A stretch of DNA of 63,514 nucleotides from the sequence record DRR723986_6594; one strand, 5' to 3'. Positions 1 through 63,514 of this stretch are shown in pieces (positions within the stretch are counted from its first letter, which is position 1; every line of letters begins with the position of its first letter). The notes beneath the pieces are model-generated. The model was given only the letters and a program-made list of their open reading frames with translations, had not been told where the DNA came from and ran no database searches. The translations under genes and the position numbers were made by a program.

Positions 1-1218
1 ATTTATGCTTTGGTAAGATTTTTTTATGGCCTCTTCGTAACTACTTCCGTAAGAGGTCACGGCCAAAACACGGCCGCCAGAAGTTACAATTTTATCGTTT
101 TCTGATTTTGTACCAGCATGAAAAACTATAGACTCAGATACGTTTTCTAGTCCTAATATTTCTTTGCCTTTTTTATAAGCCTCTGGATAACCACCTGAGA
201 CCAACATAACAGTCGTTGCAGCGCGACTATCTATATCAATGTCTACTTGTGATAAAGATTGGTTTGACATTGCTTGAAAAATTTCCATAATGTCTGTTTT
301 AAGCCTAGGAAGTACGACTTCAGTTTCAGGATCACCCATTCTTACATTATACTCTATAACCTTTGGATCATCACCCACTTTAATAAGACCAATAAAAATA
401 AACCCAACATATGGTAAGTTATCTTTTATTAATCCTGCAACCGTTGGTTTCACTATACGGTTTTCAATTTTATCTAGGAATTCTTTGGTCGCAAAAGGTA
501 CAGGAGATACTGCACCCATACCGCCTGTATTCAACCCTGTATCACCTTCACCTATGCGTTTATAGTCTTTAGCTGTAGGTAGTATTTTATAATCTTTACC
601 GTCAGTAAGCACAAAGCAACTTAATTCTATACCATCCAAGAATTCTTCTATCACCACTTTAGTGCTTGCCTCACCAAATTTTGCATTAACCAACATATTT
701 TTTAATTCGGTTTTTGCTTCATTTAAATCATTTAATATCAAAACACCCTTTCCGGCTGCAAGCCCATCTGCTTTCAAAACGTAAGGCGGTTTTAAAGTTT
801 CTAAAAACTTATAGCCTTCTTCTACATTGTCCTTAGTGAAACTCTCATATGCTGCAGTTGGAATATTATGACGCATCATAAATTCTTTAGCAAACTCTTT
901 ACTGCCCTCTAACTCTGCTGCTGCTTTTTGAGGCCCGATAACTGCCACATTGTTTAAATCTGAATCGTTTAAAAAGAAATCGTGTATACCTTGTACTAAA
1001 GGGTCTTCAGGACCAACAATGACCATGTCAATTTTGTTAGTAACTACCGCACTTTTAATAGCTTCAAAATCTGTAACTCCTATATCTAAATTTGTAGCTA
1101 GAGCCTTAGTACCCGAATTTCCTGGTGCCACAAAAAGTTTTGAGCAATGTTTGCTTTGAGCAATTTTCCATGCAAAGGTATGTTCTCTTCCACCAGAACC
1201 GAGTACTAAAATATTCAT
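1..1218 (-). CDS. purD: Phosphoribosylamine--glycine ligase (3' end truncated by window edge)
   Basis: Not in ORF track. Minus strand from ATG at 1218 reads MNILVLGSGGREHTFAWKIAQSKHCSKLFVAPGNSGT, with later KADGLAAGKGV and NTGGMGAVSP motifs; frame is open to base 1. Confidence 0.96.
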   Translation of the reverse strand, partial: MNILVLGSGGREHTFAWKIAQSKHCSKLFVAPGNSGTKALATNLDIGVTDFEAIKSAVVTNKIDMVIVGPEDPLVQGIHDFFLNDSDLNNVAVIGPQKAAAELEGSKEFAKEFMMRHNIPTAAYESFTKDNVEEGYKFLETLKPPYVLKADGLAAGKGVLILNDLNEAKTELKNMLVNAKFGEASTKVVIEEFLDGIELSCFVLTDGKDYKILPTAKDYKRIGEGDTGLNTGGMGAVSPVPFATKEFLDKIENRIVKPTVAGLIKDNLPYVGFIFIGLIKVGDDPKVIEYNVRMGDPETEVVLPRLKTDIMEIFQAMSNQSLSQVDIDIDSRAATTVMLVSGGYPEAYKKGKEILGLENVSESIVFHAGTKSENDKIVTSGGRVLAVTSYGSSYEEAIKKSYQSIN

Positions 1219-1235
1219 GCTTAAATTTGTTTGAG

Positions 1236-1243
1236 CAAAAATA
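1236..1243 (-). promoter_or_regulatory. Bacteroidota -7 promoter element (TATTTTTG) for purD
   Basis: Matches TAnnTTTG, 17 nt upstream of the purD ATG. Confidence 0.6.
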
Positions 1244-1301
1244 ATTGGTTTTAAGTTGAAAAAACAATTAATTTACAGAAACCTTAATTGCTCTATAAAT
1301 C

Positions 1302-2609
1302 TTGAAACTTTTTGATTTTTCATTAAAAATAAATGGCTTTGACATTGACAAGGCAAAAATGGAACTATCTAAAATTCAAGAAAAAGATGATCTGGCATTT
1401 TCAAGGTATATCATGGATCAAAAAAAAGAGATTTTATCCCATCATCTGCAACATAATCCATTTTATAAATCGTTAGGAAAATCAATCGATATACATGATT
1501 GGGATTCAGTTCCTATTCTTACAAAACGGAATTTACAACAACCTATTTCACAACGCCTAAGTACAGGCTTTACACCTAAGAATGTTTATCTCAACAAAAC
1601 ATCTGGCAGCTCTGGAGATCCTTTTGTGTTTGCAAAGGATAAATGGTGTCACGCCATGACATGGGCAGAAATTATGGATCGTTTTTCTTGGTACAATATT
1701 GATTTCAACACCTCTAAACAAGCACGATTCTATGGCATCCCTCTAGATAAAAAAGGATATTATAAAGAGCGACTAAAAGATTGGTTTAGCAATAGATACC
1801 GGTTTTCTGTTTTTGATTTAAATGATCAAGCTTTTGAAAAAGTTTTAGATAAATTTAATAGCACATCTTTTGACTTTATAAATGGCTACACCAGTCCAAT
1901 CGTTCAGTTTGCTAAATTTTTAAATAGGCGCAATATTATTTTAAAAGAAATCTGTCCTTCACTAAAAGTTTGTATTGTAACCTCTGAAATGTTATATGAT
2001 GACGATAGGGCTTTGATGCAAAGACAATTTGGCGTGCCATTAGTTAATGAATATGGTGCGTCTGAATTAGATTTAATTGCTTTTGAAAATAAAAACAATC
2101 TATGGCAAGCCAATAGTGAAACTCTATATATTGAAATACTTGATGAAAATAACAACGTATTGCAATATGGTGAAGAGGGCCGAATTGTAATTACCTCTTT
2201 TTATAATAAGGCACACCCTTTTATTCGATATGATATAGGTGACATAGGCTCTTTATCTAAGAAAAGTACAGAGCGCTTACCTATATTTGATAACCTTACA
2301 GGCAGAACTAATGATATTGCCATTTTGCCCAGTGGTAAAAAAGCCGCTGGATTAACGTTCTATTACATAACTAAAAGTATCATTGAGGATGATGGCAATG
2401 TTACAGAATTTGTAATTGAACAAACGACCTTAAATCATTTTAAAATATATTATGTTAGTTTAATAGAGCTGATGCCTGATAAAAAGGAACTAATCATTGA
2501 GGAGATGGAGCATTATTTAGAGTCAGGAATTGAGGTTAGTTTCCACAAAGAAGACAAATTAATTAGAAGTAAATCAGGTAAATTAAAACAGTTTATCTCT
2601 CGTTTGTAG
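1302..2609 (+). CDS. Phenylacetate--CoA ligase / CapK-family adenylate-forming enzyme
   Basis: ANL-superfamily motifs KTSGSSG, NEYGASE, IRYDIGD and GR; TTG start; lies at the end of the glycan locus, convergent with it. Confidence 0.8.
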   Translation: MKLFDFSLKINGFDIDKAKMELSKIQEKDDLAFSRYIMDQKKEILSHHLQHNPFYKSLGKSIDIHDWDSVPILTKRNLQQPISQRLSTGFTPKNVYLNKTSGSSGDPFVFAKDKWCHAMTWAEIMDRFSWYNIDFNTSKQARFYGIPLDKKGYYKERLKDWFSNRYRFSVFDLNDQAFEKVLDKFNSTSFDFINGYTSPIVQFAKFLNRRNIILKEICPSLKVCIVTSEMLYDDDRALMQRQFGVPLVNEYGASELDLIAFENKNNLWQANSETLYIEILDENNNVLQYGEEGRIVITSFYNKAHPFIRYDIGDIGSLSKKSTERLPIFDNLTGRTNDIAILPSGKKAAGLTFYYITKSIIEDDGNVTEFVIEQTTLNHFKIYYVSLIELMPDKKELIIEEMEHYLESGIEVSFHKEDKLIRSKSGKLKQFISRL

Positions 2610-3372
2610 TTTTTATAAGCCGTTGCTTTATAATGAGATGCTCATAAAAAAATTGCAACATCAGAAATACTGATTTAAAAAAAGAAAATCCTAAACCTAT
2701 TCTGTAGACATTAAAGTTGTGCCTAATTAAATTGGTTTTATTAGATGATAAAGAGCATTCTGAAATGCGATAATATGCAATTGTTTCTTCAATGCCAATC
2801 GCAGGGTTTTCACTTCTTTTTAAAGCTTCTAGCCACAGTAACCAATCTTGTCTTTTTTTCAAATCTTTAGTATATATTTTACCTATTCTATCTGAGTTAT
2901 ATATACCTGTGAGATTACCAATATAATTTGCTTTGAGTAATTTATTATAGCTCAACTTAGGGAGTGCATAAACCTTTTTATTAAGTGATTTTCCCGCGGA
3001 ATCCATATGCTCATAACTACCAAAACAAACGTCTGTAATGTTAGAATCTAAAAGCTTTACTTGTTTTTCTAGTTTGTGTTTTTCCCAAATATCATCTGAG
3101 TCTAAGAAGGCAATATAATTACCTTTCGCATTTTTAGTGCCTAAATTTCTTGCTTCGGCAGCACCTCTATTTGTGTTTTGTAGAATAAGATGTATCCTGT
3201 TATCCATAGTTTGCATAGACTCCACAATACTTGTTGTTTTATCATTAGAGGCATCATCTACTAAGATAAGTTCCCAGTTTTGATAAGACTGACTTAATAC
3301 ACTTTCTATGATTTCTTTAATAACAGCTTGGTTATTATACATTGGTGTTATTATAGAAACTAATGGTTGCAT
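2593..3372 (-). CDS. Glycosyltransferase family 2
   Basis: VSIITPMYN, LVDDASND, GAAEARNLG and FLDSDD motifs. Confidence 0.9.
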   Translation of the reverse strand: MQPLVSIITPMYNNQAVIKEIIESVLSQSYQNWELILVDDASNDKTTSIVESMQTMDNRIHLILQNTNRGAAEARNLGTKNAKGNYIAFLDSDDIWEKHKLEKQVKLLDSNITDVCFGSYEHMDSAGKSLNKKVYALPKLSYNKLLKANYIGNLTGIYNSDRIGKIYTKDLKKRQDWLLWLEALKRSENPAIGIEETIAYYRISECSLSSNKTNLIRHNFNVYRIGLGFSFFKSVFLMLQFFYEHLIIKQRLIKTTNER

Positions 3373-3376
3373 TTAT

Positions 3377-4732
3377 TTAATAGGCTTTATCTTCTCCTTT
3401 AAAAATATTGGTAAATGTCTGAAAAATAATTTTTAAATCTAACAGTAACGACCAATTCTCAATATAGAAAATGTCATATTTAACCCGACCAATAATATCT
3501 TTATCTGTTTCAACCTCTCCTCTAAAACCACTTGTTTGAGCTAATCCTGTAATCCCGGGTTTTACAAAATGACGTACCATAAATTTGTCAATACGTTTGG
3601 CATACATATCAGTATGACTTACCATATGTGGTCTTGGGCCAACTACTGACATACTACCAAATAATACATTAAAAAACTGCGGCAACTCATCAATACTGGT
3701 TTTTCTAATAAATTTACCTATTTTAGTTACCCTTTGATCATTTTTTGTAGCTTGATATAGGTGGGCTTTCTCATTTGGAGTCATTGATCGAAACTTATAA
3801 CAATCAAATTCCCTGTAATTAAAACCATTTCTTGATTGCTTAAAAAATACTGGCCCTTTAGACTCTAACTTTATCAATATAGCAATTAACGGTGTTAACC
3901 AAGATAGAATAAAAACAATAACTAAGATAGAAAATATAATATCAAAGCTACGTTTAATAATGGTGTTTACAGAATCTTCTAACGGAATTGTTCTTAAGGT
4001 TAGGATTGGAATGTAATCGTAATACTCATATCGAAGCCTTTTTGAATAAATCTCCCTGCTATCTGGTATAAACTTTAAAATCTTAAGGTTATTATCGGCA
4101 AAATCTACAATGTCTGCAATCTGAGAATTGGTGATTTCAGAGATAGAACAATATATCTCGTCTACTTTCTCATTCAAAATATATTCAAAACACTCATTAA
4201 GAGCATTCTCTTTATTATTAAAGTTAAAGGTCTTCTTATGTAAATAGCCATATTCAGGGTTTTTATTGAAAAAATTCTCTAAAGCTAATGTCTTTTTGTT
4301 TAAACCTACAATTACTGTTGACCTATAATTTCCACCAAATGAAACCCTATATTTCTGTAATAAATAATAAACTGTAAATTTTAAAATAGTTATGAATAAA
4401 AAGCATGCTAAAGTATATTTAACTATTGGTCTAGGATATATTTTCATCTCATGGTAAAGTCCAGAGAATGCAAATACAAAAAGTAAAAATAGAATTGATT
4501 GTTTTAATAATAGAGATAAAATATTTATTGGCCTTGTATACCTATATACCTCATAAAACTTAGAATAAACAGATAATAAAACCCATCCAATTGATATAAA
4601 TATTGCAAAAACAAGTAGGTCTTTAGCATGTAACAAATAAAGAATAGCCACAACATTAATGACACTTAAGTCAATTAAGTATGAAATAGGTCTTAAGTAG
4701 CCTGAATATCTTCCGTGTTTAAATAAGCTCAA
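3377..4732 (-). CDS. Undecaprenyl-phosphate glucose phosphotransferase (WcaJ-like priming transferase)
   Basis: N-terminal TM segments plus bacterial sugar transferase domain (KFRSM, SIDELPQFFNV, SVVGPRP, KPGITGLAQ, YIENWS). Confidence 0.9.
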   Translation of the reverse strand: MSLFKHGRYSGYLRPISYLIDLSVINVVAILYLLHAKDLLVFAIFISIGWVLLSVYSKFYEVYRYTRPINILSLLLKQSILFLLFVFAFSGLYHEMKIYPRPIVKYTLACFLFITILKFTVYYLLQKYRVSFGGNYRSTVIVGLNKKTLALENFFNKNPEYGYLHKKTFNFNNKENALNECFEYILNEKVDEIYCSISEITNSQIADIVDFADNNLKILKFIPDSREIYSKRLRYEYYDYIPILTLRTIPLEDSVNTIIKRSFDIIFSILVIVFILSWLTPLIAILIKLESKGPVFFKQSRNGFNYREFDCYKFRSMTPNEKAHLYQATKNDQRVTKIGKFIRKTSIDELPQFFNVLFGSMSVVGPRPHMVSHTDMYAKRIDKFMVRHFVKPGITGLAQTSGFRGEVETDKDIIGRVKYDIFYIENWSLLLDLKIIFQTFTNIFKGEDKAY

Positions 4733-5107
4733 ATTACTCTTCTATATTGAAATTAATCCATGTAAAACAGGAATTTAAGTTGATTTAATTTATAAACCAA
4801 AAAAGTGACTTTAATTCCTTAAAAAAAATAAAAACGCGATTTGCTTTACTTTGTGATATAAAAATACCCAATACTTTCTTTTAACGGTTCACCTATGACA
4901 TTTAATAACATAGAGTCTCTGAAATAATCTGCAATGACTAATATATATATTAAACGAGGAAGTCTATTTGCATCTTGTGGCAAGGCTAAAACTAAAAATA
5001 TTACAAAAACTCAAATCCTTTGCTAATGAGAGGTATTAAATTTTAATCCAAAAGCTTTAATATTTTACTCAAAAACAACACCTGAATTAGTATGTCTGCT
5101 TACATTA

Positions 5108-6379
5108 TTAGTAATTAGAGAGTTTTTTGGTTTTACTCTTTATTACTTCTTTTATTTTGGGAAAATCTGTTCTTTGAAATATGCAATTCATAACCACAAA
5201 CAAAAACACGCCTCTATGTACCCACAAAAAAGATTCAGTAATGAAAATCATTACCATTAAAAAATAAAACATGAGCATAAAAAAAGACTTTGCTTTAAAA
5301 GATTTCTTAAATCCTAGGCCTAAAATCACTAATAGTGTTAACAGCCCAAATATTCCTAACTCTGAAAGAATCTGAGCATACATATTATGATAATTATACC
5401 TATGATAACCATAATATGTGTTAAAAGCAAGGTGTCTTTTGCTTAAATTTTTTCTAGATGCAAATAAACCAAATCCTTTCCAAAAAATCCCATCTTCTTC
5501 AATTTGTTCTTTTAAATTTCTTAGTTGAAGTAACCTAATAGATGTTCCTGTCCATGGATAGACCCTATTAAACTTTTCTCTATTAATAACTTCTTCAAGA
5601 TTAGTCGTGGATTCAATAAGTATTCGGTTTACAATTTCACTAGACGCAAATGAAAGCACCACAATTGTAACTAAAAGCACTCCTATTGTTTTTTTAGATT
5701 TTAAAGCTCGTATCCCTTTATAAATAAAAAAGTATATAAGGTTCCCTAAAAGAAAAACAGCAATTGTGGATTTTGATGATAATAATAAAATAAGTACTCC
5801 TAAAAATAAAAGACCAAAATAATCAAAACGTTTTTTTATTTGTTTAGACAGTAAAAAGAAGTAGCTTAATGTATAAAACACCGAAACATAAATAGCATTA
5901 AGATCTAAAACCTGAACAAAATCATGGTATGTAAACACCGTCGCATTTCCATTCTTAAAATAGTTTACAAATGCCAGTACTAAGAAAAAGAAGCCTAATA
6001 AAATGTTAGATGTAGTAAATCCATTTAGAACAGTTTGAAATGATCTAAATGTAAATCTTGGAATAATACTGAATATTAGAGGTAATAACACAAACAAAAA
6101 AAGTCTTCCTAATCCTTTTAGTGTCAGTTCTTGGTCAACTGTCCAAAAATAAGATGCACAACACAACACATAAAGTAACATACATAGTGATAGTAAAGGT
6201 GTTAATTCAAACTTAATTTTGTTTTTTAATGCATATCGAATCGCAAACAAACAAAATAAAACCATGGCAATACTACTTGGCGCATAACCTACTAAAAGTG
6301 TTGAAAGTGTTAACGCAAGTAAGTAATTTAAAAAATCCTTGTGATTAACGACAGATTCTATTTTACTTTTTACATTCAT
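5108..6379 (-). CDS. O-antigen ligase / Wzy_C family membrane protein
   Basis: About 12 hydrophobic segments, LSSKS motif, periplasmic loop with SIRL and HNMYAQILSELGIFG. Confidence 0.78.
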   Translation of the reverse strand: MNVKSKIESVVNHKDFLNYLLALTLSTLLVGYAPSSIAMVLFCLFAIRYALKNKIKFELTPLLSLCMLLYVLCCASYFWTVDQELTLKGLGRLFLFVLLPLIFSIIPRFTFRSFQTVLNGFTTSNILLGFFFLVLAFVNYFKNGNATVFTYHDFVQVLDLNAIYVSVFYTLSYFFLLSKQIKKRFDYFGLLFLGVLILLLSSKSTIAVFLLGNLIYFFIYKGIRALKSKKTIGVLLVTIVVLSFASSEIVNRILIESTTNLEEVINREKFNRVYPWTGTSIRLLQLRNLKEQIEEDGIFWKGFGLFASRKNLSKRHLAFNTYYGYHRYNYHNMYAQILSELGIFGLLTLLVILGLGFKKSFKAKSFFMLMFYFLMVMIFITESFLWVHRGVFLFVVMNCIFQRTDFPKIKEVIKSKTKKLSNY

Positions 6380-7469
6380 AAAAAAAGTTTAAATATGCTT
6401 TATTTATAATATCCCAACTAAAATATTTCTCAATATCATTAAAACAGTTTTCAACCATATCTAAATGCTCTGTTTTAGAAAGATTATCTAAATATTCTTG
6501 AACCTCATTTACGGTTTTAAAATAAAAGGCGTTGTTTTTTAAAATTGACTTATTAAAATGATTATCATTGGCGATAATGAATGCTTTTGAAGACATCGCC
6601 TCTAGCAATGATGGATTTGTTCCTCCAACTGAGTGTCCATGAAAATATAAATTTGAATAATACCTTAGGTTATTGAGAGTGTTTAAATTGTATATCCCTC
6701 CAACAAAGTGAATATTTTTATGGTCTTTAAATTTATTTTTTAAGTATTTACCAAAGTTATTTACATCGTGTTTACCAACAACTAAAAATGGCGTCTTGTT
6801 TTTTGATGAAGCAACCCCATCCAAAATCGTTTCAATATTGTTTTCTGGCTCTAGACGAGCAATAAGCATATTGTATGTGTAAGGTTTTAAATTATATTCT
6901 AATAGAACCTTTGCATCAGGATTATTAAATTGCTCTGCTCCGTAAGCGATATATTTTGAATCGACTTCGTATGTTTTTGTTAAATAATCTTGAATTCCTA
7001 TAGAGTCGGCCACTAGGTAATCACTTGATTTAACTCCGAGTCTTTCGGCATATTTTAAAAACTTTTGAACTTTTTTAGAGTATTTTGAACGCTTCCATTC
7101 TAGCCCATCCATGTTAGTGATTACAGTCGCTTTTTTTGGTAGTAATTTATACCAAATGGTACTACTCGTGTAGCCTAATTGAAGCAAAATATCAAAGTTT
7201 CTTTTTCTTGAATCTAAAATGCAATTAAAGTCATAAACAAATTGGCCAGCTGTTCCAATTTTGTTTTCTAGGTCAATACAATGAATGATGTTTACTCCTT
7301 TAAAGTTTTTCTCTTTGTAAGGATGTGTGCTTGAATTATAAACGTAAACTTCATGGTTATGTTGAGCGAGATACACCGAAAAGAATTCGGCAAATTGTTC
7401 AAACCCTCCATGATAATTGGGAATACCTCTAGTTCCAAGAATTGCAATTTTCAATTTATTACTTGTCAT
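6363..7469 (-). CDS. GT4 glycosyltransferase with DUF1972 (rhamnosyltransferase-like)
   Basis: IAILGTRGIPNYHGGFE, NMDGLEWKRSK and HGHSVGGTNPSLLEAM motifs, typical of RgpA/WchF-like enzymes. Confidence 0.85.
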   Translation of the reverse strand: MTSNKLKIAILGTRGIPNYHGGFEQFAEFFSVYLAQHNHEVYVYNSSTHPYKEKNFKGVNIIHCIDLENKIGTAGQFVYDFNCILDSRKRNFDILLQLGYTSSTIWYKLLPKKATVITNMDGLEWKRSKYSKKVQKFLKYAERLGVKSSDYLVADSIGIQDYLTKTYEVDSKYIAYGAEQFNNPDAKVLLEYNLKPYTYNMLIARLEPENNIETILDGVASSKNKTPFLVVGKHDVNNFGKYLKNKFKDHKNIHFVGGIYNLNTLNNLRYYSNLYFHGHSVGGTNPSLLEAMSSKAFIIANDNHFNKSILKNNAFYFKTVNEVQEYLDNLSKTEHLDMVENCFNDIEKYFSWDIINKAYLNFFYECKK

Positions 7470-8586
7470 TCAATATTAAATTTAACAACCTGTTTGCCGT
7501 GTTCTCCCAATTATATTTTTCTCTGATTTTATCTGATACTTTTTTCAAAAAAACAGTGTCATTCTCTCTCTTAATTACCTCTTTAATCTTTAATCTTATA
7601 TTTTTCTCATCTCTTGCGTCAAATAAATTATCTTCAAAAAAACTAAAATCTTTCATTGCTGAAGAATTAGAACAGATTGTTGGGGTTTGTAAAGCGCCAC
7701 TCTCTATTGGAGGGATTCCAAATCCTTCACAGAGAGACGGAAAAATAGCAAGGCTTGCAGCATTATAAAAAACAACTAATTCATCGTTTGAAACATTATT
7801 GAATTCAATAACACCACCTTTAGATACAGAATTAACCTCTTCAATTAAACAATCCAATTTATTGTCCTTAAAACTTCGTTTACCGATTAAAACCAAATGA
7901 ATATTATTTTGCCAAAGTTTTAGTTTTTGATAAGCTTTAATCAATCTAAAATGATTTTTTCTTGGTTCAATTCTACTCACGTAAATAATAAATTCATCAA
8001 TACCATATTTCTTCTTAATATAATCCCTGTCATCTCTTTTATTACGTAAAACCTTGAAACTTTCACCTATCGCGTTAGGTAAAACAGTTATTTTTTTATT
8101 TCCAAGATTAAAATTTTCTTTAATTCTATCTGCAGAATATTTAGAAACTGTTGTTAAAAAATCAGCCTTACGTGCTGATCTTTTAAATAAAAAACTATTT
8201 ATTAGTCTATATTTAACTGGGAAATATTTTGGAAAGTCAATAAATAGAACATCGTGAATTGTGACTATATATTTACATTTTCTGTTCAAGAAAAAGGGTA
8301 AATAGTAATTAAAGTGTATATAGTCAAAACTATGTTCGGCTATAATTTTAGGAAGTTCATAGAGTAACCTAATATATTTGTTTCTAAATTTTAATTTAAT
8401 AAACTTAAAATTTGATTGGTCTTTGAATTCTTTTTTTAAATTGTCAATATTGTGGGACGCAAGGTAAATCATCAAATTGTTTGAACTATTAACTGCGTCG
8501 GTACCATAAATCCCCTTTAAAAAAGTTCTTATTCCTTGATGGTTTTCGTCAAATGTGTGGGCGTCCACAAGTAGTTTTAAAGGCAT
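7459..8586 (-). CDS. Glycosyltransferase family 4
   Basis: VTIHD, SRIEPRKN and PSLCEGFGIPPIE (EX7E) motifs. Confidence 0.9.
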   Translation of the reverse strand: MPLKLLVDAHTFDENHQGIRTFLKGIYGTDAVNSSNNLMIYLASHNIDNLKKEFKDQSNFKFIKLKFRNKYIRLLYELPKIIAEHSFDYIHFNYYLPFFLNRKCKYIVTIHDVLFIDFPKYFPVKYRLINSFLFKRSARKADFLTTVSKYSADRIKENFNLGNKKITVLPNAIGESFKVLRNKRDDRDYIKKKYGIDEFIIYVSRIEPRKNHFRLIKAYQKLKLWQNNIHLVLIGKRSFKDNKLDCLIEEVNSVSKGGVIEFNNVSNDELVVFYNAASLAIFPSLCEGFGIPPIESGALQTPTICSNSSAMKDFSFFEDNLFDARDEKNIRLKIKEVIKRENDTVFLKKVSDKIREKYNWENTANRLLNLILNDK

Positions 8587-8590
8587 GAAT

Positions 8591-9838
8591 TTATTTATTA
8601 TAATTAGGTGGTGCTATCTGATTTTTAAATTTATATATTGAAGCCACTAAAGCGCCATACAAAAAAATAGAAAATTCTCCGGGTCTAAAAATACCATTAA
8701 TAACAAAACTATTAACTAGCATATATAGACTTGATGCAATGATGAGTTTGTGCATAAGAGAAATGTTTCTGTCTTTTGTTAATATTTTTTGATGAGCAAA
8801 AAATATGTGAAAAATGAAAAAAACATAGCACATCAAACCCAAAATTCCCGATTTAAATAACACATTAATAAATCCATTGTGAATTGAAGGCACCTTTGTG
8901 AACTTTTTACCATCCAAATTTACATAAGTATCCAACTCAATTTGAGAGCCAAATCCCATCCCAATAATCCAAGCTTTAAATCCATTGCCGTTAACTTGAT
9001 CAATTGCTTTAATTGCTTCATAAGCTCTCCAATGCTCCCACAAAACCCTTCTATCTTTTAAAATGTTTTTGGTGTCAATCGGTTCAAATAACTCTGTAAG
9101 GCTATTCTGGGTTTTATATATAAATGCTTTTAACCCTTTTGAATCTCTATTAGTTTCAATATTTGTAACTATAAATCCAAATGTGGCTATGGTTAAAGCA
9201 AAAGCAAATATAGCTTTGATAAAGCGCTTGTTTAAAAATAAATACCCTTTGTAGCCTAAAAAGTAAATAAACAAAATTATAAACATAGTCCTTGATAAAT
9301 AAAGGACGAAAGAAACCAATAAAACAAATATGATTAATTTTCTATATCTAGTAAATACAGTAACGTATGGAGTGAACCAAAGAAACACGAGAGCTATCGC
9401 TTCGATGTGGTTTTGTTTACCCCCTAAATTTCTTAAATAAATATATGAGTTTATATTATTAATGTTAATTATTATTTTAAATAAATGATTGACAGCAAAA
9501 AATAATGCCACAATAACAAGAGCATTAAAAACATAATTTTTAGTCTTTATTCTTTTAACGGAAAAATATGTTGCAGTTAATATGGTTACTGGTCTAATAA
9601 AATAAATATTATCCTTAAGAAATTCATAAAATGAGTGTTTTAGTTCGTAACTCGAAATAATTCCTATAAACACTATGCTCAAAAGTAAAAGGGAGGATAT
9701 AAGTATGTTAAAAGAGACTGTTTTGGTAATGGATATTAATAATATGAGCACTGAGACCACAAAAGATAATTCAATTGAGTAAAAAGACAAAACAAATATT
9801 AATAGTAATAATGCTGCTTTAAGAATTAACTGAGGCAT
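8591..9838 (-). CDS. Wzy-like polysaccharide polymerase / O-antigen ligase-like membrane protein
   Basis: Polytopic protein with LSRT, G-x-GFG and HNGFINVLFKSGILG motifs, inside the glycan locus. Confidence 0.7.
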   Translation of the reverse strand: MPQLILKAALLLLIFVLSFYSIELSFVVSVLILLISITKTVSFNILISSLLLLSIVFIGIISSYELKHSFYEFLKDNIYFIRPVTILTATYFSVKRIKTKNYVFNALVIVALFFAVNHLFKIIININNINSYIYLRNLGGKQNHIEAIALVFLWFTPYVTVFTRYRKLIIFVLLVSFVLYLSRTMFIILFIYFLGYKGYLFLNKRFIKAIFAFALTIATFGFIVTNIETNRDSKGLKAFIYKTQNSLTELFEPIDTKNILKDRRVLWEHWRAYEAIKAIDQVNGNGFKAWIIGMGFGSQIELDTYVNLDGKKFTKVPSIHNGFINVLFKSGILGLMCYVFFIFHIFFAHQKILTKDRNISLMHKLIIASSLYMLVNSFVINGIFRPGEFSIFLYGALVASIYKFKNQIAPPNYNK

Positions 9839-9889
9839 TTTCTGTTTTTTTATTAATATCTTTCAGATTTTTAATTAATGTTTTAATCC

Positions 9890-10531
9890 ATGAGAATATC
9901 TCACAAAAATAAGTTTATATTTTTTAGCAATCCCAAAACAGGGTCTGAAAGTTTGAGAGAAATGTTGACACCTTACTCTGACATTTTAGATGTTACGTAT
10001 AAAGAGACGACTAAAGAAAACCCCTTTTATTCTCATATAAGCCCATTAGAAGTAAAGAAAATATTTACTGATAAGGGGTTAGACTTTGATGAATATTACA
10101 AAATTGTTTGTACTAGAAACCCATTTAATAGATTAGTGTCTCTGTATGAAATGATTTTTAGAAAATGGCCTGTTAAACCTCCTTTTGACATTTGGCTAAA
10201 ATCTACCAGGACAAAAGGTAAGGGTGGTGGTGGAAAAAACTATGATCGATGGAGAATGTATGGCACTTATTCCTTAAAAAATTATGTTAGTGATGACGAT
10301 GGAATTATTCTTGTTGATAAAATTATTTGCTTAGAAAATTTTAATGAAGAAATCCCTAAACTTTTTGAAGCCTTAAATATTGATTTGCCTACAGATTTTG
10401 AAGTGGTAAAAAAAAATGTTAGAAAAAGGAAAAAAAGTGTGGTCGATTATTATTCAGAAAAGTCAAAAAAAATAATATATAAAAGGTATAAATGGGAGCT
10501 TGAAGAATTTAATTATAGTTTTCCAGAATAG
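9890..10531 (+). CDS. Sulfotransferase (Sulfotransfer_2 / HNK-1-like family)
   Basis: 5'-PSB motif PKTGSESL and 3'-PB motif RNPFNRLVSLY; typical ISHKNKFIF N-terminus. Confidence 0.82.
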   Translation: MRISHKNKFIFFSNPKTGSESLREMLTPYSDILDVTYKETTKENPFYSHISPLEVKKIFTDKGLDFDEYYKIVCTRNPFNRLVSLYEMIFRKWPVKPPFDIWLKSTRTKGKGGGGKNYDRWRMYGTYSLKNYVSDDDGIILVDKIICLENFNEEIPKLFEALNIDLPTDFEVVKKNVRKRKKSVVDYYSEKSKKIIYKRYKWELEEFNYSFPE

Positions 10532-10539
10532 TCTTAAAA

Positions 10540-11454
10540 TTATTGCCATTTTTCTCTGAAATCAACTTCTGTTAATTCGCTTAACTGTCGAATATCTTCT
10601 TTAAATTTTAAGCTTAATTCTTGCCTTAATTCTGGATTAATTTTCTCAATTTTTTTGGAATTGTCACCAAAAAAACTAGACTTTAATGCGTCTATTCGTT
10701 CTTGACTAATCACGTTTTTTATTAAAGCTTTTATCTTATTCTGTCTAAGAACATTTAACAGAGCCTTTTTCTTTAATGGTTCTATTTTATTGCTATCAAC
10801 AGGAGTTCTAAAAACAGAATCTTCAGCCATTAATCCTAAAAAATTAAAAAGTTCTTTTATTTCAGATTCCAAATTTTTTGTCCATTCTTCATAAATTAAA
10901 ACCTTAATTTGTTCCTTAGGAAAAACATCATAATACGCCTTTACCTGGTTGTAATAGCGTCCCATTTCGAGATATTGATTACAACTTCCCCAAACAAGGT
11001 TCTTCGGAGCATCGAGAGCTTCTTCAAATGAACTTGCGTTTTCAACACCTGTATAATAGTTCATTATATAATGGCTGTAAGCTCTATCTACTGGGTGTCT
11101 TAAACTTATAATTAATTTTGCCTTGGGGTTGTGTTTAAATATTCTTTTAGCAACATTCGTGTCCCATATATAAGATGGTGATGTATCTCCTTTTAATTGT
11201 GTGTTTGATGCTTCTGTATACAATTCATTATACACATTAACGTCATTAATTATTTTTGCATGGTATTTTATCCCTGGAACTGGAGGTTTAAAATCTTCAG
11301 TCTTTGGAGAGTCCACTTCAGAAAAAAAGTTCGGCTCTTTTACTCTTGGTAAAAAAACATCATTAGAATTATTAAGATAATTATATAGTGTTGTTGTGCC
11401 ACATCTTGCTGCCCCGACTAAAAAAAAATCTATGGTGTTGTTTTTCATTTTCAT
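10540..11454 (-). CDS. Sulfotransferase (heparan-sulfate sulfotransferase-like family)
   Basis: DFFLVGAARCGTTTLY, KEPNFF, GDTSPSY and LRHPVDRAYSHY motifs. Confidence 0.88.
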   Translation of the reverse strand: MKMKNNTIDFFLVGAARCGTTTLYNYLNNSNDVFLPRVKEPNFFSEVDSPKTEDFKPPVPGIKYHAKIINDVNVYNELYTEASNTQLKGDTSPSYIWDTNVAKRIFKHNPKAKLIISLRHPVDRAYSHYIMNYYTGVENASSFEEALDAPKNLVWGSCNQYLEMGRYYNQVKAYYDVFPKEQIKVLIYEEWTKNLESEIKELFNFLGLMAEDSVFRTPVDSNKIEPLKKKALLNVLRQNKIKALIKNVISQERIDALKSSFFGDNSKKIEKINPELRQELSLKFKEDIRQLSELTEVDFREKWQ

Positions 11455-11465
11455 TCATATTCGCG

Positions 11466-12779
11466 CTAAAACGGATTATAATAAGAAGTAATTTGTAATT
11501 TGATTTTAAGATATATCGCGCATCCTAAATTCCAAAAGGCCATACTTATTACAGTTGCTATCGCGGCTCCTACCCCTCCATAAATGGGTGTTAAAATTAT
11601 AGTCAATATTAAATTAATTAATAGTGCTGTAATTACAAAGTTTTGATAAACCCTTTGTTTACCTATCATTTGTAAAATAATTCCAACAGAACCCGCAAAG
11701 GAATTGACAATTTGGCCTCCACATAATATGAATAATACTGCTTGGCCGGTGATAAATTCCTCGCCAAAAATGGATAATAAAAACTTGTTGAAAACTAAAA
11801 TCCCCAAGAGAACAAATGAGCTAACCAAAAAATTTAATTTGGTTGAAAAACGAATGAGTTTTTTATAATTATCTTCATCTTTTTCAGCATAGCTATTAGC
11901 GATTTTTGGAGCCAGGATCGAGTTGATAGCAAGCAAGGTAAAACTTGTGATTGTGGCTACTTTTATGCATACATTATAAATTCCAACATTGCTCTCGGAT
12001 TCAAAAACACCCATTACGAATGTATCCATCCATCCTAAAAAAATTAATATTGAAGACGAAAGCATCATTGGCAGTGAATCTTTTAAAAAAGCCCAAGAAT
12101 TCGTTTTGGATTTAATTGAAATTGTCTTAAGGCTATTTGCGGTATGAATAATCGAAAGTACAGACGTAATTGCTATGCCACAAAAATGAGCTTTAGCTAC
12201 AATAATAGGATCCGAAGTAAAACTCACTAAAACTAACAACACAATAAAACTAAATAGGAATCGGCTCACCAGGCTTATAAACGAAAACCACTTAATGTTC
12301 TTTTGAGCTCTTGAAACACTGGAACTAATCAAGGTGATGGACCAAAAAGGAATGCTCAACAAAATCCAATTCAAATAAGGAATAACCTCTGGTTTGGGAA
12401 CTTTAAACAATTCGTTAGCAATTTGAAACCTGAGGAGGTAAATTACTATGCTGATAAGCCCAGAAATAAAAAAAGATTTAAGTAATGACTTATAGAAAAG
12501 GCCGGTATCATTTAAATTATCCTTAACTGAAAAAAACTTAACTAAATGGATATCAACTCCTAGGCGACCTACAACACTTGCAATCATAAAAATTGAAATT
12601 GCAATTGAAAACAAACCGAAAATAGAAGCTCCAAAATTTTTCGTTATATACGCTGTAAATGCATAACTAATTACAATTCCAAAACCTCTTATTAATATGT
12701 AAGAAAGTCCTTTACTTAAAATTTCTTTAAAATCAGAATCTACAAGAATATTTTTAAGTTTAGTTGTGTTAAAGGTCAT
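11466..12779 (-). CDS. wzx: Wzx-like flippase (MOP superfamily)
   Basis: About 12 TM segments, D-x-FVMG..VGIYN motif, GGVGAAIAT near the C-terminus, and locus context. Confidence 0.85.
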   Translation of the reverse strand: MTFNTTKLKNILVDSDFKEILSKGLSYILIRGFGIVISYAFTAYITKNFGASIFGLFSIAISIFMIASVVGRLGVDIHLVKFFSVKDNLNDTGLFYKSLLKSFFISGLISIVIYLLRFQIANELFKVPKPEVIPYLNWILLSIPFWSITLISSSVSRAQKNIKWFSFISLVSRFLFSFIVLLVLVSFTSDPIIVAKAHFCGIAITSVLSIIHTANSLKTISIKSKTNSWAFLKDSLPMMLSSSILIFLGWMDTFVMGVFESESNVGIYNVCIKVATITSFTLLAINSILAPKIANSYAEKDEDNYKKLIRFSTKLNFLVSSFVLLGILVFNKFLLSIFGEEFITGQAVLFILCGGQIVNSFAGSVGIILQMIGKQRVYQNFVITALLINLILTIILTPIYGGVGAAIATVISMAFWNLGCAIYLKIKLQITSYYNPF

Positions 12780-12831
12780 TACGCATTGAAATGTATTGTG
12801 TCTCTAATTTAAGCTAAAATTAAATACTATA

Positions 12832-13368
12832 CTATTCTCTTTCTAATTGATTTATTAGACTGTTTTTTAGTCTAATTGTTGGGTTGAGTTTACCTTGTAT
12901 TCTTTTTGTAGAAATAACGTTAGATGTAGAGTCTCTAATAATAAATTTATTAAACACTAAATTAGAATTTAAGTCTTCAGGACTTATTAAATTAAATTGT
13001 TTGTCTCCATAAGAAACAATAATACTTTTAATAATGACTTCCTTTTCATTATTGTTTCCTAAGGAAATAACTATTTGTTTTGAGAGATTGTCTGGGTCAA
13101 ATTTAGCAATGATATAATCATCATTACTTGATGGCTCAACATTCTCAGATATATGAATATGTTTTTTTTGTAATTCATCCACCTCTATGTTATTCATCAT
13201 TATTTTAAAAACGTCTGATTTATTTGTTCTATAAATAAACTCGAGTTTTAGGCTTTTTTTCAACAGACTATCAGTATTAATTTCAGAAAGACTAGAGTGT
13301 TTCTTTTCTGACTTATTACACGAAATACTAATGATAGCGAAAGTTATTATTGTGATTAATTTTCTCAT
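12832..13368 (-). CDS. Hypothetical lipoprotein
   Basis: SpII-like signal MRKLITIITFAIISIS-C followed by a hydrophilic domain. Confidence 0.65.
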   Translation of the reverse strand: MRKLITIITFAIISISCNKSEKKHSSLSEINTDSLLKKSLKLEFIYRTNKSDVFKIMMNNIEVDELQKKHIHISENVEPSSNDDYIIAKFDPDNLSKQIVISLGNNNEKEVIIKSIIVSYGDKQFNLISPEDLNSNLVFNKFIIRDSTSNVISTKRIQGKLNPTIRLKNSLINQLERE

Positions 13369-13381
13369 TTAATTTTGTTCT

Positions 13382-14635
13382 CTATAAAATCATTCCCGCC
13401 GCAACCGTTTCATTTGTGGTATCATCTACAAGTATAATACTTCCTGTAGTTCTGTTTTCTCTGTAAGAATCAATCATTAAAGGCTTTGTTGTTCTGATTT
13501 TAACTTTACAAATATCATTCATCATAAGCTCTTTATCATCATTAATACGATCTAAAGTATTGATGTTATATTTATAAATCACTTCTTTAATCATTGCTTT
13601 TTGATCGTTAGAAGTGTGTTTTATAGTATACTTTGTTCTTGGTTTTGCAGAATTATTATGCAACCAACATAACATTACTTCTATATCTTGTGATGCTTCG
13701 GGCTTATTATTTGAACGCACGATCATATCTCCTCTGCTAATATCTATATCATCTTCAAGAGTTATAGAAACAGACATTGGCGCATAAGCTTCATCTAATT
13801 CTTTGTCTAAAGTATCTATGCCTTTAATTTTTGAAGTAAATCCAGAAGGCATTGCTGTTACTTCATCTCCTGTTCTAAAAATACCGCTTGCCACACGTCC
13901 TGCATAGCCTCTATAATCTATAAAACCATCTCTTTGTGGTCTTAAGACAGTTTGTACCGGAAAACGAGCGTCTACTTTATTAATATCACTACTAATATGC
14001 ATCGTCTCTAAGGTATGTAACATTGGAGCTCCTTGATACCAAGGCATGTTTTTAGATTTATTTACAACATTATCTCCATTTAACGCACTCATTGGTATAA
14101 AGCGCACATCTGTTACCAACATTTTCGAAGAAATATCTTCAAATTGTCTAATAATGTTATTGTAAACTTCTTCAGAATAATCTACCAAATCCATTTTGTT
14201 AACACAAACAATAATATGTGGTATTTGTAATAAGGACGCAATGAATGCATGTCTTTTTGTTTGTTCAATAACACCATGTCTAGCATCTATTAAAATCGTT
14301 GCAACATTAGCTGTTGATGCACCAGTAACCATATTACGTGTATATTGAATATGTCCTGGTGTATCAGCAATAATAAACTTACGCTTTGGTGTGGTGAAAT
14401 ACCTGTATGCTACATCGATTGTGATTCCTTGTTCTCTTTCATCTCTTAACCCGTCCGTGAAAAGGGCTAGATCCACACCATCGTGGCCTTTCTTTTTACT
14501 TGTGTTTTCTATTGCTTGTAGTTGGTCTTCGAATATAGATTTCGAATCGTATAGTAAACGACCAATCAACGTACTTTTTCCATCATCTACACTACCTGCA
14601 GTAGTAAATCTTAATAATTGATTATTATCTAACAT
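13382..14635 (-). CDS. cysN: Sulfate adenylyltransferase subunit 1 (GTPase)
   Basis: GSVDDGKSTLIGRLL, EREQGITIDVAYRYF, DTPGH and NKMD motifs. Confidence 0.96.
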   Translation of the reverse strand: MLDNNQLLRFTTAGSVDDGKSTLIGRLLYDSKSIFEDQLQAIENTSKKKGHDGVDLALFTDGLRDEREQGITIDVAYRYFTTPKRKFIIADTPGHIQYTRNMVTGASTANVATILIDARHGVIEQTKRHAFIASLLQIPHIIVCVNKMDLVDYSEEVYNNIIRQFEDISSKMLVTDVRFIPMSALNGDNVVNKSKNMPWYQGAPMLHTLETMHISSDINKVDARFPVQTVLRPQRDGFIDYRGYAGRVASGIFRTGDEVTAMPSGFTSKIKGIDTLDKELDEAYAPMSVSITLEDDIDISRGDMIVRSNNKPEASQDIEVMLCWLHNNSAKPRTKYTIKHTSNDQKAMIKEVIYKYNINTLDRINDDKELMMNDICKVKIRTTKPLMIDSYRENRTTGSIILVDDTTNETVAAGMIL

Positions 14636-14645
14636 GTGGTTTTAT

Positions 14646-15551
14646 TTAAAAGTATCCTTGGCGTTTTCTGTCTTCCATTGCTGATTCCGAGCGCTTATCA
14701 TCACTCCTGTTCCCGCGTTCTGTTTTTCGCATCCCAGAAACTTCATCTGCAATCTTCTCAAGGGTGTCAGCGTCTGATTCAATGCCTCCAGTAATTGTTA
14801 TATCTCCTAAGGTTCTAAAACGTATTTTTTTTGTTACAATTTCTTCGTGATCTTCCAAAACTAAATATTCTGAATTTGGAATCCAACTATCCTGACGCCA
14901 CACAACTTCTCTTTCATGCGCAAAATAAAGCGATGGAATCGCAATGTTTTCTCTTTTTATATAATTCCAAACGTCCATTTCAGTCCAATTACTAATTGGA
15001 AATGCTCTAAAATGTTCCCCTTCGAAATGTTTGCCATTGAAAATATTCCAAAGTTCAGGTCTCTGGTTTTTAGGGTCCCACTGTCCAAAGTCATCTCTGT
15101 GCGAAAAGAAACGTTCTTTAGCACGAGCTTTTTCTTCATCTCTTCTACCACCTCCAATTGCACAGTCAATTCTGTTCGCCTCAATAGCGTCTAAAAGTGT
15201 TGTTATTTGCAAAGTATTTCTTGTTGCATTTTTACCTTTTTCTTCTGCAACACGACCGTCGTTTATAGATTCTTGCACAGAACCCACTATTAAATCTACA
15301 CCTAAGTCCTTGATAATATTATCTCTAAACTCAATGGTTTCAGGAAAATTATGTCCTGTATCTACATGCATCAACGGAAACGGAATCTTAGAAGGGAAAA
15401 ATGCTTTTTTTGCCAAATGGGTTACAACAATTGAGTCTTTTCCTCCAGAAAATAAAATTACAGGATTATCAAACTGTGCCCATACCTCTCTCAATACGAA
15501 TATAGCTTCGCTCTCTAGCTCGTCTAAGTAGTTTAAATAATATTTACTCAT
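14646..15551 (-). CDS. cysD: Sulfate adenylyltransferase subunit 2
   Basis: SGGKDS PP-loop, RRDEEKARAKER, WDPKNQRPELW and C-terminal SAMEDRKRQGYF. Confidence 0.97.
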   Translation of the reverse strand: MSKYYLNYLDELESEAIFVLREVWAQFDNPVILFSGGKDSIVVTHLAKKAFFPSKIPFPLMHVDTGHNFPETIEFRDNIIKDLGVDLIVGSVQESINDGRVAEEKGKNATRNTLQITTLLDAIEANRIDCAIGGGRRDEEKARAKERFFSHRDDFGQWDPKNQRPELWNIFNGKHFEGEHFRAFPISNWTEMDVWNYIKRENIAIPSLYFAHEREVVWRQDSWIPNSEYLVLEDHEEIVTKKIRFRTLGDITITGGIESDADTLEKIADEVSGMRKTERGNRSDDKRSESAMEDRKRQGYF

Positions 15552-15552
15552 T

Positions 15553-16146
15553 TTAGAGTTTTAATTTAGGGAGAACAAAATTCAAAATTCTATTAACAGA
15601 ATCCTCAATAGTCTCTTTTTCAGTATTTATTTCAATATCAGGGTGTTTGGGCGCTTCATAAGGTGATGATATCCCAGTCATATTTTTAATTTCCCCGGCT
15701 CGAGCCTTTTTGTAAAGACCTTTTACATCCCTTCGTTCACACTCTTCTACACTAGTATTAACAAAAATTTCTACAAAGTTAACATCTTTAACGATAGTTC
15801 TAATATTATCCCTGTCTTTTTTATAAGGCGAAACAAATGCCGCTAATACCACTAGACCTGCATCTAACATTAGGTTTGCGACCTCTGCGATGCGCCTTAT
15901 ATTTTCTGTTCTGTCTTTAGGTGAAAAAGTAAGGTCATTATTTATTCCTTTTCTAATGTTATCACCATCTAATGAATACGTTTTAATTCCTTTATTATGA
16001 AGCTCTTCTTCAACTAAATTCGCAATAGTCGATTTACCGGATCCCGACAAACCCGTAAACCACAATAAAAGAGGTTTATGTTTATTTAACTCTTCTCGGT
16101 TTTGTCTTAATATTTTATAATTATGAGCTGTTAAATTTTTAGTCAT
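15553..16146 (-). CDS. cysC: Adenylyl-sulfate kinase
   Basis: WFTGLSGSGKST, LDGDNIR, RDVKGLY and TGISSPYEAP motifs. Confidence 0.97.
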   Translation of the reverse strand: MTKNLTAHNYKILRQNREELNKHKPLLLWFTGLSGSGKSTIANLVEEELHNKGIKTYSLDGDNIRKGINNDLTFSPKDRTENIRRIAEVANLMLDAGLVVLAAFVSPYKKDRDNIRTIVKDVNFVEIFVNTSVEECERRDVKGLYKKARAGEIKNMTGISSPYEAPKHPDIEINTEKETIEDSVNRILNFVLPKLKL

Positions 16147-16603
16147 GCTTTTTTATTTTTCCCAAAAAGTATTGTCTTACCCTCCCTAAAGGAAGTTTTA
16201 GCCATAACCTTTCATGGACGTAGTATAATACGAATTTCGTAAAAAATTCTGTTAAGGCAATATATAAGGCTATTTGATCAAATACCTCCAGCACGGACCC
16301 AGTAATAATAAATGTCATTGTTGTAGCTACAATTCTCCATGAAATCGATTTTTGAAGTGTTCTTGTCTCTTCAGATCTTCTCTTTATAAGAATTGATTGC
16401 CAAATTCTTTCGTGAAAATAATAGACAATATATTTAAACAGAAATTCAATCGCACCAATTTTAAGAGCATTTTCTATACTACATTCACCAGTCAAGCAAG
16501 TCACTAGAAGCACAACAAGTATAGTGTCTGTCGTAGCAACAATTCTCCATGAAACACCTTTTAGTAAACTCCTAATGTGAGATTCCTTTTTGTATGCCGT
16601 CAT
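16139..16603 (-). CDS. Tandem DUF2061 membrane protein
   Basis: Two repeats: RSLLKGVSWRIVATT...YYFHERIW and RTLQKSISWRIVATT...YYVHERLW. Confidence 0.8.
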   Translation of the reverse strand: MTAYKKESHIRSLLKGVSWRIVATTDTILVVLLVTCLTGECSIENALKIGAIEFLFKYIVYYFHERIWQSILIKRRSEETRTLQKSISWRIVATTMTFIITGSVLEVFDQIALYIALTEFFTKFVLYYVHERLWLKLPLGRVRQYFLGKIKKHD

Positions 16604-16611
16604 TGCGTAGT

Positions 16612-17421
16612 TTATTGTTTAGAAACTACAAACCAGGGGTTTAGTAGATTTTGTTTATTATATAAAAGTGATTCTTTTGTGTCTTCTGAAATAACGTCTA
16701 TTCCAACTGCATTACAAATTGCTTGTCCTGCGGCAGTGTCCCATTCCATAGTGGGTGCAAATCTAGGGTAAATATCTGCATTACCTTCCGCAACCAGGCA
16801 AAACTTTAAAGAGCTACCTTTTGACACTATTGAAACTACATTACCTAATTGTTCTAGGTGTGTTATGAAGTCTAATGTCTCTGGACTCATGTGTGATCTA
16901 CTTCCCACAATCTCTAGGTGTTTTGTTTTAACTTTGGGTGTTAGTGGTATTGCACTTTTAACAACTTCTGTAATTTTAATACTATGCTCTAATAAGACAG
17001 ATTTAAATGCCTTTTGTTTTAGTGTATCTGCAAAATAAATGGTTTTAGTGTCAGGAACATATATAACACCTAGCACGGGCTTACCCTCATTTATAAGTGC
17101 AATATTAACAGTAAATTCGCCATTCCTCTTTATAAACTCTTTCGTTCCATCAACAGGATCTACAATCCAACATCTTTCCCATTGCCTTCTTGTGCCAAAA
17201 TCAATTTGTTTATTTTCTTCACTAATTATAGGAATTAATGTAGGCTTTAAATATGTATTAATAATCTCATTTGCCCTTTTATCTGCTTCGGTCAAGGGTG
17301 ATTCGTCGTCTTTAAATTCCACTTGAAAAGTAGTGTTGTAAACCTCCATAATGGCTTCACCTGCTCTTAGACTAGCTTGAATTGCTATTTCAAGATTTTT
17401 AGTTAGCTCTATACCAGTCAT
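16612..17421 (-). CDS. cysQ: 3'(2'),5'-bisphosphate nucleotidase
   Basis: KDDESPLTEAD, ISEE, VDPVDGTKEF, GSSLKFC and WDTAAG motifs. Confidence 0.95.
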   Translation of the reverse strand: MTGIELTKNLEIAIQASLRAGEAIMEVYNTTFQVEFKDDESPLTEADKRANEIINTYLKPTLIPIISEENKQIDFGTRRQWERCWIVDPVDGTKEFIKRNGEFTVNIALINEGKPVLGVIYVPDTKTIYFADTLKQKAFKSVLLEHSIKITEVVKSAIPLTPKVKTKHLEIVGSRSHMSPETLDFITHLEQLGNVVSIVSKGSSLKFCLVAEGNADIYPRFAPTMEWDTAAGQAICNAVGIDVISEDTKESLLYNKQNLLNPWFVVSKQ

Positions 17422-18445
17422 ACATTTCTTTTATTCCGTTTTCCAGATTCATGCGATGTTTCCAACCTAACGCATTTAACTTTGATACATCGGTAAGTTT
17501 ACGCAATGTACCATCTGGTTTATCTGTATTAAAGAATAATTCTCCTTTAAACCCAATAATCTCCTTAATAAGCTCAGCTAATTGCTTTATTGATATGTCC
17601 TCTCCTGTTCCTAAATTAATATGCGTATTTCTAACTTCTATATCGTCCTTAGAAAAAGTATCATTAAAATTTCGATTTTCCATTAGAAATACACAAGCGT
17701 CAGCCATATCCTTTGACCAGAGAAACTCTCGCCTTGGTTTACCTGTTCCCCATATCTCTACACCATTTGCTAATATTCCAAATTTAGATAAATACTTTTC
17801 TACCTCTTCCTTGTTACTTACATTAATATCACTCATCAAAGCATTCCAGTTATTTTCACTTTTTAACTTTGCTAGATGAATCTTTCTAATTAGCGCTGGT
17901 AATACATGTGATTTTTCTAAATCAAAATTATCATTTGGGCCATAAAGATTAGTTGGCATTACTGAAATATAATTTGTACCATACTGCAGATTATAACTTT
18001 CACACATTTTGATTCCAGCAATCTTAGCGATTGCATAAGGTTCATTAGTATATTCTAAAGTATTTGTCAACAGAAATTCTTCCTTCATGGGTTGTGGAGA
18101 ATCTTTTGGATAAATACAGGTGCTTCCTAAGAACAATAATTTTTTTACTCCACTTAAATAACTTTGATGAATAACATTGTTTTGTATCATTAAGTTGTCA
18201 TAAATAAACTCTGCTCTATATGTATTATTTGCAACTATACCTCCCACCTTGGCGGCAGCTAAAAACACATAATTTGGTTGTTCTTTTTGAAAAAAAGTTG
18301 CAACTTCATTTTGGTTCGTAAGGTCTAACTCCTTATGGGTTCTAGTAACAATATTATTATAGCCTTTTTGTTGAAGATTTTCTAATAACGCACTACCTAC
18401 CAATCCTCGATGACCAGCAATATATATTTTTGATGCCTTGTCCAT
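17399..18445 (-). CDS. fcl: GDP-L-fucose synthase
   Basis: AGHRGLVGSA, LAAAKVGGI, YAIAK, PTNLYGPNDNF and KPDG motifs. Confidence 0.95.
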   Translation of the reverse strand: MDKASKIYIAGHRGLVGSALLENLQQKGYNNIVTRTHKELDLTNQNEVATFFQKEQPNYVFLAAAKVGGIVANNTYRAEFIYDNLMIQNNVIHQSYLSGVKKLLFLGSTCIYPKDSPQPMKEEFLLTNTLEYTNEPYAIAKIAGIKMCESYNLQYGTNYISVMPTNLYGPNDNFDLEKSHVLPALIRKIHLAKLKSENNWNALMSDINVSNKEEVEKYLSKFGILANGVEIWGTGKPRREFLWSKDMADACVFLMENRNFNDTFSKDDIEVRNTHINLGTGEDISIKQLAELIKEIIGFKGELFFNTDKPDGTLRKLTDVSKLNALGWKHRMNLENGIKEMYDWYRAN

Positions 18446-18453
18446 ATTGTGAT

Positions 18454-19572
18454 TTACTCAAAGTAATTCTTAATTCTGTAGCCCCCTTCTTTTAGATATT
18501 GTTTTTTCTGCATAAGTTTAATATCGCTTTTCATCATGTCTTCTACTAAAGCTGGCAAATCATACTTTGGAACCCAGCCTAATTTATCTTTTGCTTTTGT
18601 GGCATCACCAATTAATAAATCAACCTCAGTCGGTCGATAGTATTTTTTATCTACTGCGACTACTTCTTTACCAATTTTTAGTTGATAATCTGGATTATTG
18701 CATGATTTTACGTAGCCTTTCTCATCACTATCTTTCCCTTTAAACTCTAATTCTACTCCAACATGATTGAAACACATTTTAACAAAATCTCTTACTGTTG
18801 TTGTTTTTCCGGTAGCAATAACCCAATCTTCAGGCTCCTCAGCTTGTAAAATCATCCACATCATTCTTATATAATCCTTTGCATGTCCCCAGTCTCTTTG
18901 AGCATTCAGATTACCTAGGTAGATTTTATCTTGCAAACCTAGAGCTATTTTAGATGTTGCTCGTGTAATTTTCCTAGTTACAAACGTTTCTCCTCTAATC
19001 GGTGATTCGTGGTTAAATAAAATACCATTACAAGCAAACATACCATACGCTTCTCTGTAGTTAACAGTAATCCAATAGGCATATATTTTTGCAACTGCAT
19101 AAGGGCTTCTTGGATAGAATGGCGTTGTCTCTGTTTGTGGTACTTCTTGTACTTTTCCGTATAATTCTGAAGTGGAAGCTTGATAAATTCTTGTTGTTTT
19201 CTCTAGCCCAAGGATTCTAACTGCTTCCAATAATCGTAACGTGCCAATACCATCTGCATTAGCAGTATATTCTGGCATTTCAAAAGAAACATGCACATGA
19301 CTCATTGCTGCCAGATTATATATTTCATCCGGTTTAATATCCTGAATTATTCTTATTAGATTTGTGCTGTCGGTTAAATCACCATAATGAAGAAAAAAGT
19401 TTTGATTTTCTGTATGTGGGTCTTGATATAAATGATCTATTCTATCAGTATTAAAAAGAGAAGATCTTCTTTTTACACCATGAACTATATATCCCTTCTT
19501 TAATAAAAATTCACTTAAGTAAGCTCCATCCTGACCAGTCACTCCCGTTATTAAAGCTGTTTTCTGTTGCAT
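18454..19572 (-). CDS. gmd: GDP-mannose 4,6-dehydratase
   Basis: [33 protein letters not shown] and FNHESP motifs. Confidence 0.98.
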
Positions 19573-19575
19573 ATA

Positions 19576-20442
19576 TTAGTTGCTAATGTTATTAAAATTA
19601 TTTAATGCTGTTTTTAAGCTATCCCGCCAGTAAGGTATTTCAATATCCATTACCGTTTTAATTTTTGACTTATCTAAAACACTAAAATAAGGTCTTTTGG
19701 CTAAAGTTGGATAGTCTTTTGTTGTAATTGGTAAAACCTTCAAATCTATTTGGTTATATTCAAAAATCTCCTTAGCAAAATCATACCAGCTCGCAACACC
19801 TTCATTACTAAAATGATATAATCCATAATTTTTATTTTGAATTATTATTGTTTTAATAATCAAATTAGCTAAGTCTTTAGCGTAAGTTGGTGTGCCTATT
19901 TGGTCAGCAACCACTCCAATTTCTTTTTTAGATTTAGATAAAAAGAGCATTGTCTTCATAAAGTTGGAATTATATTCTGAATATAACCATGAGGTTCTAA
20001 ATATAAAGTACTTCTTTAAGATTTGCTGTATAGCTTTTTCTCCATTTAGCTTTGTTTTTCCATAGACACTTATTGGATTTGTGGTATCCTTCTCTGAATA
20101 AGGAAAAGACTGTTGCCCATCAAACACAAAATCTGTTGAAATGTGTATTAAAGTTGTGTCTGAAATTTTACACGCTCTGGCAAGATTTTGAACTCCAGTC
20201 TCATTTACGGCTCTTGCAATACTAATTTCTTTTTCTGCATTATCCACTGCCGTATAAGCAGCACAATTAATACAATACTGAAATTTTTGATTTGAAAAAT
20301 ATTGTTCTAATGCTTCTGCATTTAGAATATCTAAAGTCTCCAAATCCGTAAATACAAAATTTAGATTTGAATAGTCTTTTATTAAGTCTTTAACGTTATT
20401 TGCCAGTTGTCCTTCACCACCTGTTACCAGAATATTTGTCAT
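19576..20442 (-). CDS. rfbD: dTDP-4-dehydrorhamnose reductase
   Basis: VTGGEGQL, NCAAYTAVD, HISTDFVFDG, YGKTK and DQIGTPT motifs. Confidence 0.95.
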   Translation of the reverse strand: MTNILVTGGEGQLANNVKDLIKDYSNLNFVFTDLETLDILNAEALEQYFSNQKFQYCINCAAYTAVDNAEKEISIARAVNETGVQNLARACKISDTTLIHISTDFVFDGQQSFPYSEKDTTNPISVYGKTKLNGEKAIQQILKKYFIFRTSWLYSEYNSNFMKTMLFLSKSKKEIGVVADQIGTPTYAKDLANLIIKTIIIQNKNYGLYHFSNEGVASWYDFAKEIFEYNQIDLKVLPITTKDYPTLAKRPYFSVLDKSKIKTVMDIEIPYWRDSLKTALNNFNNISN

Positions 20443-20984
20443 AAATTGGACTTGTTTAATTTTGGCAAAATTAAATCCTTTTCTGAAATTATAAGTTCCT
20501 TTTCAGGTATTTGCCAGTCGATGCCCAATTGAAGGTCGTTATAAATAATTCCATCTTCGGATTCTTTATTATAATAGTTATCGCATTTATATGAAAAAAT
20601 TGCTGTTTCAGATAAAACTACAAACCCATGAGCAAATCCTCTCGGTACGAATAATTGTTTTTTGTTTATTTCTGATAGTTCAACAGAAATATGCTGACCG
20701 TAAGTGGGTGAGCTTTTTCTGAGGTCTATAGCCACATCTAAAACTTTTCCTTTTATAACTCTAACTAATTTTGCTTGAGCATATTCTCCTTTTTGGTAAT
20801 GTAATCCTCTTAACACCCCTCTTGAAGAAAAAGACTCATTGTCTTGAACAAAATTTACATTAATACCTAAGGCGGTATTAAATCCAATTTGATTAAATGA
20901 TTCAAAAAAATAACCTCTATTGTCAGAAAATACAGTAGGTTGTAGAATAAAACAGCCTTTTAGTTTGGTCTCTACTATTTTCAT
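20439..20984 (-). CDS. rfbC: dTDP-4-dehydrorhamnose 3,5-epimerase
   Basis: [14 protein letters not shown] and PRGFAHGF motifs. Confidence 0.96.
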
Positions 20985-21850
20985 TTTTTACTATTCAATA
21001 ATCCAAGTAAGTTTTTTCCGTAGCCACTTTTCATTAGCGAATCAGCTAAAGATCGAAATTGATGTTCGTCAATAAAGTTCATCTCAAATGCCGCAGCTTC
21101 AATCGAGCCTATTTTTAGACCTTGTCTGTTTTCAATTACTTCAACGAACTGGGACGCCTGCAATAATGAGTCAAAAGTCCCTGTATCTAACCATGCCGTG
21201 CCTCTGTCTAAAATACTGACACTTAATTTTCCTTTTTTAAGATACTCTTTGTTTATGTCCGTAATTTCTAATTCTCCTCTCTCACTTGGTTTTATATTAC
21301 TAGCTATTTCGACAACATCATTGTCGTAAAAATAGATTCCCGGAACGGCAAAATTTGATTTAGGGTTTTTTGGTTTTTCTTCTATTGATATTGCTTGACC
21401 TTGCGAATTAAACTCAACTACACCGTACCGCTCTGGGTCGTGAACTCTGTAGGCATAAATAATACCACCTCTTGGATTATTATTACTTTGCAATAAAGAT
21501 GCTAAACCAGAACCGTAGAATATATTATCCCCAAGAATAAGCGCTACTTTGTCTTTACCGATAAATTTCTTGCCAATAATAAATGCTTCCGCAAGACCAT
21601 TTGGAGCCTCCTGAATTGCATATGTGAATTTACATCCATACTTGTTTCCATCGCCTAATAGGTCCTTAAATAAGGGCAAATCTTTTGGAGTAGAAATAAT
21701 TAATATTTCACTAATACCGGAATACATAAGTGTTGATAAAGGATAATAAATCATTGGCTTATCATAAATAGGCATTAACTGCTTACTTATAGTTAGTGTT
21801 AAAGGATGTAATCTTGTGCCAGATCCACCGGCTAATATTATGCCTTTCAT
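20981..21850 (-). CDS. rfbA: Glucose-1-phosphate thymidylyltransferase
   Basis: [36 protein letters not shown] and WLDTGT motifs. Confidence 0.97.
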
Positions 21851-21853
21851 TTT

Positions 21854-22915
21854 TTAGCTATATTGACTCTTATAATAAGACTGATAAACTCCACTGGTTA
21901 CATGCTCTAACCATTCTGTATTTTCTAAATACCAATCAATTGTAATACTCAGTCCTTGCTCAAATGTTACTGATGGTTGCCACCCGAGCTTATTTTTTAT
22001 TTTAGAAGCATCTATTGCGTATCTTAAATCGTGCCCTGGTCTGTCTTTAACAAACGAAATAAGTTTTTCAGAACTACCTTTTTCTCTTGCTAACTTCAGG
22101 TCCATTAGTTGACAAAGAAGTTTAACTAAATCAATATTCTTCCATTCATTAAAACCGCCTATGTTATATGTTTCCCCTAATATTCCATTGTGAAATGCAA
22201 CATCTATTGCTATTGCATGATCTTTAACATAGAGCCAATCTCTGGTATAATTACCGTCTCCATACACAGGAAGCGATTTATTATTAATAATATTGTTAAT
22301 GAAAAGTGGTATTAATTTTTCTGGAAATTGATTTTGACCATAATTATTTGAGCAATTACTTATAACGTAGGGCATATTATAAGTCTCACCATACGCTCTA
22401 ACAAAATGATCAGAACTGGCTTTTGACGCCGAATAAGGGGAGTTTGGATCGTAAGAAGTTATTTCAGTAAATAGCCCATCTTCACCTAATGTTCCATACA
22501 CCTCGTCTGTACTTACATGATAAAACAATTTATTTTCAAAATTATTGATCCAACAATTTTTGAAGGCATTTAATAAAACTACTGTTCCTATTACATTTGT
22601 CTTAACAAATGATAAAGGGTCACTTATTGAGCGATCAACATGTGATTCAGCAGCTAAATGAATAACCGAATCAAATCTATGTTTTTGAAACAAATCATTA
22701 ATTCCCTTCTCATCACTGATATCTAATTTTATAAAAAAATAATTAGGCTTATCTTCAACGTCTTTTAAATTTTCTAAATTCCCTGCATAGGTTAAACTGT
22801 CTACATTATAAATGTCATAATTAGGATATTTATTTAAAAAAAGGCGCACTACATGCGAGCCAATAAATCCAGCACCTCCAGTAATTAAAACTTTACGTTT
22901 ATTATCATTACTCAT
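21854..22915 (-). CDS. rfbB: dTDP-glucose 4,6-dehydratase
   Basis: TGGAGFIGS, HLAAESHVDRSI, STDEVYG, YSASK and DRPGHD motifs. Confidence 0.97.
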   Translation of the reverse strand: MSNDNKRKVLITGGAGFIGSHVVRLFLNKYPNYDIYNVDSLTYAGNLENLKDVEDKPNYFFIKLDISDEKGINDLFQKHRFDSVIHLAAESHVDRSISDPLSFVKTNVIGTVVLLNAFKNCWINNFENKLFYHVSTDEVYGTLGEDGLFTEITSYDPNSPYSASKASSDHFVRAYGETYNMPYVISNCSNNYGQNQFPEKLIPLFINNIINNKSLPVYGDGNYTRDWLYVKDHAIAIDVAFHNGILGETYNIGGFNEWKNIDLVKLLCQLMDLKLAREKGSSEKLISFVKDRPGHDLRYAIDASKIKNKLGWQPSVTFEQGLSITIDWYLENTEWLEHVTSGVYQSYYKSQYS

Positions 22916-23960
22916 AATTCTTTATGTAGTTAAATATACTTAGTAGGATATAAACATATGCTAATATAGCAATTGATAATGCTGGTATAACAAATATGTA
23001 TGTTGAGAAATATGACGTTTCTATAGTACCAACCTCTTCAAAACGAGATAATATATCAAAGTAATCACTTTCTTCAATTAGGGTTTCGTCAAGACTTCTT
23101 ATTTTTTCCCTAATCTTTAATTCTTCTTGAAACAAATCATATTCTCTAGTTTTTGTTCTTTCCTGCATAATTGGAAGAAAACTATTTGGACTTACAGTAG
23201 AACCACCGTTCTCAGACTCCATTTTCATTATTTGCAGATACGTTTGTTGAAGACTATCAATTTTTTCTAACTCTTTATTGTAAGCGGCTCTTTTAACTAA
23301 TAATGATGAATCTCGAATTTTTTTGAGTTTTACAGAATAATCATTCTCAAAGGTATTTTCAAACCCTTTTTCTAGGCTTTGAAATACGTCAACCTTGTAA
23401 GATTTGGCTTTAATTGAAAAAATATTGCCCTCAAGAATATCTCTATTTAGAACATAATCATCAAAAGTCACATCATCAGCTAAGATACTATCAATTGAAC
23501 TTATATATTCGTCATATTCAATCAACAAATCATTTTGGGTCTCAGGACCTATTTCAATTTCAAAGCTTATCAACTCTTTCGCCTCTGAAGTATCAATTTC
23601 AAAAATCCTTGCTAATTCTGGTAAATTTTCTGAGTCTATCAAAGCATTAAAATAATCAACATTATTTGCTAATTCATACTTTGAGTCAAAGTAAGGTTTA
23701 ACCAACATATCTGAATAATATACCGTATCCTTTAATTTGTCGGAGACAAAACCAATAATACCTGCAATCATAACTATAATTGAAATTAATTTAAAGTTAT
23801 TAACTACAGGTTTTAGTGCATAAATAATAGCGCTAAAAATAGCTTTAAAAATTCGTCCAATAAACGCAAATAATTTTTCGAAAAGTCTTCCTATAGCATT
23901 AAATAACTGCCCTAAATCGACTTCTTCACTTTGAGATTGCTGTGGTAACTTTTCACTCAT
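22908..23960 (-). CDS. Wzz-like chain-length determinant (putative)
   Basis: N-terminal EEVDLGQLF, two terminal TM helices around a coiled-coil-rich periplasmic region, directly upstream of rfbB. Confidence 0.6.
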   Translation of the reverse strand: MSEKLPQQSQSEEVDLGQLFNAIGRLFEKLFAFIGRIFKAIFSAIIYALKPVVNNFKLISIIVMIAGIIGFVSDKLKDTVYYSDMLVKPYFDSKYELANNVDYFNALIDSENLPELARIFEIDTSEAKELISFEIEIGPETQNDLLIEYDEYISSIDSILADDVTFDDYVLNRDILEGNIFSIKAKSYKVDVFQSLEKGFENTFENDYSVKLKKIRDSSLLVKRAAYNKELEKIDSLQQTYLQIMKMESENGGSTVSPNSFLPIMQERTKTREYDLFQEELKIREKIRSLDETLIEESDYFDILSRFEEVGTIETSYFSTYIFVIPALSIAILAYVYILLSIFNYIKNYE

Positions 23961-23963
23961 TTT

Positions 23964-25655
23964 TTAAGAATTAAATATTTGTTCTAAAATTTTCTTTGTT
24001 ATTACATAAGTTGGCTTTACACCTGAAGTGCCTAGTCCTCCAGAAGCTAAAGTACTCCCTGTTTCTAAGGGGTTGTCGCTTGCATAATAAGCGTACCTAA
24101 CCTGTACGTCTTGGTTAATGTTCCCTCTAACTTTTGATGCCGCTTGTATGGCTTTTTGATAATGTGCGCCTTCCATTTCTAATCCAATGACGTTCCAGGT
24201 TGAGTTTTTAAAGAATTTTAATATTTCTTTGTTTTGTAATGATGTTCCTAATACGGTAACCATGGTGCCTTCATACACATCAACACCGCAATCTGCTAGG
24301 TCATCTTTATTTAACTCATTTTTAAAAGGATAATTATCTGCAGTACCTTCAAAGATATGCGCTGAAGGAATCATTACATCTCCTTTACCGCCTTCTAAAA
24401 TACCTGCCTTACCCATAATTGAAATAGACTTTACATCTAAATGTACATTTTTTCCGTTAACCTTTATCGGCTTTAGAAATTCGTCTAAAGTTTCATAAGC
24501 TTGTTCGCCAAAAGCATAGTCCATTACAAATATAACCGCTTTGTCATTTTTATCGGCAACTGAATAACTAAAACCTGTTTTAGAAAAATCTATTTTATCA
24601 GTATCAAAAATCTGAACATCAATGTTGGTGCCTGATTTATCTTCTATATAAATCATTCCGTTTTGCAACGCTGTTTTCTCGACTTTATTGCGCATTGCAG
24701 CATTTTTTGAATTACTCAACTCTTCGTAATATTCAAAAATATCTCGTTTTGAATCTTTAGTTTTAAGCGTAGATTTTGCAAAAAGAGAATTCATTACACT
24801 GTGCATATTTGCACTTATAATATGTATTGGTCTTTCTAAAAGTCCGTTCTTATGTAAGACAGCTTTTATAGTATCCGCCCATTCTTCACCATGAATATGA
24901 TGGCCTAGCCGCTCTCTTAAAACTGGACTAAATGTGATTGTTCTTTTCTTATTATTTACTGTTTCTTCAATAGCCAATTTTCCTAACCAGTATATTATAT
25001 GTAAAAACCTTTCTGGCTGCGACTCTGTTGCAAATGTAGAATATGCTTCGGTCAACTCATTAAAGGTTCTGCCAAGGATATTTGCTGTATGAGTTATGGC
25101 AATTTCACGTTCTTTTTGGGTGAGTTTTTTGGTAGAATTTACTGCGTTTTCTAATTTCTTCCAATCCCTTACAGTAGTTCCTTCTTCGTCAATTAATACA
25201 CGTTTACTTATTTTATGAGACTCTATAAATAAGAATGTAAGGTGCGTAAGAATATCATAAATTTCTGAACGTCCTCTTGTAATTTCTATATTCATTTGTT
25301 CGCTATCTATACGATAACAATTACGTCTTCTTTTTGGTGGTATAATTGGTTTAAAATGAGAATTAGCATAACCTTCATCACTAGTGAGATTTATAAACGT
25401 ACATTCTTCGATGCCTTGTGGTAACCTATCAATAACATACAATAAGCCTTCTAATTCTGCTTTTTCATCGGTGATAGATCCATAAATTTCAGGTCTTAGT
25501 AGTAATAAAGATTCCCGCAAGGTTTCACCAGAAACTCCCATTGGTTTATAAAATCCACGATTAAACAAATGACGCATAGTTATATACATGCGCTCAATTG
25601 CGTTTGAGCTTTCTTGGGCTCTAGTTCTTTCGTGTCTTTTTTTGGTTGTCCTCAT
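23964..25655 (-). CDS. Conserved hypothetical protein (DUF6909-like) with nucleoside phosphorylase-like C-terminal domain
   Basis: C-terminal IMGKAG...GDVMIP...GLEMEG...ASD pattern resembles PNP/UDP/AMP-nucleosidase fold motifs. DUF number is from recall, not a search. Confidence 0.55.
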   Translation of the reverse strand: MRTTKKRHERTRAQESSNAIERMYITMRHLFNRGFYKPMGVSGETLRESLLLLRPEIYGSITDEKAELEGLLYVIDRLPQGIEECTFINLTSDEGYANSHFKPIIPPKRRRNCYRIDSEQMNIEITRGRSEIYDILTHLTFLFIESHKISKRVLIDEEGTTVRDWKKLENAVNSTKKLTQKEREIAITHTANILGRTFNELTEAYSTFATESQPERFLHIIYWLGKLAIEETVNNKKRTITFSPVLRERLGHHIHGEEWADTIKAVLHKNGLLERPIHIISANMHSVMNSLFAKSTLKTKDSKRDIFEYYEELSNSKNAAMRNKVEKTALQNGMIYIEDKSGTNIDVQIFDTDKIDFSKTGFSYSVADKNDKAVIFVMDYAFGEQAYETLDEFLKPIKVNGKNVHLDVKSISIMGKAGILEGGKGDVMIPSAHIFEGTADNYPFKNELNKDDLADCGVDVYEGTMVTVLGTSLQNKEILKFFKNSTWNVIGLEMEGAHYQKAIQAASKVRGNINQDVQVRYAYYASDNPLETGSTLASGGLGTSGVKPTYVITKKILEQIFNS

Positions 25656-25671
25656 ATGTTATTTTAACCAG

Positions 25672-25679
25672 CAAATATA
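25672..25679 (-). promoter_or_regulatory. -7 promoter element (TATATTTG) upstream of the DUF6909-like gene
   Basis: Exact TAnnTTTG match in the 27-bp GH3/DUF6909 gap. Confidence 0.6.
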
Positions 25680-25682
25680 GCT

Positions 25683-27185
25683 TTATTTAGTTAATTCTAA
25701 CTGATACAATTTATCTGCTATTTTTCTATCATTAGCAAGTCTTGGAATTTTATTTTGCCCACCTAATTTGCCTATAGACTTCATATAGATCTTAAAGCCA
25801 TCTTTTTTAACCATAGTTAGCTTAAGTCTTCTAAGTACCTTACCTTCTATCAAATCCAAGTAATAACTGTTTTGTTTTTGTAATGACTTCTCGAGTGAAT
25901 CTATAAAGTTATCTAAATCATTTGGCTCATTTTCAAACTCTACAAACCATTCATGATAGGGTAATCCTTCATTTGGGTTTATTTGTGGAGCAACCGTAAA
26001 TTCATTGACAGATATATTAGTGTTTTCAGTGGCTTCTTTAAGAGCTTGTTCTACTTCCTTACCAATAACATGTTCTCCAAATGCAGATATAAAGTGTTTA
26101 ATTCTTCCGCTAACAATAACTCTGTATGGCATTAATGATGTAAATTCTACTGTGTCACCAATATTATAGGACCAAAGACCCGCTGTGGTAGAAATTATCA
26201 TTACATAATTAACTCCCAATTTTACATCTTCTATTGTAATTCGCTTTGGGTTTGCTTCAAAAAAATGGTCGGCCTCAACAAATTCATAAAAAATCCCAGA
26301 ATTTAATTGTAGAAGCATGCCTTTTTCATTTTGTTTATCCTGAAAGGCAAAAAAACCTTCACTTGCAGGATATAATTCAATACTATCTACTTTTCTGCCA
26401 ATTAAATTTTCAAATTTAGAGCGATATGGTTCATAATTCACTCCACCGAATATGAAGAGATTAAAATTGGTGAAAATATCACCGACCTTTTTGTCCGTTT
26501 TATCAATTAGTTTTTCAAAATACATCTGTACCCACGAAGGAATGCCAGAAATAATAGTCATGTTTTCATCTATTGTTTCTTCAACAATAGCGTCAACCTT
26601 AGTTTCCCAATCTTCAATACAATTAGTCTCAAGACTTGGCATTCTGTTTTTTTGAAGGTATTTTGGTACATAATGCGCAACAATCCCTGATAGTCTTCCT
26701 AGTTTTATGCCGTTTTTTTCGTCTAAAACCGGACTGCCTTGTAAAAAAATCATTTTACCATCTACAAAACTTGAGTTTCCTGTTTCGTCGATATACATTA
26801 AAATGGCATTTCTAGCTGCTTTTACATGAGTAGGCATACTCTCTTTTGTTATTGGAATGTATTTAGCGCCAGAAGTGGTGCCAGAAGTTTTTGCAAAATA
26901 AATTGGTTTACCCCTCCAAAGCACATTCTCTTCACCCGCTACAACTCTATCTACATAAGGCCTTAATTCTTCGTAATCCCTAATTGGGACTTTAGCAATA
27001 AAGTCGCTATATGTTTTAATACTCTTAAAGTCATGATCCGCGCCAAATGCTGTATTCTTAGCGCTGGCAATTAAATGTTTAAAGACCTGTTGTTGGGTTT
27101 TTATTGGGTTTAACGACCATTTTTTAATTCGCTTTGCAACTATTTTTGCAAATGGAATTGAAAGTGCTGCTTTAACGGTTGGCAT
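25683..27185 (-). CDS. GH3-family (auxin-responsive promoter-like) acyl-adenylate amido synthetase
   Basis: FAKTSGTTSGAKYIP, YPASEG, YNIGD and GGQNKIPRL motifs. Confidence 0.88.
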   Translation of the reverse strand: MPTVKAALSIPFAKIVAKRIKKWSLNPIKTQQQVFKHLIASAKNTAFGADHDFKSIKTYSDFIAKVPIRDYEELRPYVDRVVAGEENVLWRGKPIYFAKTSGTTSGAKYIPITKESMPTHVKAARNAILMYIDETGNSSFVDGKMIFLQGSPVLDEKNGIKLGRLSGIVAHYVPKYLQKNRMPSLETNCIEDWETKVDAIVEETIDENMTIISGIPSWVQMYFEKLIDKTDKKVGDIFTNFNLFIFGGVNYEPYRSKFENLIGRKVDSIELYPASEGFFAFQDKQNEKGMLLQLNSGIFYEFVEADHFFEANPKRITIEDVKLGVNYVMIISTTAGLWSYNIGDTVEFTSLMPYRVIVSGRIKHFISAFGEHVIGKEVEQALKEATENTNISVNEFTVAPQINPNEGLPYHEWFVEFENEPNDLDNFIDSLEKSLQKQNSYYLDLIEGKVLRRLKLTMVKKDGFKIYMKSIGKLGGQNKIPRLANDRKIADKLYQLELTK

Positions 27186-28054
27186 TACTGAAAATCAATA
27201 AAATTAGTTGGATCAACTGAGTATCCTTTACTCCATAATTCAAAATGCAGGTGCGGTCCTGTACTTAACTCACCTGTTCCACCAGACATTGCTATAACTT
27301 CACCAGCTTTAACTAAATCGCCTTGAGATTTTGTAATTGCTGTATTATGCTTGTAAACAGATATTAATTCTCTGTTGTGTTCTATTATGAGAACATAGCC
27401 TGTTTCTACGGTCCATTCTGCAAAAATAACAGTTCCGTCTGCCGTGGCTTTAACCGGAGTATTCGCAGCAACAACAACATCTACCGCAAAATGCTTTTCT
27501 TCTATGTTATAACCCTCTGAAATTGAACCATTAACTGGAGGAAACAAAACATAGTTTGATTTGTCTTGGGATTCATCAAACAAATTATATTTATCTTCTT
27601 TATTTACTTTTTCCCTAAGTAATGAATCTTCTTTATTAGGATTAACTTGGGTTATTTCTATATCTTTTTTTGCCGCCTGGATGATTGAATCTCGGTTAAA
27701 ATCTACTGTTTCAACATCACCTGTAAGTACTTTTCTAATGGATGCGTAATATTGTTTATTAAGTTCCAACTCTCTCACTAAAGAATCGGTCTTATAATTT
27801 AATACAGATGCCCGTTTCTTTAATTTTGTTGAAGAATAACCAGGTATATATTCTCTTAATGGTGTAAATGCTATTAACAGTATTGTGAAAAAAACAAGAA
27901 AAATTGCTGAAATAGACGTTAATACAAAAACATTTAACCTAGTTAGTTTAATAGCATACCTTTCTTCAAAAGTGTCCTCGTTAAGTATTACCAAACGATA
28001 CTTATGAAGTAGTTTTTTAGCGAATTTTTTTTCCTTCTTATTCTTTTTTGCCAT
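27185..28054 (-). CDS. M23 family metallopeptidase
   Basis: N-terminal TM; HFAVD, YKH and STGPHLHFE motifs. Confidence 0.9.
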   Translation of the reverse strand: MAKKNKKEKKFAKKLLHKYRLVILNEDTFEERYAIKLTRLNVFVLTSISAIFLVFFTILLIAFTPLREYIPGYSSTKLKKRASVLNYKTDSLVRELELNKQYYASIRKVLTGDVETVDFNRDSIIQAAKKDIEITQVNPNKEDSLLREKVNKEDKYNLFDESQDKSNYVLFPPVNGSISEGYNIEEKHFAVDVVVAANTPVKATADGTVIFAEWTVETGYVLIIEHNRELISVYKHNTAITKSQGDLVKAGEVIAMSGGTGELSTGPHLHFELWSKGYSVDPTNFIDFQ

Positions 28055-28141
28055 TAAAACAAAATTAGTTAAAATAGTGAAATACCAATGCCATTAGCTG
28101 CTAAAGTTGTGTTTAGAACGCTATTATTAAACTATAATTAT

Positions 28142-28149
28142 TAACTTTG
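28142..28149 (+). promoter_or_regulatory. -7 promoter element (TAACTTTG) for tatA
   Basis: TAnnTTTG match 18 nt upstream of the ATG. Confidence 0.65.
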
Positions 28150-28167
28150 TTGCTTAAATTATAAATT

Positions 28168-28347
28168 ATGAGTTTTAGCTTAATTCCTTTATGGATTGGA
28201 TGGCCACAAGTGGTCTTAATAGCTGTAGTAGTATTACTGCTTTTTGGAGGTAAAAAAATACCTGAATTAATGAAAGGCTTAGGTAGCGGATTGAAAGAGT
28301 TTAAGGATGCTAGTAAAGATGAATCTGACACTAAAGAAAACGAATAA
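28168..28347 (+). CDS. tatA: Twin-arginine translocase subunit TatA/E
   Basis: Not in ORF track. 59 aa [59 protein letters not shown], with the TatA signature LLLFGxKKIPEL..G..EFK. Confidence 0.93.
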
Positions 28348-28364
28348 ACTCTTCTATACAGAGA

Positions 28365-28397
28365 TAAAAAAAGCCAACTAATAAGTTGGCTTTTTTA
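28365..28397. terminator. Bidirectional intrinsic terminator
   Basis: AAAAAAGCCAACT-aata-AGTTGGCTTTTTT between convergent tatA and DUF4837 genes. Confidence 0.85.
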
Positions 28398-29378
28398 TTA
28401 TTTTATAGCTATTGATTTAATAATTGATTCGAGTTCAAAAACTAAACTTCTTTTACTTATAGACGGAGCGTATACATATCCATCTGCAATTAAATAACGA
28501 TTATTTATTTTATCTTCTATAGCATAGGTTACAAATGGACCTGACATATATTCTCCTTTAATTTCCCAAATTCCTCTTACTTCGTATGTTGGTTTATTAT
28601 CAACAATTGTCTCCAACAAAGATGGCACATAGGCATCCTCTACAGTCATGGCTATATTATCCTCACCCGGTATTTTTGTAGTAGTTATCTGGTCTCTCAT
28701 TTTTATAATATCTACAATAGTACTATCTCCCTTTGATATGGTCTCGAGTGGCACTTCGTAAAACATAAAATCCATCGTCTTTGTATTACTTAAGCTTTTT
28801 CTAATCCAGAAAAAGTCTTCTGAGGACTTTCCGATTTTATAAACTGATGGAATATTGATTGTAAATCCAAGACTACTCTCTATCTGTTTGGTGTCTAATA
28901 ATGACAAATTAATACGTCGTTGTTTTTCTTTAACCTCTTCTTTATTAAATGCATCAATAATTTTTGCCTTATTCCCTTCTAGTTGATCTATTATTTCCCG
29001 ATCTGTTTTACCGCCAATTACGGCTACTGTTTGTGGCTTAGCAAAAGCCTCATTAACTATTTTGGTGGTTGGCTCTAAATTGCCTTTTTCAATTTTTAAA
29101 ATAACTCTGCTTCTGGTTGCAAACCCGTCAAATACCTGTGTTGGTATTTGTCTCAGGCTAAACTTTGGTTCATCTACAGGTAAACCATTTAATGGTGCGG
29201 CAAAAATATCTCTAATTTTTTCACCAACCTCTCCTTCCCACAAGGCATTATCCACTACTATAGATATATTATTAATGTTTCCATTAGAATCTGGTAAAAA
29301 TTTCTGGTTTTCGCCTTTAGAATTATTGTCACAAGACACTAATAATGAGCAAATAAATAATACAAATACAACTCTCAT
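28398..29378 (-). CDS. DUF4837-like lipoprotein
   Basis: SpII signal (LLVS-C), SNGNINNI and GLPVDEP motifs, C-terminal GPF...YAP...ELESII. Confidence 0.75.
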   Translation of the reverse strand: MRVVFVLFICSLLVSCDNNSKGENQKFLPDSNGNINNISIVVDNALWEGEVGEKIRDIFAAPLNGLPVDEPKFSLRQIPTQVFDGFATRSRVILKIEKGNLEPTTKIVNEAFAKPQTVAVIGGKTDREIIDQLEGNKAKIIDAFNKEEVKEKQRRINLSLLDTKQIESSLGFTINIPSVYKIGKSSEDFFWIRKSLSNTKTMDFMFYEVPLETISKGDSTIVDIIKMRDQITTTKIPGEDNIAMTVEDAYVPSLLETIVDNKPTYEVRGIWEIKGEYMSGPFVTYAIEDKINNRYLIADGYVYAPSISKRSLVFELESIIKSIAIK

Positions 29379-29401
29379 AAGTTATGTTTTTTGTTGGTTC
29401 T

Positions 29402-30961
29402 TTATTCTGATACAATTAGTACCATTCCTGTTTTGAGTTTATTACCACTAATATCGTTCCAATCTCTAATATTTTGAACAGAAACTCCAGAAAATTTTTG
29501 TGCAATACTCCAAAGAGAGTCGCCAGATTTAACTTTATAAGTCTTTTTACCAGTAGTACTGACCTGTTTTTTTATGGCTTTTGGTTTTGATGATGTATTA
29601 GGGTTTCTAGGGTAAATCGTTAATCTTTGACCAATCTTTAAGTTGTTGCTTCGTAAGCCATTCCAGCGTTTAATCTGACTAACTCTTACTCCATACTTTC
29701 TTGCAATTTTACCTAAATAATCACCACTCCTAACACGATACCTAATTTTAGAATCTGAATTAAATAATTGTGGTAGTGGTTTTTCACGTTTATTAAATTC
29801 TGCTTTAGCAAAGGCATATATTTTATCTTCATTGGCAGTAAAAACTCCTACAGCTTCACGAGGTAGTCTTAATACATAGGTCTTCCCTTGTACCTTAGGT
29901 ATAATATCTAATTTATACGATGGATTTAGAAATTGTAACTCTTCAATATTAACACCAGTTGTTTCAGCCACCTGATCTAAACTAATCATTTCTTTAACAT
30001 GAATAGTGTCTGTTTGAATATGCTGAAAAGCTGGTAGCTCTGGTTTAAATCCATGCTCTTTAGCGAATTCAAAAATGTACATAGTAGCTAAAAAAGCGGG
30101 AACATAACCTGCAGTTTCTCTTGGAAGATTTTGTCTTATATTCCAATAGTTTTTATAACCTCCTGAACGCCTAATTGCTTTATTTACATTTCCCGGCCCA
30201 GAATTATAAGCTGCCAATGCTAAATCCCAATCTCCAAATATTTTGTATAAGCGAGATAAATATTGAGCTGCAGCGGTAGTAGATTTAATAGGGTCACTAC
30301 GTTCATCTACATAACTACTTACGTCTAATTTATATTCTTTTCCTGTAGCAAACATAAATTGCCACAATCCAGTAGCTCCAACTCTAGATCTAGCTCTTGG
30401 TTTAAGCGCAGACTCAACAATTGATAAGTATTTCATCTCTAAAGGGATATTGTAATTATCAAATTCTTGCTCAAACATTGGGAAGTAAAAATGGCTTAAA
30501 CCCATTAATCGTTCCATTGAATTACGTCGGTGTTTAAGATATTCTTTTATAACACTTTCTAATGACGGATTATACTCAACGTTAAATGGTGTTCTGGCAT
30601 TTAACCGTTTTAATCTCGCCTTTAAAGTATCTGTAGTCAACTCTGGGTAATCAACAGGTTCAAAAGTTAATTCTGTAACTGACTTGTATATGGTGTCGTA
30701 TAATGCGTTACTATAAAGTTCCTCTAACCACTTTTTATCGAGTTCAGCGGCTTCTGATAAATCTTTAAGGTTTTTTATACCAAGTGAATCTATTTCTGCA
30801 GGAATTGAATTGCTGCTAGAAATAACCTTACCGTCTATGATAGAATCATTGACCTTAATTACCTTATTCTTAGAAACCGTAAGACTATCGGTTTCGGATT
30901 GTGAATAACTAACCAACACAACCAAACTAAAAATAATAGAGGTAAGTGTTTTGATTATCAT
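29402..30961 (-). CDS. mltD: MltD-like lytic transglycosylase with LysM domains
   Basis: SLT motifs IVES, GLWQFM and LAAYNSG; C-terminal LysM repeats YRVRSGDYL and YKVKSGDSLW. Confidence 0.9.
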   Translation of the reverse strand: MIIKTLTSIIFSLVVLVSYSQSETDSLTVSKNKVIKVNDSIIDGKVISSSNSIPAEIDSLGIKNLKDLSEAAELDKKWLEELYSNALYDTIYKSVTELTFEPVDYPELTTDTLKARLKRLNARTPFNVEYNPSLESVIKEYLKHRRNSMERLMGLSHFYFPMFEQEFDNYNIPLEMKYLSIVESALKPRARSRVGATGLWQFMFATGKEYKLDVSSYVDERSDPIKSTTAAAQYLSRLYKIFGDWDLALAAYNSGPGNVNKAIRRSGGYKNYWNIRQNLPRETAGYVPAFLATMYIFEFAKEHGFKPELPAFQHIQTDTIHVKEMISLDQVAETTGVNIEELQFLNPSYKLDIIPKVQGKTYVLRLPREAVGVFTANEDKIYAFAKAEFNKREKPLPQLFNSDSKIRYRVRSGDYLGKIARKYGVRVSQIKRWNGLRSNNLKIGQRLTIYPRNPNTSSKPKAIKKQVSTTGKKTYKVKSGDSLWSIAQKFSGVSVQNIRDWNDISGNKLKTGMVLIVSE

Positions 30962-31022
30962 AAATCTAAGCTTAAGGTGTCTATTAAACGTTAATACGTC
31001 TAAAATAGTGTTTTTAAAAAAA

Positions 31023-32210
31023 TTAGTCTAAAATAGCGGCAATACCTGGTAAGGTCTTTCCTTCTAGACTCTCTAGCATAGCTCCTCCTCCGGTGCTAAC
31101 ATAACTCACTTTATCGTCAAAGCCAAACTGCTTAACAGCAGCAACTGAATCACCTCCGCCAACTAATGAAAAAGCACCGTTTCTTGTTGATTCCGCAATG
31201 GAATCTCCTAATGCAATCGTTCCGTTCGCGAAACTCTCCATTTCAAAAACACCTAATGGACCATTCCATAAAATAGTTTTACATTGATTAACTACGGTAT
31301 CAAAGTTCTCTAAAGATTTTGGACCAGCATCTAATCCTTGCCAACCTTCCGGTATATGTTTAACATCAACCGTTTGAATATTGGCATCATTACTAAAAGC
31401 ATCAGCAGCAATAACATCTACAGGTAAATGAATTTTAACACCTTTTTCTTCTGCTTGTTTTAAAATGTCTAGTGCTAAATCCATCTTTTCATCCTCACAA
31501 ATTGAGTCTCCAATTGAACCGCCTTGCGCCTTAATGAAGGTAAACGTCATACCGCCACCAATAATTAAGTGATCAACTTTATCTAAAATATTCTCTATTA
31601 CTGTAATTTTCGAAGATACTTTTGCTCCACCAAGGACTGCTAAAACAGGTTTTTCACCATCTTCTAATACTTTTTTTATGCTTTCAATTTCTTTTTCTAA
31701 TAAGTGACCAAAACATTTTGCTTCAGGAAAAAATTGAGCAACAATTGTAGTAGATGCGTGTGCTCTGTGCGCTGTTCCGAATGCGTCATTTACATAGACA
31801 TCTCCTAGCTTAGAGAGTTGTTCTGCGAAATCCCTATCGCCCTGTTTCTCTTCGTCATGAAATCTTAAGTTTTCGAGTAATAAAATCTCACCTGGTTGTA
31901 AATTGTCTGCTTTCTCCTGTGCTTCTTTACCAACACAATTACTGGCAAACTTAACTTCAACACCTAAAATATCTTCAATTTTTGAAACAATATGCTTTAG
32001 AGAAAATTCTTCCTGAACCCCTTTTGGTCTTCCTAAATGAGACATAAGCACGCAACTACCACCATCCTCTAATACCTTTATAACTGTTGGTTTAGCAGAC
32101 ATAATCCTTGTGGCGTCAGTAACCTCGAAATTATCATTTAATGGTACGTTAAAATCTACTCGAATTAATGCTCTTTTATTATTGAAATTGAAATCGTTAA
32201 GTGTCTTCAT
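31023..32210 (-). CDS. pgk: Phosphoglycerate kinase
   Basis: [31 protein letters not shown] and STGGGA motifs. Confidence 0.98.
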
Positions 32211-32228
32211 TTTATTTTATTTGAAGAG

Positions 32229-32236
32229 CAAATATA
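32229..32236 (-). promoter_or_regulatory. -7 promoter element (TATATTTG) for pgk
   Basis: TAnnTTTG match 18 nt upstream of the ATG. Confidence 0.65.
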
Positions 32237-32413
32237 AGTGCATAATGCTCATTTGACAAATAGAGTTATAGTGTTTTATAATAACAATTATGATTGTGCA
32301 TTTTACGCTTCTGTTTCAGTTCTGAGTTATTTATGTAATAGCACTAGAATTGCTTTTAAAAAATTTGAATGCACAACCGCATATGTAGATGAAATTTTAC
32401 ATAGTTTTGCGTT

Positions 32414-33571
32414 ATGTTGTTTTCAGAAGTATTAGGGCAAAAGCACATTAAAAACCACCTTACCACAAGCGTTGATGCTGGCAGAATTGCACACGCGCAA
32501 TTATTTGTAGGTCCCGAAGGTTCTGGCACACTTCCTATGGCGCTAGCATATGCCCAATATATTCTATGTAGCAACATGAATGGCGAAAACTTAGGAGGTA
32601 ATGATTCCTGTAATCTTAAGTTTAAAAATTTCTCACATCCAGATTTACACTTTGCATTTCCGGTAACTACAAGTGACAAGGTAAAAAGTAAGCCTATTTC
32701 TAATTTTTATCTTGAAGAATGGCGCCAGTTGTTAGACCAACAACCTTATGGAAATCTTTTTGATTGGTACAAGCTTCTCGGTGTGGACAATAAACAAGGG
32801 CAAATAGGTGTAGACGAAGCTTTAGAAATTGTAAAGTCACTATCACTAAAATCATATGAAGGTGGTTACAAGGTGATGATTATTTGGATGGCTGAAAAAA
32901 TGAATACACCTTGTGCGAATAAGCTATTAAAGCTTATTGAGGAACCGCCTGAAAAAACTATTTTTATACTTATTGCAGAAGATGAAGAGCAAATCATCAA
33001 TACCATAAGATCGCGTTGTCAAATATTAAATTTCCCTCCGTTGGCAGAAGAGGCGATCTCAGAAGCATTAGTGAAACATTACCATATTGAAAAAAGCGTA
33101 GCAACTAAAATTGCTCATCAAGCAAATGGTAATTACAATAAGGCTTGTGATTTAATTTATCAGGATAGCGAAGATATTCAGTTTGAAAAATGGTTTGTTT
33201 TTTGGATAAGATCTGCATTTAAAGCCAAAGGTAATAAAAGTGCTATTCACGATCTTATTTCCTGGTCTGAAGAAATTGCAAAAACCGGACGTGAAACACA
33301 AAAAAAATTTCTTAGTTTTTGTTTAAACTATTTTAGACAAGCGTTGTTATTAAATTATAAAGCAACGGAATTAGTTTATATAGAATCTCAGTCTGAGAAT
33401 TTTCATTTAGAAAAATTCGCTCCCTTTGTACATGACTCTAATATTCTAGAAATCTCAGACGAATTACAAGATGCTATATATCACATAGAACGAAATGGAA
33501 ACTCTAAGATAATTCTTACAGATTTATCAATTAAATTAACACGATTATTACATAAAAAAAGCCAAGACTAA
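32414..33571 (+). CDS. holB: DNA polymerase III subunit delta'
   Basis: HAQLFVGPEGSG, HPDLHF, ANKLLKLIEEPP and TIRSRCQ motifs. Confidence 0.92.
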   Translation: MLFSEVLGQKHIKNHLTTSVDAGRIAHAQLFVGPEGSGTLPMALAYAQYILCSNMNGENLGGNDSCNLKFKNFSHPDLHFAFPVTTSDKVKSKPISNFYLEEWRQLLDQQPYGNLFDWYKLLGVDNKQGQIGVDEALEIVKSLSLKSYEGGYKVMIIWMAEKMNTPCANKLLKLIEEPPEKTIFILIAEDEEQIINTIRSRCQILNFPPLAEEAISEALVKHYHIEKSVATKIAHQANGNYNKACDLIYQDSEDIQFEKWFVFWIRSAFKAKGNKSAIHDLISWSEEIAKTGRETQKKFLSFCLNYFRQALLLNYKATELVYIESQSENFHLEKFAPFVHDSNILEISDELQDAIYHIERNGNSKIILTDLSIKLTRLLHKKSQD

Positions 33572-33580
33572 TCTTGGCTT
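33554..33580 (-). terminator. Intrinsic terminator (for ompH; overlaps holB 3' end)
   Basis: AAGCCAAGA-ctaa-TCTTGGCTT hairpin with an A7 tract that forms the U-tract on the minus strand. Confidence 0.65.
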
Positions 33581-33602
33581 AATAAATTTTATACAGTATT
33601 AA

Positions 33603-34133
33603 TTAGTCGTCCTTTGTATTTTTATAAGAGTCATTAAGACCTTTTAGGATTTCTTTTGATATATCATTTTCCTCTGGTCCGTACATTACAGAATTAGTAG
33701 CGTCACTAGTACCTAATATGAAAGAATAACCATTTGTTTCCCCATATTTTGTTACAAATTTTTTCACCTCTGAAATAAGTGTATCCATTTCTGTAGTAAA
33801 GGCCTTTTCTATTTCTTCTTTTTCAAACTGAATTTGCTGACCCAATAAAGCTTCACGTTGTTGAAATTCCTGACCTAATTTTTCTAGTTCCTTTTGAGAC
33901 ATTCTTTGTGCTCTTATACTCGCATCCTTTCTATCAAACTCGTAGCGCTGAATTAAACTATCTCTTCGCTTAATATAAACTTCATTTTTGCCCTTATACT
34001 TTTCCTCAAGATCTATTTTAGCCTGATACTTATTTATAACCTCAGAACGATCAACAAATCCAATTTTTTGTTGATTTTGTTGACAAGACGAAAAAGAAAT
34101 TAAAATTATGAATGCAACTATTACTCTTTTCAT
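33603..34133 (-). CDS. OmpH/Skp family chaperone (lipoprotein-type signal)
   Basis: KIGFVD N-terminus, coiled coil, GYSFIL..VMY..DIS..IL C-terminus; TACATTTG promoter at 34156-34163. Confidence 0.85.
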   Translation of the reverse strand: MKRVIVAFIILISFSSCQQNQQKIGFVDRSEVINKYQAKIDLEEKYKGKNEVYIKRRDSLIQRYEFDRKDASIRAQRMSQKELEKLGQEFQQREALLGQQIQFEKEEIEKAFTTEMDTLISEVKKFVTKYGETNGYSFILGTSDATNSVMYGPEENDISKEILKGLNDSYKNTKDD

Positions 34134-34327
34134 TTTCTATTAAATTAAATTTTTGCAAATGTATAAAAGTTAACTTGTGTTTTGTTCAATTTTTTAACTA
34201 TAAATAAAATCAATAGTGTTCGGTCGATTCTATTTTTAAAATTTATTAAAAACAAATCAAAATAAAGCGTTTTAAGAGCGTTTAAATTTTTAGGCCTACA
34301 ATTTTATCTCTTCTATAATTACACCTT

Positions 34328-35212
34328 CTATAATTGAGAATCTTGGTGTTTTAAGATATAAATGTGAGAAGAATACTCTTTAGAGTGTTTTGCTTTTTGA
34401 TTTGACCTCATTCCAATCCAAAATGCCTTAAAAGGATTCATGTAACCTGTTTTATATTTTTCAGATAAAAGACTTACATAATATGCGTCAAATAGCATCG
34501 GAAGCGTTTTTTTAAGGACTAATCCTTCTTTATTAAAAAGTTTAGAAATGGAACTATTAGAAAAATGCCATAGATGTCTCGGTACATCAAAAGCGGCCCA
34601 AAATTCTTTATAATAATTTGCGTCAAAACTTCTGTAATTCGGAACAGCAATTACAATAGAGCCATTAGCCTTTAGTAATTTCTTAAACAAACTAATATGC
34701 ATTTCTAGGTTGGGTAAATGTTCAAGCACATGCCAAAGAGTTATAACATCAAAACTATTCTCTTTAAGATTATTTAAATGCTCTATTTTAAAAACAGAAT
34801 TGCTAGTCTTGGAATTTGCGATTTGCCTAGCCTGTTCATTTGGCTCAATTCCGGTAACATGCCAGTTATTTTTTTGGGCGATTTCTAAAAAATCACCAGT
34901 ACCACATCCAATATCTAAAAGGTAGTTTTCGTCAGAATTGAATGAATTAATTAATTGAAGTTTTCGTTTTAGAGAAATATTCCGAACTACATGGTAAACT
35001 TTTTCTAAAAGATTTCGCTTTGAATCTGTATGAGAAATGTAGTCTTCGCTTTTATAATATTCAGAAAGGTTTTCTGCTTTAGGCTGAGGGAAGGTTTCCA
35101 ACATATCCAATTCTTCATTATAAAGTAACCGAAACTCTTCACCTGAAACCGAATGATCTTTTACAGTGATATATATTGGTTTATTGTCTTTCATTATTAA
35201 ATCAATACGCAC
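34328..35212 (-). CDS. Class I SAM-dependent methyltransferase (start may be the ATG at 35194)
   Basis: LLDIGCGTG, FDVITLWHVLEH, IAVPN and PRHLWHF motifs. Confidence 0.88.
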   Translation of the reverse strand: MRIDLIMKDNKPIYITVKDHSVSGEEFRLLYNEELDMLETFPQPKAENLSEYYKSEDYISHTDSKRNLLEKVYHVVRNISLKRKLQLINSFNSDENYLLDIGCGTGDFLEIAQKNNWHVTGIEPNEQARQIANSKTSNSVFKIEHLNNLKENSFDVITLWHVLEHLPNLEMHISLFKKLLKANGSIVIAVPNYRSFDANYYKEFWAAFDVPRHLWHFSNSSISKLFNKEGLVLKKTLPMLFDAYYVSLLSEKYKTGYMNPFKAFWIGMRSNQKAKHSKEYSSHIYILKHQDSQL

Positions 35213-35256
35213 GCCTCAATACCCATTATTGGAAAAAGCTTACCAAGGCTTTATAA

Positions 35257-35272
35257 TGTTCCACGTGAAACA
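35257..35272. promoter_or_regulatory. parS site (TGTTCCACGTGAAACA)
   Basis: Matches the canonical parS consensus TGTTNCACGTGAAACA; immediately downstream of mnmG. Confidence 0.9.
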
Positions 35273-35280
35273 AATAGTTT

Positions 35281-37152
35281 TTATCTTCCTAAATACACTA
35301 ATAAAACAGAAATGTCATTAGGAGAAACTCCACTAATTCTTGATGCTTGTGATATAGTAACCGGTTGAATTTTTGACAACTTTTGTCTTGCCTCCATACT
35401 CATAGATTTCAATTTTGAATAATCAAAATTCGCCGGAATTTTTACATTCTCAAGTCTATTTAATTTATCAGCATTATTTTTTTCCTTTTCAATGTAACCG
35501 GCATACTTCACTTGTATTTCGGTTTGCTCAATTACTTCTGTATCCAAGTTCTCTTTTAAAACGTAATTATCTACAGCCTCAACCTTACGCATATCTTCTA
35601 TTGTAATATTTGGCCTTGCATATAGTTTAAACATTTTACCTTGTTGTTTAACTTTAGCAGAGTTTTTTGAGTCTAAAACTGGATTTATTTCCTCGGGTTT
35701 TACACTAGTAACTTTAAAAAACTGAACGAAAGCATCAGATTTAGATTGCTTTTCCTCCATGCGTCTTAATCTTTTTTCTGAAGCTAATCCTAACTCGTAA
35801 CCTTTAGGTGTTAATCTAAAATCAGCATTATCCTGTCTTAATAGTGTTCTATATTCTGCTCTAGAGGTAAACATTCTGTAAGGCTCTTCCGTTCCCTTTG
35901 TTATTAAATCATCGATCAATACACCAATATATGCTTCATCTCGACGCAGTGTAAACGACTCCTTTTCCTGAACTTTTAAACTAGCATTTATACCAGCCAT
36001 TAAACCTTGTGAAGCAGCTTCTTCATAACCTGTAGTACCATTAATTTGACCAGCAAAAAATAATCCATCTACCAATTTAGTTTCGAGCGTGTGCTTTAAT
36101 TGTGTTGGAGGAAAATAGTCATATTCAATAGCATATCCGGGTCTAAAGAATTTTACATTTTCAAAACCCGCCACAGAGCGCAATGCTTTAAACTGTACGT
36201 CTTCAGGTAAAGACGTAGAAAAACCATTTACATATACTTCTACAGTATTCCAACCTTCTGGCTCAACAAATAGTTGATGTCTATCCTTATCAGCAAAACG
36301 ATTTATTTTATCTTCTATAGAAGGACAATATCTAGGTCCAACACTTTTGATTCTACCATTAAACATTGGCGACCTATCAAAACCTTCTCTTAATAAGTTG
36401 TGCACTTCAGGGCTTGTATAGGTCATGTGACAAGAACGTTGTTCTTTTAAGGGTTGTGTCACATCTAAATAAGAAAATTTTTCAGGATTAATATCACCAG
36501 GTTGTTCTATCATCACGGAATAATCTAAAGATCTTCCATCTACCCTTGGCGGTGTTCCTGTCTTCATCCGACCTGAATCAAAACCAATATCAATTAACTC
36601 TTCCGTAATACCAGTAGCAGCTCTTTCACCAGCCCTTCCACCTCCAAAATTTTTATCCCCTATATGAATCAAACCATTCAAAAAAGTACCGTTGGTTAAA
36701 ACAACTGTTTTTGCTCTTACTTCAATTCCTAAAGAGGTTTTTACACCTACGATTTTTTCATTTTCTATTATAAGTCCAGAGACCATTTCTTGATAGAAGT
36801 CAAGGTTAGGTGTTTGTTCTAACAACAATCTCCAATCTTCAGCGAAACGCATTCGATCTGACTGGCATCTAGGACTCCACATGGCAGGTCCTTTAGACTT
36901 GTTTAGCATTTTAAACTGAATAGCAGACGTGTCTGAAACTATTCCACTGTAACCACCTAGAGCATCTATCTCTCTAACAATTTGTCCCTTTGCAATTCCG
37001 CCCATCGCAGGATTACAAGACATTTGCGCAATGTTCTGCAAGTTCATGGTAATTAACAATGTTTTACTTCCCATATTTGCGGCAGCAGCCGCAGCCTCGC
37101 TTCCTGCATGGCCCGCACCAACAACAATCACATCGTAAACATCATTAAACAT
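35281..37152 (-). CDS. mnmG: tRNA uridine-5-carboxymethylaminomethyl modification enzyme MnmG (GidA)
   Basis: VVGAGHAGSEAA, MSCNPAMGG, KTGTPPR, GPRYCPSIEDK and AGQINGTTGYEEAA motifs. Confidence 0.98.
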   Translation of the reverse strand: MFNDVYDVIVVGAGHAGSEAAAAAANMGSKTLLITMNLQNIAQMSCNPAMGGIAKGQIVREIDALGGYSGIVSDTSAIQFKMLNKSKGPAMWSPRCQSDRMRFAEDWRLLLEQTPNLDFYQEMVSGLIIENEKIVGVKTSLGIEVRAKTVVLTNGTFLNGLIHIGDKNFGGGRAGERAATGITEELIDIGFDSGRMKTGTPPRVDGRSLDYSVMIEQPGDINPEKFSYLDVTQPLKEQRSCHMTYTSPEVHNLLREGFDRSPMFNGRIKSVGPRYCPSIEDKINRFADKDRHQLFVEPEGWNTVEVYVNGFSTSLPEDVQFKALRSVAGFENVKFFRPGYAIEYDYFPPTQLKHTLETKLVDGLFFAGQINGTTGYEEAASQGLMAGINASLKVQEKESFTLRRDEAYIGVLIDDLITKGTEEPYRMFTSRAEYRTLLRQDNADFRLTPKGYELGLASEKRLRRMEEKQSKSDAFVQFFKVTSVKPEEINPVLDSKNSAKVKQQGKMFKLYARPNITIEDMRKVEAVDNYVLKENLDTEVIEQTEIQVKYAGYIEKEKNNADKLNRLENVKIPANFDYSKLKSMSMEARQKLSKIQPVTISQASRISGVSPNDISVLLVYLGR

Positions 37153-37167
37153 AACTTATCCCTTTAT

Positions 37168-37183
37168 TGTTCCACGTGGAACA
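37168..37183. promoter_or_regulatory. parS site (perfect palindrome TGTTCCACGTGGAACA)
   Basis: 16-bp perfect palindrome matching parS, 15 nt upstream of the mnmG ATG. Confidence 0.9.
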
Positions 37184-37210
37184 TTTAAAATTTAGAAAAA
37201 TAAAATTTTG

Positions 37211-37218
37211 CAAATATA
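37211..37218 (-). promoter_or_regulatory. -7 promoter element (TATATTTG) for mnmG
   Basis: TAnnTTTG match in the ybeY-mnmG gap. Confidence 0.6.
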
Positions 37219-37235
37219 CGTTGAAATAGTATTAT

Positions 37236-37646
37236 TTATGATAGCATAGTTAAATAGTAATCTTCTTTAGATCGCATAACCCTAATGTCTTCGTCTGTCT
37301 TGTCTTTGTAGCCACAGTAATGCAACACACCATGAGCCATAACTCTTGCTAATTCATCCTCAAATGACACTTTATACTCAACTGCATTTTCCTTAACTCT
37401 ATCTACAGAAATATAAATATCTCCATGTAGCTCTTTTCCTACTGAATAGTCGAAACTTATAATATCAGTTAAAGTGTCGTGATTAAGAAAGTCTACATTA
37501 ATCTTATGAAGATAATTGTCTGAACAGAACACGTAATTAATCTCTCCTTCCCTGCAATTTTCTTGACTAATTATGTTTGCTATCCAATCAGCTTTTCTGA
37601 GAGAATCTGAAAGTTTAAAATCAGTTTCGTAATTAAAATTAATCAT
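37236..37646 (-). CDS. ybeY: rRNA maturation endoribonuclease YbeY
   Basis: TDIISF, GDIYIS and HGVLHYCGYKD motifs. Confidence 0.93.
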   Translation of the reverse strand: MINFNYETDFKLSDSLRKADWIANIISQENCREGEINYVFCSDNYLHKINVDFLNHDTLTDIISFDYSVGKELHGDIYISVDRVKENAVEYKVSFEDELARVMAHGVLHYCGYKDKTDEDIRVMRSKEDYYLTMLS

Positions 37647-40600
37647 TAGTGGTTCTAAAATACTCTTGAATCTTTTTCTTGTAATGACTTTGCAAAGGTA
37701 GCGCTTGTCTATTTAATATTTCCGTAGTATTAAAATATTGTTTAGCAGTTGGTATTTGGTTTTGGTTTGTTTGATTAAACTCCTTTCTATTTGTCTCTGA
37801 TTTACGCTTAGAATCCTGCCCTTGCATAAATGTCGCGTTTTCAAGCTTTAATAGTTGATGTTGTAAATCCATCATTTTTTGAAGAGTTTGATTTGTAAAA
37901 CCAGAGTTTAATAAGTCTAGCTCTATTTCTTCCATCTGTTTAATCAACTCGCCTACAGATTGTATTTTTCCTTCCTTTGCAAGTTTGTCCTCTAGAGCTT
38001 GACGCAGCTGTTGCTGTTGCTGATATATTTTGAATAGTTCTCCATTTTGTTCTTCACTTCCTCCCTCGCCATAACCGTCGTTCTTATTGCCTTCACCTTG
38101 ATTACCTTCACCACCATTTTCGCCGTCTTTACCAGACTTACCTTTATCTCCTTTACTATTGTCTTGCTCTCCTTCCCCTTTTTGCTGGCCATTTTCACCA
38201 TTCTGCCCGCTTTGACTCTGTTCTCCTTCTTCACCAGACTTTTTACCCTCTCCTTCCTTTCCTTCTTCGCCCTTTTCACCAGGTTCTTCGCCTTCGCCTT
38301 TTTTGCCCTCTTCATTTTTTTTAACACCTTCTTCCATTTGCTTATTTAGCTCTTCTTGACTCATAATAATATCTGGAAGCTGCATGTCACCTTCACCAGA
38401 TCCTGGTGACGGATTCATAGACATTTCCATATTATCTAAAACGTCACTTAAAAAACTTGCCAACTCGTTACTAGCCGTAATAGCATATTGTTGGGATGCT
38501 ACTCCTTGATAGAGTCGGTTTTCGGTAAGTTGACTCAACGCCTTATCAATATTAAAATAAACATCGGTAATTTGAGTATTCACTTGCTCAGAGAGCTTGG
38601 GCTGTCTTAGGGATAGCGCAAATAAACTGTCATCTATATGTTCAAAGTGTTCTCTTAAGTTGCTTTGCTCTATTGTGTATTTCCCGTATTTGTTGTTATC
38701 AATATCAATAATTTCAAATGTGTTCATAAGCTCCTCTTGATCAAAGGAATAAAGCAACAAGTTCTCTAATATTTGACGAAGTGTGTCAATATCTTCAGAC
38801 ATTTGTTCACCGCCTCCGCCACCTCCTCCGGCCATCATTTGCTTCATCTTCTCTCCCATCTTCTTCATTTTTTGCGAAGCTTTCTTTTGGCTTTTTTTAG
38901 CTTTCTCCTGTTGTTGCTGTGCGTCTTCTGGTTTTTGTTCGCTTTCACTTTGCTCCTTTTTTTCTAGAGCTTCTTTTGCTTCTTTCTGATCGAACTTAAT
39001 TTCTTCTTTTAAAAAATCATCTACAGGAACCTTCATTGGTTTTTGTAATCGGCGATCTTCCTGTTTGAGATCTTCCATATCTTTTTGGAGCTTATCAAAC
39101 TCATTGTTTATTTTTTCTTGTTCCTCCTTCGTGTTTTCTTTATCCTTATTAGATAGGTCTTCTTGCTTCTTTGCTAAATCTTCTAGTTGATTAGCTATCT
39201 TCTCAGCCTTTTTCATTACATAGAAACGCTTTGTCAATTCCAAAAGCTGTTTCATGCTTCGTTTTTTATTTTTATTCTGTTTTGCGAGTTCTTCTAGCTT
39301 TTGGGTAAACTCTTCTTTATTAATTTTATCCTTAAGCTCCTCTAGTTCTTCTAAAAGCTTTTCATCCTTTTTTAATTGCTCTTCGTTCTCTTTTAGGCGC
39401 TCTTTTAAGTCTTCTTTGAATTGATCTTCCTCTTTTTTCTCGTTTTGAAACTCTTCTAAATTATCCTGAAGCTTTTTATTAAAGTTTTTCATCAACTGTT
39501 CTTGCTGTTTCTGGCGCTTTAAAAAGTCTTCAAACTTCTTTTTATCATTAAAGTTTAAACTCTCTTTTTCCTTTTGGGTTTTTGATAACTCTTCAAGTTT
39601 TTTGTCTTGTTCTTTTAATTTTTCGAAGGTTTTACTAATATCTTGAATGGTTTCATTCTGCTCTTGCAGTTGTTTCTGCTCTTCTTCCTCTTTTGTAAGT
39701 TTTCGATAGTTAAATACACTACTTTTTGTGTGCTTGTAATTATGTAATACGTCATTATCAAAAACTTCAAAATATAATTGATAGCTTACGCCCTCTTCTA
39801 ACTTAAACTGATTTGGGAAGGCACTTACAAACTCACTAAAATTAGATTTAGAAATAGTAATTGGTTCAATAACCTTTTTAGACTCGTCTTCTGAAGGATA
39901 ATATACCAGTTGAAGCCTGCTTAATCCATAATCATCACTTGCCTGACCATAGAAATATAAACTTTGCTGATCTAAAGAGTCTACTTGCACCTGAATACTT
40001 AACTCAGGGTAAACATCTTTTACAACACTTATATTATACGACAGGTTTTCATAATCTATTAAACTCTCGTTGCTTGTTGTGATACTGTAATTTAAACTCT
40101 TAAAAAGGCGTTTTGAAGCTTCAAAATTATCCTCATCAACCGCTTTAAAAGCAATAGTGTCCTCTGCATAAAGCTTCACGCTGTTTGTGGCTTTTGTTCT
40201 TGCCCTCCAAGTCACCTTGGTTCCTTCTGGGATAACGGCTGATCCAGTACTTTTAAACACTTCGTCTTGTTTCTTAGTATGTGTCGGATAGTCTAAAACC
40301 ATTTCAAAATTCACCAAATTAGGAGTGTTTAAAACTCCAAGAGTATGCGGTTTAGACACCACATCATTTGCCGTTAAAGTAAATTCAATGGGCTCCTTAG
40401 GTAGACTAAAGACAAATTGAAACTCACCAGGCGTTAGTTGTTGTAAAAAATATGATTGGCCATTAAATTTAATTTGTGCATTTTCTGGTAAAACATCTCC
40501 AACCGTTTTTACGTTGAGTTTAAAGTCCTTATTTTCAATAGCATTAAGTGATTCATTAATCACAAAAAACTGGAATGGCGCTGGTGGCTCGTATGCTGTT

Positions 40601-41157
40601 TGATAGTTCACTACCCGCTCATAACTATCACTAAACCAATCTATCTTGCCCGTTAAGAAGCATAGTGTTAAAATAGCAATTGGTATTGCTGCATATTTTA
40701 GATACTTGGAATTTGATTTAAAATTTATTGCAGATTTAAAAGGAATAGGCTGTAACTCCTTGGATTTTTGCTCAATACCTGCAATTAATAAATCGGATTG
40801 TTTCGGGTTTTGGTCAAGTTGAAGGACATTTAATAGTTTGTCATTGACTTCTGGAAAGTGATTCCCAATTAATTTAGAGGCTGTTTCATAATCTATACCG
40901 CTTCGCAGCTTAAACAGTTGAAGCAATGGCATTGCAATAAATTTTACAAATAGACCAAGTTCAACAACTATGAATGTCCAGAACAAAACAGTTCTCGCTG
41001 TTGGATTTAGCCACAACATAAACTCAACAAACAATGTAATAATAAAATATAACAACCCTATTGCAAAAAATAAGATTGCGCCTTTAAGCAATTCATTAGT
41101 GTAATAGCGCCTAATAAACTGCTCTAACTTTTGTTTTATAGTCTCGAAATTGCTCAT
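37639..41157 (-). CDS. Large membrane-anchored coiled-coil protein (DUF4175-like)
   Basis: N-terminal TMs, beta-rich region ending ASDDYGL, long E/K/Q coiled coil and a G/E/Q low-complexity insert. Confidence 0.75.
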   Translation of the reverse strand: MSNFETIKQKLEQFIRRYYTNELLKGAILFFAIGLLYFIITLFVEFMLWLNPTARTVLFWTFIVVELGLFVKFIAMPLLQLFKLRSGIDYETASKLIGNHFPEVNDKLLNVLQLDQNPKQSDLLIAGIEQKSKELQPIPFKSAINFKSNSKYLKYAAIPIAILTLCFLTGKIDWFSDSYERVVNYQTAYEPPAPFQFFVINESLNAIENKDFKLNVKTVGDVLPENAQIKFNGQSYFLQQLTPGEFQFVFSLPKEPIEFTLTANDVVSKPHTLGVLNTPNLVNFEMVLDYPTHTKKQDEVFKSTGSAVIPEGTKVTWRARTKATNSVKLYAEDTIAFKAVDEDNFEASKRLFKSLNYSITTSNESLIDYENLSYNISVVKDVYPELSIQVQVDSLDQQSLYFYGQASDDYGLSRLQLVYYPSEDESKKVIEPITISKSNFSEFVSAFPNQFKLEEGVSYQLYFEVFDNDVLHNYKHTKSSVFNYRKLTKEEEEQKQLQEQNETIQDISKTFEKLKEQDKKLEELSKTQKEKESLNFNDKKKFEDFLKRQKQQEQLMKNFNKKLQDNLEEFQNEKKEEDQFKEDLKERLKENEEQLKKDEKLLEELEELKDKINKEEFTQKLEELAKQNKNKKRSMKQLLELTKRFYVMKKAEKIANQLEDLAKKQEDLSNKDKENTKEEQEKINNEFDKLQKDMEDLKQEDRRLQKPMKVPVDDFLKEEIKFDQKEAKEALEKKEQSESEQKPEDAQQQQEKAKKSQKKASQKMKKMGEKMKQMMAGGGGGGGEQMSEDIDTLRQILENLLLYSFDQEELMNTFEIIDIDNNKYGKYTIEQSNLREHFEHIDDSLFALSLRQPKLSEQVNTQITDVYFNIDKALSQLTENRLYQGVASQQYAITASNELASFLSDVLDNMEMSMNPSPGSGEGDMQLPDIIMSQEELNKQMEEGVKKNEEGKKGEGEEPGEKGEEGKEGEGKKSGEEGEQSQSGQNGENGQQKGEGEQDNSKGDKGKSGKDGENGGEGNQGEGNKNDGYGEGGSEEQNGELFKIYQQQQQLRQALEDKLAKEGKIQSVGELIKQMEEIELDLLNSGFTNQTLQKMMDLQHQLLKLENATFMQGQDSKRKSETNRKEFNQTNQNQIPTAKQYFNTTEILNRQALPLQSHYKKKIQEYFRTTND

Positions 41158-41265
41158 GTATATCTAACTGCCTAATCTACAATTTTATTTTAATTGAAGT
41201 TTCCATAAATTTGGTAAGATTCTGTTAATTTAGAGCATTTAATAGTTAAATACGTTGAATTTTCG

Positions 41266-42309
41266 ATGAAAGACTTAAAATACTTAGCTGCATTTTCAAT
41301 TCCCGCCGTTGCTTTTCTTGGTTTATTTCTTAAAGGATATTGGGTTTGGGCCACTCCTGTTTTTGCCTTTATTTGTATTCCAATTTTAGAATTAATTTTT
41401 CCCATAGACACTTATAATTTGGAAAGCGAAGAGGTAGAGAACCACCTTAAAAAAAAGATATTTGACTGGTTATTGTATTTAAATCTACCTATTGTATATG
41501 CGTTAATAATTTTAGCCCTGTATACCGTTTCCAAAGTTAGCTTGCAGACCTTAGAGTTTGTTGGTTTAATTATCTCGGTAGGCATAGTTTTAGGTGTTAA
41601 TGGTATTAACGTAGGGCACGAATTAGGGCATAGACAAAGCACAAATGAACGCTTTATCGGCAAGGCCTTGCTATTACCTTCGTTTTACATGCATTTTTAT
41701 ATTGAACATAATTACGGCCACCATCTTAATGCTGCAACACCTGAGGATCCGGCAACTGCCAGATATAACCAAAGTGTCTATTCGTTTTGGTTTACCTCTA
41801 CCATTGGACAATACTTTAGCGCATGGAAAATTCAACAGAAACTGCTTAAAAACAATGGTCAATCATTTTTGTCCTTAAAAAACGATATGTTTTGGTATTT
41901 AATTATTCAGCTAATCTATATCATTTCTATTGCTTTAATTTTTGGCAAATCTGCTTTAGATTTTGCCATTGCAAGCGGTATTGTTGGCTTCATCTTACTT
42001 GAAACTGTAAATTATATAGAACATTATGGCTTAATACGCCTAAAAACCAAAGCTGGTCGCTATGGGCGTGTAAAAGAAGTACATTCGTGGAATTCAAATC
42101 ACGTAATTGGGCGTATAGTTTTATATGAGCTAACCAGACACAGTGACCACCACTATAAATCTTCTAAAAAATATCAGATATTAGACTGCCACGACGAAAG
42201 TCCTCAAATGCCATATGGTTACCCAACCTCTATGGTATTGTCGATGATTCCACCGCTTTGGTTTAAGATAATGAATAAGCGTGTCCCAAAATCAATGATT
42301 GTATCTTAA
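41266..42309 (+). CDS. alkB: Alkane 1-monooxygenase (AlkB family)
   Basis: His boxes HELGH, EHNYGHH, NYIEHYG and LTRHSDHH, plus ATPEDPATAR and PQMPYGY. Confidence 0.92.
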   Translation: MKDLKYLAAFSIPAVAFLGLFLKGYWVWATPVFAFICIPILELIFPIDTYNLESEEVENHLKKKIFDWLLYLNLPIVYALIILALYTVSKVSLQTLEFVGLIISVGIVLGVNGINVGHELGHRQSTNERFIGKALLLPSFYMHFYIEHNYGHHLNAATPEDPATARYNQSVYSFWFTSTIGQYFSAWKIQQKLLKNNGQSFLSLKNDMFWYLIIQLIYIISIALIFGKSALDFAIASGIVGFILLETVNYIEHYGLIRLKTKAGRYGRVKEVHSWNSNHVIGRIVLYELTRHSDHHYKSSKKYQILDCHDESPQMPYGYPTSMVLSMIPPLWFKIMNKRVPKSMIVS

Positions 42310-42355
42310 GCCTCCAATTTCTTTGTTCTCAAATCTTATCAAACTATCTTTGTGT

Positions 42356-42383
42356 GAGATCCTGAAAATAGTTCAGGATAACA
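42356..42383 (+). repeat. REP-like palindrome (GAG-ATCCTGAA-aatag-TTCAGGAT-AACA)
   Basis: 8-bp perfect stem just downstream of the gltX -7 element (TATCTTTG, 42345-42352). Confidence 0.5.
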
Positions 42384-42405
42384 AATATTGTAGTGTTTAT
42401 TTATT

Positions 42406-43920
42406 ATGTCAAAAAACGTTCGTGTACGCTTTGCTCCTAGTCCAACAGGTCCATTACACATAGGAGGTGTAAGAACCGCATTATTCAACTATCTTTTCGC
42501 TAAAAAACATGGTGGTGATTTTGTTCTTAGAATTGAAGACACCGACCAAAACCGTTATGTTGAAGGTGCAGAAAACTATATAGTTGAGGCTTTAAATTGG
42601 TGTGGTATTCCTTTTGATGAAGGCCCTGGGAAAAATGAAAAATTTGGACCATACAGGCAAAGTGAGCGAAAAGATTTATACAAGCAATATGCTGACGAAT
42701 TGATCGAAAACGGAAAGGCTTACTATGCCTTTGACACTCCTGAAGAATTGGCCGAACATAGAAAAGGACATGAGGCAGAGGGCAAAACTTTTATATACAA
42801 TTGGCACAATAGAGAAAAAGGTCGTTTAGTTAACTCATTGGTTTTATCTGAAGAAGAAACACAAGTAAAAATTAATGCTGGTGAGCATTATGTAGTGCGT
42901 TTTAAATCGCCACAAGACAAAACGCTTCAACTAAATGATATAATTCGTGGAAATATTTCAATAGACACAAACGTCTTAGATGATAAAATTCTGTTTAAAA
43001 GCGACGGTATGCCAACATATCATTTAGCGAATATTGTAGACGATCATTTAATGGAAATTACGCACGTTATACGTGGTGAAGAATGGCTACCCTCTTTAGC
43101 TTTACATAGATTACTGTATGATGCTTTTGGTTGGGAGGCGCCAGAATTTGCGCACTTACCATTGATTTTAAAACCGACAGGAAAAGGTAAATTAAGTAAG
43201 CGAGATGGTGATAAAATGGGCTTTCCTGTGTTTCCGTTAGAATATACTGCTCCAGATGGCACAATATCTAGAGGATATAAAGAAGATGGTTATTTTCCTG
43301 AAGCTGTCGTTAACTTTTTAGCTTTTTTGGGCTGGAACCCAGGAACCGAACAAGAAATTTTCAGCCTAGAAGCACTTGTTAAAGAATTTGATTTAACCCG
43401 AGTACATAAGGCTGGAGCAAGATTTGACCCGGACAAAACCAAATGGTTTAATCACCATTATATGCAAAATCAATTAGATTTAGAATTAGCACAAGAATTT
43501 AAATCTAAAAACATTTTACTTAAAAACATAGACATTAACTACATAGCATTAGTTGTTGGTCTAATAAAAGAACGAGCAACTTTTGTAAGTGATTTTTGGG
43601 AATTAAGTCATTTCTTTTTTGTTGCGCCTACTAACTACGAAACTAAAGCGGCAAAAAAAGCTTGGAAAGACGATACAGACGATTTAATGCGTGAATTAGT
43701 TGTTGTTATTGAAGATGCTGAAGCAGATTCTGCAGAGACGCTGAGAACTGCAATTAAGGATTGGATAACATTTAAAGAAATTGGATTTGGTAAAGTTATG
43801 ATGCCACTGCGTCTATCGCTTGTTGGTGCTTTACAAGGGCCAGATGTTTTTGATATTATGTTTATGATTGGAAAAGACGAAACTATTAAGCGTATAGAAA
43901 TCGCAATAGAGTCATTTTAG
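42406..43920 (+). CDS. gltX: Glutamate--tRNA ligase
   Basis: RFAPSPTGPLHIGG, THVIRGEEW and KLSKR motifs. Confidence 0.98.
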   Translation: MSKNVRVRFAPSPTGPLHIGGVRTALFNYLFAKKHGGDFVLRIEDTDQNRYVEGAENYIVEALNWCGIPFDEGPGKNEKFGPYRQSERKDLYKQYADELIENGKAYYAFDTPEELAEHRKGHEAEGKTFIYNWHNREKGRLVNSLVLSEEETQVKINAGEHYVVRFKSPQDKTLQLNDIIRGNISIDTNVLDDKILFKSDGMPTYHLANIVDDHLMEITHVIRGEEWLPSLALHRLLYDAFGWEAPEFAHLPLILKPTGKGKLSKRDGDKMGFPVFPLEYTAPDGTISRGYKEDGYFPEAVVNFLAFLGWNPGTEQEIFSLEALVKEFDLTRVHKAGARFDPDKTKWFNHHYMQNQLDLELAQEFKSKNILLKNIDINYIALVVGLIKERATFVSDFWELSHFFFVAPTNYETKAAKKAWKDDTDDLMRELVVVIEDAEADSAETLRTAIKDWITFKEIGFGKVMMPLRLSLVGALQGPDVFDIMFMIGKDETIKRIEIAIESF

Positions 43921-43924
43921 TTTA

Positions 43925-44626
43925 CTAAAAGGTTATAAGCAACGCGAAAGTTAACATTGACATATTGCCTTTATACTCGTAATCCCCTGAATGCGGTCCT
44001 ATTTCTGAACCATTTCCGTCATTAAGTTTATTTAGCATATTTGTAAATCCGTAGACATACTGCGCTCTTAATTTAAACGAACCAAAACCCAGAGTAGCGC
44101 CTAAGACTCCGTTAACGTTAAACTGAGAAATATCTTCCAAATCTTTAGCGAGTATGTTGATATCATCATCAAGATAAATAAATTGGTTATCTGCGTTAGA
44201 AGATTGTTCTTCTAGTTTCCCATTATATTGAAGCATTGGCCCTATATCTATAGTTAATAGATTAGGAATGGTCTTTACATGAAACATAAACGAAAGTTGT
44301 GCGGCAAACATTTTATATTCAATGTATTTGTCAGTAAGAACTCCTGTGATTAATTCTGAACCTGCAATTTCAATGTTATTTTCAGAAAGTTGCATTCCAT
44401 AACTAACATTATACCATTTATTTGGCAAGTCACCAGTAGCAGAAGCACTTATTAACCAGCCATTACCTTTCTTAGTCTCAAAATTATCTGTTATGATATC
44501 AAACTGCGTTAGTCCTCCACCCAGTGCAAACCCGTTTTTAATAGTATATCTTCTATGTTGTGCGTTGCTAAGTGTAACAAATACAATACAAATAACAACT
44601 AATAGGTGCAGTTTAGATTTTTTCAT
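43925..44626 (-). CDS. Outer-membrane beta-barrel protein (PorT/OMP_b-brl-like)
   Basis: Sec signal, alternating amphipathic strands, RAQYVYG motif, C-terminal Phe; TAGGTTTG promoter at 44649-44656. Confidence 0.65.
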   Translation of the reverse strand: MKKSKLHLLVVICIVFVTLSNAQHRRYTIKNGFALGGGLTQFDIITDNFETKKGNGWLISASATGDLPNKWYNVSYGMQLSENNIEIAGSELITGVLTDKYIEYKMFAAQLSFMFHVKTIPNLLTIDIGPMLQYNGKLEEQSSNADNQFIYLDDDINILAKDLEDISQFNVNGVLGATLGFGSFKLRAQYVYGFTNMLNKLNDGNGSEIGPHSGDYEYKGNMSMLTFALLITF

Positions 44627-44720
44627 GTGTTTTCTTGACTGATTAAAACAAACCTAAGTAAAATAATTTAATATTACTTACTTTTAATATCTCGTATTAT
44701 TTAACCATTAAAAACTTATT

Positions 44721-45650
44721 ATGGGTCAATTTATTTTAGTTCCGATTTTATTTATTTCTTTTTTTGTAATAATCTCTGCTTTTTTTATTGTAAAGCAGCA
44801 AACTGCGGCAATAATTGAGAGATTTGGAAAATATCAAAGCATCAGACACTCTGGTCTTCAGTTAAAAATTCCTTTAGTGGATCGCATTGCTGGAAAATTA
44901 AGTCTTAAAATTCAACAATTAGACGTAATTATTGAAACCAAAACTTTAGATGACGTTTTTGTAAGGTTAAAAGTTTCTGTACAGTACAAGGTTATTCGTG
45001 ATAAGGTATATGATGCGTTTTATAAATTAGATTATCCACATGACCAAATCACATCTTATGTTTTTGATGTAGTAAGAGCGGAGGTGCCAAAAATGAAATT
45101 AGATGACGTTTTTGTGCGTAAAGATGATATTGCAATTGCTGTTAAAACAGAACTTAACGACGCCATGATGGACTATGGATATGACATCATAAAAACGTTA
45201 GTTACAGATATTGATCCTGATGCACAAGTAAAAGAGGCTATGAACCGTATTAATGCTTCTGAACGAGAAAAAATTGCAGCACAGTTTGAAGGAGACGCAG
45301 CAAGGATACTTATTGTAGAAAAAGCCAAAGCTGAAGCCGAAAGTAAGCGTTTACAGGGTCAAGGTATTGCTGATCAACGACGAGAAATTGCTCGTGGATT
45401 AGAAGAGTCTGTTGAGGTTCTAAATAAAGTAGGTATCAATTCTCAGGAAGCATCTGCATTAATTGTTGTTACGCAGCACTACGACACATTACAAGCTATA
45501 GGTGGTGAAACCAATAGTAATTTAATTTTATTACCTAATTCACCCCAAGCAGGCAGCAATATGTTAAATGATATGGTAGCAAGCTTCACGGCCAGTAATC
45601 AAATTGGAGAGGCTATGAAAAATGCTCAAAATAAAAACACAGAAGATTAA
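44721..45650 (+). CDS. SPFH/band 7 (stomatin-like) protein
   Basis: IIERFGK, ETKTLDDVFV, FDVVRAEVP and AEAESKRLQGQG motifs. Confidence 0.92.
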   Translation: MGQFILVPILFISFFVIISAFFIVKQQTAAIIERFGKYQSIRHSGLQLKIPLVDRIAGKLSLKIQQLDVIIETKTLDDVFVRLKVSVQYKVIRDKVYDAFYKLDYPHDQITSYVFDVVRAEVPKMKLDDVFVRKDDIAIAVKTELNDAMMDYGYDIIKTLVTDIDPDAQVKEAMNRINASEREKIAAQFEGDAARILIVEKAKAEAESKRLQGQGIADQRREIARGLEESVEVLNKVGINSQEASALIVVTQHYDTLQAIGGETNSNLILLPNSPQAGSNMLNDMVASFTASNQIGEAMKNAQNKNTED

Positions 45651-45666
45651 CTATGTCATATAATTT

Positions 45667-45702
45667 TTAAAAAGGCCTCAGGATTTTCCAAGGCTTTTTT
45701 AA
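45667..45702. terminator. Bidirectional intrinsic terminator
   Basis: TTAAAAAGGCCT...AGGCTTTTTTAA between convergent genes. Confidence 0.7.
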
Positions 45703-45713
45703 TAGTTAAATTA

Positions 45714-46205
45714 TTAGTGCCATGCGCATATAATACCACCCATTACCGCGAGTGTTACAATCCAATAACCGGAATTAATAAAAATGTATTTAGCACTTTT
45801 GCGCTCAAAAAGTGCAATAGTACCAATAATTGGTAAGGCGCCAAATACACCGAAAATCCCACCGTGCAATGCACCGTGTCCAAAAGAACGATGTGCATGT
45901 CCATAATCTGCCATAAAGGCTTCAAAAGAAGCTTTAGCATTTTCTGGGTCACCACCAATCATACCGAGAGCTCCCCATTGATGGTTAGTAAATTGCATTA
46001 ACAAAAAATTTAAAAGAACAGCGAATAAAAGAGCTAGGCCAAAAATAACAGCCATATTCCCTCCTTTCATCTTTTCTTCAGTCATACCAGATTCTCGCAT
46101 CCAGACGTTTCCAAAACCTACTTTTGGGTTATACCAAAAGGAACCAATGAGTAATGCAGCTACTGCCGCAACGCCAATGGCGATAGGGTTAATAGGTAAT
46201 TCCAT
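45714..46205 (-). CDS. DUF1761-like membrane protein (start revised to ATG 46205)
   Basis: INPIAIGVAA..IGSFWYNPKVGFGNVW; FERKS..FINSGY; four TMs. The longer ORF-track start abuts the glnS terminator. Confidence 0.8.
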   Translation of the reverse strand: MELPINPIAIGVAAVAALLIGSFWYNPKVGFGNVWMRESGMTEEKMKGGNMAVIFGLALLFAVLLNFLLMQFTNHQWGALGMIGGDPENAKASFEAFMADYGHAHRSFGHGALHGGIFGVFGALPIIGTIALFERKSAKYIFINSGYWIVTLAVMGGIICAWH

Positions 46206-46242
46206 AATTAAATTGATTTTATAGTTAGTCCCAGAAAGGTAC

Positions 46243-46276
46243 AAAAAAACCTCTAAGTTAATTTCTTAGAGGTTTT
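46243..46276 (-). terminator. Intrinsic terminator of glnS
   Basis: AAAACCTCTAAG-ttaattt-CTTAGAGGTTTT hairpin with a U-tract on the minus strand. Confidence 0.8.
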
Positions 46277-46295
46277 GAAGTGTTACATAATAAAA

Positions 46296-48308
46296 CTACA
46301 GCGCGCCAGCTTCTTCAACCAATAATTCGTTCTTATCTTCTAAAGCTTTAGCAATAAAATCATTGATTGCATCATTTCTTTCTAAACCATTTTTAAGCAG
46401 TTCTTTTAAAGTTATCATAACAGCAATACGAGTACCTGCCTTTTTAACGGCTGTACCAAATAAAGGCTCTAATTCATCATAAGAGACATCTTTTGCTAGT
46501 TGCTGTATCTCAGATTTAACCTTTAGGCGCTTTTCTTCAGGGAGGTTTGTATATTTTTTACCAAACTGCTGAATCACACCAATGGCAGCAAGCTTTTGTT
46601 GTGGTTGTTTTGGTTTATTTTGATTTTGACTATTCGGTTGTGGTTTTGGCTTTTTCTTAGCCCAACTATCTCTTAAGCCAACTGTTTTATTAAAGACTAA
46701 ATGTTCTGGTTTAGAATCATTATCAACATTAAAATAACCAATGCGTTGAAATTGAAATGTCTCACCCACACTGACATCAGCTAAACTCGGTTCTATATAA
46801 CCGGTTCTCACTTTCAGGGAGTTAGGATTTAAGAATTCCATAAAATCCTTCTCTTTATCACTATCTGGTGCCTCATGCATAAATAAACGATCGTACTCTC
46901 TTATCTCTGCATTTATAGCATGTTTAATTGATACCCAATGTAGTGTACCCTTCACCTTTTTAGAAGTGTCTGTGTCATATGTACAATGTATTTCTGTTAC
47001 CTCACCATTATTATCCTTAACCACATTGCTAGCTTTAATAATATATGCATTTTTTAATCGTACTTCACCTCCTAATTTTAGTCTAAAAAACTTATTTCCT
47101 GCTTCTTCTTTAAAATCCTCCTTCTCAATATAAATTTCTCTTGAAAAAGGAACTTTTCTAAATCCGGCAGAAACATCTTCTTGATTGTTCTCTGCCTCTA
47201 ACCACTCTTCTTTATCATCAGGATAATTAGTAATAACCACCTTAACCGGATCTAAAACAACCATTACTCTGTTTGCGGTTTTATTTAAGTCTTCCCTAAT
47301 ACAAAACTCTAGTAATGACACATCAATTACATTTTCTCGCTTTGCTACACCAACTTTTTCTATAAACTGCCTTATAGATTTTGGCGTATAGCCTCTTCGT
47401 CTTAAACCAGAAATGGTTGGCATACGCGGATCGTCCCATCCGGCAACAATACCGTCATTTACTAAGCGTAATAATTTACGCTTACTCATAATCGTATAAC
47501 TAAGGTTTAATCTAGCAAATTCTCGCTGTTTAGGAGGTAGTGGTAGTTTATCCTTAGCATAATTATATACATGGTCTCTAAACCAATTATAAAGCTTTCT
47601 ATGAGGTTTAAATTCTAGCGAGCACAATGAGTGTGATATTTGTTCTATGTAATCACTTTCGCCGTGTGTCCAGTCGTACATTGGGTAAATACACCACTCA
47701 TCACCTGTTCTGTGATGATGCGCATACAAAATACGATACATAATTGGGTCGCGCATCAACATATTTGGATCTTCCATATCTATTTTTGCACGCAAAACAT
47801 GTGTGCCAGCAGGAAACTCGCCTGCCTTCATACGTTGAAATAAGTCTAAATTCTCTTCTACGCTTCTATTTCTAAAAGGACTATTTGTTCCTGGTTGTAT
47901 TGGAGTCCCTTTTTGTTCTGCCATTTCTTCAGACGATTGAGAATCTACATAGGCCTTACCGTCTTTAATGAGTTGTACAGCCCATTCGTATAGCTTATCA
48001 AAATAGTCTGAAGAATATAATTCATTTTCCCACTTATAACCGAGCCATGCAATGTCTCGTTTTATAGCATCTACATACTCCTGTTCTTCTTTTGCAGGAT
48101 TTGTATCATCAAACCTTAAATTTACAGGTGCATTGTATTTTTCACCTAGTCCAAAACTAATTCCAATGGCTTTTGTGTGGCCAATATGTAAATACCCATT
48201 AGGTTCTGGCGGAAAACGGAACCTCAGCTTTTCTTTTGGTAATCCGTTTGCTAGATCCTCTTCTATGATATGCTCAATAAAATTGAGTGATTTTGATTCT
48301 TCTGACAT
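46296..48308 (-). CDS. glnS: Glutamine--tRNA ligase with C-terminal extension
   Basis: RFPPEPNGYLHIGH, RFDDTNP, MSKRKL, WDDPRMPTI and FQFQRIGYF motifs. Confidence 0.97.
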   Translation of the reverse strand: MSEESKSLNFIEHIIEEDLANGLPKEKLRFRFPPEPNGYLHIGHTKAIGISFGLGEKYNAPVNLRFDDTNPAKEEQEYVDAIKRDIAWLGYKWENELYSSDYFDKLYEWAVQLIKDGKAYVDSQSSEEMAEQKGTPIQPGTNSPFRNRSVEENLDLFQRMKAGEFPAGTHVLRAKIDMEDPNMLMRDPIMYRILYAHHHRTGDEWCIYPMYDWTHGESDYIEQISHSLCSLEFKPHRKLYNWFRDHVYNYAKDKLPLPPKQREFARLNLSYTIMSKRKLLRLVNDGIVAGWDDPRMPTISGLRRRGYTPKSIRQFIEKVGVAKRENVIDVSLLEFCIREDLNKTANRVMVVLDPVKVVITNYPDDKEEWLEAENNQEDVSAGFRKVPFSREIYIEKEDFKEEAGNKFFRLKLGGEVRLKNAYIIKASNVVKDNNGEVTEIHCTYDTDTSKKVKGTLHWVSIKHAINAEIREYDRLFMHEAPDSDKEKDFMEFLNPNSLKVRTGYIEPSLADVSVGETFQFQRIGYFNVDNDSKPEHLVFNKTVGLRDSWAKKKPKPQPNSQNQNKPKQPQQKLAAIGVIQQFGKKYTNLPEEKRLKVKSEIQQLAKDVSYDELEPLFGTAVKKAGTRIAVMITLKELLKNGLERNDAINDFIAKALEDKNELLVEEAGAL

Positions 48309-48399
48309 TGCAAAAAATTAAAGTGTAAAATTACATAAATTGTAACATTAATGCATTATACATTACTTATAGAGTTGAACCAAAAAAATATCATAAATT

Positions 48400-48600
48400 A
48401 TGAACTACGAATGTCCAAAATGCCACAATACAACATGTGAAATTGGTGAAATGAGAGCTACAGGAGGAACATTATCAAAGATTTTTGATGTGCAGAATAA
48501 AAAATTCACTTCTGTTACTTGTAAAAAGTGCACCTATACTGAGTTTTTTAAAACTAAAACAAGTGCAATCAGTAATATATTCGACTTTTTTACGAATTAA
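48400..48600 (+). CDS. Small zinc-ribbon protein
   Basis: CPKC...CKKC.YTEF with LSKIFDVQNKKF; 66 aa. Confidence 0.8.
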   Translation: MNYECPKCHNTTCEIGEMRATGGTLSKIFDVQNKKFTSVTCKKCTYTEFFKTKTSAISNIFDFFTN

Positions 48601-48645
48601 AGTTTACAACCGCCTCTTGAATATTAGAACACGTATCTTTGTGCT

Positions 48646-49008
48646 ATGGGAATAATAAAAGTTGAAAATATTAGAGTTTTTTCTCATCACGGATGTTTAA
48701 AAGAAGAAACTAAAATTGGCAGTGATTATAGAGTAGACCTTGAAGTAAAAGCTAATCTAAAATCGTCTGAAAAGTCTGATAGACTTGAAGATACAGTCGA
48801 TTACGTGTTTTTAAACAAGGTAGTTAGAGAAGAAATGTCTAAGCCATCTAAACTTTTAGAAACAGTTGCAAAACGCATACTAAACAGAATATTTAAAGAA
48901 GACCAACTTGTACAAAAAGCAACTGTATCTGTTAGTAAAATAAACCCACCCATTGGTGGAGATGTTGAAATGGTAACTATAAAAATGACCGAAAAACGAA
49001 AAAAGTAG
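48646..49008 (+). CDS. folB: Dihydroneopterin aldolase
   Basis: HGCLKEE, DTVDY, LLETVA and VSKINPPI motifs. Confidence 0.93.
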   Translation: MGIIKVENIRVFSHHGCLKEETKIGSDYRVDLEVKANLKSSEKSDRLEDTVDYVFLNKVVREEMSKPSKLLETVAKRILNRIFKEDQLVQKATVSVSKINPPIGGDVEMVTIKMTEKRKK

Positions 49009-49058
49009 GCCAATATAGTGTAGAACCTATATTTTTTTTACATTTGCCCACACAAAAA

Positions 49059-49129
49059 GGTGTCGTGGCCGAGTGGCTAGGCAGTGGTCTGCAACACCAT
49101 CTACAGCGGTTCGAATCCGCTCGACACCT
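49059..49129 (+). tRNA. tRNA-Cys (GCA)
   Basis: Acceptor stem GGTGTCG/CGACACC, D-arm GCCGAGTGGCTAGGC, anticodon loop CTGCAAC (GCA at 49091-49093), T-loop GGTTCGAATCC, U discriminator, no encoded CCA; promoter TACATTTG at 49039-49046. Confidence 0.97.
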
Positions 49130-49131
49130 CT

Positions 49132-49163
49132 AAAAGAGATGCTGAAAAAGTATCTCTTTTTTT
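49132..49163 (+). terminator. Intrinsic terminator after tRNA-Cys
   Basis: AAAAGAGATGCT-gaaaa-AGTATCTCTTTTTTT. Confidence 0.8.
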
Positions 49164-49205
49164 ATGAACTAATTGGATGGTATTATCCTTTAAAACAAAA
49201 AAAGA

Positions 49206-49736
49206 ATGAAAAAAATTAAATTATTAATAATTGCAGTAACACTAGGTAGTTTAACCATTATGTCTTGTTCTAGTAGTGATGATTCTGATGGTTCTTCTTG
49301 TGATAGCCTTATTGATCAACCCGTTCAAGGTAGTTTTAGAGGTGAGTCTTTTGTATCACCAGCTGGTTTTTATAAGGTCTTAACTTTTGGTCAAACCACT
49401 TCAATACGTGGTGAGATATATGTAAAGGAAAATCTAGATACGGATTGTTTATTCCCAACTTTTGAAGGTGATCAGGATAATATTCTTTTTCCGATACCTT
49501 CATTAGAACTTCAAACGATTGCTTTAGAGGAATTTGGTGATAATACATTGAATTTTAATAGAATTACTCAGGGTCAAAATGGTCCAGTAACTGAAATTGA
49601 GTTGGCAGAATGCGGTACTATAGAAATTACAAGTTATGATGCTGATAATGGTATTTTACAAGGAACTGTTGTTGCTAAAGGGCAGTTTGGAAGTAAAGTA
49701 AATGGTAACTTCACCTTGTTATTGTGTGATGATTAA
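49206..49736 (+). CDS. Hypothetical lipoprotein (probably surface-exposed)
   Basis: SpII signal LTIMS-C followed by the acidic SSSDDSDG patch; beta-rich C-terminus (GTIEIT...GTV...NGNF). Confidence 0.7.
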   Translation: MKKIKLLIIAVTLGSLTIMSCSSSDDSDGSSCDSLIDQPVQGSFRGESFVSPAGFYKVLTFGQTTSIRGEIYVKENLDTDCLFPTFEGDQDNILFPIPSLELQTIALEEFGDNTLNFNRITQGQNGPVTEIELAECGTIEITSYDADNGILQGTVVAKGQFGSKVNGNFTLLLCDD

Positions 49737-49757
49737 TTTCTAACCTAATCTATAATC

Positions 49758-49789
49758 AAAACCTCTTAATTATTGATTAAGAGGTTTTT
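49758..49789. terminator. Intrinsic terminator
   Basis: AAAACCTCTTAAT-tattg-ATTAAGAGGTTTT at the junction of two convergent genes. Confidence 0.7.
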
Positions 49790-50324
49790 GTTTTTTATGA
49801 GGTCCATTTACAATAAAGTAATCTGCTATGATTAAGAAATTCAGCATTAGTATGCCTATAACAAATATAAGATCACCATACGGCCAATGTTGAATTTTAA
49901 TAATAATACCCAAGGCTAAAGCTAAAACACACAAAATAGAAAACAAAATGTATAAATACTTAGTAATTCCTTTTACTTTAAACGTTCTGTTTTTGAAAAA
50001 ATCCAATCCATCTGATATAAGCCACCAAAAAAACAAAATTAATATGACTACATCTAAAATATATGGAAGCTTTATCAAGTGAAACGCGTCTACAAAATAT
50101 TTAAAAATCCAAAGTAATATTAGGACTAACTTAACATAGGTTACTGTAGTTTTCTTTTTCTTAAATAAAAAACGAAGGGTGTATAATATAGCAATAGTAA
50201 TACTACTAATCAGCATTAAATCATGAGCATAAGGCCAATGCATAATTTTAAAAAGTGCACCAAAGATCAATACAACTACCGCAAGCCGTATTGGTAAGGT
50301 TAAAATCCTTTTTTCCGTATTCAA
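49770..50324 (-). CDS. Membrane protein with two GldL N-terminal-like motifs
   Basis: GALFKIMHWPYA and GIIIKIQHWPYG repeats; about 6 TMs; TTG start. Confidence 0.65.
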   Translation of the reverse strand: MNTEKRILTLPIRLAVVVLIFGALFKIMHWPYAHDLMLISSITIAILYTLRFLFKKKKTTVTYVKLVLILLWIFKYFVDAFHLIKLPYILDVVILILFFWWLISDGLDFFKNRTFKVKGITKYLYILFSILCVLALALGIIIKIQHWPYGDLIFVIGILMLNFLIIADYFIVNGPHKKQKPLNQ

Positions 50325-50328
50325 GATG

Positions 50329-51012
50329 CTAATTAATTGGATTAACCTTTTCTATTTGCTCTTTGCTTTTTTCATAAAGTTCAGGCAACAAGCCTTGAGT
50401 TAATAACAAAATACCAAATCCTAATATACATAAGGCAACTATCTTTTTTGTTTTAAAAATACGTCTTGGTGTAAGTTTACTTTTAAGTCTTTTAGCTGCC
50501 GCTATTTTGAATAAATCCGCTACAAAGTAGGATATTAACATTGTAGTTATAAATATAACTACACCATTTTCTGACTTAGTTATAGATGTGCCAATTACAA
50601 TAAAACCTAGCCAGCCTAAAAGGACTCCTATATTTATAAAGTTTAATAAAAATCCTTTTATAAATAGTTTTCCGTAATCTTTCTTTGGTAATTCAATTCG
50701 GTGATGTTCTCTTACAATAGACCGGAAAGATTTAGATGTTTTTACAAAACTTATAACACCATAAATGATAAGTAATACTCCACCAAAAACCAGCAAATTT
50801 GGGTCATCTTTTATTTTATCTAAAAGTGTATCTGTACTTTTAAAAATGACGAAAATAAAAACAATGTCTGCGAAAATAACACCTAAATCAAAAATGATTG
50901 CACTAGTAAAGCCTTTGGTAGCGCTAGTTTCTAATAAAACAAAAAAAACAGGCCCAATTGTAAATGCTAGAATAATACCAAACGGAATGGCTGTTAAGAT
51001 GTCATCAAACAT
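50329..51012 (-). CDS. LysE/RhtB-family translocator
   Basis: IGPVFF..LE...KGF..A, KGFLLNFINIG and a 6-TM pattern; TACATTTG promoter at 51032-51039. Confidence 0.85.
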   Translation of the reverse strand: MFDDILTAIPFGIILAFTIGPVFFVLLETSATKGFTSAIIFDLGVIFADIVFIFVIFKSTDTLLDKIKDDPNLLVFGGVLLIIYGVISFVKTSKSFRSIVREHHRIELPKKDYGKLFIKGFLLNFINIGVLLGWLGFIVIGTSITKSENGVVIFITTMLISYFVADLFKIAAAKRLKSKLTPRRIFKTKKIVALCILGFGILLLTQGLLPELYEKSKEQIEKVNPIN

Positions 51013-51056
51013 GTAAATCTTGCGGTTTACACAAATGTAAGAATTCTAATAGAGAA

Positions 51057-51728
51057 TTACATACGTTTTATTCGGCCGCCTAAAACGCGACTTTCGTCCA
51101 CCTGATTCGGTTTTCCGTATATAAAAACATCTCCACCTGCTTTGATTCTTACGTCTACATAGTCTGTAGCATAGATATAAGCTTCGCCACCAGCATTTAT
51201 ACTAACCTCAGTTTGCTTTGTAATAAAATCCTCTCCATTAAATACACCACCAGTATAAATAGAAATATCTTGGTTATCAGAAGATCCTGTTGCATTAATA
51301 ATACCACCAGTTACTGCCCTGATATTTGCGTAAGTAGTTTTAAGATCTGCGGTAATTTCCGCGCCTTCTTGAGTTTTTAAATCAATTTCAAACTGATCTA
51401 TAACTCCCTTTACCTCAACCATAGCACCTTCATTAGCATCAATAACATCCACAGATGTATAATGTAAAACTACTACCGTGTCATTTCCATCATAGCTTTC
51501 TTCAAGCTTCATTCTTATTTTAAGCTTACCATTTTTATTCAGAATTTCAACATCAGCCTCATTTTTACCCGAAATAATCACTTTGTTTTCATCTGATTTT
51601 ATCATTTTTAAGTTGATTAAATCGTAGACTTTAACGGTAGAAAACTCTCCTACTGTTTTTTCTATAGTCTCTTGTGAAAAAACAATAAAACTATTTACTA
51701 CCATTAAAATAAAAATGATGTTTTTCAT
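51057..51728 (-). CDS. DUF2807 (head GIN-like beta-helix) protein
   Basis: Signal peptide, EFSTVKV, repeated GA/GG beta-helix units and GGDVFIYGKP. Confidence 0.8.
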   Translation of the reverse strand: MKNIIFILMVVNSFIVFSQETIEKTVGEFSTVKVYDLINLKMIKSDENKVIISGKNEADVEILNKNGKLKIRMKLEESYDGNDTVVVLHYTSVDVIDANEGAMVEVKGVIDQFEIDLKTQEGAEITADLKTTYANIRAVTGGIINATGSSDNQDISIYTGGVFNGEDFITKQTEVSINAGGEAYIYATDYVDVRIKAGGDVFIYGKPNQVDESRVLGGRIKRM

Positions 51729-51739
51729 GATTGCTTGCT

Positions 51740-51977
51740 TTATTTTATAATGATTACTTTTTTACTAAATATCCATTTAAGCTAAATTTGTTTACCTGAC
51801 TGCGTTTGAATTATTGATTTTCTTAGAGATAATGCTGCAGCTATACCTGCAGAAAAGAAACTAGTTAAAACACCATTTTCTACATTAAAAATGAATATAA
51901 AAATACCTTTTACTAGAAAAAATATAATTATAAAGGATAAAAAAATAAATGAGATTTGCTTTAATATTTGCTTTCAT
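51740..51977 (-). pseudogene. Degraded small membrane protein gene (frameshift plus premature stop)
   Basis: ATG at 51977, 2 nt after the ybjQ stop. The protein-like frame continues after a shift near the T7 tract (51939-51945), meets an in-frame TAG at 51782-51784, then reads LKWIFSKKVIIIK to TAA at 51740. Span is 238 nt (3n+1). Confidence 0.6.
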
Positions 51978-51979
51978 AA

Positions 51980-52279
51980 TTATATAGCCACTTTAACCGC
52001 AGTTCCAGTAATAGAAACCATCGCATAGTTATGTGATGTTAACTCTATCTCTACATTAATACCAACGACTGCATTAGCCTTTAATTGTGATGCATTATTT
52101 CTAAGTTTTTGAAATGCTTCTTCTTTAACAATATCAATGCTTTCACCAACAGCTTTAAAGTACTTAGACATACTAAAACCCATAGCGAGTTTTTTTTCGT
52201 TCATTGCAACGCCTGTTACTATACCTAAGTAATCTATTATTTTGTAGCCTTCAATTGAATTTGTTGTGGTAAGAATCAT
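51980..52279 (-). CDS. YbjQ/UPF0145 family protein (start revised to ATG 52279)
   Basis: MILTTTNSIEGYKIIDYLGIVTG...ANAVVGI...GTAV; the TAAATTTG promoter at 52301-52308 overlaps the longer start. Confidence 0.88.
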   Translation of the reverse strand: MILTTTNSIEGYKIIDYLGIVTGVAMNEKKLAMGFSMSKYFKAVGESIDIVKEEAFQKLRNNASQLKANAVVGINVEIELTSHNYAMVSITGTAVKVAI

Positions 52280-52309
52280 ATTTTTTAAAATTTTGAAACA
52301 CAAATTTAA

Positions 52310-54511
52310 TTAATCTTCTTCTGGTTTACCAACCATATAAAAATCAAGATGTTTCTTAACTAAATCTGTGTTTTTAACTTTTACAATTACTTCATCTCCA
52401 AGTTGATACATAGTTTTAGTATTTCTACCTATCATAGCATAATGATCTTGATCAAATTGATAATGATCGTCTTTCATATCTCTTACACTAACCATACCTT
52501 CACATTTATTAGAAATTATTTCAACATAAATTCCCCAATCAGTAACACCAGAAATAACTCCTAAAAATTCTTCGTCCTGGTGGTCTTGCATAAAACGAAT
52601 CTGCATGTATTTAATAGAATCGCGCTCTGCCTTTGTAGCTAAATATTCCATATTACTACTATGGTTGCATTTTTCTTCATAAACCTCTTCATTTGCCGAT
52701 TTACCACCATCTAAATAGTGTTGTAATAAACGATGCGCCATAACATCTGGATAACGACGTATTGGTGAGGTAAAATGACTGTAGTAATCAAAAGCTAAAC
52801 CATAATGACCAATATTATGAGTTGTATATTCTGCTTTTGACATGGTGCGTATGGTAAGCGTATCTACTAAATTTTGTTCCTTCTTCCCTAATACATCGGT
52901 AAGTAATTTATTTAATGATGATGCTACACTATTACGATCTCTAAAATTAAGTTTATGACCAAAACGACCAACTACTGTTTGTAACTGTGCTAATTTAGCT
53001 TCGTCTGGTTCGTCATGTACACGATACACAAAGGTTTTTTTTGAATTTTGTTTTCCTATAAACTCAGCAACTTTTCTATTTGCTAAAAGCATAAACTCTT
53101 CAATCAGTTTATTAGCATCTTTACTTGTTTTAAAGAATACTCCAACTGGATTTGCTTCTTCGTCTAAATTAAATTTAACTTCAACCTTATCAAAAGAAAT
53201 GGCACCTTCGCGCATACGTTGAGAACGCATTTTCTTAGCAAGTTCATCCATTTTTAAAATAGCATCTGCAATTGCTTGATCTGTTTTATAAGGTTTCCCT
53301 GTTAAAGATACGTCTTGAGGAATACTATTTGTTTTAGATTCAATAATAGCTTGTACTTCTTCATATGCAAAACGCGCATCAGAATATGTAACTGTTCTAC
53401 CAAACCATTTGTCTTTAATTTCACATTTATCATTCATTTTAAACACTGCGGAAAACGTATACTTTTCTTCGTGTGGTCTTAATGAACATGCGCCATTAGA
53501 CAAACGCTCTGGTAACATAGGTACTACTCTATCTACAAGATATATTGATGTTGCACGCTCGTAAGCTTCATCATCTAAAACTGTATTTGGTTGTACATAA
53601 TGCGATACATCTGCAATATGAATTCCTATTTCATATAAACCGTTTTCTAAAACCTTAAAAGATAAAGCATCATCAAAGTCTTTTGCGTCTTTAGGATCAA
53701 TAGTAAAGGTGAGATCTTTACGCATATCTCTACGCTTCTTTATTTCATCTTCAGTTATTGAAACATCGAGATTATTAGCATAGTTTTCAACATCATGAGG
53801 AAACTCAGCTGGTAAACCATATTCAGCTAAAATAGAATGGATTTCGGTACTGTGTTCACCTGGTTTACCTAGTACTTTTAATACCTTTCCGTAAGGTGAA
53901 TCTGCTTTTTCTGGCCAATCCGTAAGTTCAACTAAGACCTTATCTCCATCTTCAGCTTTTCTGGTTTTATTAATTGGTACAAAAATGTCTTTATACATTT
54001 TTACACTATCAGTTACCACAAATGCATAGTTCTTTTTATCCTGAATTTGAATAGTACCAACATATTCGTTTTTAGCTCGCTTTATAATATTGGTTATTTC
54101 ACCTTCTTGTTTACCTCTATGGCGTCTTTTATAAGCATAGAATTCTACTTCGTCTCCATCTAAAGCCTTATTTATGTTATTAGATGCTATAAACACGTCA
54201 TCATCAAAATCATCTGATATGACATATCCATTTCCTTTACTTGATAGGTCTAAAATACCTATGTGATATTCTGTAGTTACGACAGTTTTAAATTTACCAC
54301 GTTCTACTTCTTCAATCTCTTGTTTAGCTTTTAATTGGGCTAATTTTTTAATAATTTGATTGCGACTACTTGCGTCGTTAACACCAAGTTTAGCAGCAAT
54401 TTGTTTGTAATTAAAAGTTTTGTTTCGTTCTTTTTTTAAAATACTTAAGATTGTATGTGTAAGGTTAGAAATCTTGTTATTTCTAGATTTCCTTTTTTTC
54501 TTTCTTGTCAT
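52310..54511 (-). CDS. rnr: Ribonuclease R
   Basis: TIDPKDAKDFDDA, HIADVSHYV, LIEEFMLLAN, HFTSPIRRYPD and a C-terminal S1 domain. Confidence 0.97.
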   Translation of the reverse strand: MTRKKKRKSRNNKISNLTHTILSILKKERNKTFNYKQIAAKLGVNDASSRNQIIKKLAQLKAKQEIEEVERGKFKTVVTTEYHIGILDLSSKGNGYVISDDFDDDVFIASNNINKALDGDEVEFYAYKRRHRGKQEGEITNIIKRAKNEYVGTIQIQDKKNYAFVVTDSVKMYKDIFVPINKTRKAEDGDKVLVELTDWPEKADSPYGKVLKVLGKPGEHSTEIHSILAEYGLPAEFPHDVENYANNLDVSITEDEIKKRRDMRKDLTFTIDPKDAKDFDDALSFKVLENGLYEIGIHIADVSHYVQPNTVLDDEAYERATSIYLVDRVVPMLPERLSNGACSLRPHEEKYTFSAVFKMNDKCEIKDKWFGRTVTYSDARFAYEEVQAIIESKTNSIPQDVSLTGKPYKTDQAIADAILKMDELAKKMRSQRMREGAISFDKVEVKFNLDEEANPVGVFFKTSKDANKLIEEFMLLANRKVAEFIGKQNSKKTFVYRVHDEPDEAKLAQLQTVVGRFGHKLNFRDRNSVASSLNKLLTDVLGKKEQNLVDTLTIRTMSKAEYTTHNIGHYGLAFDYYSHFTSPIRRYPDVMAHRLLQHYLDGGKSANEEVYEEKCNHSSNMEYLATKAERDSIKYMQIRFMQDHQDEEFLGVISGVTDWGIYVEIISNKCEGMVSVRDMKDDHYQFDQDHYAMIGRNTKTMYQLGDEVIVKVKNTDLVKKHLDFYMVGKPEED

Positions 54512-54603
54512 TTAAAATTATAATCATATTCATTTCCTAAAAGTGTTAGGAATTCTTCATTTTTAACTTAATATAGGTGGAAGTGAAGATATTAAGTTTA
54601 CTG

Positions 54604-54611
54604 CAAAGCTA
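54604..54611 (-). promoter_or_regulatory. -7 promoter element (TAGCTTTG) for rnr
   Basis: TAnnTTTG match upstream of rnr. Confidence 0.55.
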
Positions 54612-54659
54612 CACTATTAAAATTTAATAGTGTTTAGTAAAGGTTAAATTAATGTAAAA

Positions 54660-55090
54660 GCACTTATCAACATATATATACATATTATCATTTTTCTTTT
54701 AAAATTTAAAAAATAAAATAATGGTTATTATAGTCTGTTAATAGTGGGTATAACTTTTTAGACTTTTATTTTGAGAAGTGACTTATCTCATTTTCTTCAT
54801 AGGTAATTAACACTAATAAATTATTTAACTTACTAGTTTTAAGACCAATTAATTATTCTATTCACAGTTGTTAATAACCAATGTTAATAGAAATAGATGA
54901 TATATTTTTTGTAAAAATATGTTCATTTCAATAAAGAATCTGTTTATAAAATCACTCCAAAAAAAGCATTAAAAAATTAGGTTATGTAAATGCTATTTTG
55001 GTTTGAAAAATAAATTAGATATTCCTAATTTTTCTTTTTAAGAGTTGTAAACAGTTATTAACAAGTAATGAATACTTCTATTAACCAGGT
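54660..55090. other. Probable chromosomal replication origin (oriC)
   Basis: Very AT-rich spacer between divergent rnr and rpiB with clustered DnaA-box-like 9-mers (TTATCAACA 54664, CTATTCACA 54858, TTATTAACA 54869rc and 55055, others). parS, mnmG and rnpA are nearby. Confidence 0.65.
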
Positions 55091-55101
55091 TTAATTATTT
55101 G

Positions 55102-55109
55102 TAACTTTG
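55102..55109 (+). promoter_or_regulatory. -7 promoter element (TAACTTTG) for the rpiB operon
   Basis: TAnnTTTG match upstream of rpiB. Confidence 0.6.
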
Positions 55110-55134
55110 TAGAGAACTTAATTATTAATAATAA

Positions 55135-55163
55135 GAGATTGCCGCGCATCGCTCGCAATGACA
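55135..55163 (+). repeat. REP/RPE-like palindromic remnant (GAGATTGCCGCGCATCGCTCGCAATGACA)
   Basis: GC-rich island in an AT-rich leader; ATTGC...GCAAT stem ending in TGACA. Confidence 0.5.
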
Positions 55164-55177
55164 ATAATTATAAAACT

Positions 55178-55612
55178 ATGACAATTTCAATAGGTAACGA
55201 TCATGCAGGACCAGACTATAAAACTGCTATAGTAAACCATTTAAAGACTAAAGGATATACTATAAATAATTATGGAACAGATACCTTAGATAGCGTGGAT
55301 TATCCTGATTTTGTGCATCCTGTTGCTAAAGATGTTAATGACGGTAAAGTAGATTGTGGTATTTTAATTTGTGGAAGTGCTAATGGCGTTGCTATGACTG
55401 CAAATAAATATCAAAAAGTTAGAGCAGGAGTGTGTTGGACGAGTGAAATAACAGAATTAACACGTCTACATAACAATGCTAATATTATTTGTATACCAGC
55501 ACGCTTTACATCTATACCGCAAGCTATAAAAATGGTGGATGTATTTTTAAATACTGAGTTTGAAGGTGGTCGTCATCAAAACCGGGTCGATAAAATTCCA
55601 TTATCATGTTAA
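55178..55612 (+). CDS. rpiB: Ribose-5-phosphate isomerase B (start revised to ATG 55178)
   Basis: IGNDHAG, VDYPD, ICGSANG, HNNANI and FEGGRHQNR motifs. Confidence 0.96.
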   Translation: MTISIGNDHAGPDYKTAIVNHLKTKGYTINNYGTDTLDSVDYPDFVHPVAKDVNDGKVDCGILICGSANGVAMTANKYQKVRAGVCWTSEITELTRLHNNANIICIPARFTSIPQAIKMVDVFLNTEFEGGRHQNRVDKIPLSC

Positions 55613-56530
55613 ATGGGTCATTCGCATTCTCATAATCATACACACCATCATCACGATTTAAATAGTCGTAATCTTTTAATATCTATATTTCTAAATATTG
55701 CAATAACTATAGCACAGGTTATTGGTGGTATTCTTTCGGGTAGTTTAGCATTGCTTAGTGATGCCCTTCATAACTTTAGTGATGTTATTTCATTAGTTAT
55801 CAGTTATATCGCTAATAAACTGGTTAAAAAAAGAGCATCTTTAAAACGTACTTTTGGTTATAAACGCGCAGAAATTTTAGCGGCTTTTATAAATGCATCT
55901 ACATTAATTATAGTAGCTATTTTGCTAATTATTGAGGCGATAGAACGATTTCAGAATCCGCAAGAAATAGAGTCTAACTTAGTTATATGGTTATCTGCAA
56001 TTGCAATTTTTGGTAATGGATTTAGTGTGTTATTACTACATAAAAATGCTAAGGATAATATGAATATGAAGAGTGCTTACCTGCATTTATTAACTGATAT
56101 GTTGGCTAGTGTAGCCGTATTAATAGGTGGACTATTAATGAATTTTTATAAGATCTGGTGGATAGATAGTGTATTAACATTATTAATAGCTATTTATCTA
56201 ATTATTATGGGTTGGGATCTATTGAAAAATTCATTTAAAGTATTAATGTTATTTACACCAGAAACTACTTCAGTTAAGGCTATTGTTGAAGATATTCAAA
56301 AAATTGATGTCGTGCAGAATGTGCATCATGTGCATATCTGGCAGCTTAATGAAGATGAAATTCATTTAGAAGCACATATAGATTTTAATAAAAATATTAC
56401 ACTATCTGAGTTCGATATTATATTAAATGAAATTGAAGAATTAGTATTTCATAATTACGATATTAACCATATTAACATTCAACCAGAATTTGGTAAATGT
56501 GATGCTAAAGACGTAATTGTACAAGATTAA
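55613..56530 (+). CDS. Cation diffusion facilitator (CzcD/ZitB-like)
   Basis: His-rich N-terminus, SLALLSDALHNFSD, TFGYKRAEILAA, HLLTD and HHVHIWQL motifs. Confidence 0.92.
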   Translation: MGHSHSHNHTHHHHDLNSRNLLISIFLNIAITIAQVIGGILSGSLALLSDALHNFSDVISLVISYIANKLVKKRASLKRTFGYKRAEILAAFINASTLIIVAILLIIEAIERFQNPQEIESNLVIWLSAIAIFGNGFSVLLLHKNAKDNMNMKSAYLHLLTDMLASVAVLIGGLLMNFYKIWWIDSVLTLLIAIYLIIMGWDLLKNSFKVLMLFTPETTSVKAIVEDIQKIDVVQNVHHVHIWQLNEDEIHLEAHIDFNKNITLSEFDIILNEIEELVFHNYDINHINIQPEFGKCDAKDVIVQD

Positions 56531-56535
56531 AAAAA

Positions 56536-56979
56536 ATGTTAGATATAATAATTAAAACGTTTAATGAGCTTACAACCAAAGAGCTTTATGATTTACTACA
56601 ATTACGCAGTAAAGTGTTTGTTGTAGAACAAGATTGTGTTTATCAGGACATTGACGGAAAAGATCAAAAAGCGTTACATGTATTAGGTTATAAGGATGGT
56701 ACTCTTGTTGCTTATACACGTTCTTTTAAACCAGGTGATTACTTTAAAGAGGCAAGTATAGGTAGAGTAGTGGTTAAGGATACTGAACGCACTCATAAAT
56801 ATGGTTATGATATAATGAATGCATCTATTAAAGCAATTAGAGAGCATTACAGTGAAAGCCTAATTAAAATTTCAGCTCAAACGTATTTAAAACGATTTTA
56901 TAATAATCTAGAATTTTTTGAAGTAGGAGAGGAGTACCTTGAAGATGGAATACCTCATATTGCTATGATACGCTCTTAG
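56536..56979 (+). CDS. ElaA-like GNAT acetyltransferase
   Basis: LRSKVFVVEQDCVYQDIDG, IGRVVV, SAQTYL and YLEDGIPHI motifs. Confidence 0.9.
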   Translation: MLDIIIKTFNELTTKELYDLLQLRSKVFVVEQDCVYQDIDGKDQKALHVLGYKDGTLVAYTRSFKPGDYFKEASIGRVVVKDTERTHKYGYDIMNASIKAIREHYSESLIKISAQTYLKRFYNNLEFFEVGEEYLEDGIPHIAMIRS

Positions 56980-57821
56980 TTAGTAGTCTTTGGTTTTATA
57001 ACGCGTGTAACTAAAATTTCAACTCGCCTATCTAGTTCGGGCTGGCCACCTAATGGGAATTTTCGTTTATGTCCCACAAATTTCATTCGATATTTTTTCA
57101 CTCCTTTAGCAGCTAGATAGTCATATACTGTTTTTGCTCTAGCGAGAGATAAATTTCGTTTTTTAGTTTTACGATCGATAGCATCTCTAGTACCATGTGT
57201 ACAGCACACATGACCTTCAATTGTAAAATATATATCTGTACGCTCTACTAATATTTTAGCTATATCATCTAGTTGATTTTTAGATTCCTTAGTTAAATAG
57301 CTATAACCCGTCCTGAATAATATATTTTCTAGTTGAATTTTATCACCTTCTTTAAGATCACCTTTTAGAAGATCTTCAGTACTTTTTTTTTCAGGTTCTT
57401 CAACTTTTACTCGTGGAGGATCGTATGGTTTTACAATGATTTCAACTTTACGGTTTAATCCTCTTATTTTATATAAATCTATATCATCTATTACGTTAAG
57501 TAGAATTTCACCCTTTCCGTCTACGTTCGTAATTACAGATTCGTCAAACTCATTATTAGAGAAGATAGTTTTTATAGCATCAGCGCGCTGTTGGGAAAGA
57601 ACTAAATTATAAGAATCACTTCCTCTATCATCACAAAAACCATAGATTGAAATCTTCTCAATATCCATATTTTCTATTTCGGATAAAAATAGAAGTAGTC
57701 TACTTTCTTCAGTTTCAGGAACCTCGTATTGATCGGTTAAAAAATATACCTGATGTTTTATTTCTTTCTGAGCGAAAGTAAGTTGTAAACCAAGGGTTAA
57801 TATAATGAGTAGTGACTTCAT
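56976..57821 (-). CDS. Tandem OmpA_C-like domain protein
   Basis: Signal peptide; GFCDDRG..YNLVLSQQRA..NRKVEI and GHVCC..NLSLARA..DRRVEI domains. Confidence 0.85.
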   Translation of the reverse strand: MKSLLIILTLGLQLTFAQKEIKHQVYFLTDQYEVPETEESRLLLFLSEIENMDIEKISIYGFCDDRGSDSYNLVLSQQRADAIKTIFSNNEFDESVITNVDGKGEILLNVIDDIDLYKIRGLNRKVEIIVKPYDPPRVKVEEPEKKSTEDLLKGDLKEGDKIQLENILFRTGYSYLTKESKNQLDDIAKILVERTDIYFTIEGHVCCTHGTRDAIDRKTKKRNLSLARAKTVYDYLAAKGVKKYRMKFVGHKRKFPLGGQPELDRRVEILVTRVIKPKTTN

Positions 57822-57885
57822 TTTATTCTAAATTTTTGGTATTACCCAAATATCTGTAATGTTAAATATAATTAATTTTTAGTTT

Positions 57886-59526
57886 TTATCTTAAAATACC
57901 AGTGTATTGCGAAGGATTATTAAGAATACTAAGTGCCTTTTTAATCTCATTATTATTCACTGTATAATATGTATATAGTCCTTCACTATAGAAATAACGT
58001 TTAATAATTTCATCTGTTATAAGAGATTTTAATTGGGCTTTGTTTTGATCTATTGCATTTGACTTATAAGCTTGTAATGCTGAATTTAAATTATTATACT
58101 CAGAGTCAATTACACCTTCTAATTCTTCTTCTTTAGCAATTGCAATAGCATCGTTTAAGGCTTCTTCTGTTTTTGTTTTAAAATCAAAACCAGTTGTTTT
58201 TAGATAATTTTTAAAATCATTAAAATCTGAATCAGCCAGATTAAAGCTTTTTAAGTCTTCAATAGTATTATTGTAATAATAATTAGTGGCAAAATTAAAA
58301 ACTAAATTTTCGTTTAAAATAGCCTTTGTAATTGGTGTTTGTTTTGCAAATTCTACCTCTATATCTGGTTGTACGCCTCCACCATCAAATACATCTCTTC
58401 CATTTCTGGTTTTAAAAGCATTGTAGTTCTCTTTTTTTGTTCTTGTAGCTTTTCCGTTTTCATCTCTATTCCAGTAATCTAAAGCCTGTATACAACGTCC
58501 AGAAGGTGTGTAATATCTAGAAATGGTAATCTTCATTTGAGTACCGTAAGTTAGTGGTTTAGGCCTTTGTACTAATCCTTTACCAAAACTACGTGTCCCT
58601 ACAACAACTGCTCTATCCATATCTTGTAAAGCACCAGATACAATTTCACTAGCTGATGCACTACTTCCATCAACCAAAACCACTAATGGTATTTCTGTAT
58701 CTAAAGGATTACGAGGTGTATAATAGGTTTTATTATATTTCTTAACTTTTGATTTTGTTGTTACAACTAATTGATCCTTAGGTACAAAAATATTAGTAAC
58801 ATTAACAGCTTCACTTAATAATCCACCAGGATTACCTCTAAGATCAAGAATAAGTTGTGTAGCTCCTTGATTTTTTAAAGTTCTAATAGCACTAATTGTT
58901 TCAGAAGATGCTTTATTGTTGAATTTTCTCAATACTACATATCCTGTTTTGTCATCAATCATTGAGTAATGAGGTACGGCCTTAATTTCTAAGGATTCTC
59001 TAATTATCTTAGTGGTATTAATTTTTCCTTGTCTTTTATAAGTAATATTAACTTCTGTACCTGCTGCACCTTGTAGTAAATTTGCCGCGCCATCTTTAAA
59101 ATCTGCGACAATTACATTATCTACTTTTATAATTTCATCTCCCGCTTTAAGTCCTGCTTTATCTGCAGCATAATTTTTATAAGGCTCTACAATGACTAAC
59201 TTATCTTTTAATGTTAAAACTTTAGCACCAATACCAGTATAGTCTCCTGCATTATTAATACGTGAGGCTTGCACATCTTGTTCGTTATAAAAACGAGTGT
59301 AAGGATCTAAATCATCTAACATGCTTTTTATAGCAGTATCCATGAGCTCTCCAGGATTGGTATCATCAACATAATTCATGTTGAGCTCTTTAAATAGTGT
59401 TGTAAATATTTCTATTTGTTTCGCTATCTCAAAGAAATCATTCTTAAATGCAGTAGCACTTAAAAACACCACTATAGCTAGTGCAGGAATGATTATTTTT
59501 TTCTTTAGTATTGTTTTCATCATCAT
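57886..59526 (-). CDS. S41 carboxy-terminal processing protease
   Basis: LDPYT, PDZ region, LDLRGNPGG, SASASEIV, GKGLVQ and YYTPSGR motifs. Confidence 0.95.
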   Translation of the reverse strand: MMMKTILKKKIIIPALAIVVFLSATAFKNDFFEIAKQIEIFTTLFKELNMNYVDDTNPGELMDTAIKSMLDDLDPYTRFYNEQDVQASRINNAGDYTGIGAKVLTLKDKLVIVEPYKNYAADKAGLKAGDEIIKVDNVIVADFKDGAANLLQGAAGTEVNITYKRQGKINTTKIIRESLEIKAVPHYSMIDDKTGYVVLRKFNNKASSETISAIRTLKNQGATQLILDLRGNPGGLLSEAVNVTNIFVPKDQLVVTTKSKVKKYNKTYYTPRNPLDTEIPLVVLVDGSSASASEIVSGALQDMDRAVVVGTRSFGKGLVQRPKPLTYGTQMKITISRYYTPSGRCIQALDYWNRDENGKATRTKKENYNAFKTRNGRDVFDGGGVQPDIEVEFAKQTPITKAILNENLVFNFATNYYYNNTIEDLKSFNLADSDFNDFKNYLKTTGFDFKTKTEEALNDAIAIAKEEELEGVIDSEYNNLNSALQAYKSNAIDQNKAQLKSLITDEIIKRYFYSEGLYTYYTVNNNEIKKALSILNNPSQYTGILR

Positions 59527-60335
59527 TTCTTATTTCGTTTAGCTAACCATTTTCTAATTATAAAAAATGCAATTATAACCACCAGTATAAATGGCCATAT
59601 ATATAGTATTCCTAAAAAGAACATGGACAATCCATCAAAGCCAGCTACGATTGCACTCCACATTTTTGAACCATAAGATTTAGTGACTCCTGTTTCAGTA
59701 GTTACTTTATAAAACTCTATTCTTATGGTACTAAGTGATACTTTATTTTCTAAGTATTTTAAACGTCCTTGCTTAGCTTCAATTTCCTCTCTAATAGTGG
59801 AAAGTTCACGTTCTATTTCCAGTATCTCCTTAACGTTCCTTGCTTTTTTTAATAACTCTAGATAGCGTTCTTCTAGGGTTCTTTTAGCTTTTAGACGCGC
59901 TTCTAAGTCTATAAATTCTTCGGTTACATCTTTCGAAGAAATTTGTTTTGCATCAAAAAAATCAACTGTATTACTTATATCATCGATAGTACTTTGAAAA
60001 CTCTTTGTAGGCACTCTAATAGTTAATCTTCTCGTAATCCTATTATAACCCTTATCTGCTACGTCATCTTGTATATAACCATTATATTTTTTAATAACAG
60101 TTACAATTTTACCATATGTTTTATCTAAATCTTCAGTTTGAAATGATAGATAAGACTCTTTAATGAGTTTTTGGTCAACATCTTGTTTAGATTCACTTTC
60201 AAAAGGCGCGTCAAATAAAACAGATTCCATGTCCATGTCAGAGCTATTCATTATTCCTAATGTGCCTGAATTACTAGAATTATTAGAGCATGCTAAGGGT
60301 AGCGTTAAGATGAAAAGTACAATGACGTATTTCAT
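59523..60335 (-). CDS. DUF4349-like lipoprotein (start revised to ATG 60335)
   Basis: MKYVIVLFILTLPLA-C signal; IRVP, DVTEEFIDLEARL, coiled coil and a C-terminal TM. Confidence 0.8.
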   Translation of the reverse strand: MKYVIVLFILTLPLACSNNSSNSGTLGIMNSSDMDMESVLFDAPFESESKQDVDQKLIKESYLSFQTEDLDKTYGKIVTVIKKYNGYIQDDVADKGYNRITRRLTIRVPTKSFQSTIDDISNTVDFFDAKQISSKDVTEEFIDLEARLKAKRTLEERYLELLKKARNVKEILEIERELSTIREEIEAKQGRLKYLENKVSLSTIRIEFYKVTTETGVTKSYGSKMWSAIVAGFDGLSMFFLGILYIWPFILVVIIAFFIIRKWLAKRNKK

Positions 60336-60342
60336 ATTTAAA

Positions 60343-60717
60343 TTATTTTGAAACAGTTTTTGAAAATTTTTCAAACAGCATCTTCATTACCTTATCCATT
60401 TTATCAAAACTTGTTCCATCTTTACTAATGTACAAAATCATTAACGCATAAGATGTTGAACTATTGTTAAAGTATAATGGTTTATTAAGCCTGTAAGCTT
60501 CTCGTATAAGACGTTTAATTCTATTTCTAGCGACCGCTGTTTTATGCAATCGTTTACTAACAGATACGCCAGTTTTTAGTTTGCTACCATCATCAAAAGA
60601 AGTGTCAAGATAAATAAGTCTAAGAGGAAAAACGGTTATAGCTTTACCCTCATTAAACAACCGCTCAATGTTTTTTTTATTTTTTAATTTATCTTTTTTA
60701 TTGTATGTAAATAACAT
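60343..60717 (-). CDS. rnpA: Ribonuclease P protein component
   Basis: SVSKR..KTAVARNRIKRLIREAYR (RNR motif). Confidence 0.93.
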   Translation of the reverse strand: MLFTYNKKDKLKNKKNIERLFNEGKAITVFPLRLIYLDTSFDDGSKLKTGVSVSKRLHKTAVARNRIKRLIREAYRLNKPLYFNNSSTSYALMILYISKDGTSFDKMDKVMKMLFEKFSKTVSK

Positions 60718-60859
60718 TTTTGACGTCTTGTTTTTATCCTAATAAAACTCTAAAAGCCTTTAAACATAGTACTTACAAGTTTCCCCATGATAAAAGTCAT
60801 ATTTTAAACTCAATATTTAAGTTAACTTACAAGAACTAATCAAACCCAACCTTTTAATT

Positions 60860-62704
60860 ATGGGACACTTAGATGTAAAACAACTTAAAAGCCCCAAAGA
60901 TAAAGCATTATATATTCATCATCTTGTAAAAGATTTAGAAGCATTAGATCTAATGCTAAAACGAGGGTTAATTGAGAAAGAACCTATAAGAATTGGTGCT
61001 GAACAAGAATTTTGTGTAGTCACCAACCGGTTTTTCCCAAATAATAATAGTGTAGACGTTCTCGACGCAATCAACGATGACCATTTTACAACAGAAATAG
61101 GAAAATATAATCTAGAAATAAACTCCGACCCTTTATTACTTAAAGGCAATTGTTTTACACAACTCTACAGTCAGCTTAAATTCCTTTTAGACAAAGGAAG
61201 CGAAGTGGCTAAAACCAAGGACACTAAAATTATTCTTACAGGTATATTACCAACATTAAGACTAAAGCATATTGCTCAAGATTATATGACCGATAGGCCA
61301 AGATATCATGTGTTAAATAATGCATTAAGATCATCTAGGCAAGAATGCTTCAATATTCACATTAAAGGAGTGGATGAGCTAAATCTGATTCATGATAGTG
61401 TTATGTTAGAGGCTTGTAATACTAGTTTTCAAACCCATTTGCAAATTAACCCTGACGAGTTTGTAGAAAAGTATAATTGGGCTCAGGCTATTGCCGGACC
61501 TGTATTGAGTAGCTGTGCAAACTCACCAATTCTATTTGGAAGAGAATTATGGGCAGAAACAAGAATTGCCCTTTTTACACAAAGTATAGACACAAGAGCA
61601 AATTCATTTATTCATAATGAAAAGCAATCTCGAGTAAGTTTTGGTGCAGAATGGGAAAAAGGTACAGTTACAGATATTTTTAGAGATCACATTTCAAGAT
61701 TTAGAAGCCTTTTAACTTCAGATGAACATGATGATAGCTTAGAAAAATTAGACAATGGTGAAATTCCAAAATTAAGAGCGCTTCAGTTACATAACGGCAC
61801 AGTTTACAAATGGAACCGCGTGTGTTATGGAGTAGGTGGCGGTAAACCACACTTAAGAATAGAGTGTCGTTATATTCCTTCTGGCCCTACATTGGTAGAT
61901 GAGATTGCAAATATGGTTTTTTGGGTTGGTCTAATGCTTGGTCAGTCAGAAAAGTATGAGAACATACACGAGAAAATGGACTTTAAAGATGTAAAAAATA
62001 ATTTCTTTAAAGCTGCTAGAAATGGAATGGAAACTCAATTTAAATGGAACAACACCTTAGTCTCGGCTAAAGAATTGCTTATTGAAGAATTAATACCGAT
62101 AGCAGAAAAAGGTTTGAAAAGCGCCAATATTGATAACTCTGATATTGAAAAGTATTTAGGTATCATCAAAAGACGTGCACTAACCCACAACGGTTCGCAA
62201 TGGATGGTAAATAATTACAGAAATCTTCAGAAGCACAAAACAAATTTTGAAGCTCTACAAAACATTACCGCCTATATGTATAAACATCAACTAGAAGAAA
62301 AAACAGTTGATGAGTGGGATTTATTTGATCCTGATGAGAATTTAAAAATTGATGTTAGCAGAATTGTTAAACACAACATGAATACTAAAATGCTTTTGGT
62401 GGACCAAAAAGATAGCTTAGAATTGGTAAGCAATATTATGAAATGGAAAAATATTCACCATTTACCTGTTATTAATAAACATAAAGAATTAACAGGTTTA
62501 TTAACCTGGACAGATTTAATAAAACTTGGTGATAAAGACTTACATTTATGTGTTAAAGACGTTATGACAAAAAATTTAATAACCATTTCGCAAGAGGCAC
62601 CACTTGAGGAAGCAGAACAATTAATGAAAACTCATAAAATTAATTGCCTTCCTGTAGTTAGAAATAAAGAATTATTAGGAATTTTAACGTCTAGCGATTT
62701 ATAA
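60860..62704 (+). CDS. Glutamate--cysteine ligase (GCS2)-like carboxylate-amine ligase fused to a C-terminal CBS pair
   Basis: RIGAEQEF, TEIGKYNLEIN, EACNTSFQTHLQ, HNGTVYKWNR and LRIECRYIPSGPT motifs; CBS repeats IHHLPV..GLLTWTD and INCLPVV..GILTSSD. Confidence 0.75.
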   Translation: MGHLDVKQLKSPKDKALYIHHLVKDLEALDLMLKRGLIEKEPIRIGAEQEFCVVTNRFFPNNNSVDVLDAINDDHFTTEIGKYNLEINSDPLLLKGNCFTQLYSQLKFLLDKGSEVAKTKDTKIILTGILPTLRLKHIAQDYMTDRPRYHVLNNALRSSRQECFNIHIKGVDELNLIHDSVMLEACNTSFQTHLQINPDEFVEKYNWAQAIAGPVLSSCANSPILFGRELWAETRIALFTQSIDTRANSFIHNEKQSRVSFGAEWEKGTVTDIFRDHISRFRSLLTSDEHDDSLEKLDNGEIPKLRALQLHNGTVYKWNRVCYGVGGGKPHLRIECRYIPSGPTLVDEIANMVFWVGLMLGQSEKYENIHEKMDFKDVKNNFFKAARNGMETQFKWNNTLVSAKELLIEELIPIAEKGLKSANIDNSDIEKYLGIIKRRALTHNGSQWMVNNYRNLQKHKTNFEALQNITAYMYKHQLEEKTVDEWDLFDPDENLKIDVSRIVKHNMNTKMLLVDQKDSLELVSNIMKWKNIHHLPVINKHKELTGLLTWTDLIKLGDKDLHLCVKDVMTKNLITISQEAPLEEAEQLMKTHKINCLPVVRNKELLGILTSSDL

Positions 62705-62705
62705 A

Positions 62706-63514
62706 ATGATAGAAGTGCGTCTAAAAGAAGAGAACAAAAAAGTTACAGCTCCAAATCGAATTTTTCATCATATTGTAGGTGATAAACCAGGGTCTACAAT
62801 AGTGTTTTTTAGCGGTATACATGGTAACGAAAAAGCTGGTGTTTTTGCTTTAGACAACGTACTAAAAAGCATTAAGGCTTCGGATGTACATGGAGAAATT
62901 TATGGTATTTATGGCAACATAAAAGCCTTAAATAAAAATAAGCGCTTTTTAACATCTGACCTCAATAGGATGTGGACATTGAGACAACTGAGAGCTATTG
63001 AAAAGGAAGATAATTTAACTGACGAAGAGCAAGAGCAAAAAGAACTTTTTCATTTTATAAAGCAGCTTTTCGCCAAAAACAAAAACCCATTATACTTTAT
63101 AGATTTACATACCACATCTAGTAAATCACTTCCTTTTATAACTATTAACGATGCATTAATTAATAGAAAGTTTTCCAGTTGTTTTCCTGTTCCGGTTGTC
63201 TTAGGAATTGAAGAATATTTAGATGGTCCGCTTTTAAGTTATCTAAACACTCTTGGATATGTTTCCTTAGGATTTGAATCTGGGCAACACACAGACCCAA
63301 ATGCTATAATTAATGCTGAAGCTTTTATTCATTTAGCATTAAAATATGCTGGTAATCTAAATTCTGATGATGTCAGTGAGCATGAAAATGTTTTAAAAAA
63401 TGCTTCAAAAAATGTGTCTTCAATTTTTGAAGTTATTTATAAGTATCACATTAAACCAAAAGAAGATTTTATAATGGTTGAAGGTTTTGAAAGCTTTCAA
63501 AATATTAAAAGAGG
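62706..63514 (+). CDS. Succinylglutamate desuccinylase/aspartoacylase (AstE/AspA, M14-like) family hydrolase, truncated by window edge
   Basis: Not in ORF track. ATG at 62706; GIHGNE, GNIKAL, DLNRMW, IDLHTTS and FESGQH motifs; open to the window end. Confidence 0.85.
   Translation, partial: MIEVRLKEENKKVTAPNRIFHHIVGDKPGSTIVFFSGIHGNEKAGVFALDNVLKSIKASDVHGEIYGIYGNIKALNKNKRFLTSDLNRMWTLRQLRAIEKEDNLTDEEQEQKELFHFIKQLFAKNKNPLYFIDLHTTSSKSLPFITINDALINRKFSSCFPVPVVLGIEEYLDGPLLSYLNTLGYVSLGFESGQHTDPNAIINAEAFIHLALKYAGNLNSDDVSEHENVLKNASKNVSSIFEVIYKYHIKPKEDFIMVEGFESFQNIKR

Follow-up and report, generated by a model that had tools for sequence, protein, structure and literature searches.

A surface-glycan cluster that contains PAPS synthesis genes

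We scanned the 58 open reading frames (ORFs) of a 63.5-kb stretch of DNA (the window) against Pfam and NCBIfam. A surface-glycan cluster extends from position 23960 to position 2593, on the minus strand apart from a single gene, ST2, which is on the plus strand. The genes overlap or are separated by 1 to 52 bases; the sole larger gap, of 375 bases, is at positions 4733-5107. In cluster order, with bit scores, the genes are as follows.

22908..23960, minus: 350-aa Wzz-like protein with two transmembrane segments; first gene of the conserved arm
21854-22915, minus: rfbB (TIGR01181, 455 bits, above cut-off)
20981-21850, minus: rfbA (TIGR01207, 453 bits, above cut-off)
20439-20984, minus: rfbC (TIGR01221, 245 bits, above cut-off)
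19576-20442, minus: rfbD (TIGR01214, 311 bits, above cut-off)
18454-19572, minus: gmd (TIGR01472, 605.5 bits; cut-off, 415)
17399-18445, minus: fcl (NF047922, 457 bits, below the cut-off of 500; also Pfam Epimerase)
16612-17421, minus: cysQ, 3'(2'),5'-bisphosphate nucleotidase that removes PAP (TIGR01331, 266.7 bits; cut-off, 228.8)
16139-16603, minus: DUF2061 small membrane protein (PF09834, 101.6 bits, two repeats)
15553-16146, minus: cysC, APS kinase that makes PAPS (TIGR00455, 253.7 bits; cut-off, 138.7)
14646-15551, minus: cysD, ATP sulfurylase (TIGR02039, 410.5 bits; cut-off, 396.6)
13382-14635, minus: cysN, ATP sulfurylase (TIGR02034, 554.5 bits; cut-off, 336.1)
12832-13368, minus: 178-aa lipoprotein-like ORF
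11466-12779, minus: wzx flippase (Polysacc_synt PF01943, 48.6 bits; cut-off, 28.2; also MatE)
10540-11454, minus: ST1 (Sulfotransfer_1/3), predicted PAPS-dependent sulfotransferase (PF00685, 75.9 bits; PF13469, 59.6 bits)
9890-10531, plus: ST2 (Sulfotransfer_2), predicted PAPS-dependent sulfotransferase (PF03567, 34.4 bits; cut-off, 22)
8591-9838, minus: Wzy_C protein B, polymerase or ligase (PF04932, 24.8 bits, under the cut-off of 31.7; E = 2e-5)
7459-8586, minus: GT4 glycosyltransferase (Pfam)
6363-7469, minus: DUF1972/GT1 glycosyltransferase resembling the rhamnosyltransferase Cps2T (Pfam; NF046071, 205 bits, far below the cut-off of 500)
5108-6379, minus: Wzy_C protein A, polymerase or ligase (PF04932, 47.3 bits, over the cut-off of 31.7)
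3377-4732, minus: WcaJ-type undecaprenyl-phosphate glucose-1-phosphate transferase (priming) (TIGR03023, 418.6 bits; cut-off, 410.75)
2593-3372, minus: TuaG-like GT2 glycosyltransferase; last gene of the cluster (PF00535, 129.3 bits; NF047683, 242 bits, below the cut-off of 400)

All the gene classes named in an earlier, sequence-only reading were recovered at the positions it gave, using the ORFs, Pfam, and NCBIfam. That reading was right about the content of the cluster and wrong about its left edge: the GT2 gene lies beyond the limit that had been set, 4 bases past the WcaJ gene. At the right edge we correct it, since the 350-aa ORF has no family hit and is weakly Wzz-like, and between cysN and wzx we add the lipoprotein-like ORF.

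Sugar-nucleotide genes and a probable co-polymerase

By NCBIfam equivalogs, rfbB-rfbA-rfbC-rfbD (19576..22915) is a set for dTDP-L-rhamnose synthesis; by NCBIfam and Pfam, gmd-fcl (17399..19572) is a pair for GDP-L-fucose synthesis. Upstream of both lies the gene for the 350-aa protein, for which we found nothing at threshold in Pfam or NCBIfam. A weak Wzz match was observed (E = 0.94), and the closest named Atlas clusters were Wzz (0.91 and 0.90). The AF2 model of this protein (pLDDT, 66.9) has N- and C-terminal helices around an alpha/beta base and a long helical hairpin. Its top Foldseek matches were all Wzc, KpsE, or Wzz co-polymerases, yet with E values of at least 6e-3 and TM scores of ~0.3. 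The gene is kept at the same position in related loci (L001, L004, L008, and others). We conclude from these weak signals of sequence and model that it probably encodes a Wzz-like polysaccharide co-polymerase.

The cys block resembles a PAPS donor cassette

The cysQ, cysC, cysD, and cysN genes are in one operon, in which genes adjoin or overlap. The DUF2061 gene overlaps cysC by 8 bases; an Atlas search with its product yielded nothing further. The 178-aa ORF product (12832..13368) begins with what looks like a lipoprotein signal that ends in Cys. This ORF had no family match in Pfam or NCBIfam, and homologues with 28-47% identity occupy the same spot after cysN in L103, L116, L122, L125, and L135. 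The sequence-only reading had noted that cysH, cysIJ, and cysK are missing from the cluster. This was borne out and extends to the whole window: cysH, sulfite reductase, and cysK are absent from all 58 ORFs, and nowhere in the window is there an assimilatory operon, i.e., cysH and sulfite reductase with cobA/cysG beside cysDN.

We compared the block with 98 CysD copies from 101 Flavobacteriaceae species genomes. A copy was scored as cysC linked if it was ≤3 kb from cysC and as sir linked if it was ≤6 kb from a sulfite-reductase-type NIR_SIR gene. The cysC-linked copies numbered 46 and the sir-linked copies 41; none was both, and 11 were neither. Of the 46 cysC-linked blocks in the same sample, 39 had a DUF2061 gene detectable by BLAST between cysQ and cysC. 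Nine genomes had both kinds of CysD, at separate loci. In all nine, the assimilatory copy was in an Rrf2-cysH-cysD-cysN-sir-cobA-(cysG)-TrxR-like operon without cysC, and the other copy was in a cysQ-(DUF2061)-cysC-cysD-cysN block. CysD of the window is 67-95% identical to the cysC-linked copies of these nine genomes versus 57-60% to the assimilatory copies. In a CysD tree, all 35 cysC-linked sequences, including that of the window, formed one clade, and the 9 sir-linked sequences fell apart from it (support, 0.994). By sequence and position, the cysC-linked and sulfite-reductase-linked cysDN genes are separate paralogues in Flavobacteriaceae and never share a locus.

Sulfotransferase genes near these blocks were sought with two custom profiles in a 10-kb radius. 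At least one was detected for 25 of the 46 cysC-linked blocks versus 0 of 9 sir-linked operons. The genomes of five relatives had 21 sulfotransferase matches, of which 8 were ≤10 kb from the block, compared with ~0.13 expected from its share of the genome. The paralogue split, the CysD clade, and the sulfotransferase linkage strongly support the proposal, already made in the sequence-only reading, that the cys block is a sulfate-donor cassette. On this comparative evidence, its assignment as a PAPS donor cassette rather than an assimilation pathway is well supported.

We considered whether the block might instead be the entry to sulfate assimilation, or serve both purposes, with APS or PAPS passing to a cysH product encoded elsewhere and the sulfotransferases as minor users. 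A cysH-like gene of the Fe-S, APS-reductase-like type, with CC and CxxC Fe-S motifs, stands alone in two of the closest relatives, G001 and G002 (PRK02090, 204-208 bits, over cut-off); therefore, CysDN may have a second, reductive outlet. Against this, none of the 46 cysC-linked cysD copies is near a sulfite reductase gene, NIR_SIR had no match in any of the closest relatives (G001-G004), and in G003, whose CysD is nearest to that of the window, cysH was likewise unmatched. The assimilatory operons of the family lack cysC and contain a cysDN paralogue of their own, and a route through APS reductase needs neither cysQ nor cysC. Moreover, an APS kinase over cut-off is missing from 29 of the 60 genomes that have both CysD and NIR_SIR, and therefore assimilation in Flavobacteriaceae does not need PAPS. 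Conversely, 26 of 86 CysD-positive genomes lack a NIR_SIR match, and 23 of these 26 have cysC. We regard an assimilatory or dual role as improbable.

The orphan APS reductase could also be fed by CysDN to provide sulfite for cysteate and a sulfonolipid (capnine), which would then be the main sulfur product. Cysteate synthase uses sulfite, and the relatives with orphan cysH lack sulfite reductase. Sulfonolipids and cysteate synthase are reported from Bacteroidota (PMC11211663, PMC11525784). However, the cysteate synthase model TIGR03844 had no match in any of five relatives' genomes, and such a route leaves cysC, cysQ, and the adjacent sulfotransferases unexplained. This explanation strikes us as highly improbable, and we retain that of a PAPS donor cassette.

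Two predicted sulfotransferases in the variable arm

ST1 matched a bacterial sulfotransferase in the PDB (3rnl; E = 6e-36) and, weakly, heparan sulfate 3-O-sulfotransferases. Its sequence contains a GTT loop and the stretch RHPxDRxxS. For ST2 there were 253 homologues at E ≤ 1e-5, mostly of 213 aa, and the motifs PKTGS and RNPxxRxxS were invariant in 26 sequences. We take these pairs of motifs to be the 5'-phosphosulfate- and 3'-phosphate-binding motifs. The AF2 model of ST2 (pLDDT, 95.3) found only PAPS sulfotransferases among the Foldseek matches listed (best E value, 1.2e-3; probability up to 1.00). We conclude that, as judged from sequence and model, both proteins keep the PAPS-binding motifs and that ST2 has a sulfotransferase fold. 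Gene context points to a carbohydrate as the acceptor, which is not readable from sequence or fold.

A different acceptor is conceivable: the PAPS cassette and ST1/ST2 might sulfate a lipid or a sterol-like or other small molecule, as for BT_0411-0416 of Bacteroides, with the glycan genes as mere neighbors. The closest solved folds to ST2 are mostly cytosolic small-molecule sulfotransferases, the steroid and phenol types being best, and Bacteroidota offer a precedent in which the PAPS genes Bt_0411-0415 adjoin the cholesterol sulfotransferase gene BT_0416 (PMC9417993). In addition, the two custom profiles detected no sulfotransferase within 10 kb of 21 of the 46 cysC-linked blocks. Not every species, therefore, couples the cassette to an adjacent sulfotransferase. 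The cassette probably also serves sulfotransferases encoded elsewhere in the genome. However, ST1 and ST2 are within the variable arm, between wzx and the Wzy_C and glycosyltransferase genes, and sulfotransferase genes co-vary with this arm across three related loci. The variable arm of the window recurs in L135, where ST2 is again on the opposite strand; the layout common to L001 and L130 is wzx, sulfotransferase, Wzy_C, DUF1972-glycosyltransferase, Wzy_C, sulfotransferase. The ST1 matches to heparan sulfate 3-O-sulfotransferases also argue against a nonglycan acceptor, as do clusters of like composition whose products are solved sulfated capsules (PMC11641403, PMC11766843). On balance, we consider a nonglycan acceptor rather unlikely and favor a surface glycan.

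Proposed assembly of a sulfated repeat unit

The variable arm has a lower GC content than the conserved arm. Two features of an O-antigen-type locus, a priming glycosylphosphotransferase and a Wzx flippase, are present. Wzy_C proteins A and B showed no pairwise similarity except for a short HN...G motif. A scan of all 58 window ORFs turned up no Wza (Poly_export) or Wzc-type export gene, as in group-1-type capsules; such genes may be encoded elsewhere in the genome. With these genes missing from the window and a weak Wzz call, the product could be either LPS or capsule.

As predicted from its genes, the conserved arm (Wzz-like gene, rfbBACD, gmd-fcl, and cysQ-DUF2061-cysC-cysD-cysN) would supply dTDP-rhamnose, GDP-fucose, and PAPS, and the variable arm (wzx, two sulfotransferase genes, three glycosyltransferase genes, two Wzy_C genes, and the WcaJ gene) would be strain variable and build the repeat unit. 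With PAPS genes of its own and two sulfotransferases in a surface-sugar cluster, the organism probably makes a sulfated surface polysaccharide. We think it likely that the cluster is a Wzx/Wzy-type, O-antigen-like surface-polysaccharide locus of a marine Winogradskyella-like flavobacterium, in which the PAPS cassette and ST1/ST2 serve to sulfate the repeat unit. Its gene content makes a sulfated glycan with rhamnose or fucose a plausible product.

In the mechanism that we propose, WcaJ would load glucose-1-phosphate onto undecaprenyl phosphate, and the DUF1972, GT4, and GT2 glycosyltransferases would lengthen the chain by adding rhamnose and perhaps fucose. CysDN would provide APS, from which CysC would make PAPS. 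ST1 and ST2 have no signal peptides; as soluble proteins, they would act in the cytoplasm, adding sulfate to the lipid-linked unit, and CysQ would remove the by-product PAP. Wzx would then flip the sulfated unit across the membrane, where one Wzy_C protein would polymerize it; the other may be a ligase or a second polymerase. The gene identities, the paralogue type of cysDN, and the linkage of that paralogue to sulfotransferase and glycan genes across the family come directly from the data; we infer the acceptor, which sugar receives sulfate, the sequence of steps, and whether LPS or capsule is the final carrier. Metatranscriptome contigs from 4 runs of 3 studies, ≥95% alike, span ST1, ST2, wzx, cysN-cysD, and rfb genes. 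They may stem from carried-over DNA and are a weak hint that the locus is expressed.

Relation to known sulfation systems

Rhizobial NodPQ/NodH and LpsS are a case of duplicated ATP sulfurylase and APS kinase devoted to sulfation of surface or signal glycans, not to assimilation. There, sulfate goes to a lipo-chitooligosaccharide or to LPS, the bacteria are Alphaproteobacteria, CysN and CysC are fused (NodQ), and the genes are not known to be part of a Wzx/Wzy locus.

The combination of PAPS genes and sulfotransferase genes in a polysaccharide cluster, which the locus in the window has, is described as a hallmark of sulfated polysaccharide synthesis by the authors of PMC11641403. For Vibrio sp. 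KMM 8419 and Cobetia marina KMM 1449, the sulfated, rhamnose-containing capsules have been solved and linked to clusters with cysDNC(Q) and sulfotransferase genes (PMC11641403, PMC11766843). The Cobetia product is a polymer containing rhamnose-2-sulfate (PMC11766843), and the cys genes of the Vibrio cluster are second copies beside a housekeeping set (PMC11641403). Both clusters resemble the locus in the window in having dTDP-rhamnose genes, cysD, cysN, cysC (and cysQ in Cobetia), and sulfotransferase genes. They differ in being gammaproteobacterial, with ABC-transporter (KpsMTED) export, about 70-80 genes, fused CysN/C, and, in Cobetia, a sulfate permease; the locus described here is flavobacterial and Wzx/Wzy type, its cysN and cysC are separate genes, and it has a DUF2061 gene but no permease.

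Bt_0411-0416 of B. thetaiotaomicron, from the same phylum, likewise has a PAPS set beside a PAPS-dependent sulfotransferase gene, but its sulfotransferase acts on cholesterol or other sterols, and genes for glycan assembly do not accompany the set in the available part of that account (PMC9417993). B. thetaiotaomicron lacks a sulfite reductase: as our control genome, it had no NIR_SIR match. The Synechan (xss) system of Synechocystis PCC 6803 also combines Wzx/Wzy-type genes with dedicated sulfotransferases, although it is cyanobacterial; its sulfated polymer has been proven genetically (PMC8205485).

We found no flavobacterial case of PAPS genes and sulfotransferases in a polysaccharide cluster in the literature. 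Nevertheless, the statement in the sequence-only reading that few such bacterial pathways are characterized was too strong, given the Vibrio and Cobetia precedents (PMC11641403, PMC11766843) and a layout that is common in Flavobacteriaceae. The arrangement is neither rare nor new in kind, having been described in other marine bacteria.

Tentatively, we propose that many marine Flavobacteriaceae also produce sulfated surface glycans. A dedicated PAPS paralogue set (cysQ-DUF2061-cysC-cysD-cysN) would be kept by about half of the species sampled, in the conserved arm of an O-antigen-like locus, with serotype-like exchange of sulfotransferases in the variable arm. The DUF2061 protein would be an as yet unrecognized membrane component of bacterial sulfate activation, acting, for example, in sulfate entry or membrane tethering. 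Marine members of the family are best known for consuming sulfated glycans of algae.

Gene content of the glycan locus

The window is a flavobacterial chromosome segment of low GC content (about 31%), and the nearest relatives of its CysD are found in an Algicola MAG (95%) and in Winogradskyella genomes (93%). By scanning ORFs with family profiles, we found that the glycan genes form a near-gapless minus-strand array from 23960 down to 2593; the rest of the window holds housekeeping genes (purD, pgk, gidA, gltX, glnS, and a gldL-like gene).

Table. Genes of the glycan locus (window position, strand, gene or product, profile result)
22908-23960, minus, 350-aa protein with two TM segments; no family match
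19576-22915, minus, rfbB, rfbA, rfbC, and rfbD; above NCBIfam curated cut-offs
17399-19572, minus, gmd (above NCBIfam cut-off) and fcl (457 bits, below the cut-off of 500)
16612-17421, minus, cysQ; above NCBIfam curated cut-off
16139-16603, minus, DUF2061, small membrane protein
15553-16146, minus, cysC; above NCBIfam curated cut-off
14646-15551, minus, cysD; above NCBIfam curated cut-off
13382-14635, minus, cysN; above NCBIfam curated cut-off
12832-13368, minus, lipoprotein-like ORF, 178 aa; no family match
11466-12779, minus, wzx
10540-11454, minus, predicted sulfotransferase ST1 (Sulfotransfer_1/3)
9890-10531, plus, predicted sulfotransferase ST2 (Sulfotransfer_2)
8591-9838, minus, Wzy_C protein B; 24.8 bits, below the cut-off of 31.7
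7459-8586, minus, GT4
6363-7469, minus, DUF1972 glycosyltransferase, Cps2T-like
5108-6379, minus, Wzy_C protein A
3377-4732, minus, WcaJ-type priming transferase; above NCBIfam curated cut-off
2593-3372, minus, GT2

The gene content claimed in the sequence-only reading was borne out with three small corrections: the cluster extends beyond the range given there to the GT2 gene, the ORF at its right edge (22908-23960) belongs to no family, and an extra ORF without a family (12832-13368) lies between cysN and wzx. The same reading had noted that the cluster lacks cysH, cysIJ, and cysK, and this absence extends to all 58 window ORFs scanned, none of which encodes CysH, a sulfite reductase, or a cysteine synthase. 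GC content is 27 to 30% in the wzx-to-WcaJ part versus 33 to 35% in the rfb-to-cys part, and a drop of this kind usually marks a strain-variable arm. Scans for sigma-70 promoters (57 promoter-like sites versus 73.6 expected) and terminators (4 terminator-like sites versus 4.3 expected) were uninformative.

Convergent to the GT2 gene, with a 17-base overlap, is a plus-strand gene (1302-2609) for a PaaK/CoF390-synthetase-like adenylating enzyme. All its NCBIfam matches were far under the cut-off, and it has a weak homologue in the variable arm of a relative's locus (L016); the enzyme might acylate the glycan. Just upstream (23964-27185) lie genes for DUF6909 (563 aa) and for an OlsH-like member of the GH3 family (400 bits; cut-off, 620); both are syntenic with the glycan locus in relatives' loci L001, L008, L105, L124, L128, and L135.

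Two cysDN paralogues in Flavobacteriaceae

CysD, NIR_SIR, APS kinase, and CysH were sought in the genomes of 101 Flavobacteriaceae species, sampled evenly, and the positions of the matches were cross-tabulated. For NIR_SIR, we counted first-domain matches scoring 111 bits or more (66 matches) and excluded NirB-like rows of ~840 aa and second-domain rows. CysD was present in 86 of the genomes, in 98 copies. Forty-six copies lay within 3 kb of cysC and 41 within 6 kb of a sulfite-reductase-type gene; not one of the 98 was near both, and the 11 that were near neither include several at contig ends.

Both kinds occur together, one copy each, in nine genomes, giving 18 loci for comparison. In all nine, the assimilatory copy lies in the array Rrf2-cysH-cysD-cysN-sir-cobA-(cysG)-TrxR-like and the cysC-linked copy in the array cysQ-(DUF2061)-cysC-cysD-cysN. 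The window CysD is 57 to 60% identical to the assimilatory copies of these genomes and 67 to 95% identical to the cysC-linked copies. A FastTree phylogeny of 44 CysD sequences placed all 35 cysC-linked sequences, including that of the window, in one clade (support, 0.994; stem branch, 0.39). APS kinase over the cut-off was missing from 29 of the 60 genomes that have CysD and NIR_SIR, and NIR_SIR was missing from 26 of the 86 CysD-positive genomes, with cysC present in 23 of those 26. Together, the linkage split, the operon layouts, the CysD tree, and the gene counts argue that sulfate assimilation in Flavobacteriaceae does not pass through PAPS and that the cysC-linked cysDN set is a lineage separate from the assimilatory set. 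The cys block had been read as a sulfate-donor cassette, and these two points are the strongest support for that role. The split between an assimilatory and a PAPS paralogue also provides a practical annotation rule for the family. One genome of the family (G048) has two tandem cysQ-cysC-cysD-cysN blocks ~9 kb apart in a single glycan region (contig C34; L120 and L121).

The separate assimilatory set, for which the sequence-only reading had proposed a search of the genome, was sought in relatives. In Winogradskyella pacifica (G005), a complete cysH-sir-cobA-cysG set lies on one contig and a cysC-linked block, inside a glycan locus (L038), on another. Four close relatives (G001 to G004) gave no NIR_SIR match, and in G003, the nearest relative by the CysD tree, PAPS_reduct matched nothing besides CysD. 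A stand-alone cysH-like gene lies between sucC and uvrB in Winogradskyella aurantia (G002; L081:7511-8212) and in G001 (L082:7958-8659), scoring 204 to 208 bits with PRK02090. It belongs to a lower-scoring cysH group (187 to 214 bits) that accounts for 12 of the 16 genomes, among the 101 of the family, with a match over the PRK02090 cut-off. Both orphan proteins bear CC and CxxC motifs, which characterize Fe-S APS reductases. TIGR03844, a model for cysteate synthase of the archaeal type, had no match in any of five relatives' genomes, and a sulfonolipid outlet for CysDN thus gained no support.

Sulfotransferase and glycan genes around the cassette

Of 80 Bacteroidota loci that surround close relatives of the window CysD, 70 have cysC adjoining cysD, and in many the flanks hold rfb, gmd/fcl, or wzx. 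We detected sulfotransferases with two custom profiles that may miss other sulfotransferase families, so that the counts are lower bounds: at least 17 of these 80 loci and, in the unbiased family sample, at least 25 of 46 cysC-linked loci have a sulfotransferase (within 10 kb in the family sample, 38 ORFs in all). Glycan genes were detectable by BLAST at 33 of the 46. No sulfotransferase was found near the nine assimilatory loci, where shorter stretches (9 to 12 kb) were covered. The 28 closest loci gave 188 candidate ORFs, of which the first 94 (L001 to L015) were checked with Pfam and the other 94 by the custom profiles only. Pfam confirmed sulfotransferases in L001, L002, L006, L008, L009, L010, and L011 and found none among the tested ORFs of L004, L005, L007, and L012 to L015.

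In five relatives' genomes (15.6 Mb), 8 of 21 Sulfotransfer_1/2 matches lay within 10 kb of the cassette, versus ~0.13 expected by genome share. Since the other 13 lie away from it, the cassette probably serves several loci. Three of these, all Sulfotransfer_1 genes, are clustered in W. aurantia (G002, C14:295780-307296), likely as a second sulfated-product locus. At L008, which comes from W. aurantia WNB302, one sulfotransferase gene adjoins the cassette.

The conserved arm of the window (M23, GH3, DUF6909, the 350-aa protein, rfbBACD, gmd-fcl in some, and the cys block) recurs in L001, L004, and L008, and these loci diverge directly after cysN. L135 repeats the variable arm, with Wzy_C protein B (55% identity), opposite-strand ST2, ST1, wzx (61%), and the lipoprotein (42%). 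In L135 (6185-9527) and L086 (5814-9566), the PAPS block is interrupted between cysD and cysN by a module of three genes, GT2, a PMT_2-type GT-C glycosyltransferase (~610 aa), and a small ORF, which looks like a periplasmic glycan-modification (Gtr/Arn-like) set.

The two predicted sulfotransferases

ST1 aligns with a bacterial sulfotransferase of known structure (3rnl; E = 6e-36) and has weak matches to heparan sulfate 3-O-sulfotransferases. The family of ST2 comprises at least 253 proteins, nearly uniform in length, from marine Flavobacteriaceae and some cyanobacteria; its motifs PKTGS and RNPxxRxxS are invariant among the 26 sequences compared. A search of ST2 against PDB sequences returned nothing useful. 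Its structure model is confident (pLDDT, 95.3), and among the Foldseek matches listed, all were PAPS sulfotransferases, with a best E value of only 1.2e-3. ST2 is the only opposite-strand gene inside the cluster; since the gene is inverted in L135 too, this orientation is inherited and not an assembly quirk.

As read from sequence, ST1 and ST2 both lack signal peptides and membrane segments, which suggests that the lipid-linked unit would be sulfated in the cytoplasm before Wzx acts. From the gene context, we infer that the glycan is the acceptor. Alternatively, ST1 and ST2 could act on nonglycan acceptors: the Bacteroides Bt_0411-0416 set illustrates the donor-cassette idea inside the Bacteroidota, with a sterol as acceptor (PMC9417993). 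ST1 and ST2 are candidates for enzymatic sulfation of deoxyhexose polymers.

Assembly of the glycan

The WcaJ-type primer, Wzx, and the two Wzy_C proteins point to a Wzx/Wzy route. Searches against PDB sequences gave nothing useful for Wzy_C protein A and one chance-level match for protein B, and pairwise comparison of the two showed no real similarity. The 350-aa protein, in which membrane helices at both termini enclose an alpha/beta-plus-hairpin domain, is a probable Wzz-like protein. Its top Foldseek rows were all polysaccharide co-polymerases, a weak lead with none at E ≤ 0.001; Atlas scores of 0.90 to 0.91 and a Pfam Wzz match with an E value of 0.94 agreed with these rows. No Wza or Wzc was found in the window, and we lean toward an O-antigen-like product.

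The DUF2061 membrane protein gene, between cysQ and cysC, overlaps cysC by 8 bases. DUF2061 is detectable in 39 of the 46 cysC-linked blocks of the family sample, and an Atlas search with it returned DUF2061 clusters only. The lipoprotein-like ORF directly after cysN has homologues in the same place (28 to 47% identity) in L103, L116, L122, L125, and L135.

Related systems and environmental occurrence

The closest described systems are the clusters for sulfated capsules in Cobetia marina KMM 1449 and Vibrio sp. KMM 8419. The Cobetia cluster contains cysNC, cysD, cysQ, rhamnose genes, and genes for a permease and a sulfotransferase, and the polymer made bears rhamnose 2-sulfate (PMC11766843); that of Vibrio has second copies of cysN, cysD, and cysC and three sulfotransferases (PMC11641403). 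Their authors regard PAPS genes plus sulfotransferases in a polysaccharide cluster as marking sulfated polysaccharide synthesis (PMC11766843, PMC11641403). Both systems export the polymer through an ABC transporter and occur in another phylum. A microbial-mat survey reports that no sulfotransferase was found in its Bacteroidetes genomes (PMC9723792). In the literature searched, which excluded subscription journals, we found no flavobacterial sulfated glycan or genes for one and nothing on Winogradskyella with a sulfotransferase. Searches on Zobellia sulfotransferases and flavobacterial sulfated EPS gave no biosynthesis pathway among the matches listed, and passages of one paper on flavobacterial O-specific polysaccharides name no sulfated flavobacterial glycan.

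We conclude that the locus noticed from sequence is real and largely rightly interpreted and that it belongs to an already described kind of system, common in Flavobacteriaceae. If the glycan is sulfated, this family, which has a central part in turning over the sulfated polysaccharides of algae, would also be a source of sulfated glycans in marine organic matter, and the cell surface might resemble the bacterium's food; such a resemblance, if true, would matter for recognition by phages and grazers and for the ecology of sulfatases.

Metatranscriptome contigs from four runs in three studies span the junction of cysN and cysD and also cover ST1, ST2, wzx, and the rfb genes; they may stem from DNA carry-over. 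The stretch itself was found, at 66 to 81% of sampled words, in 13 DNA metagenome runs from seven studies of marine, seawater, and estuary samples.
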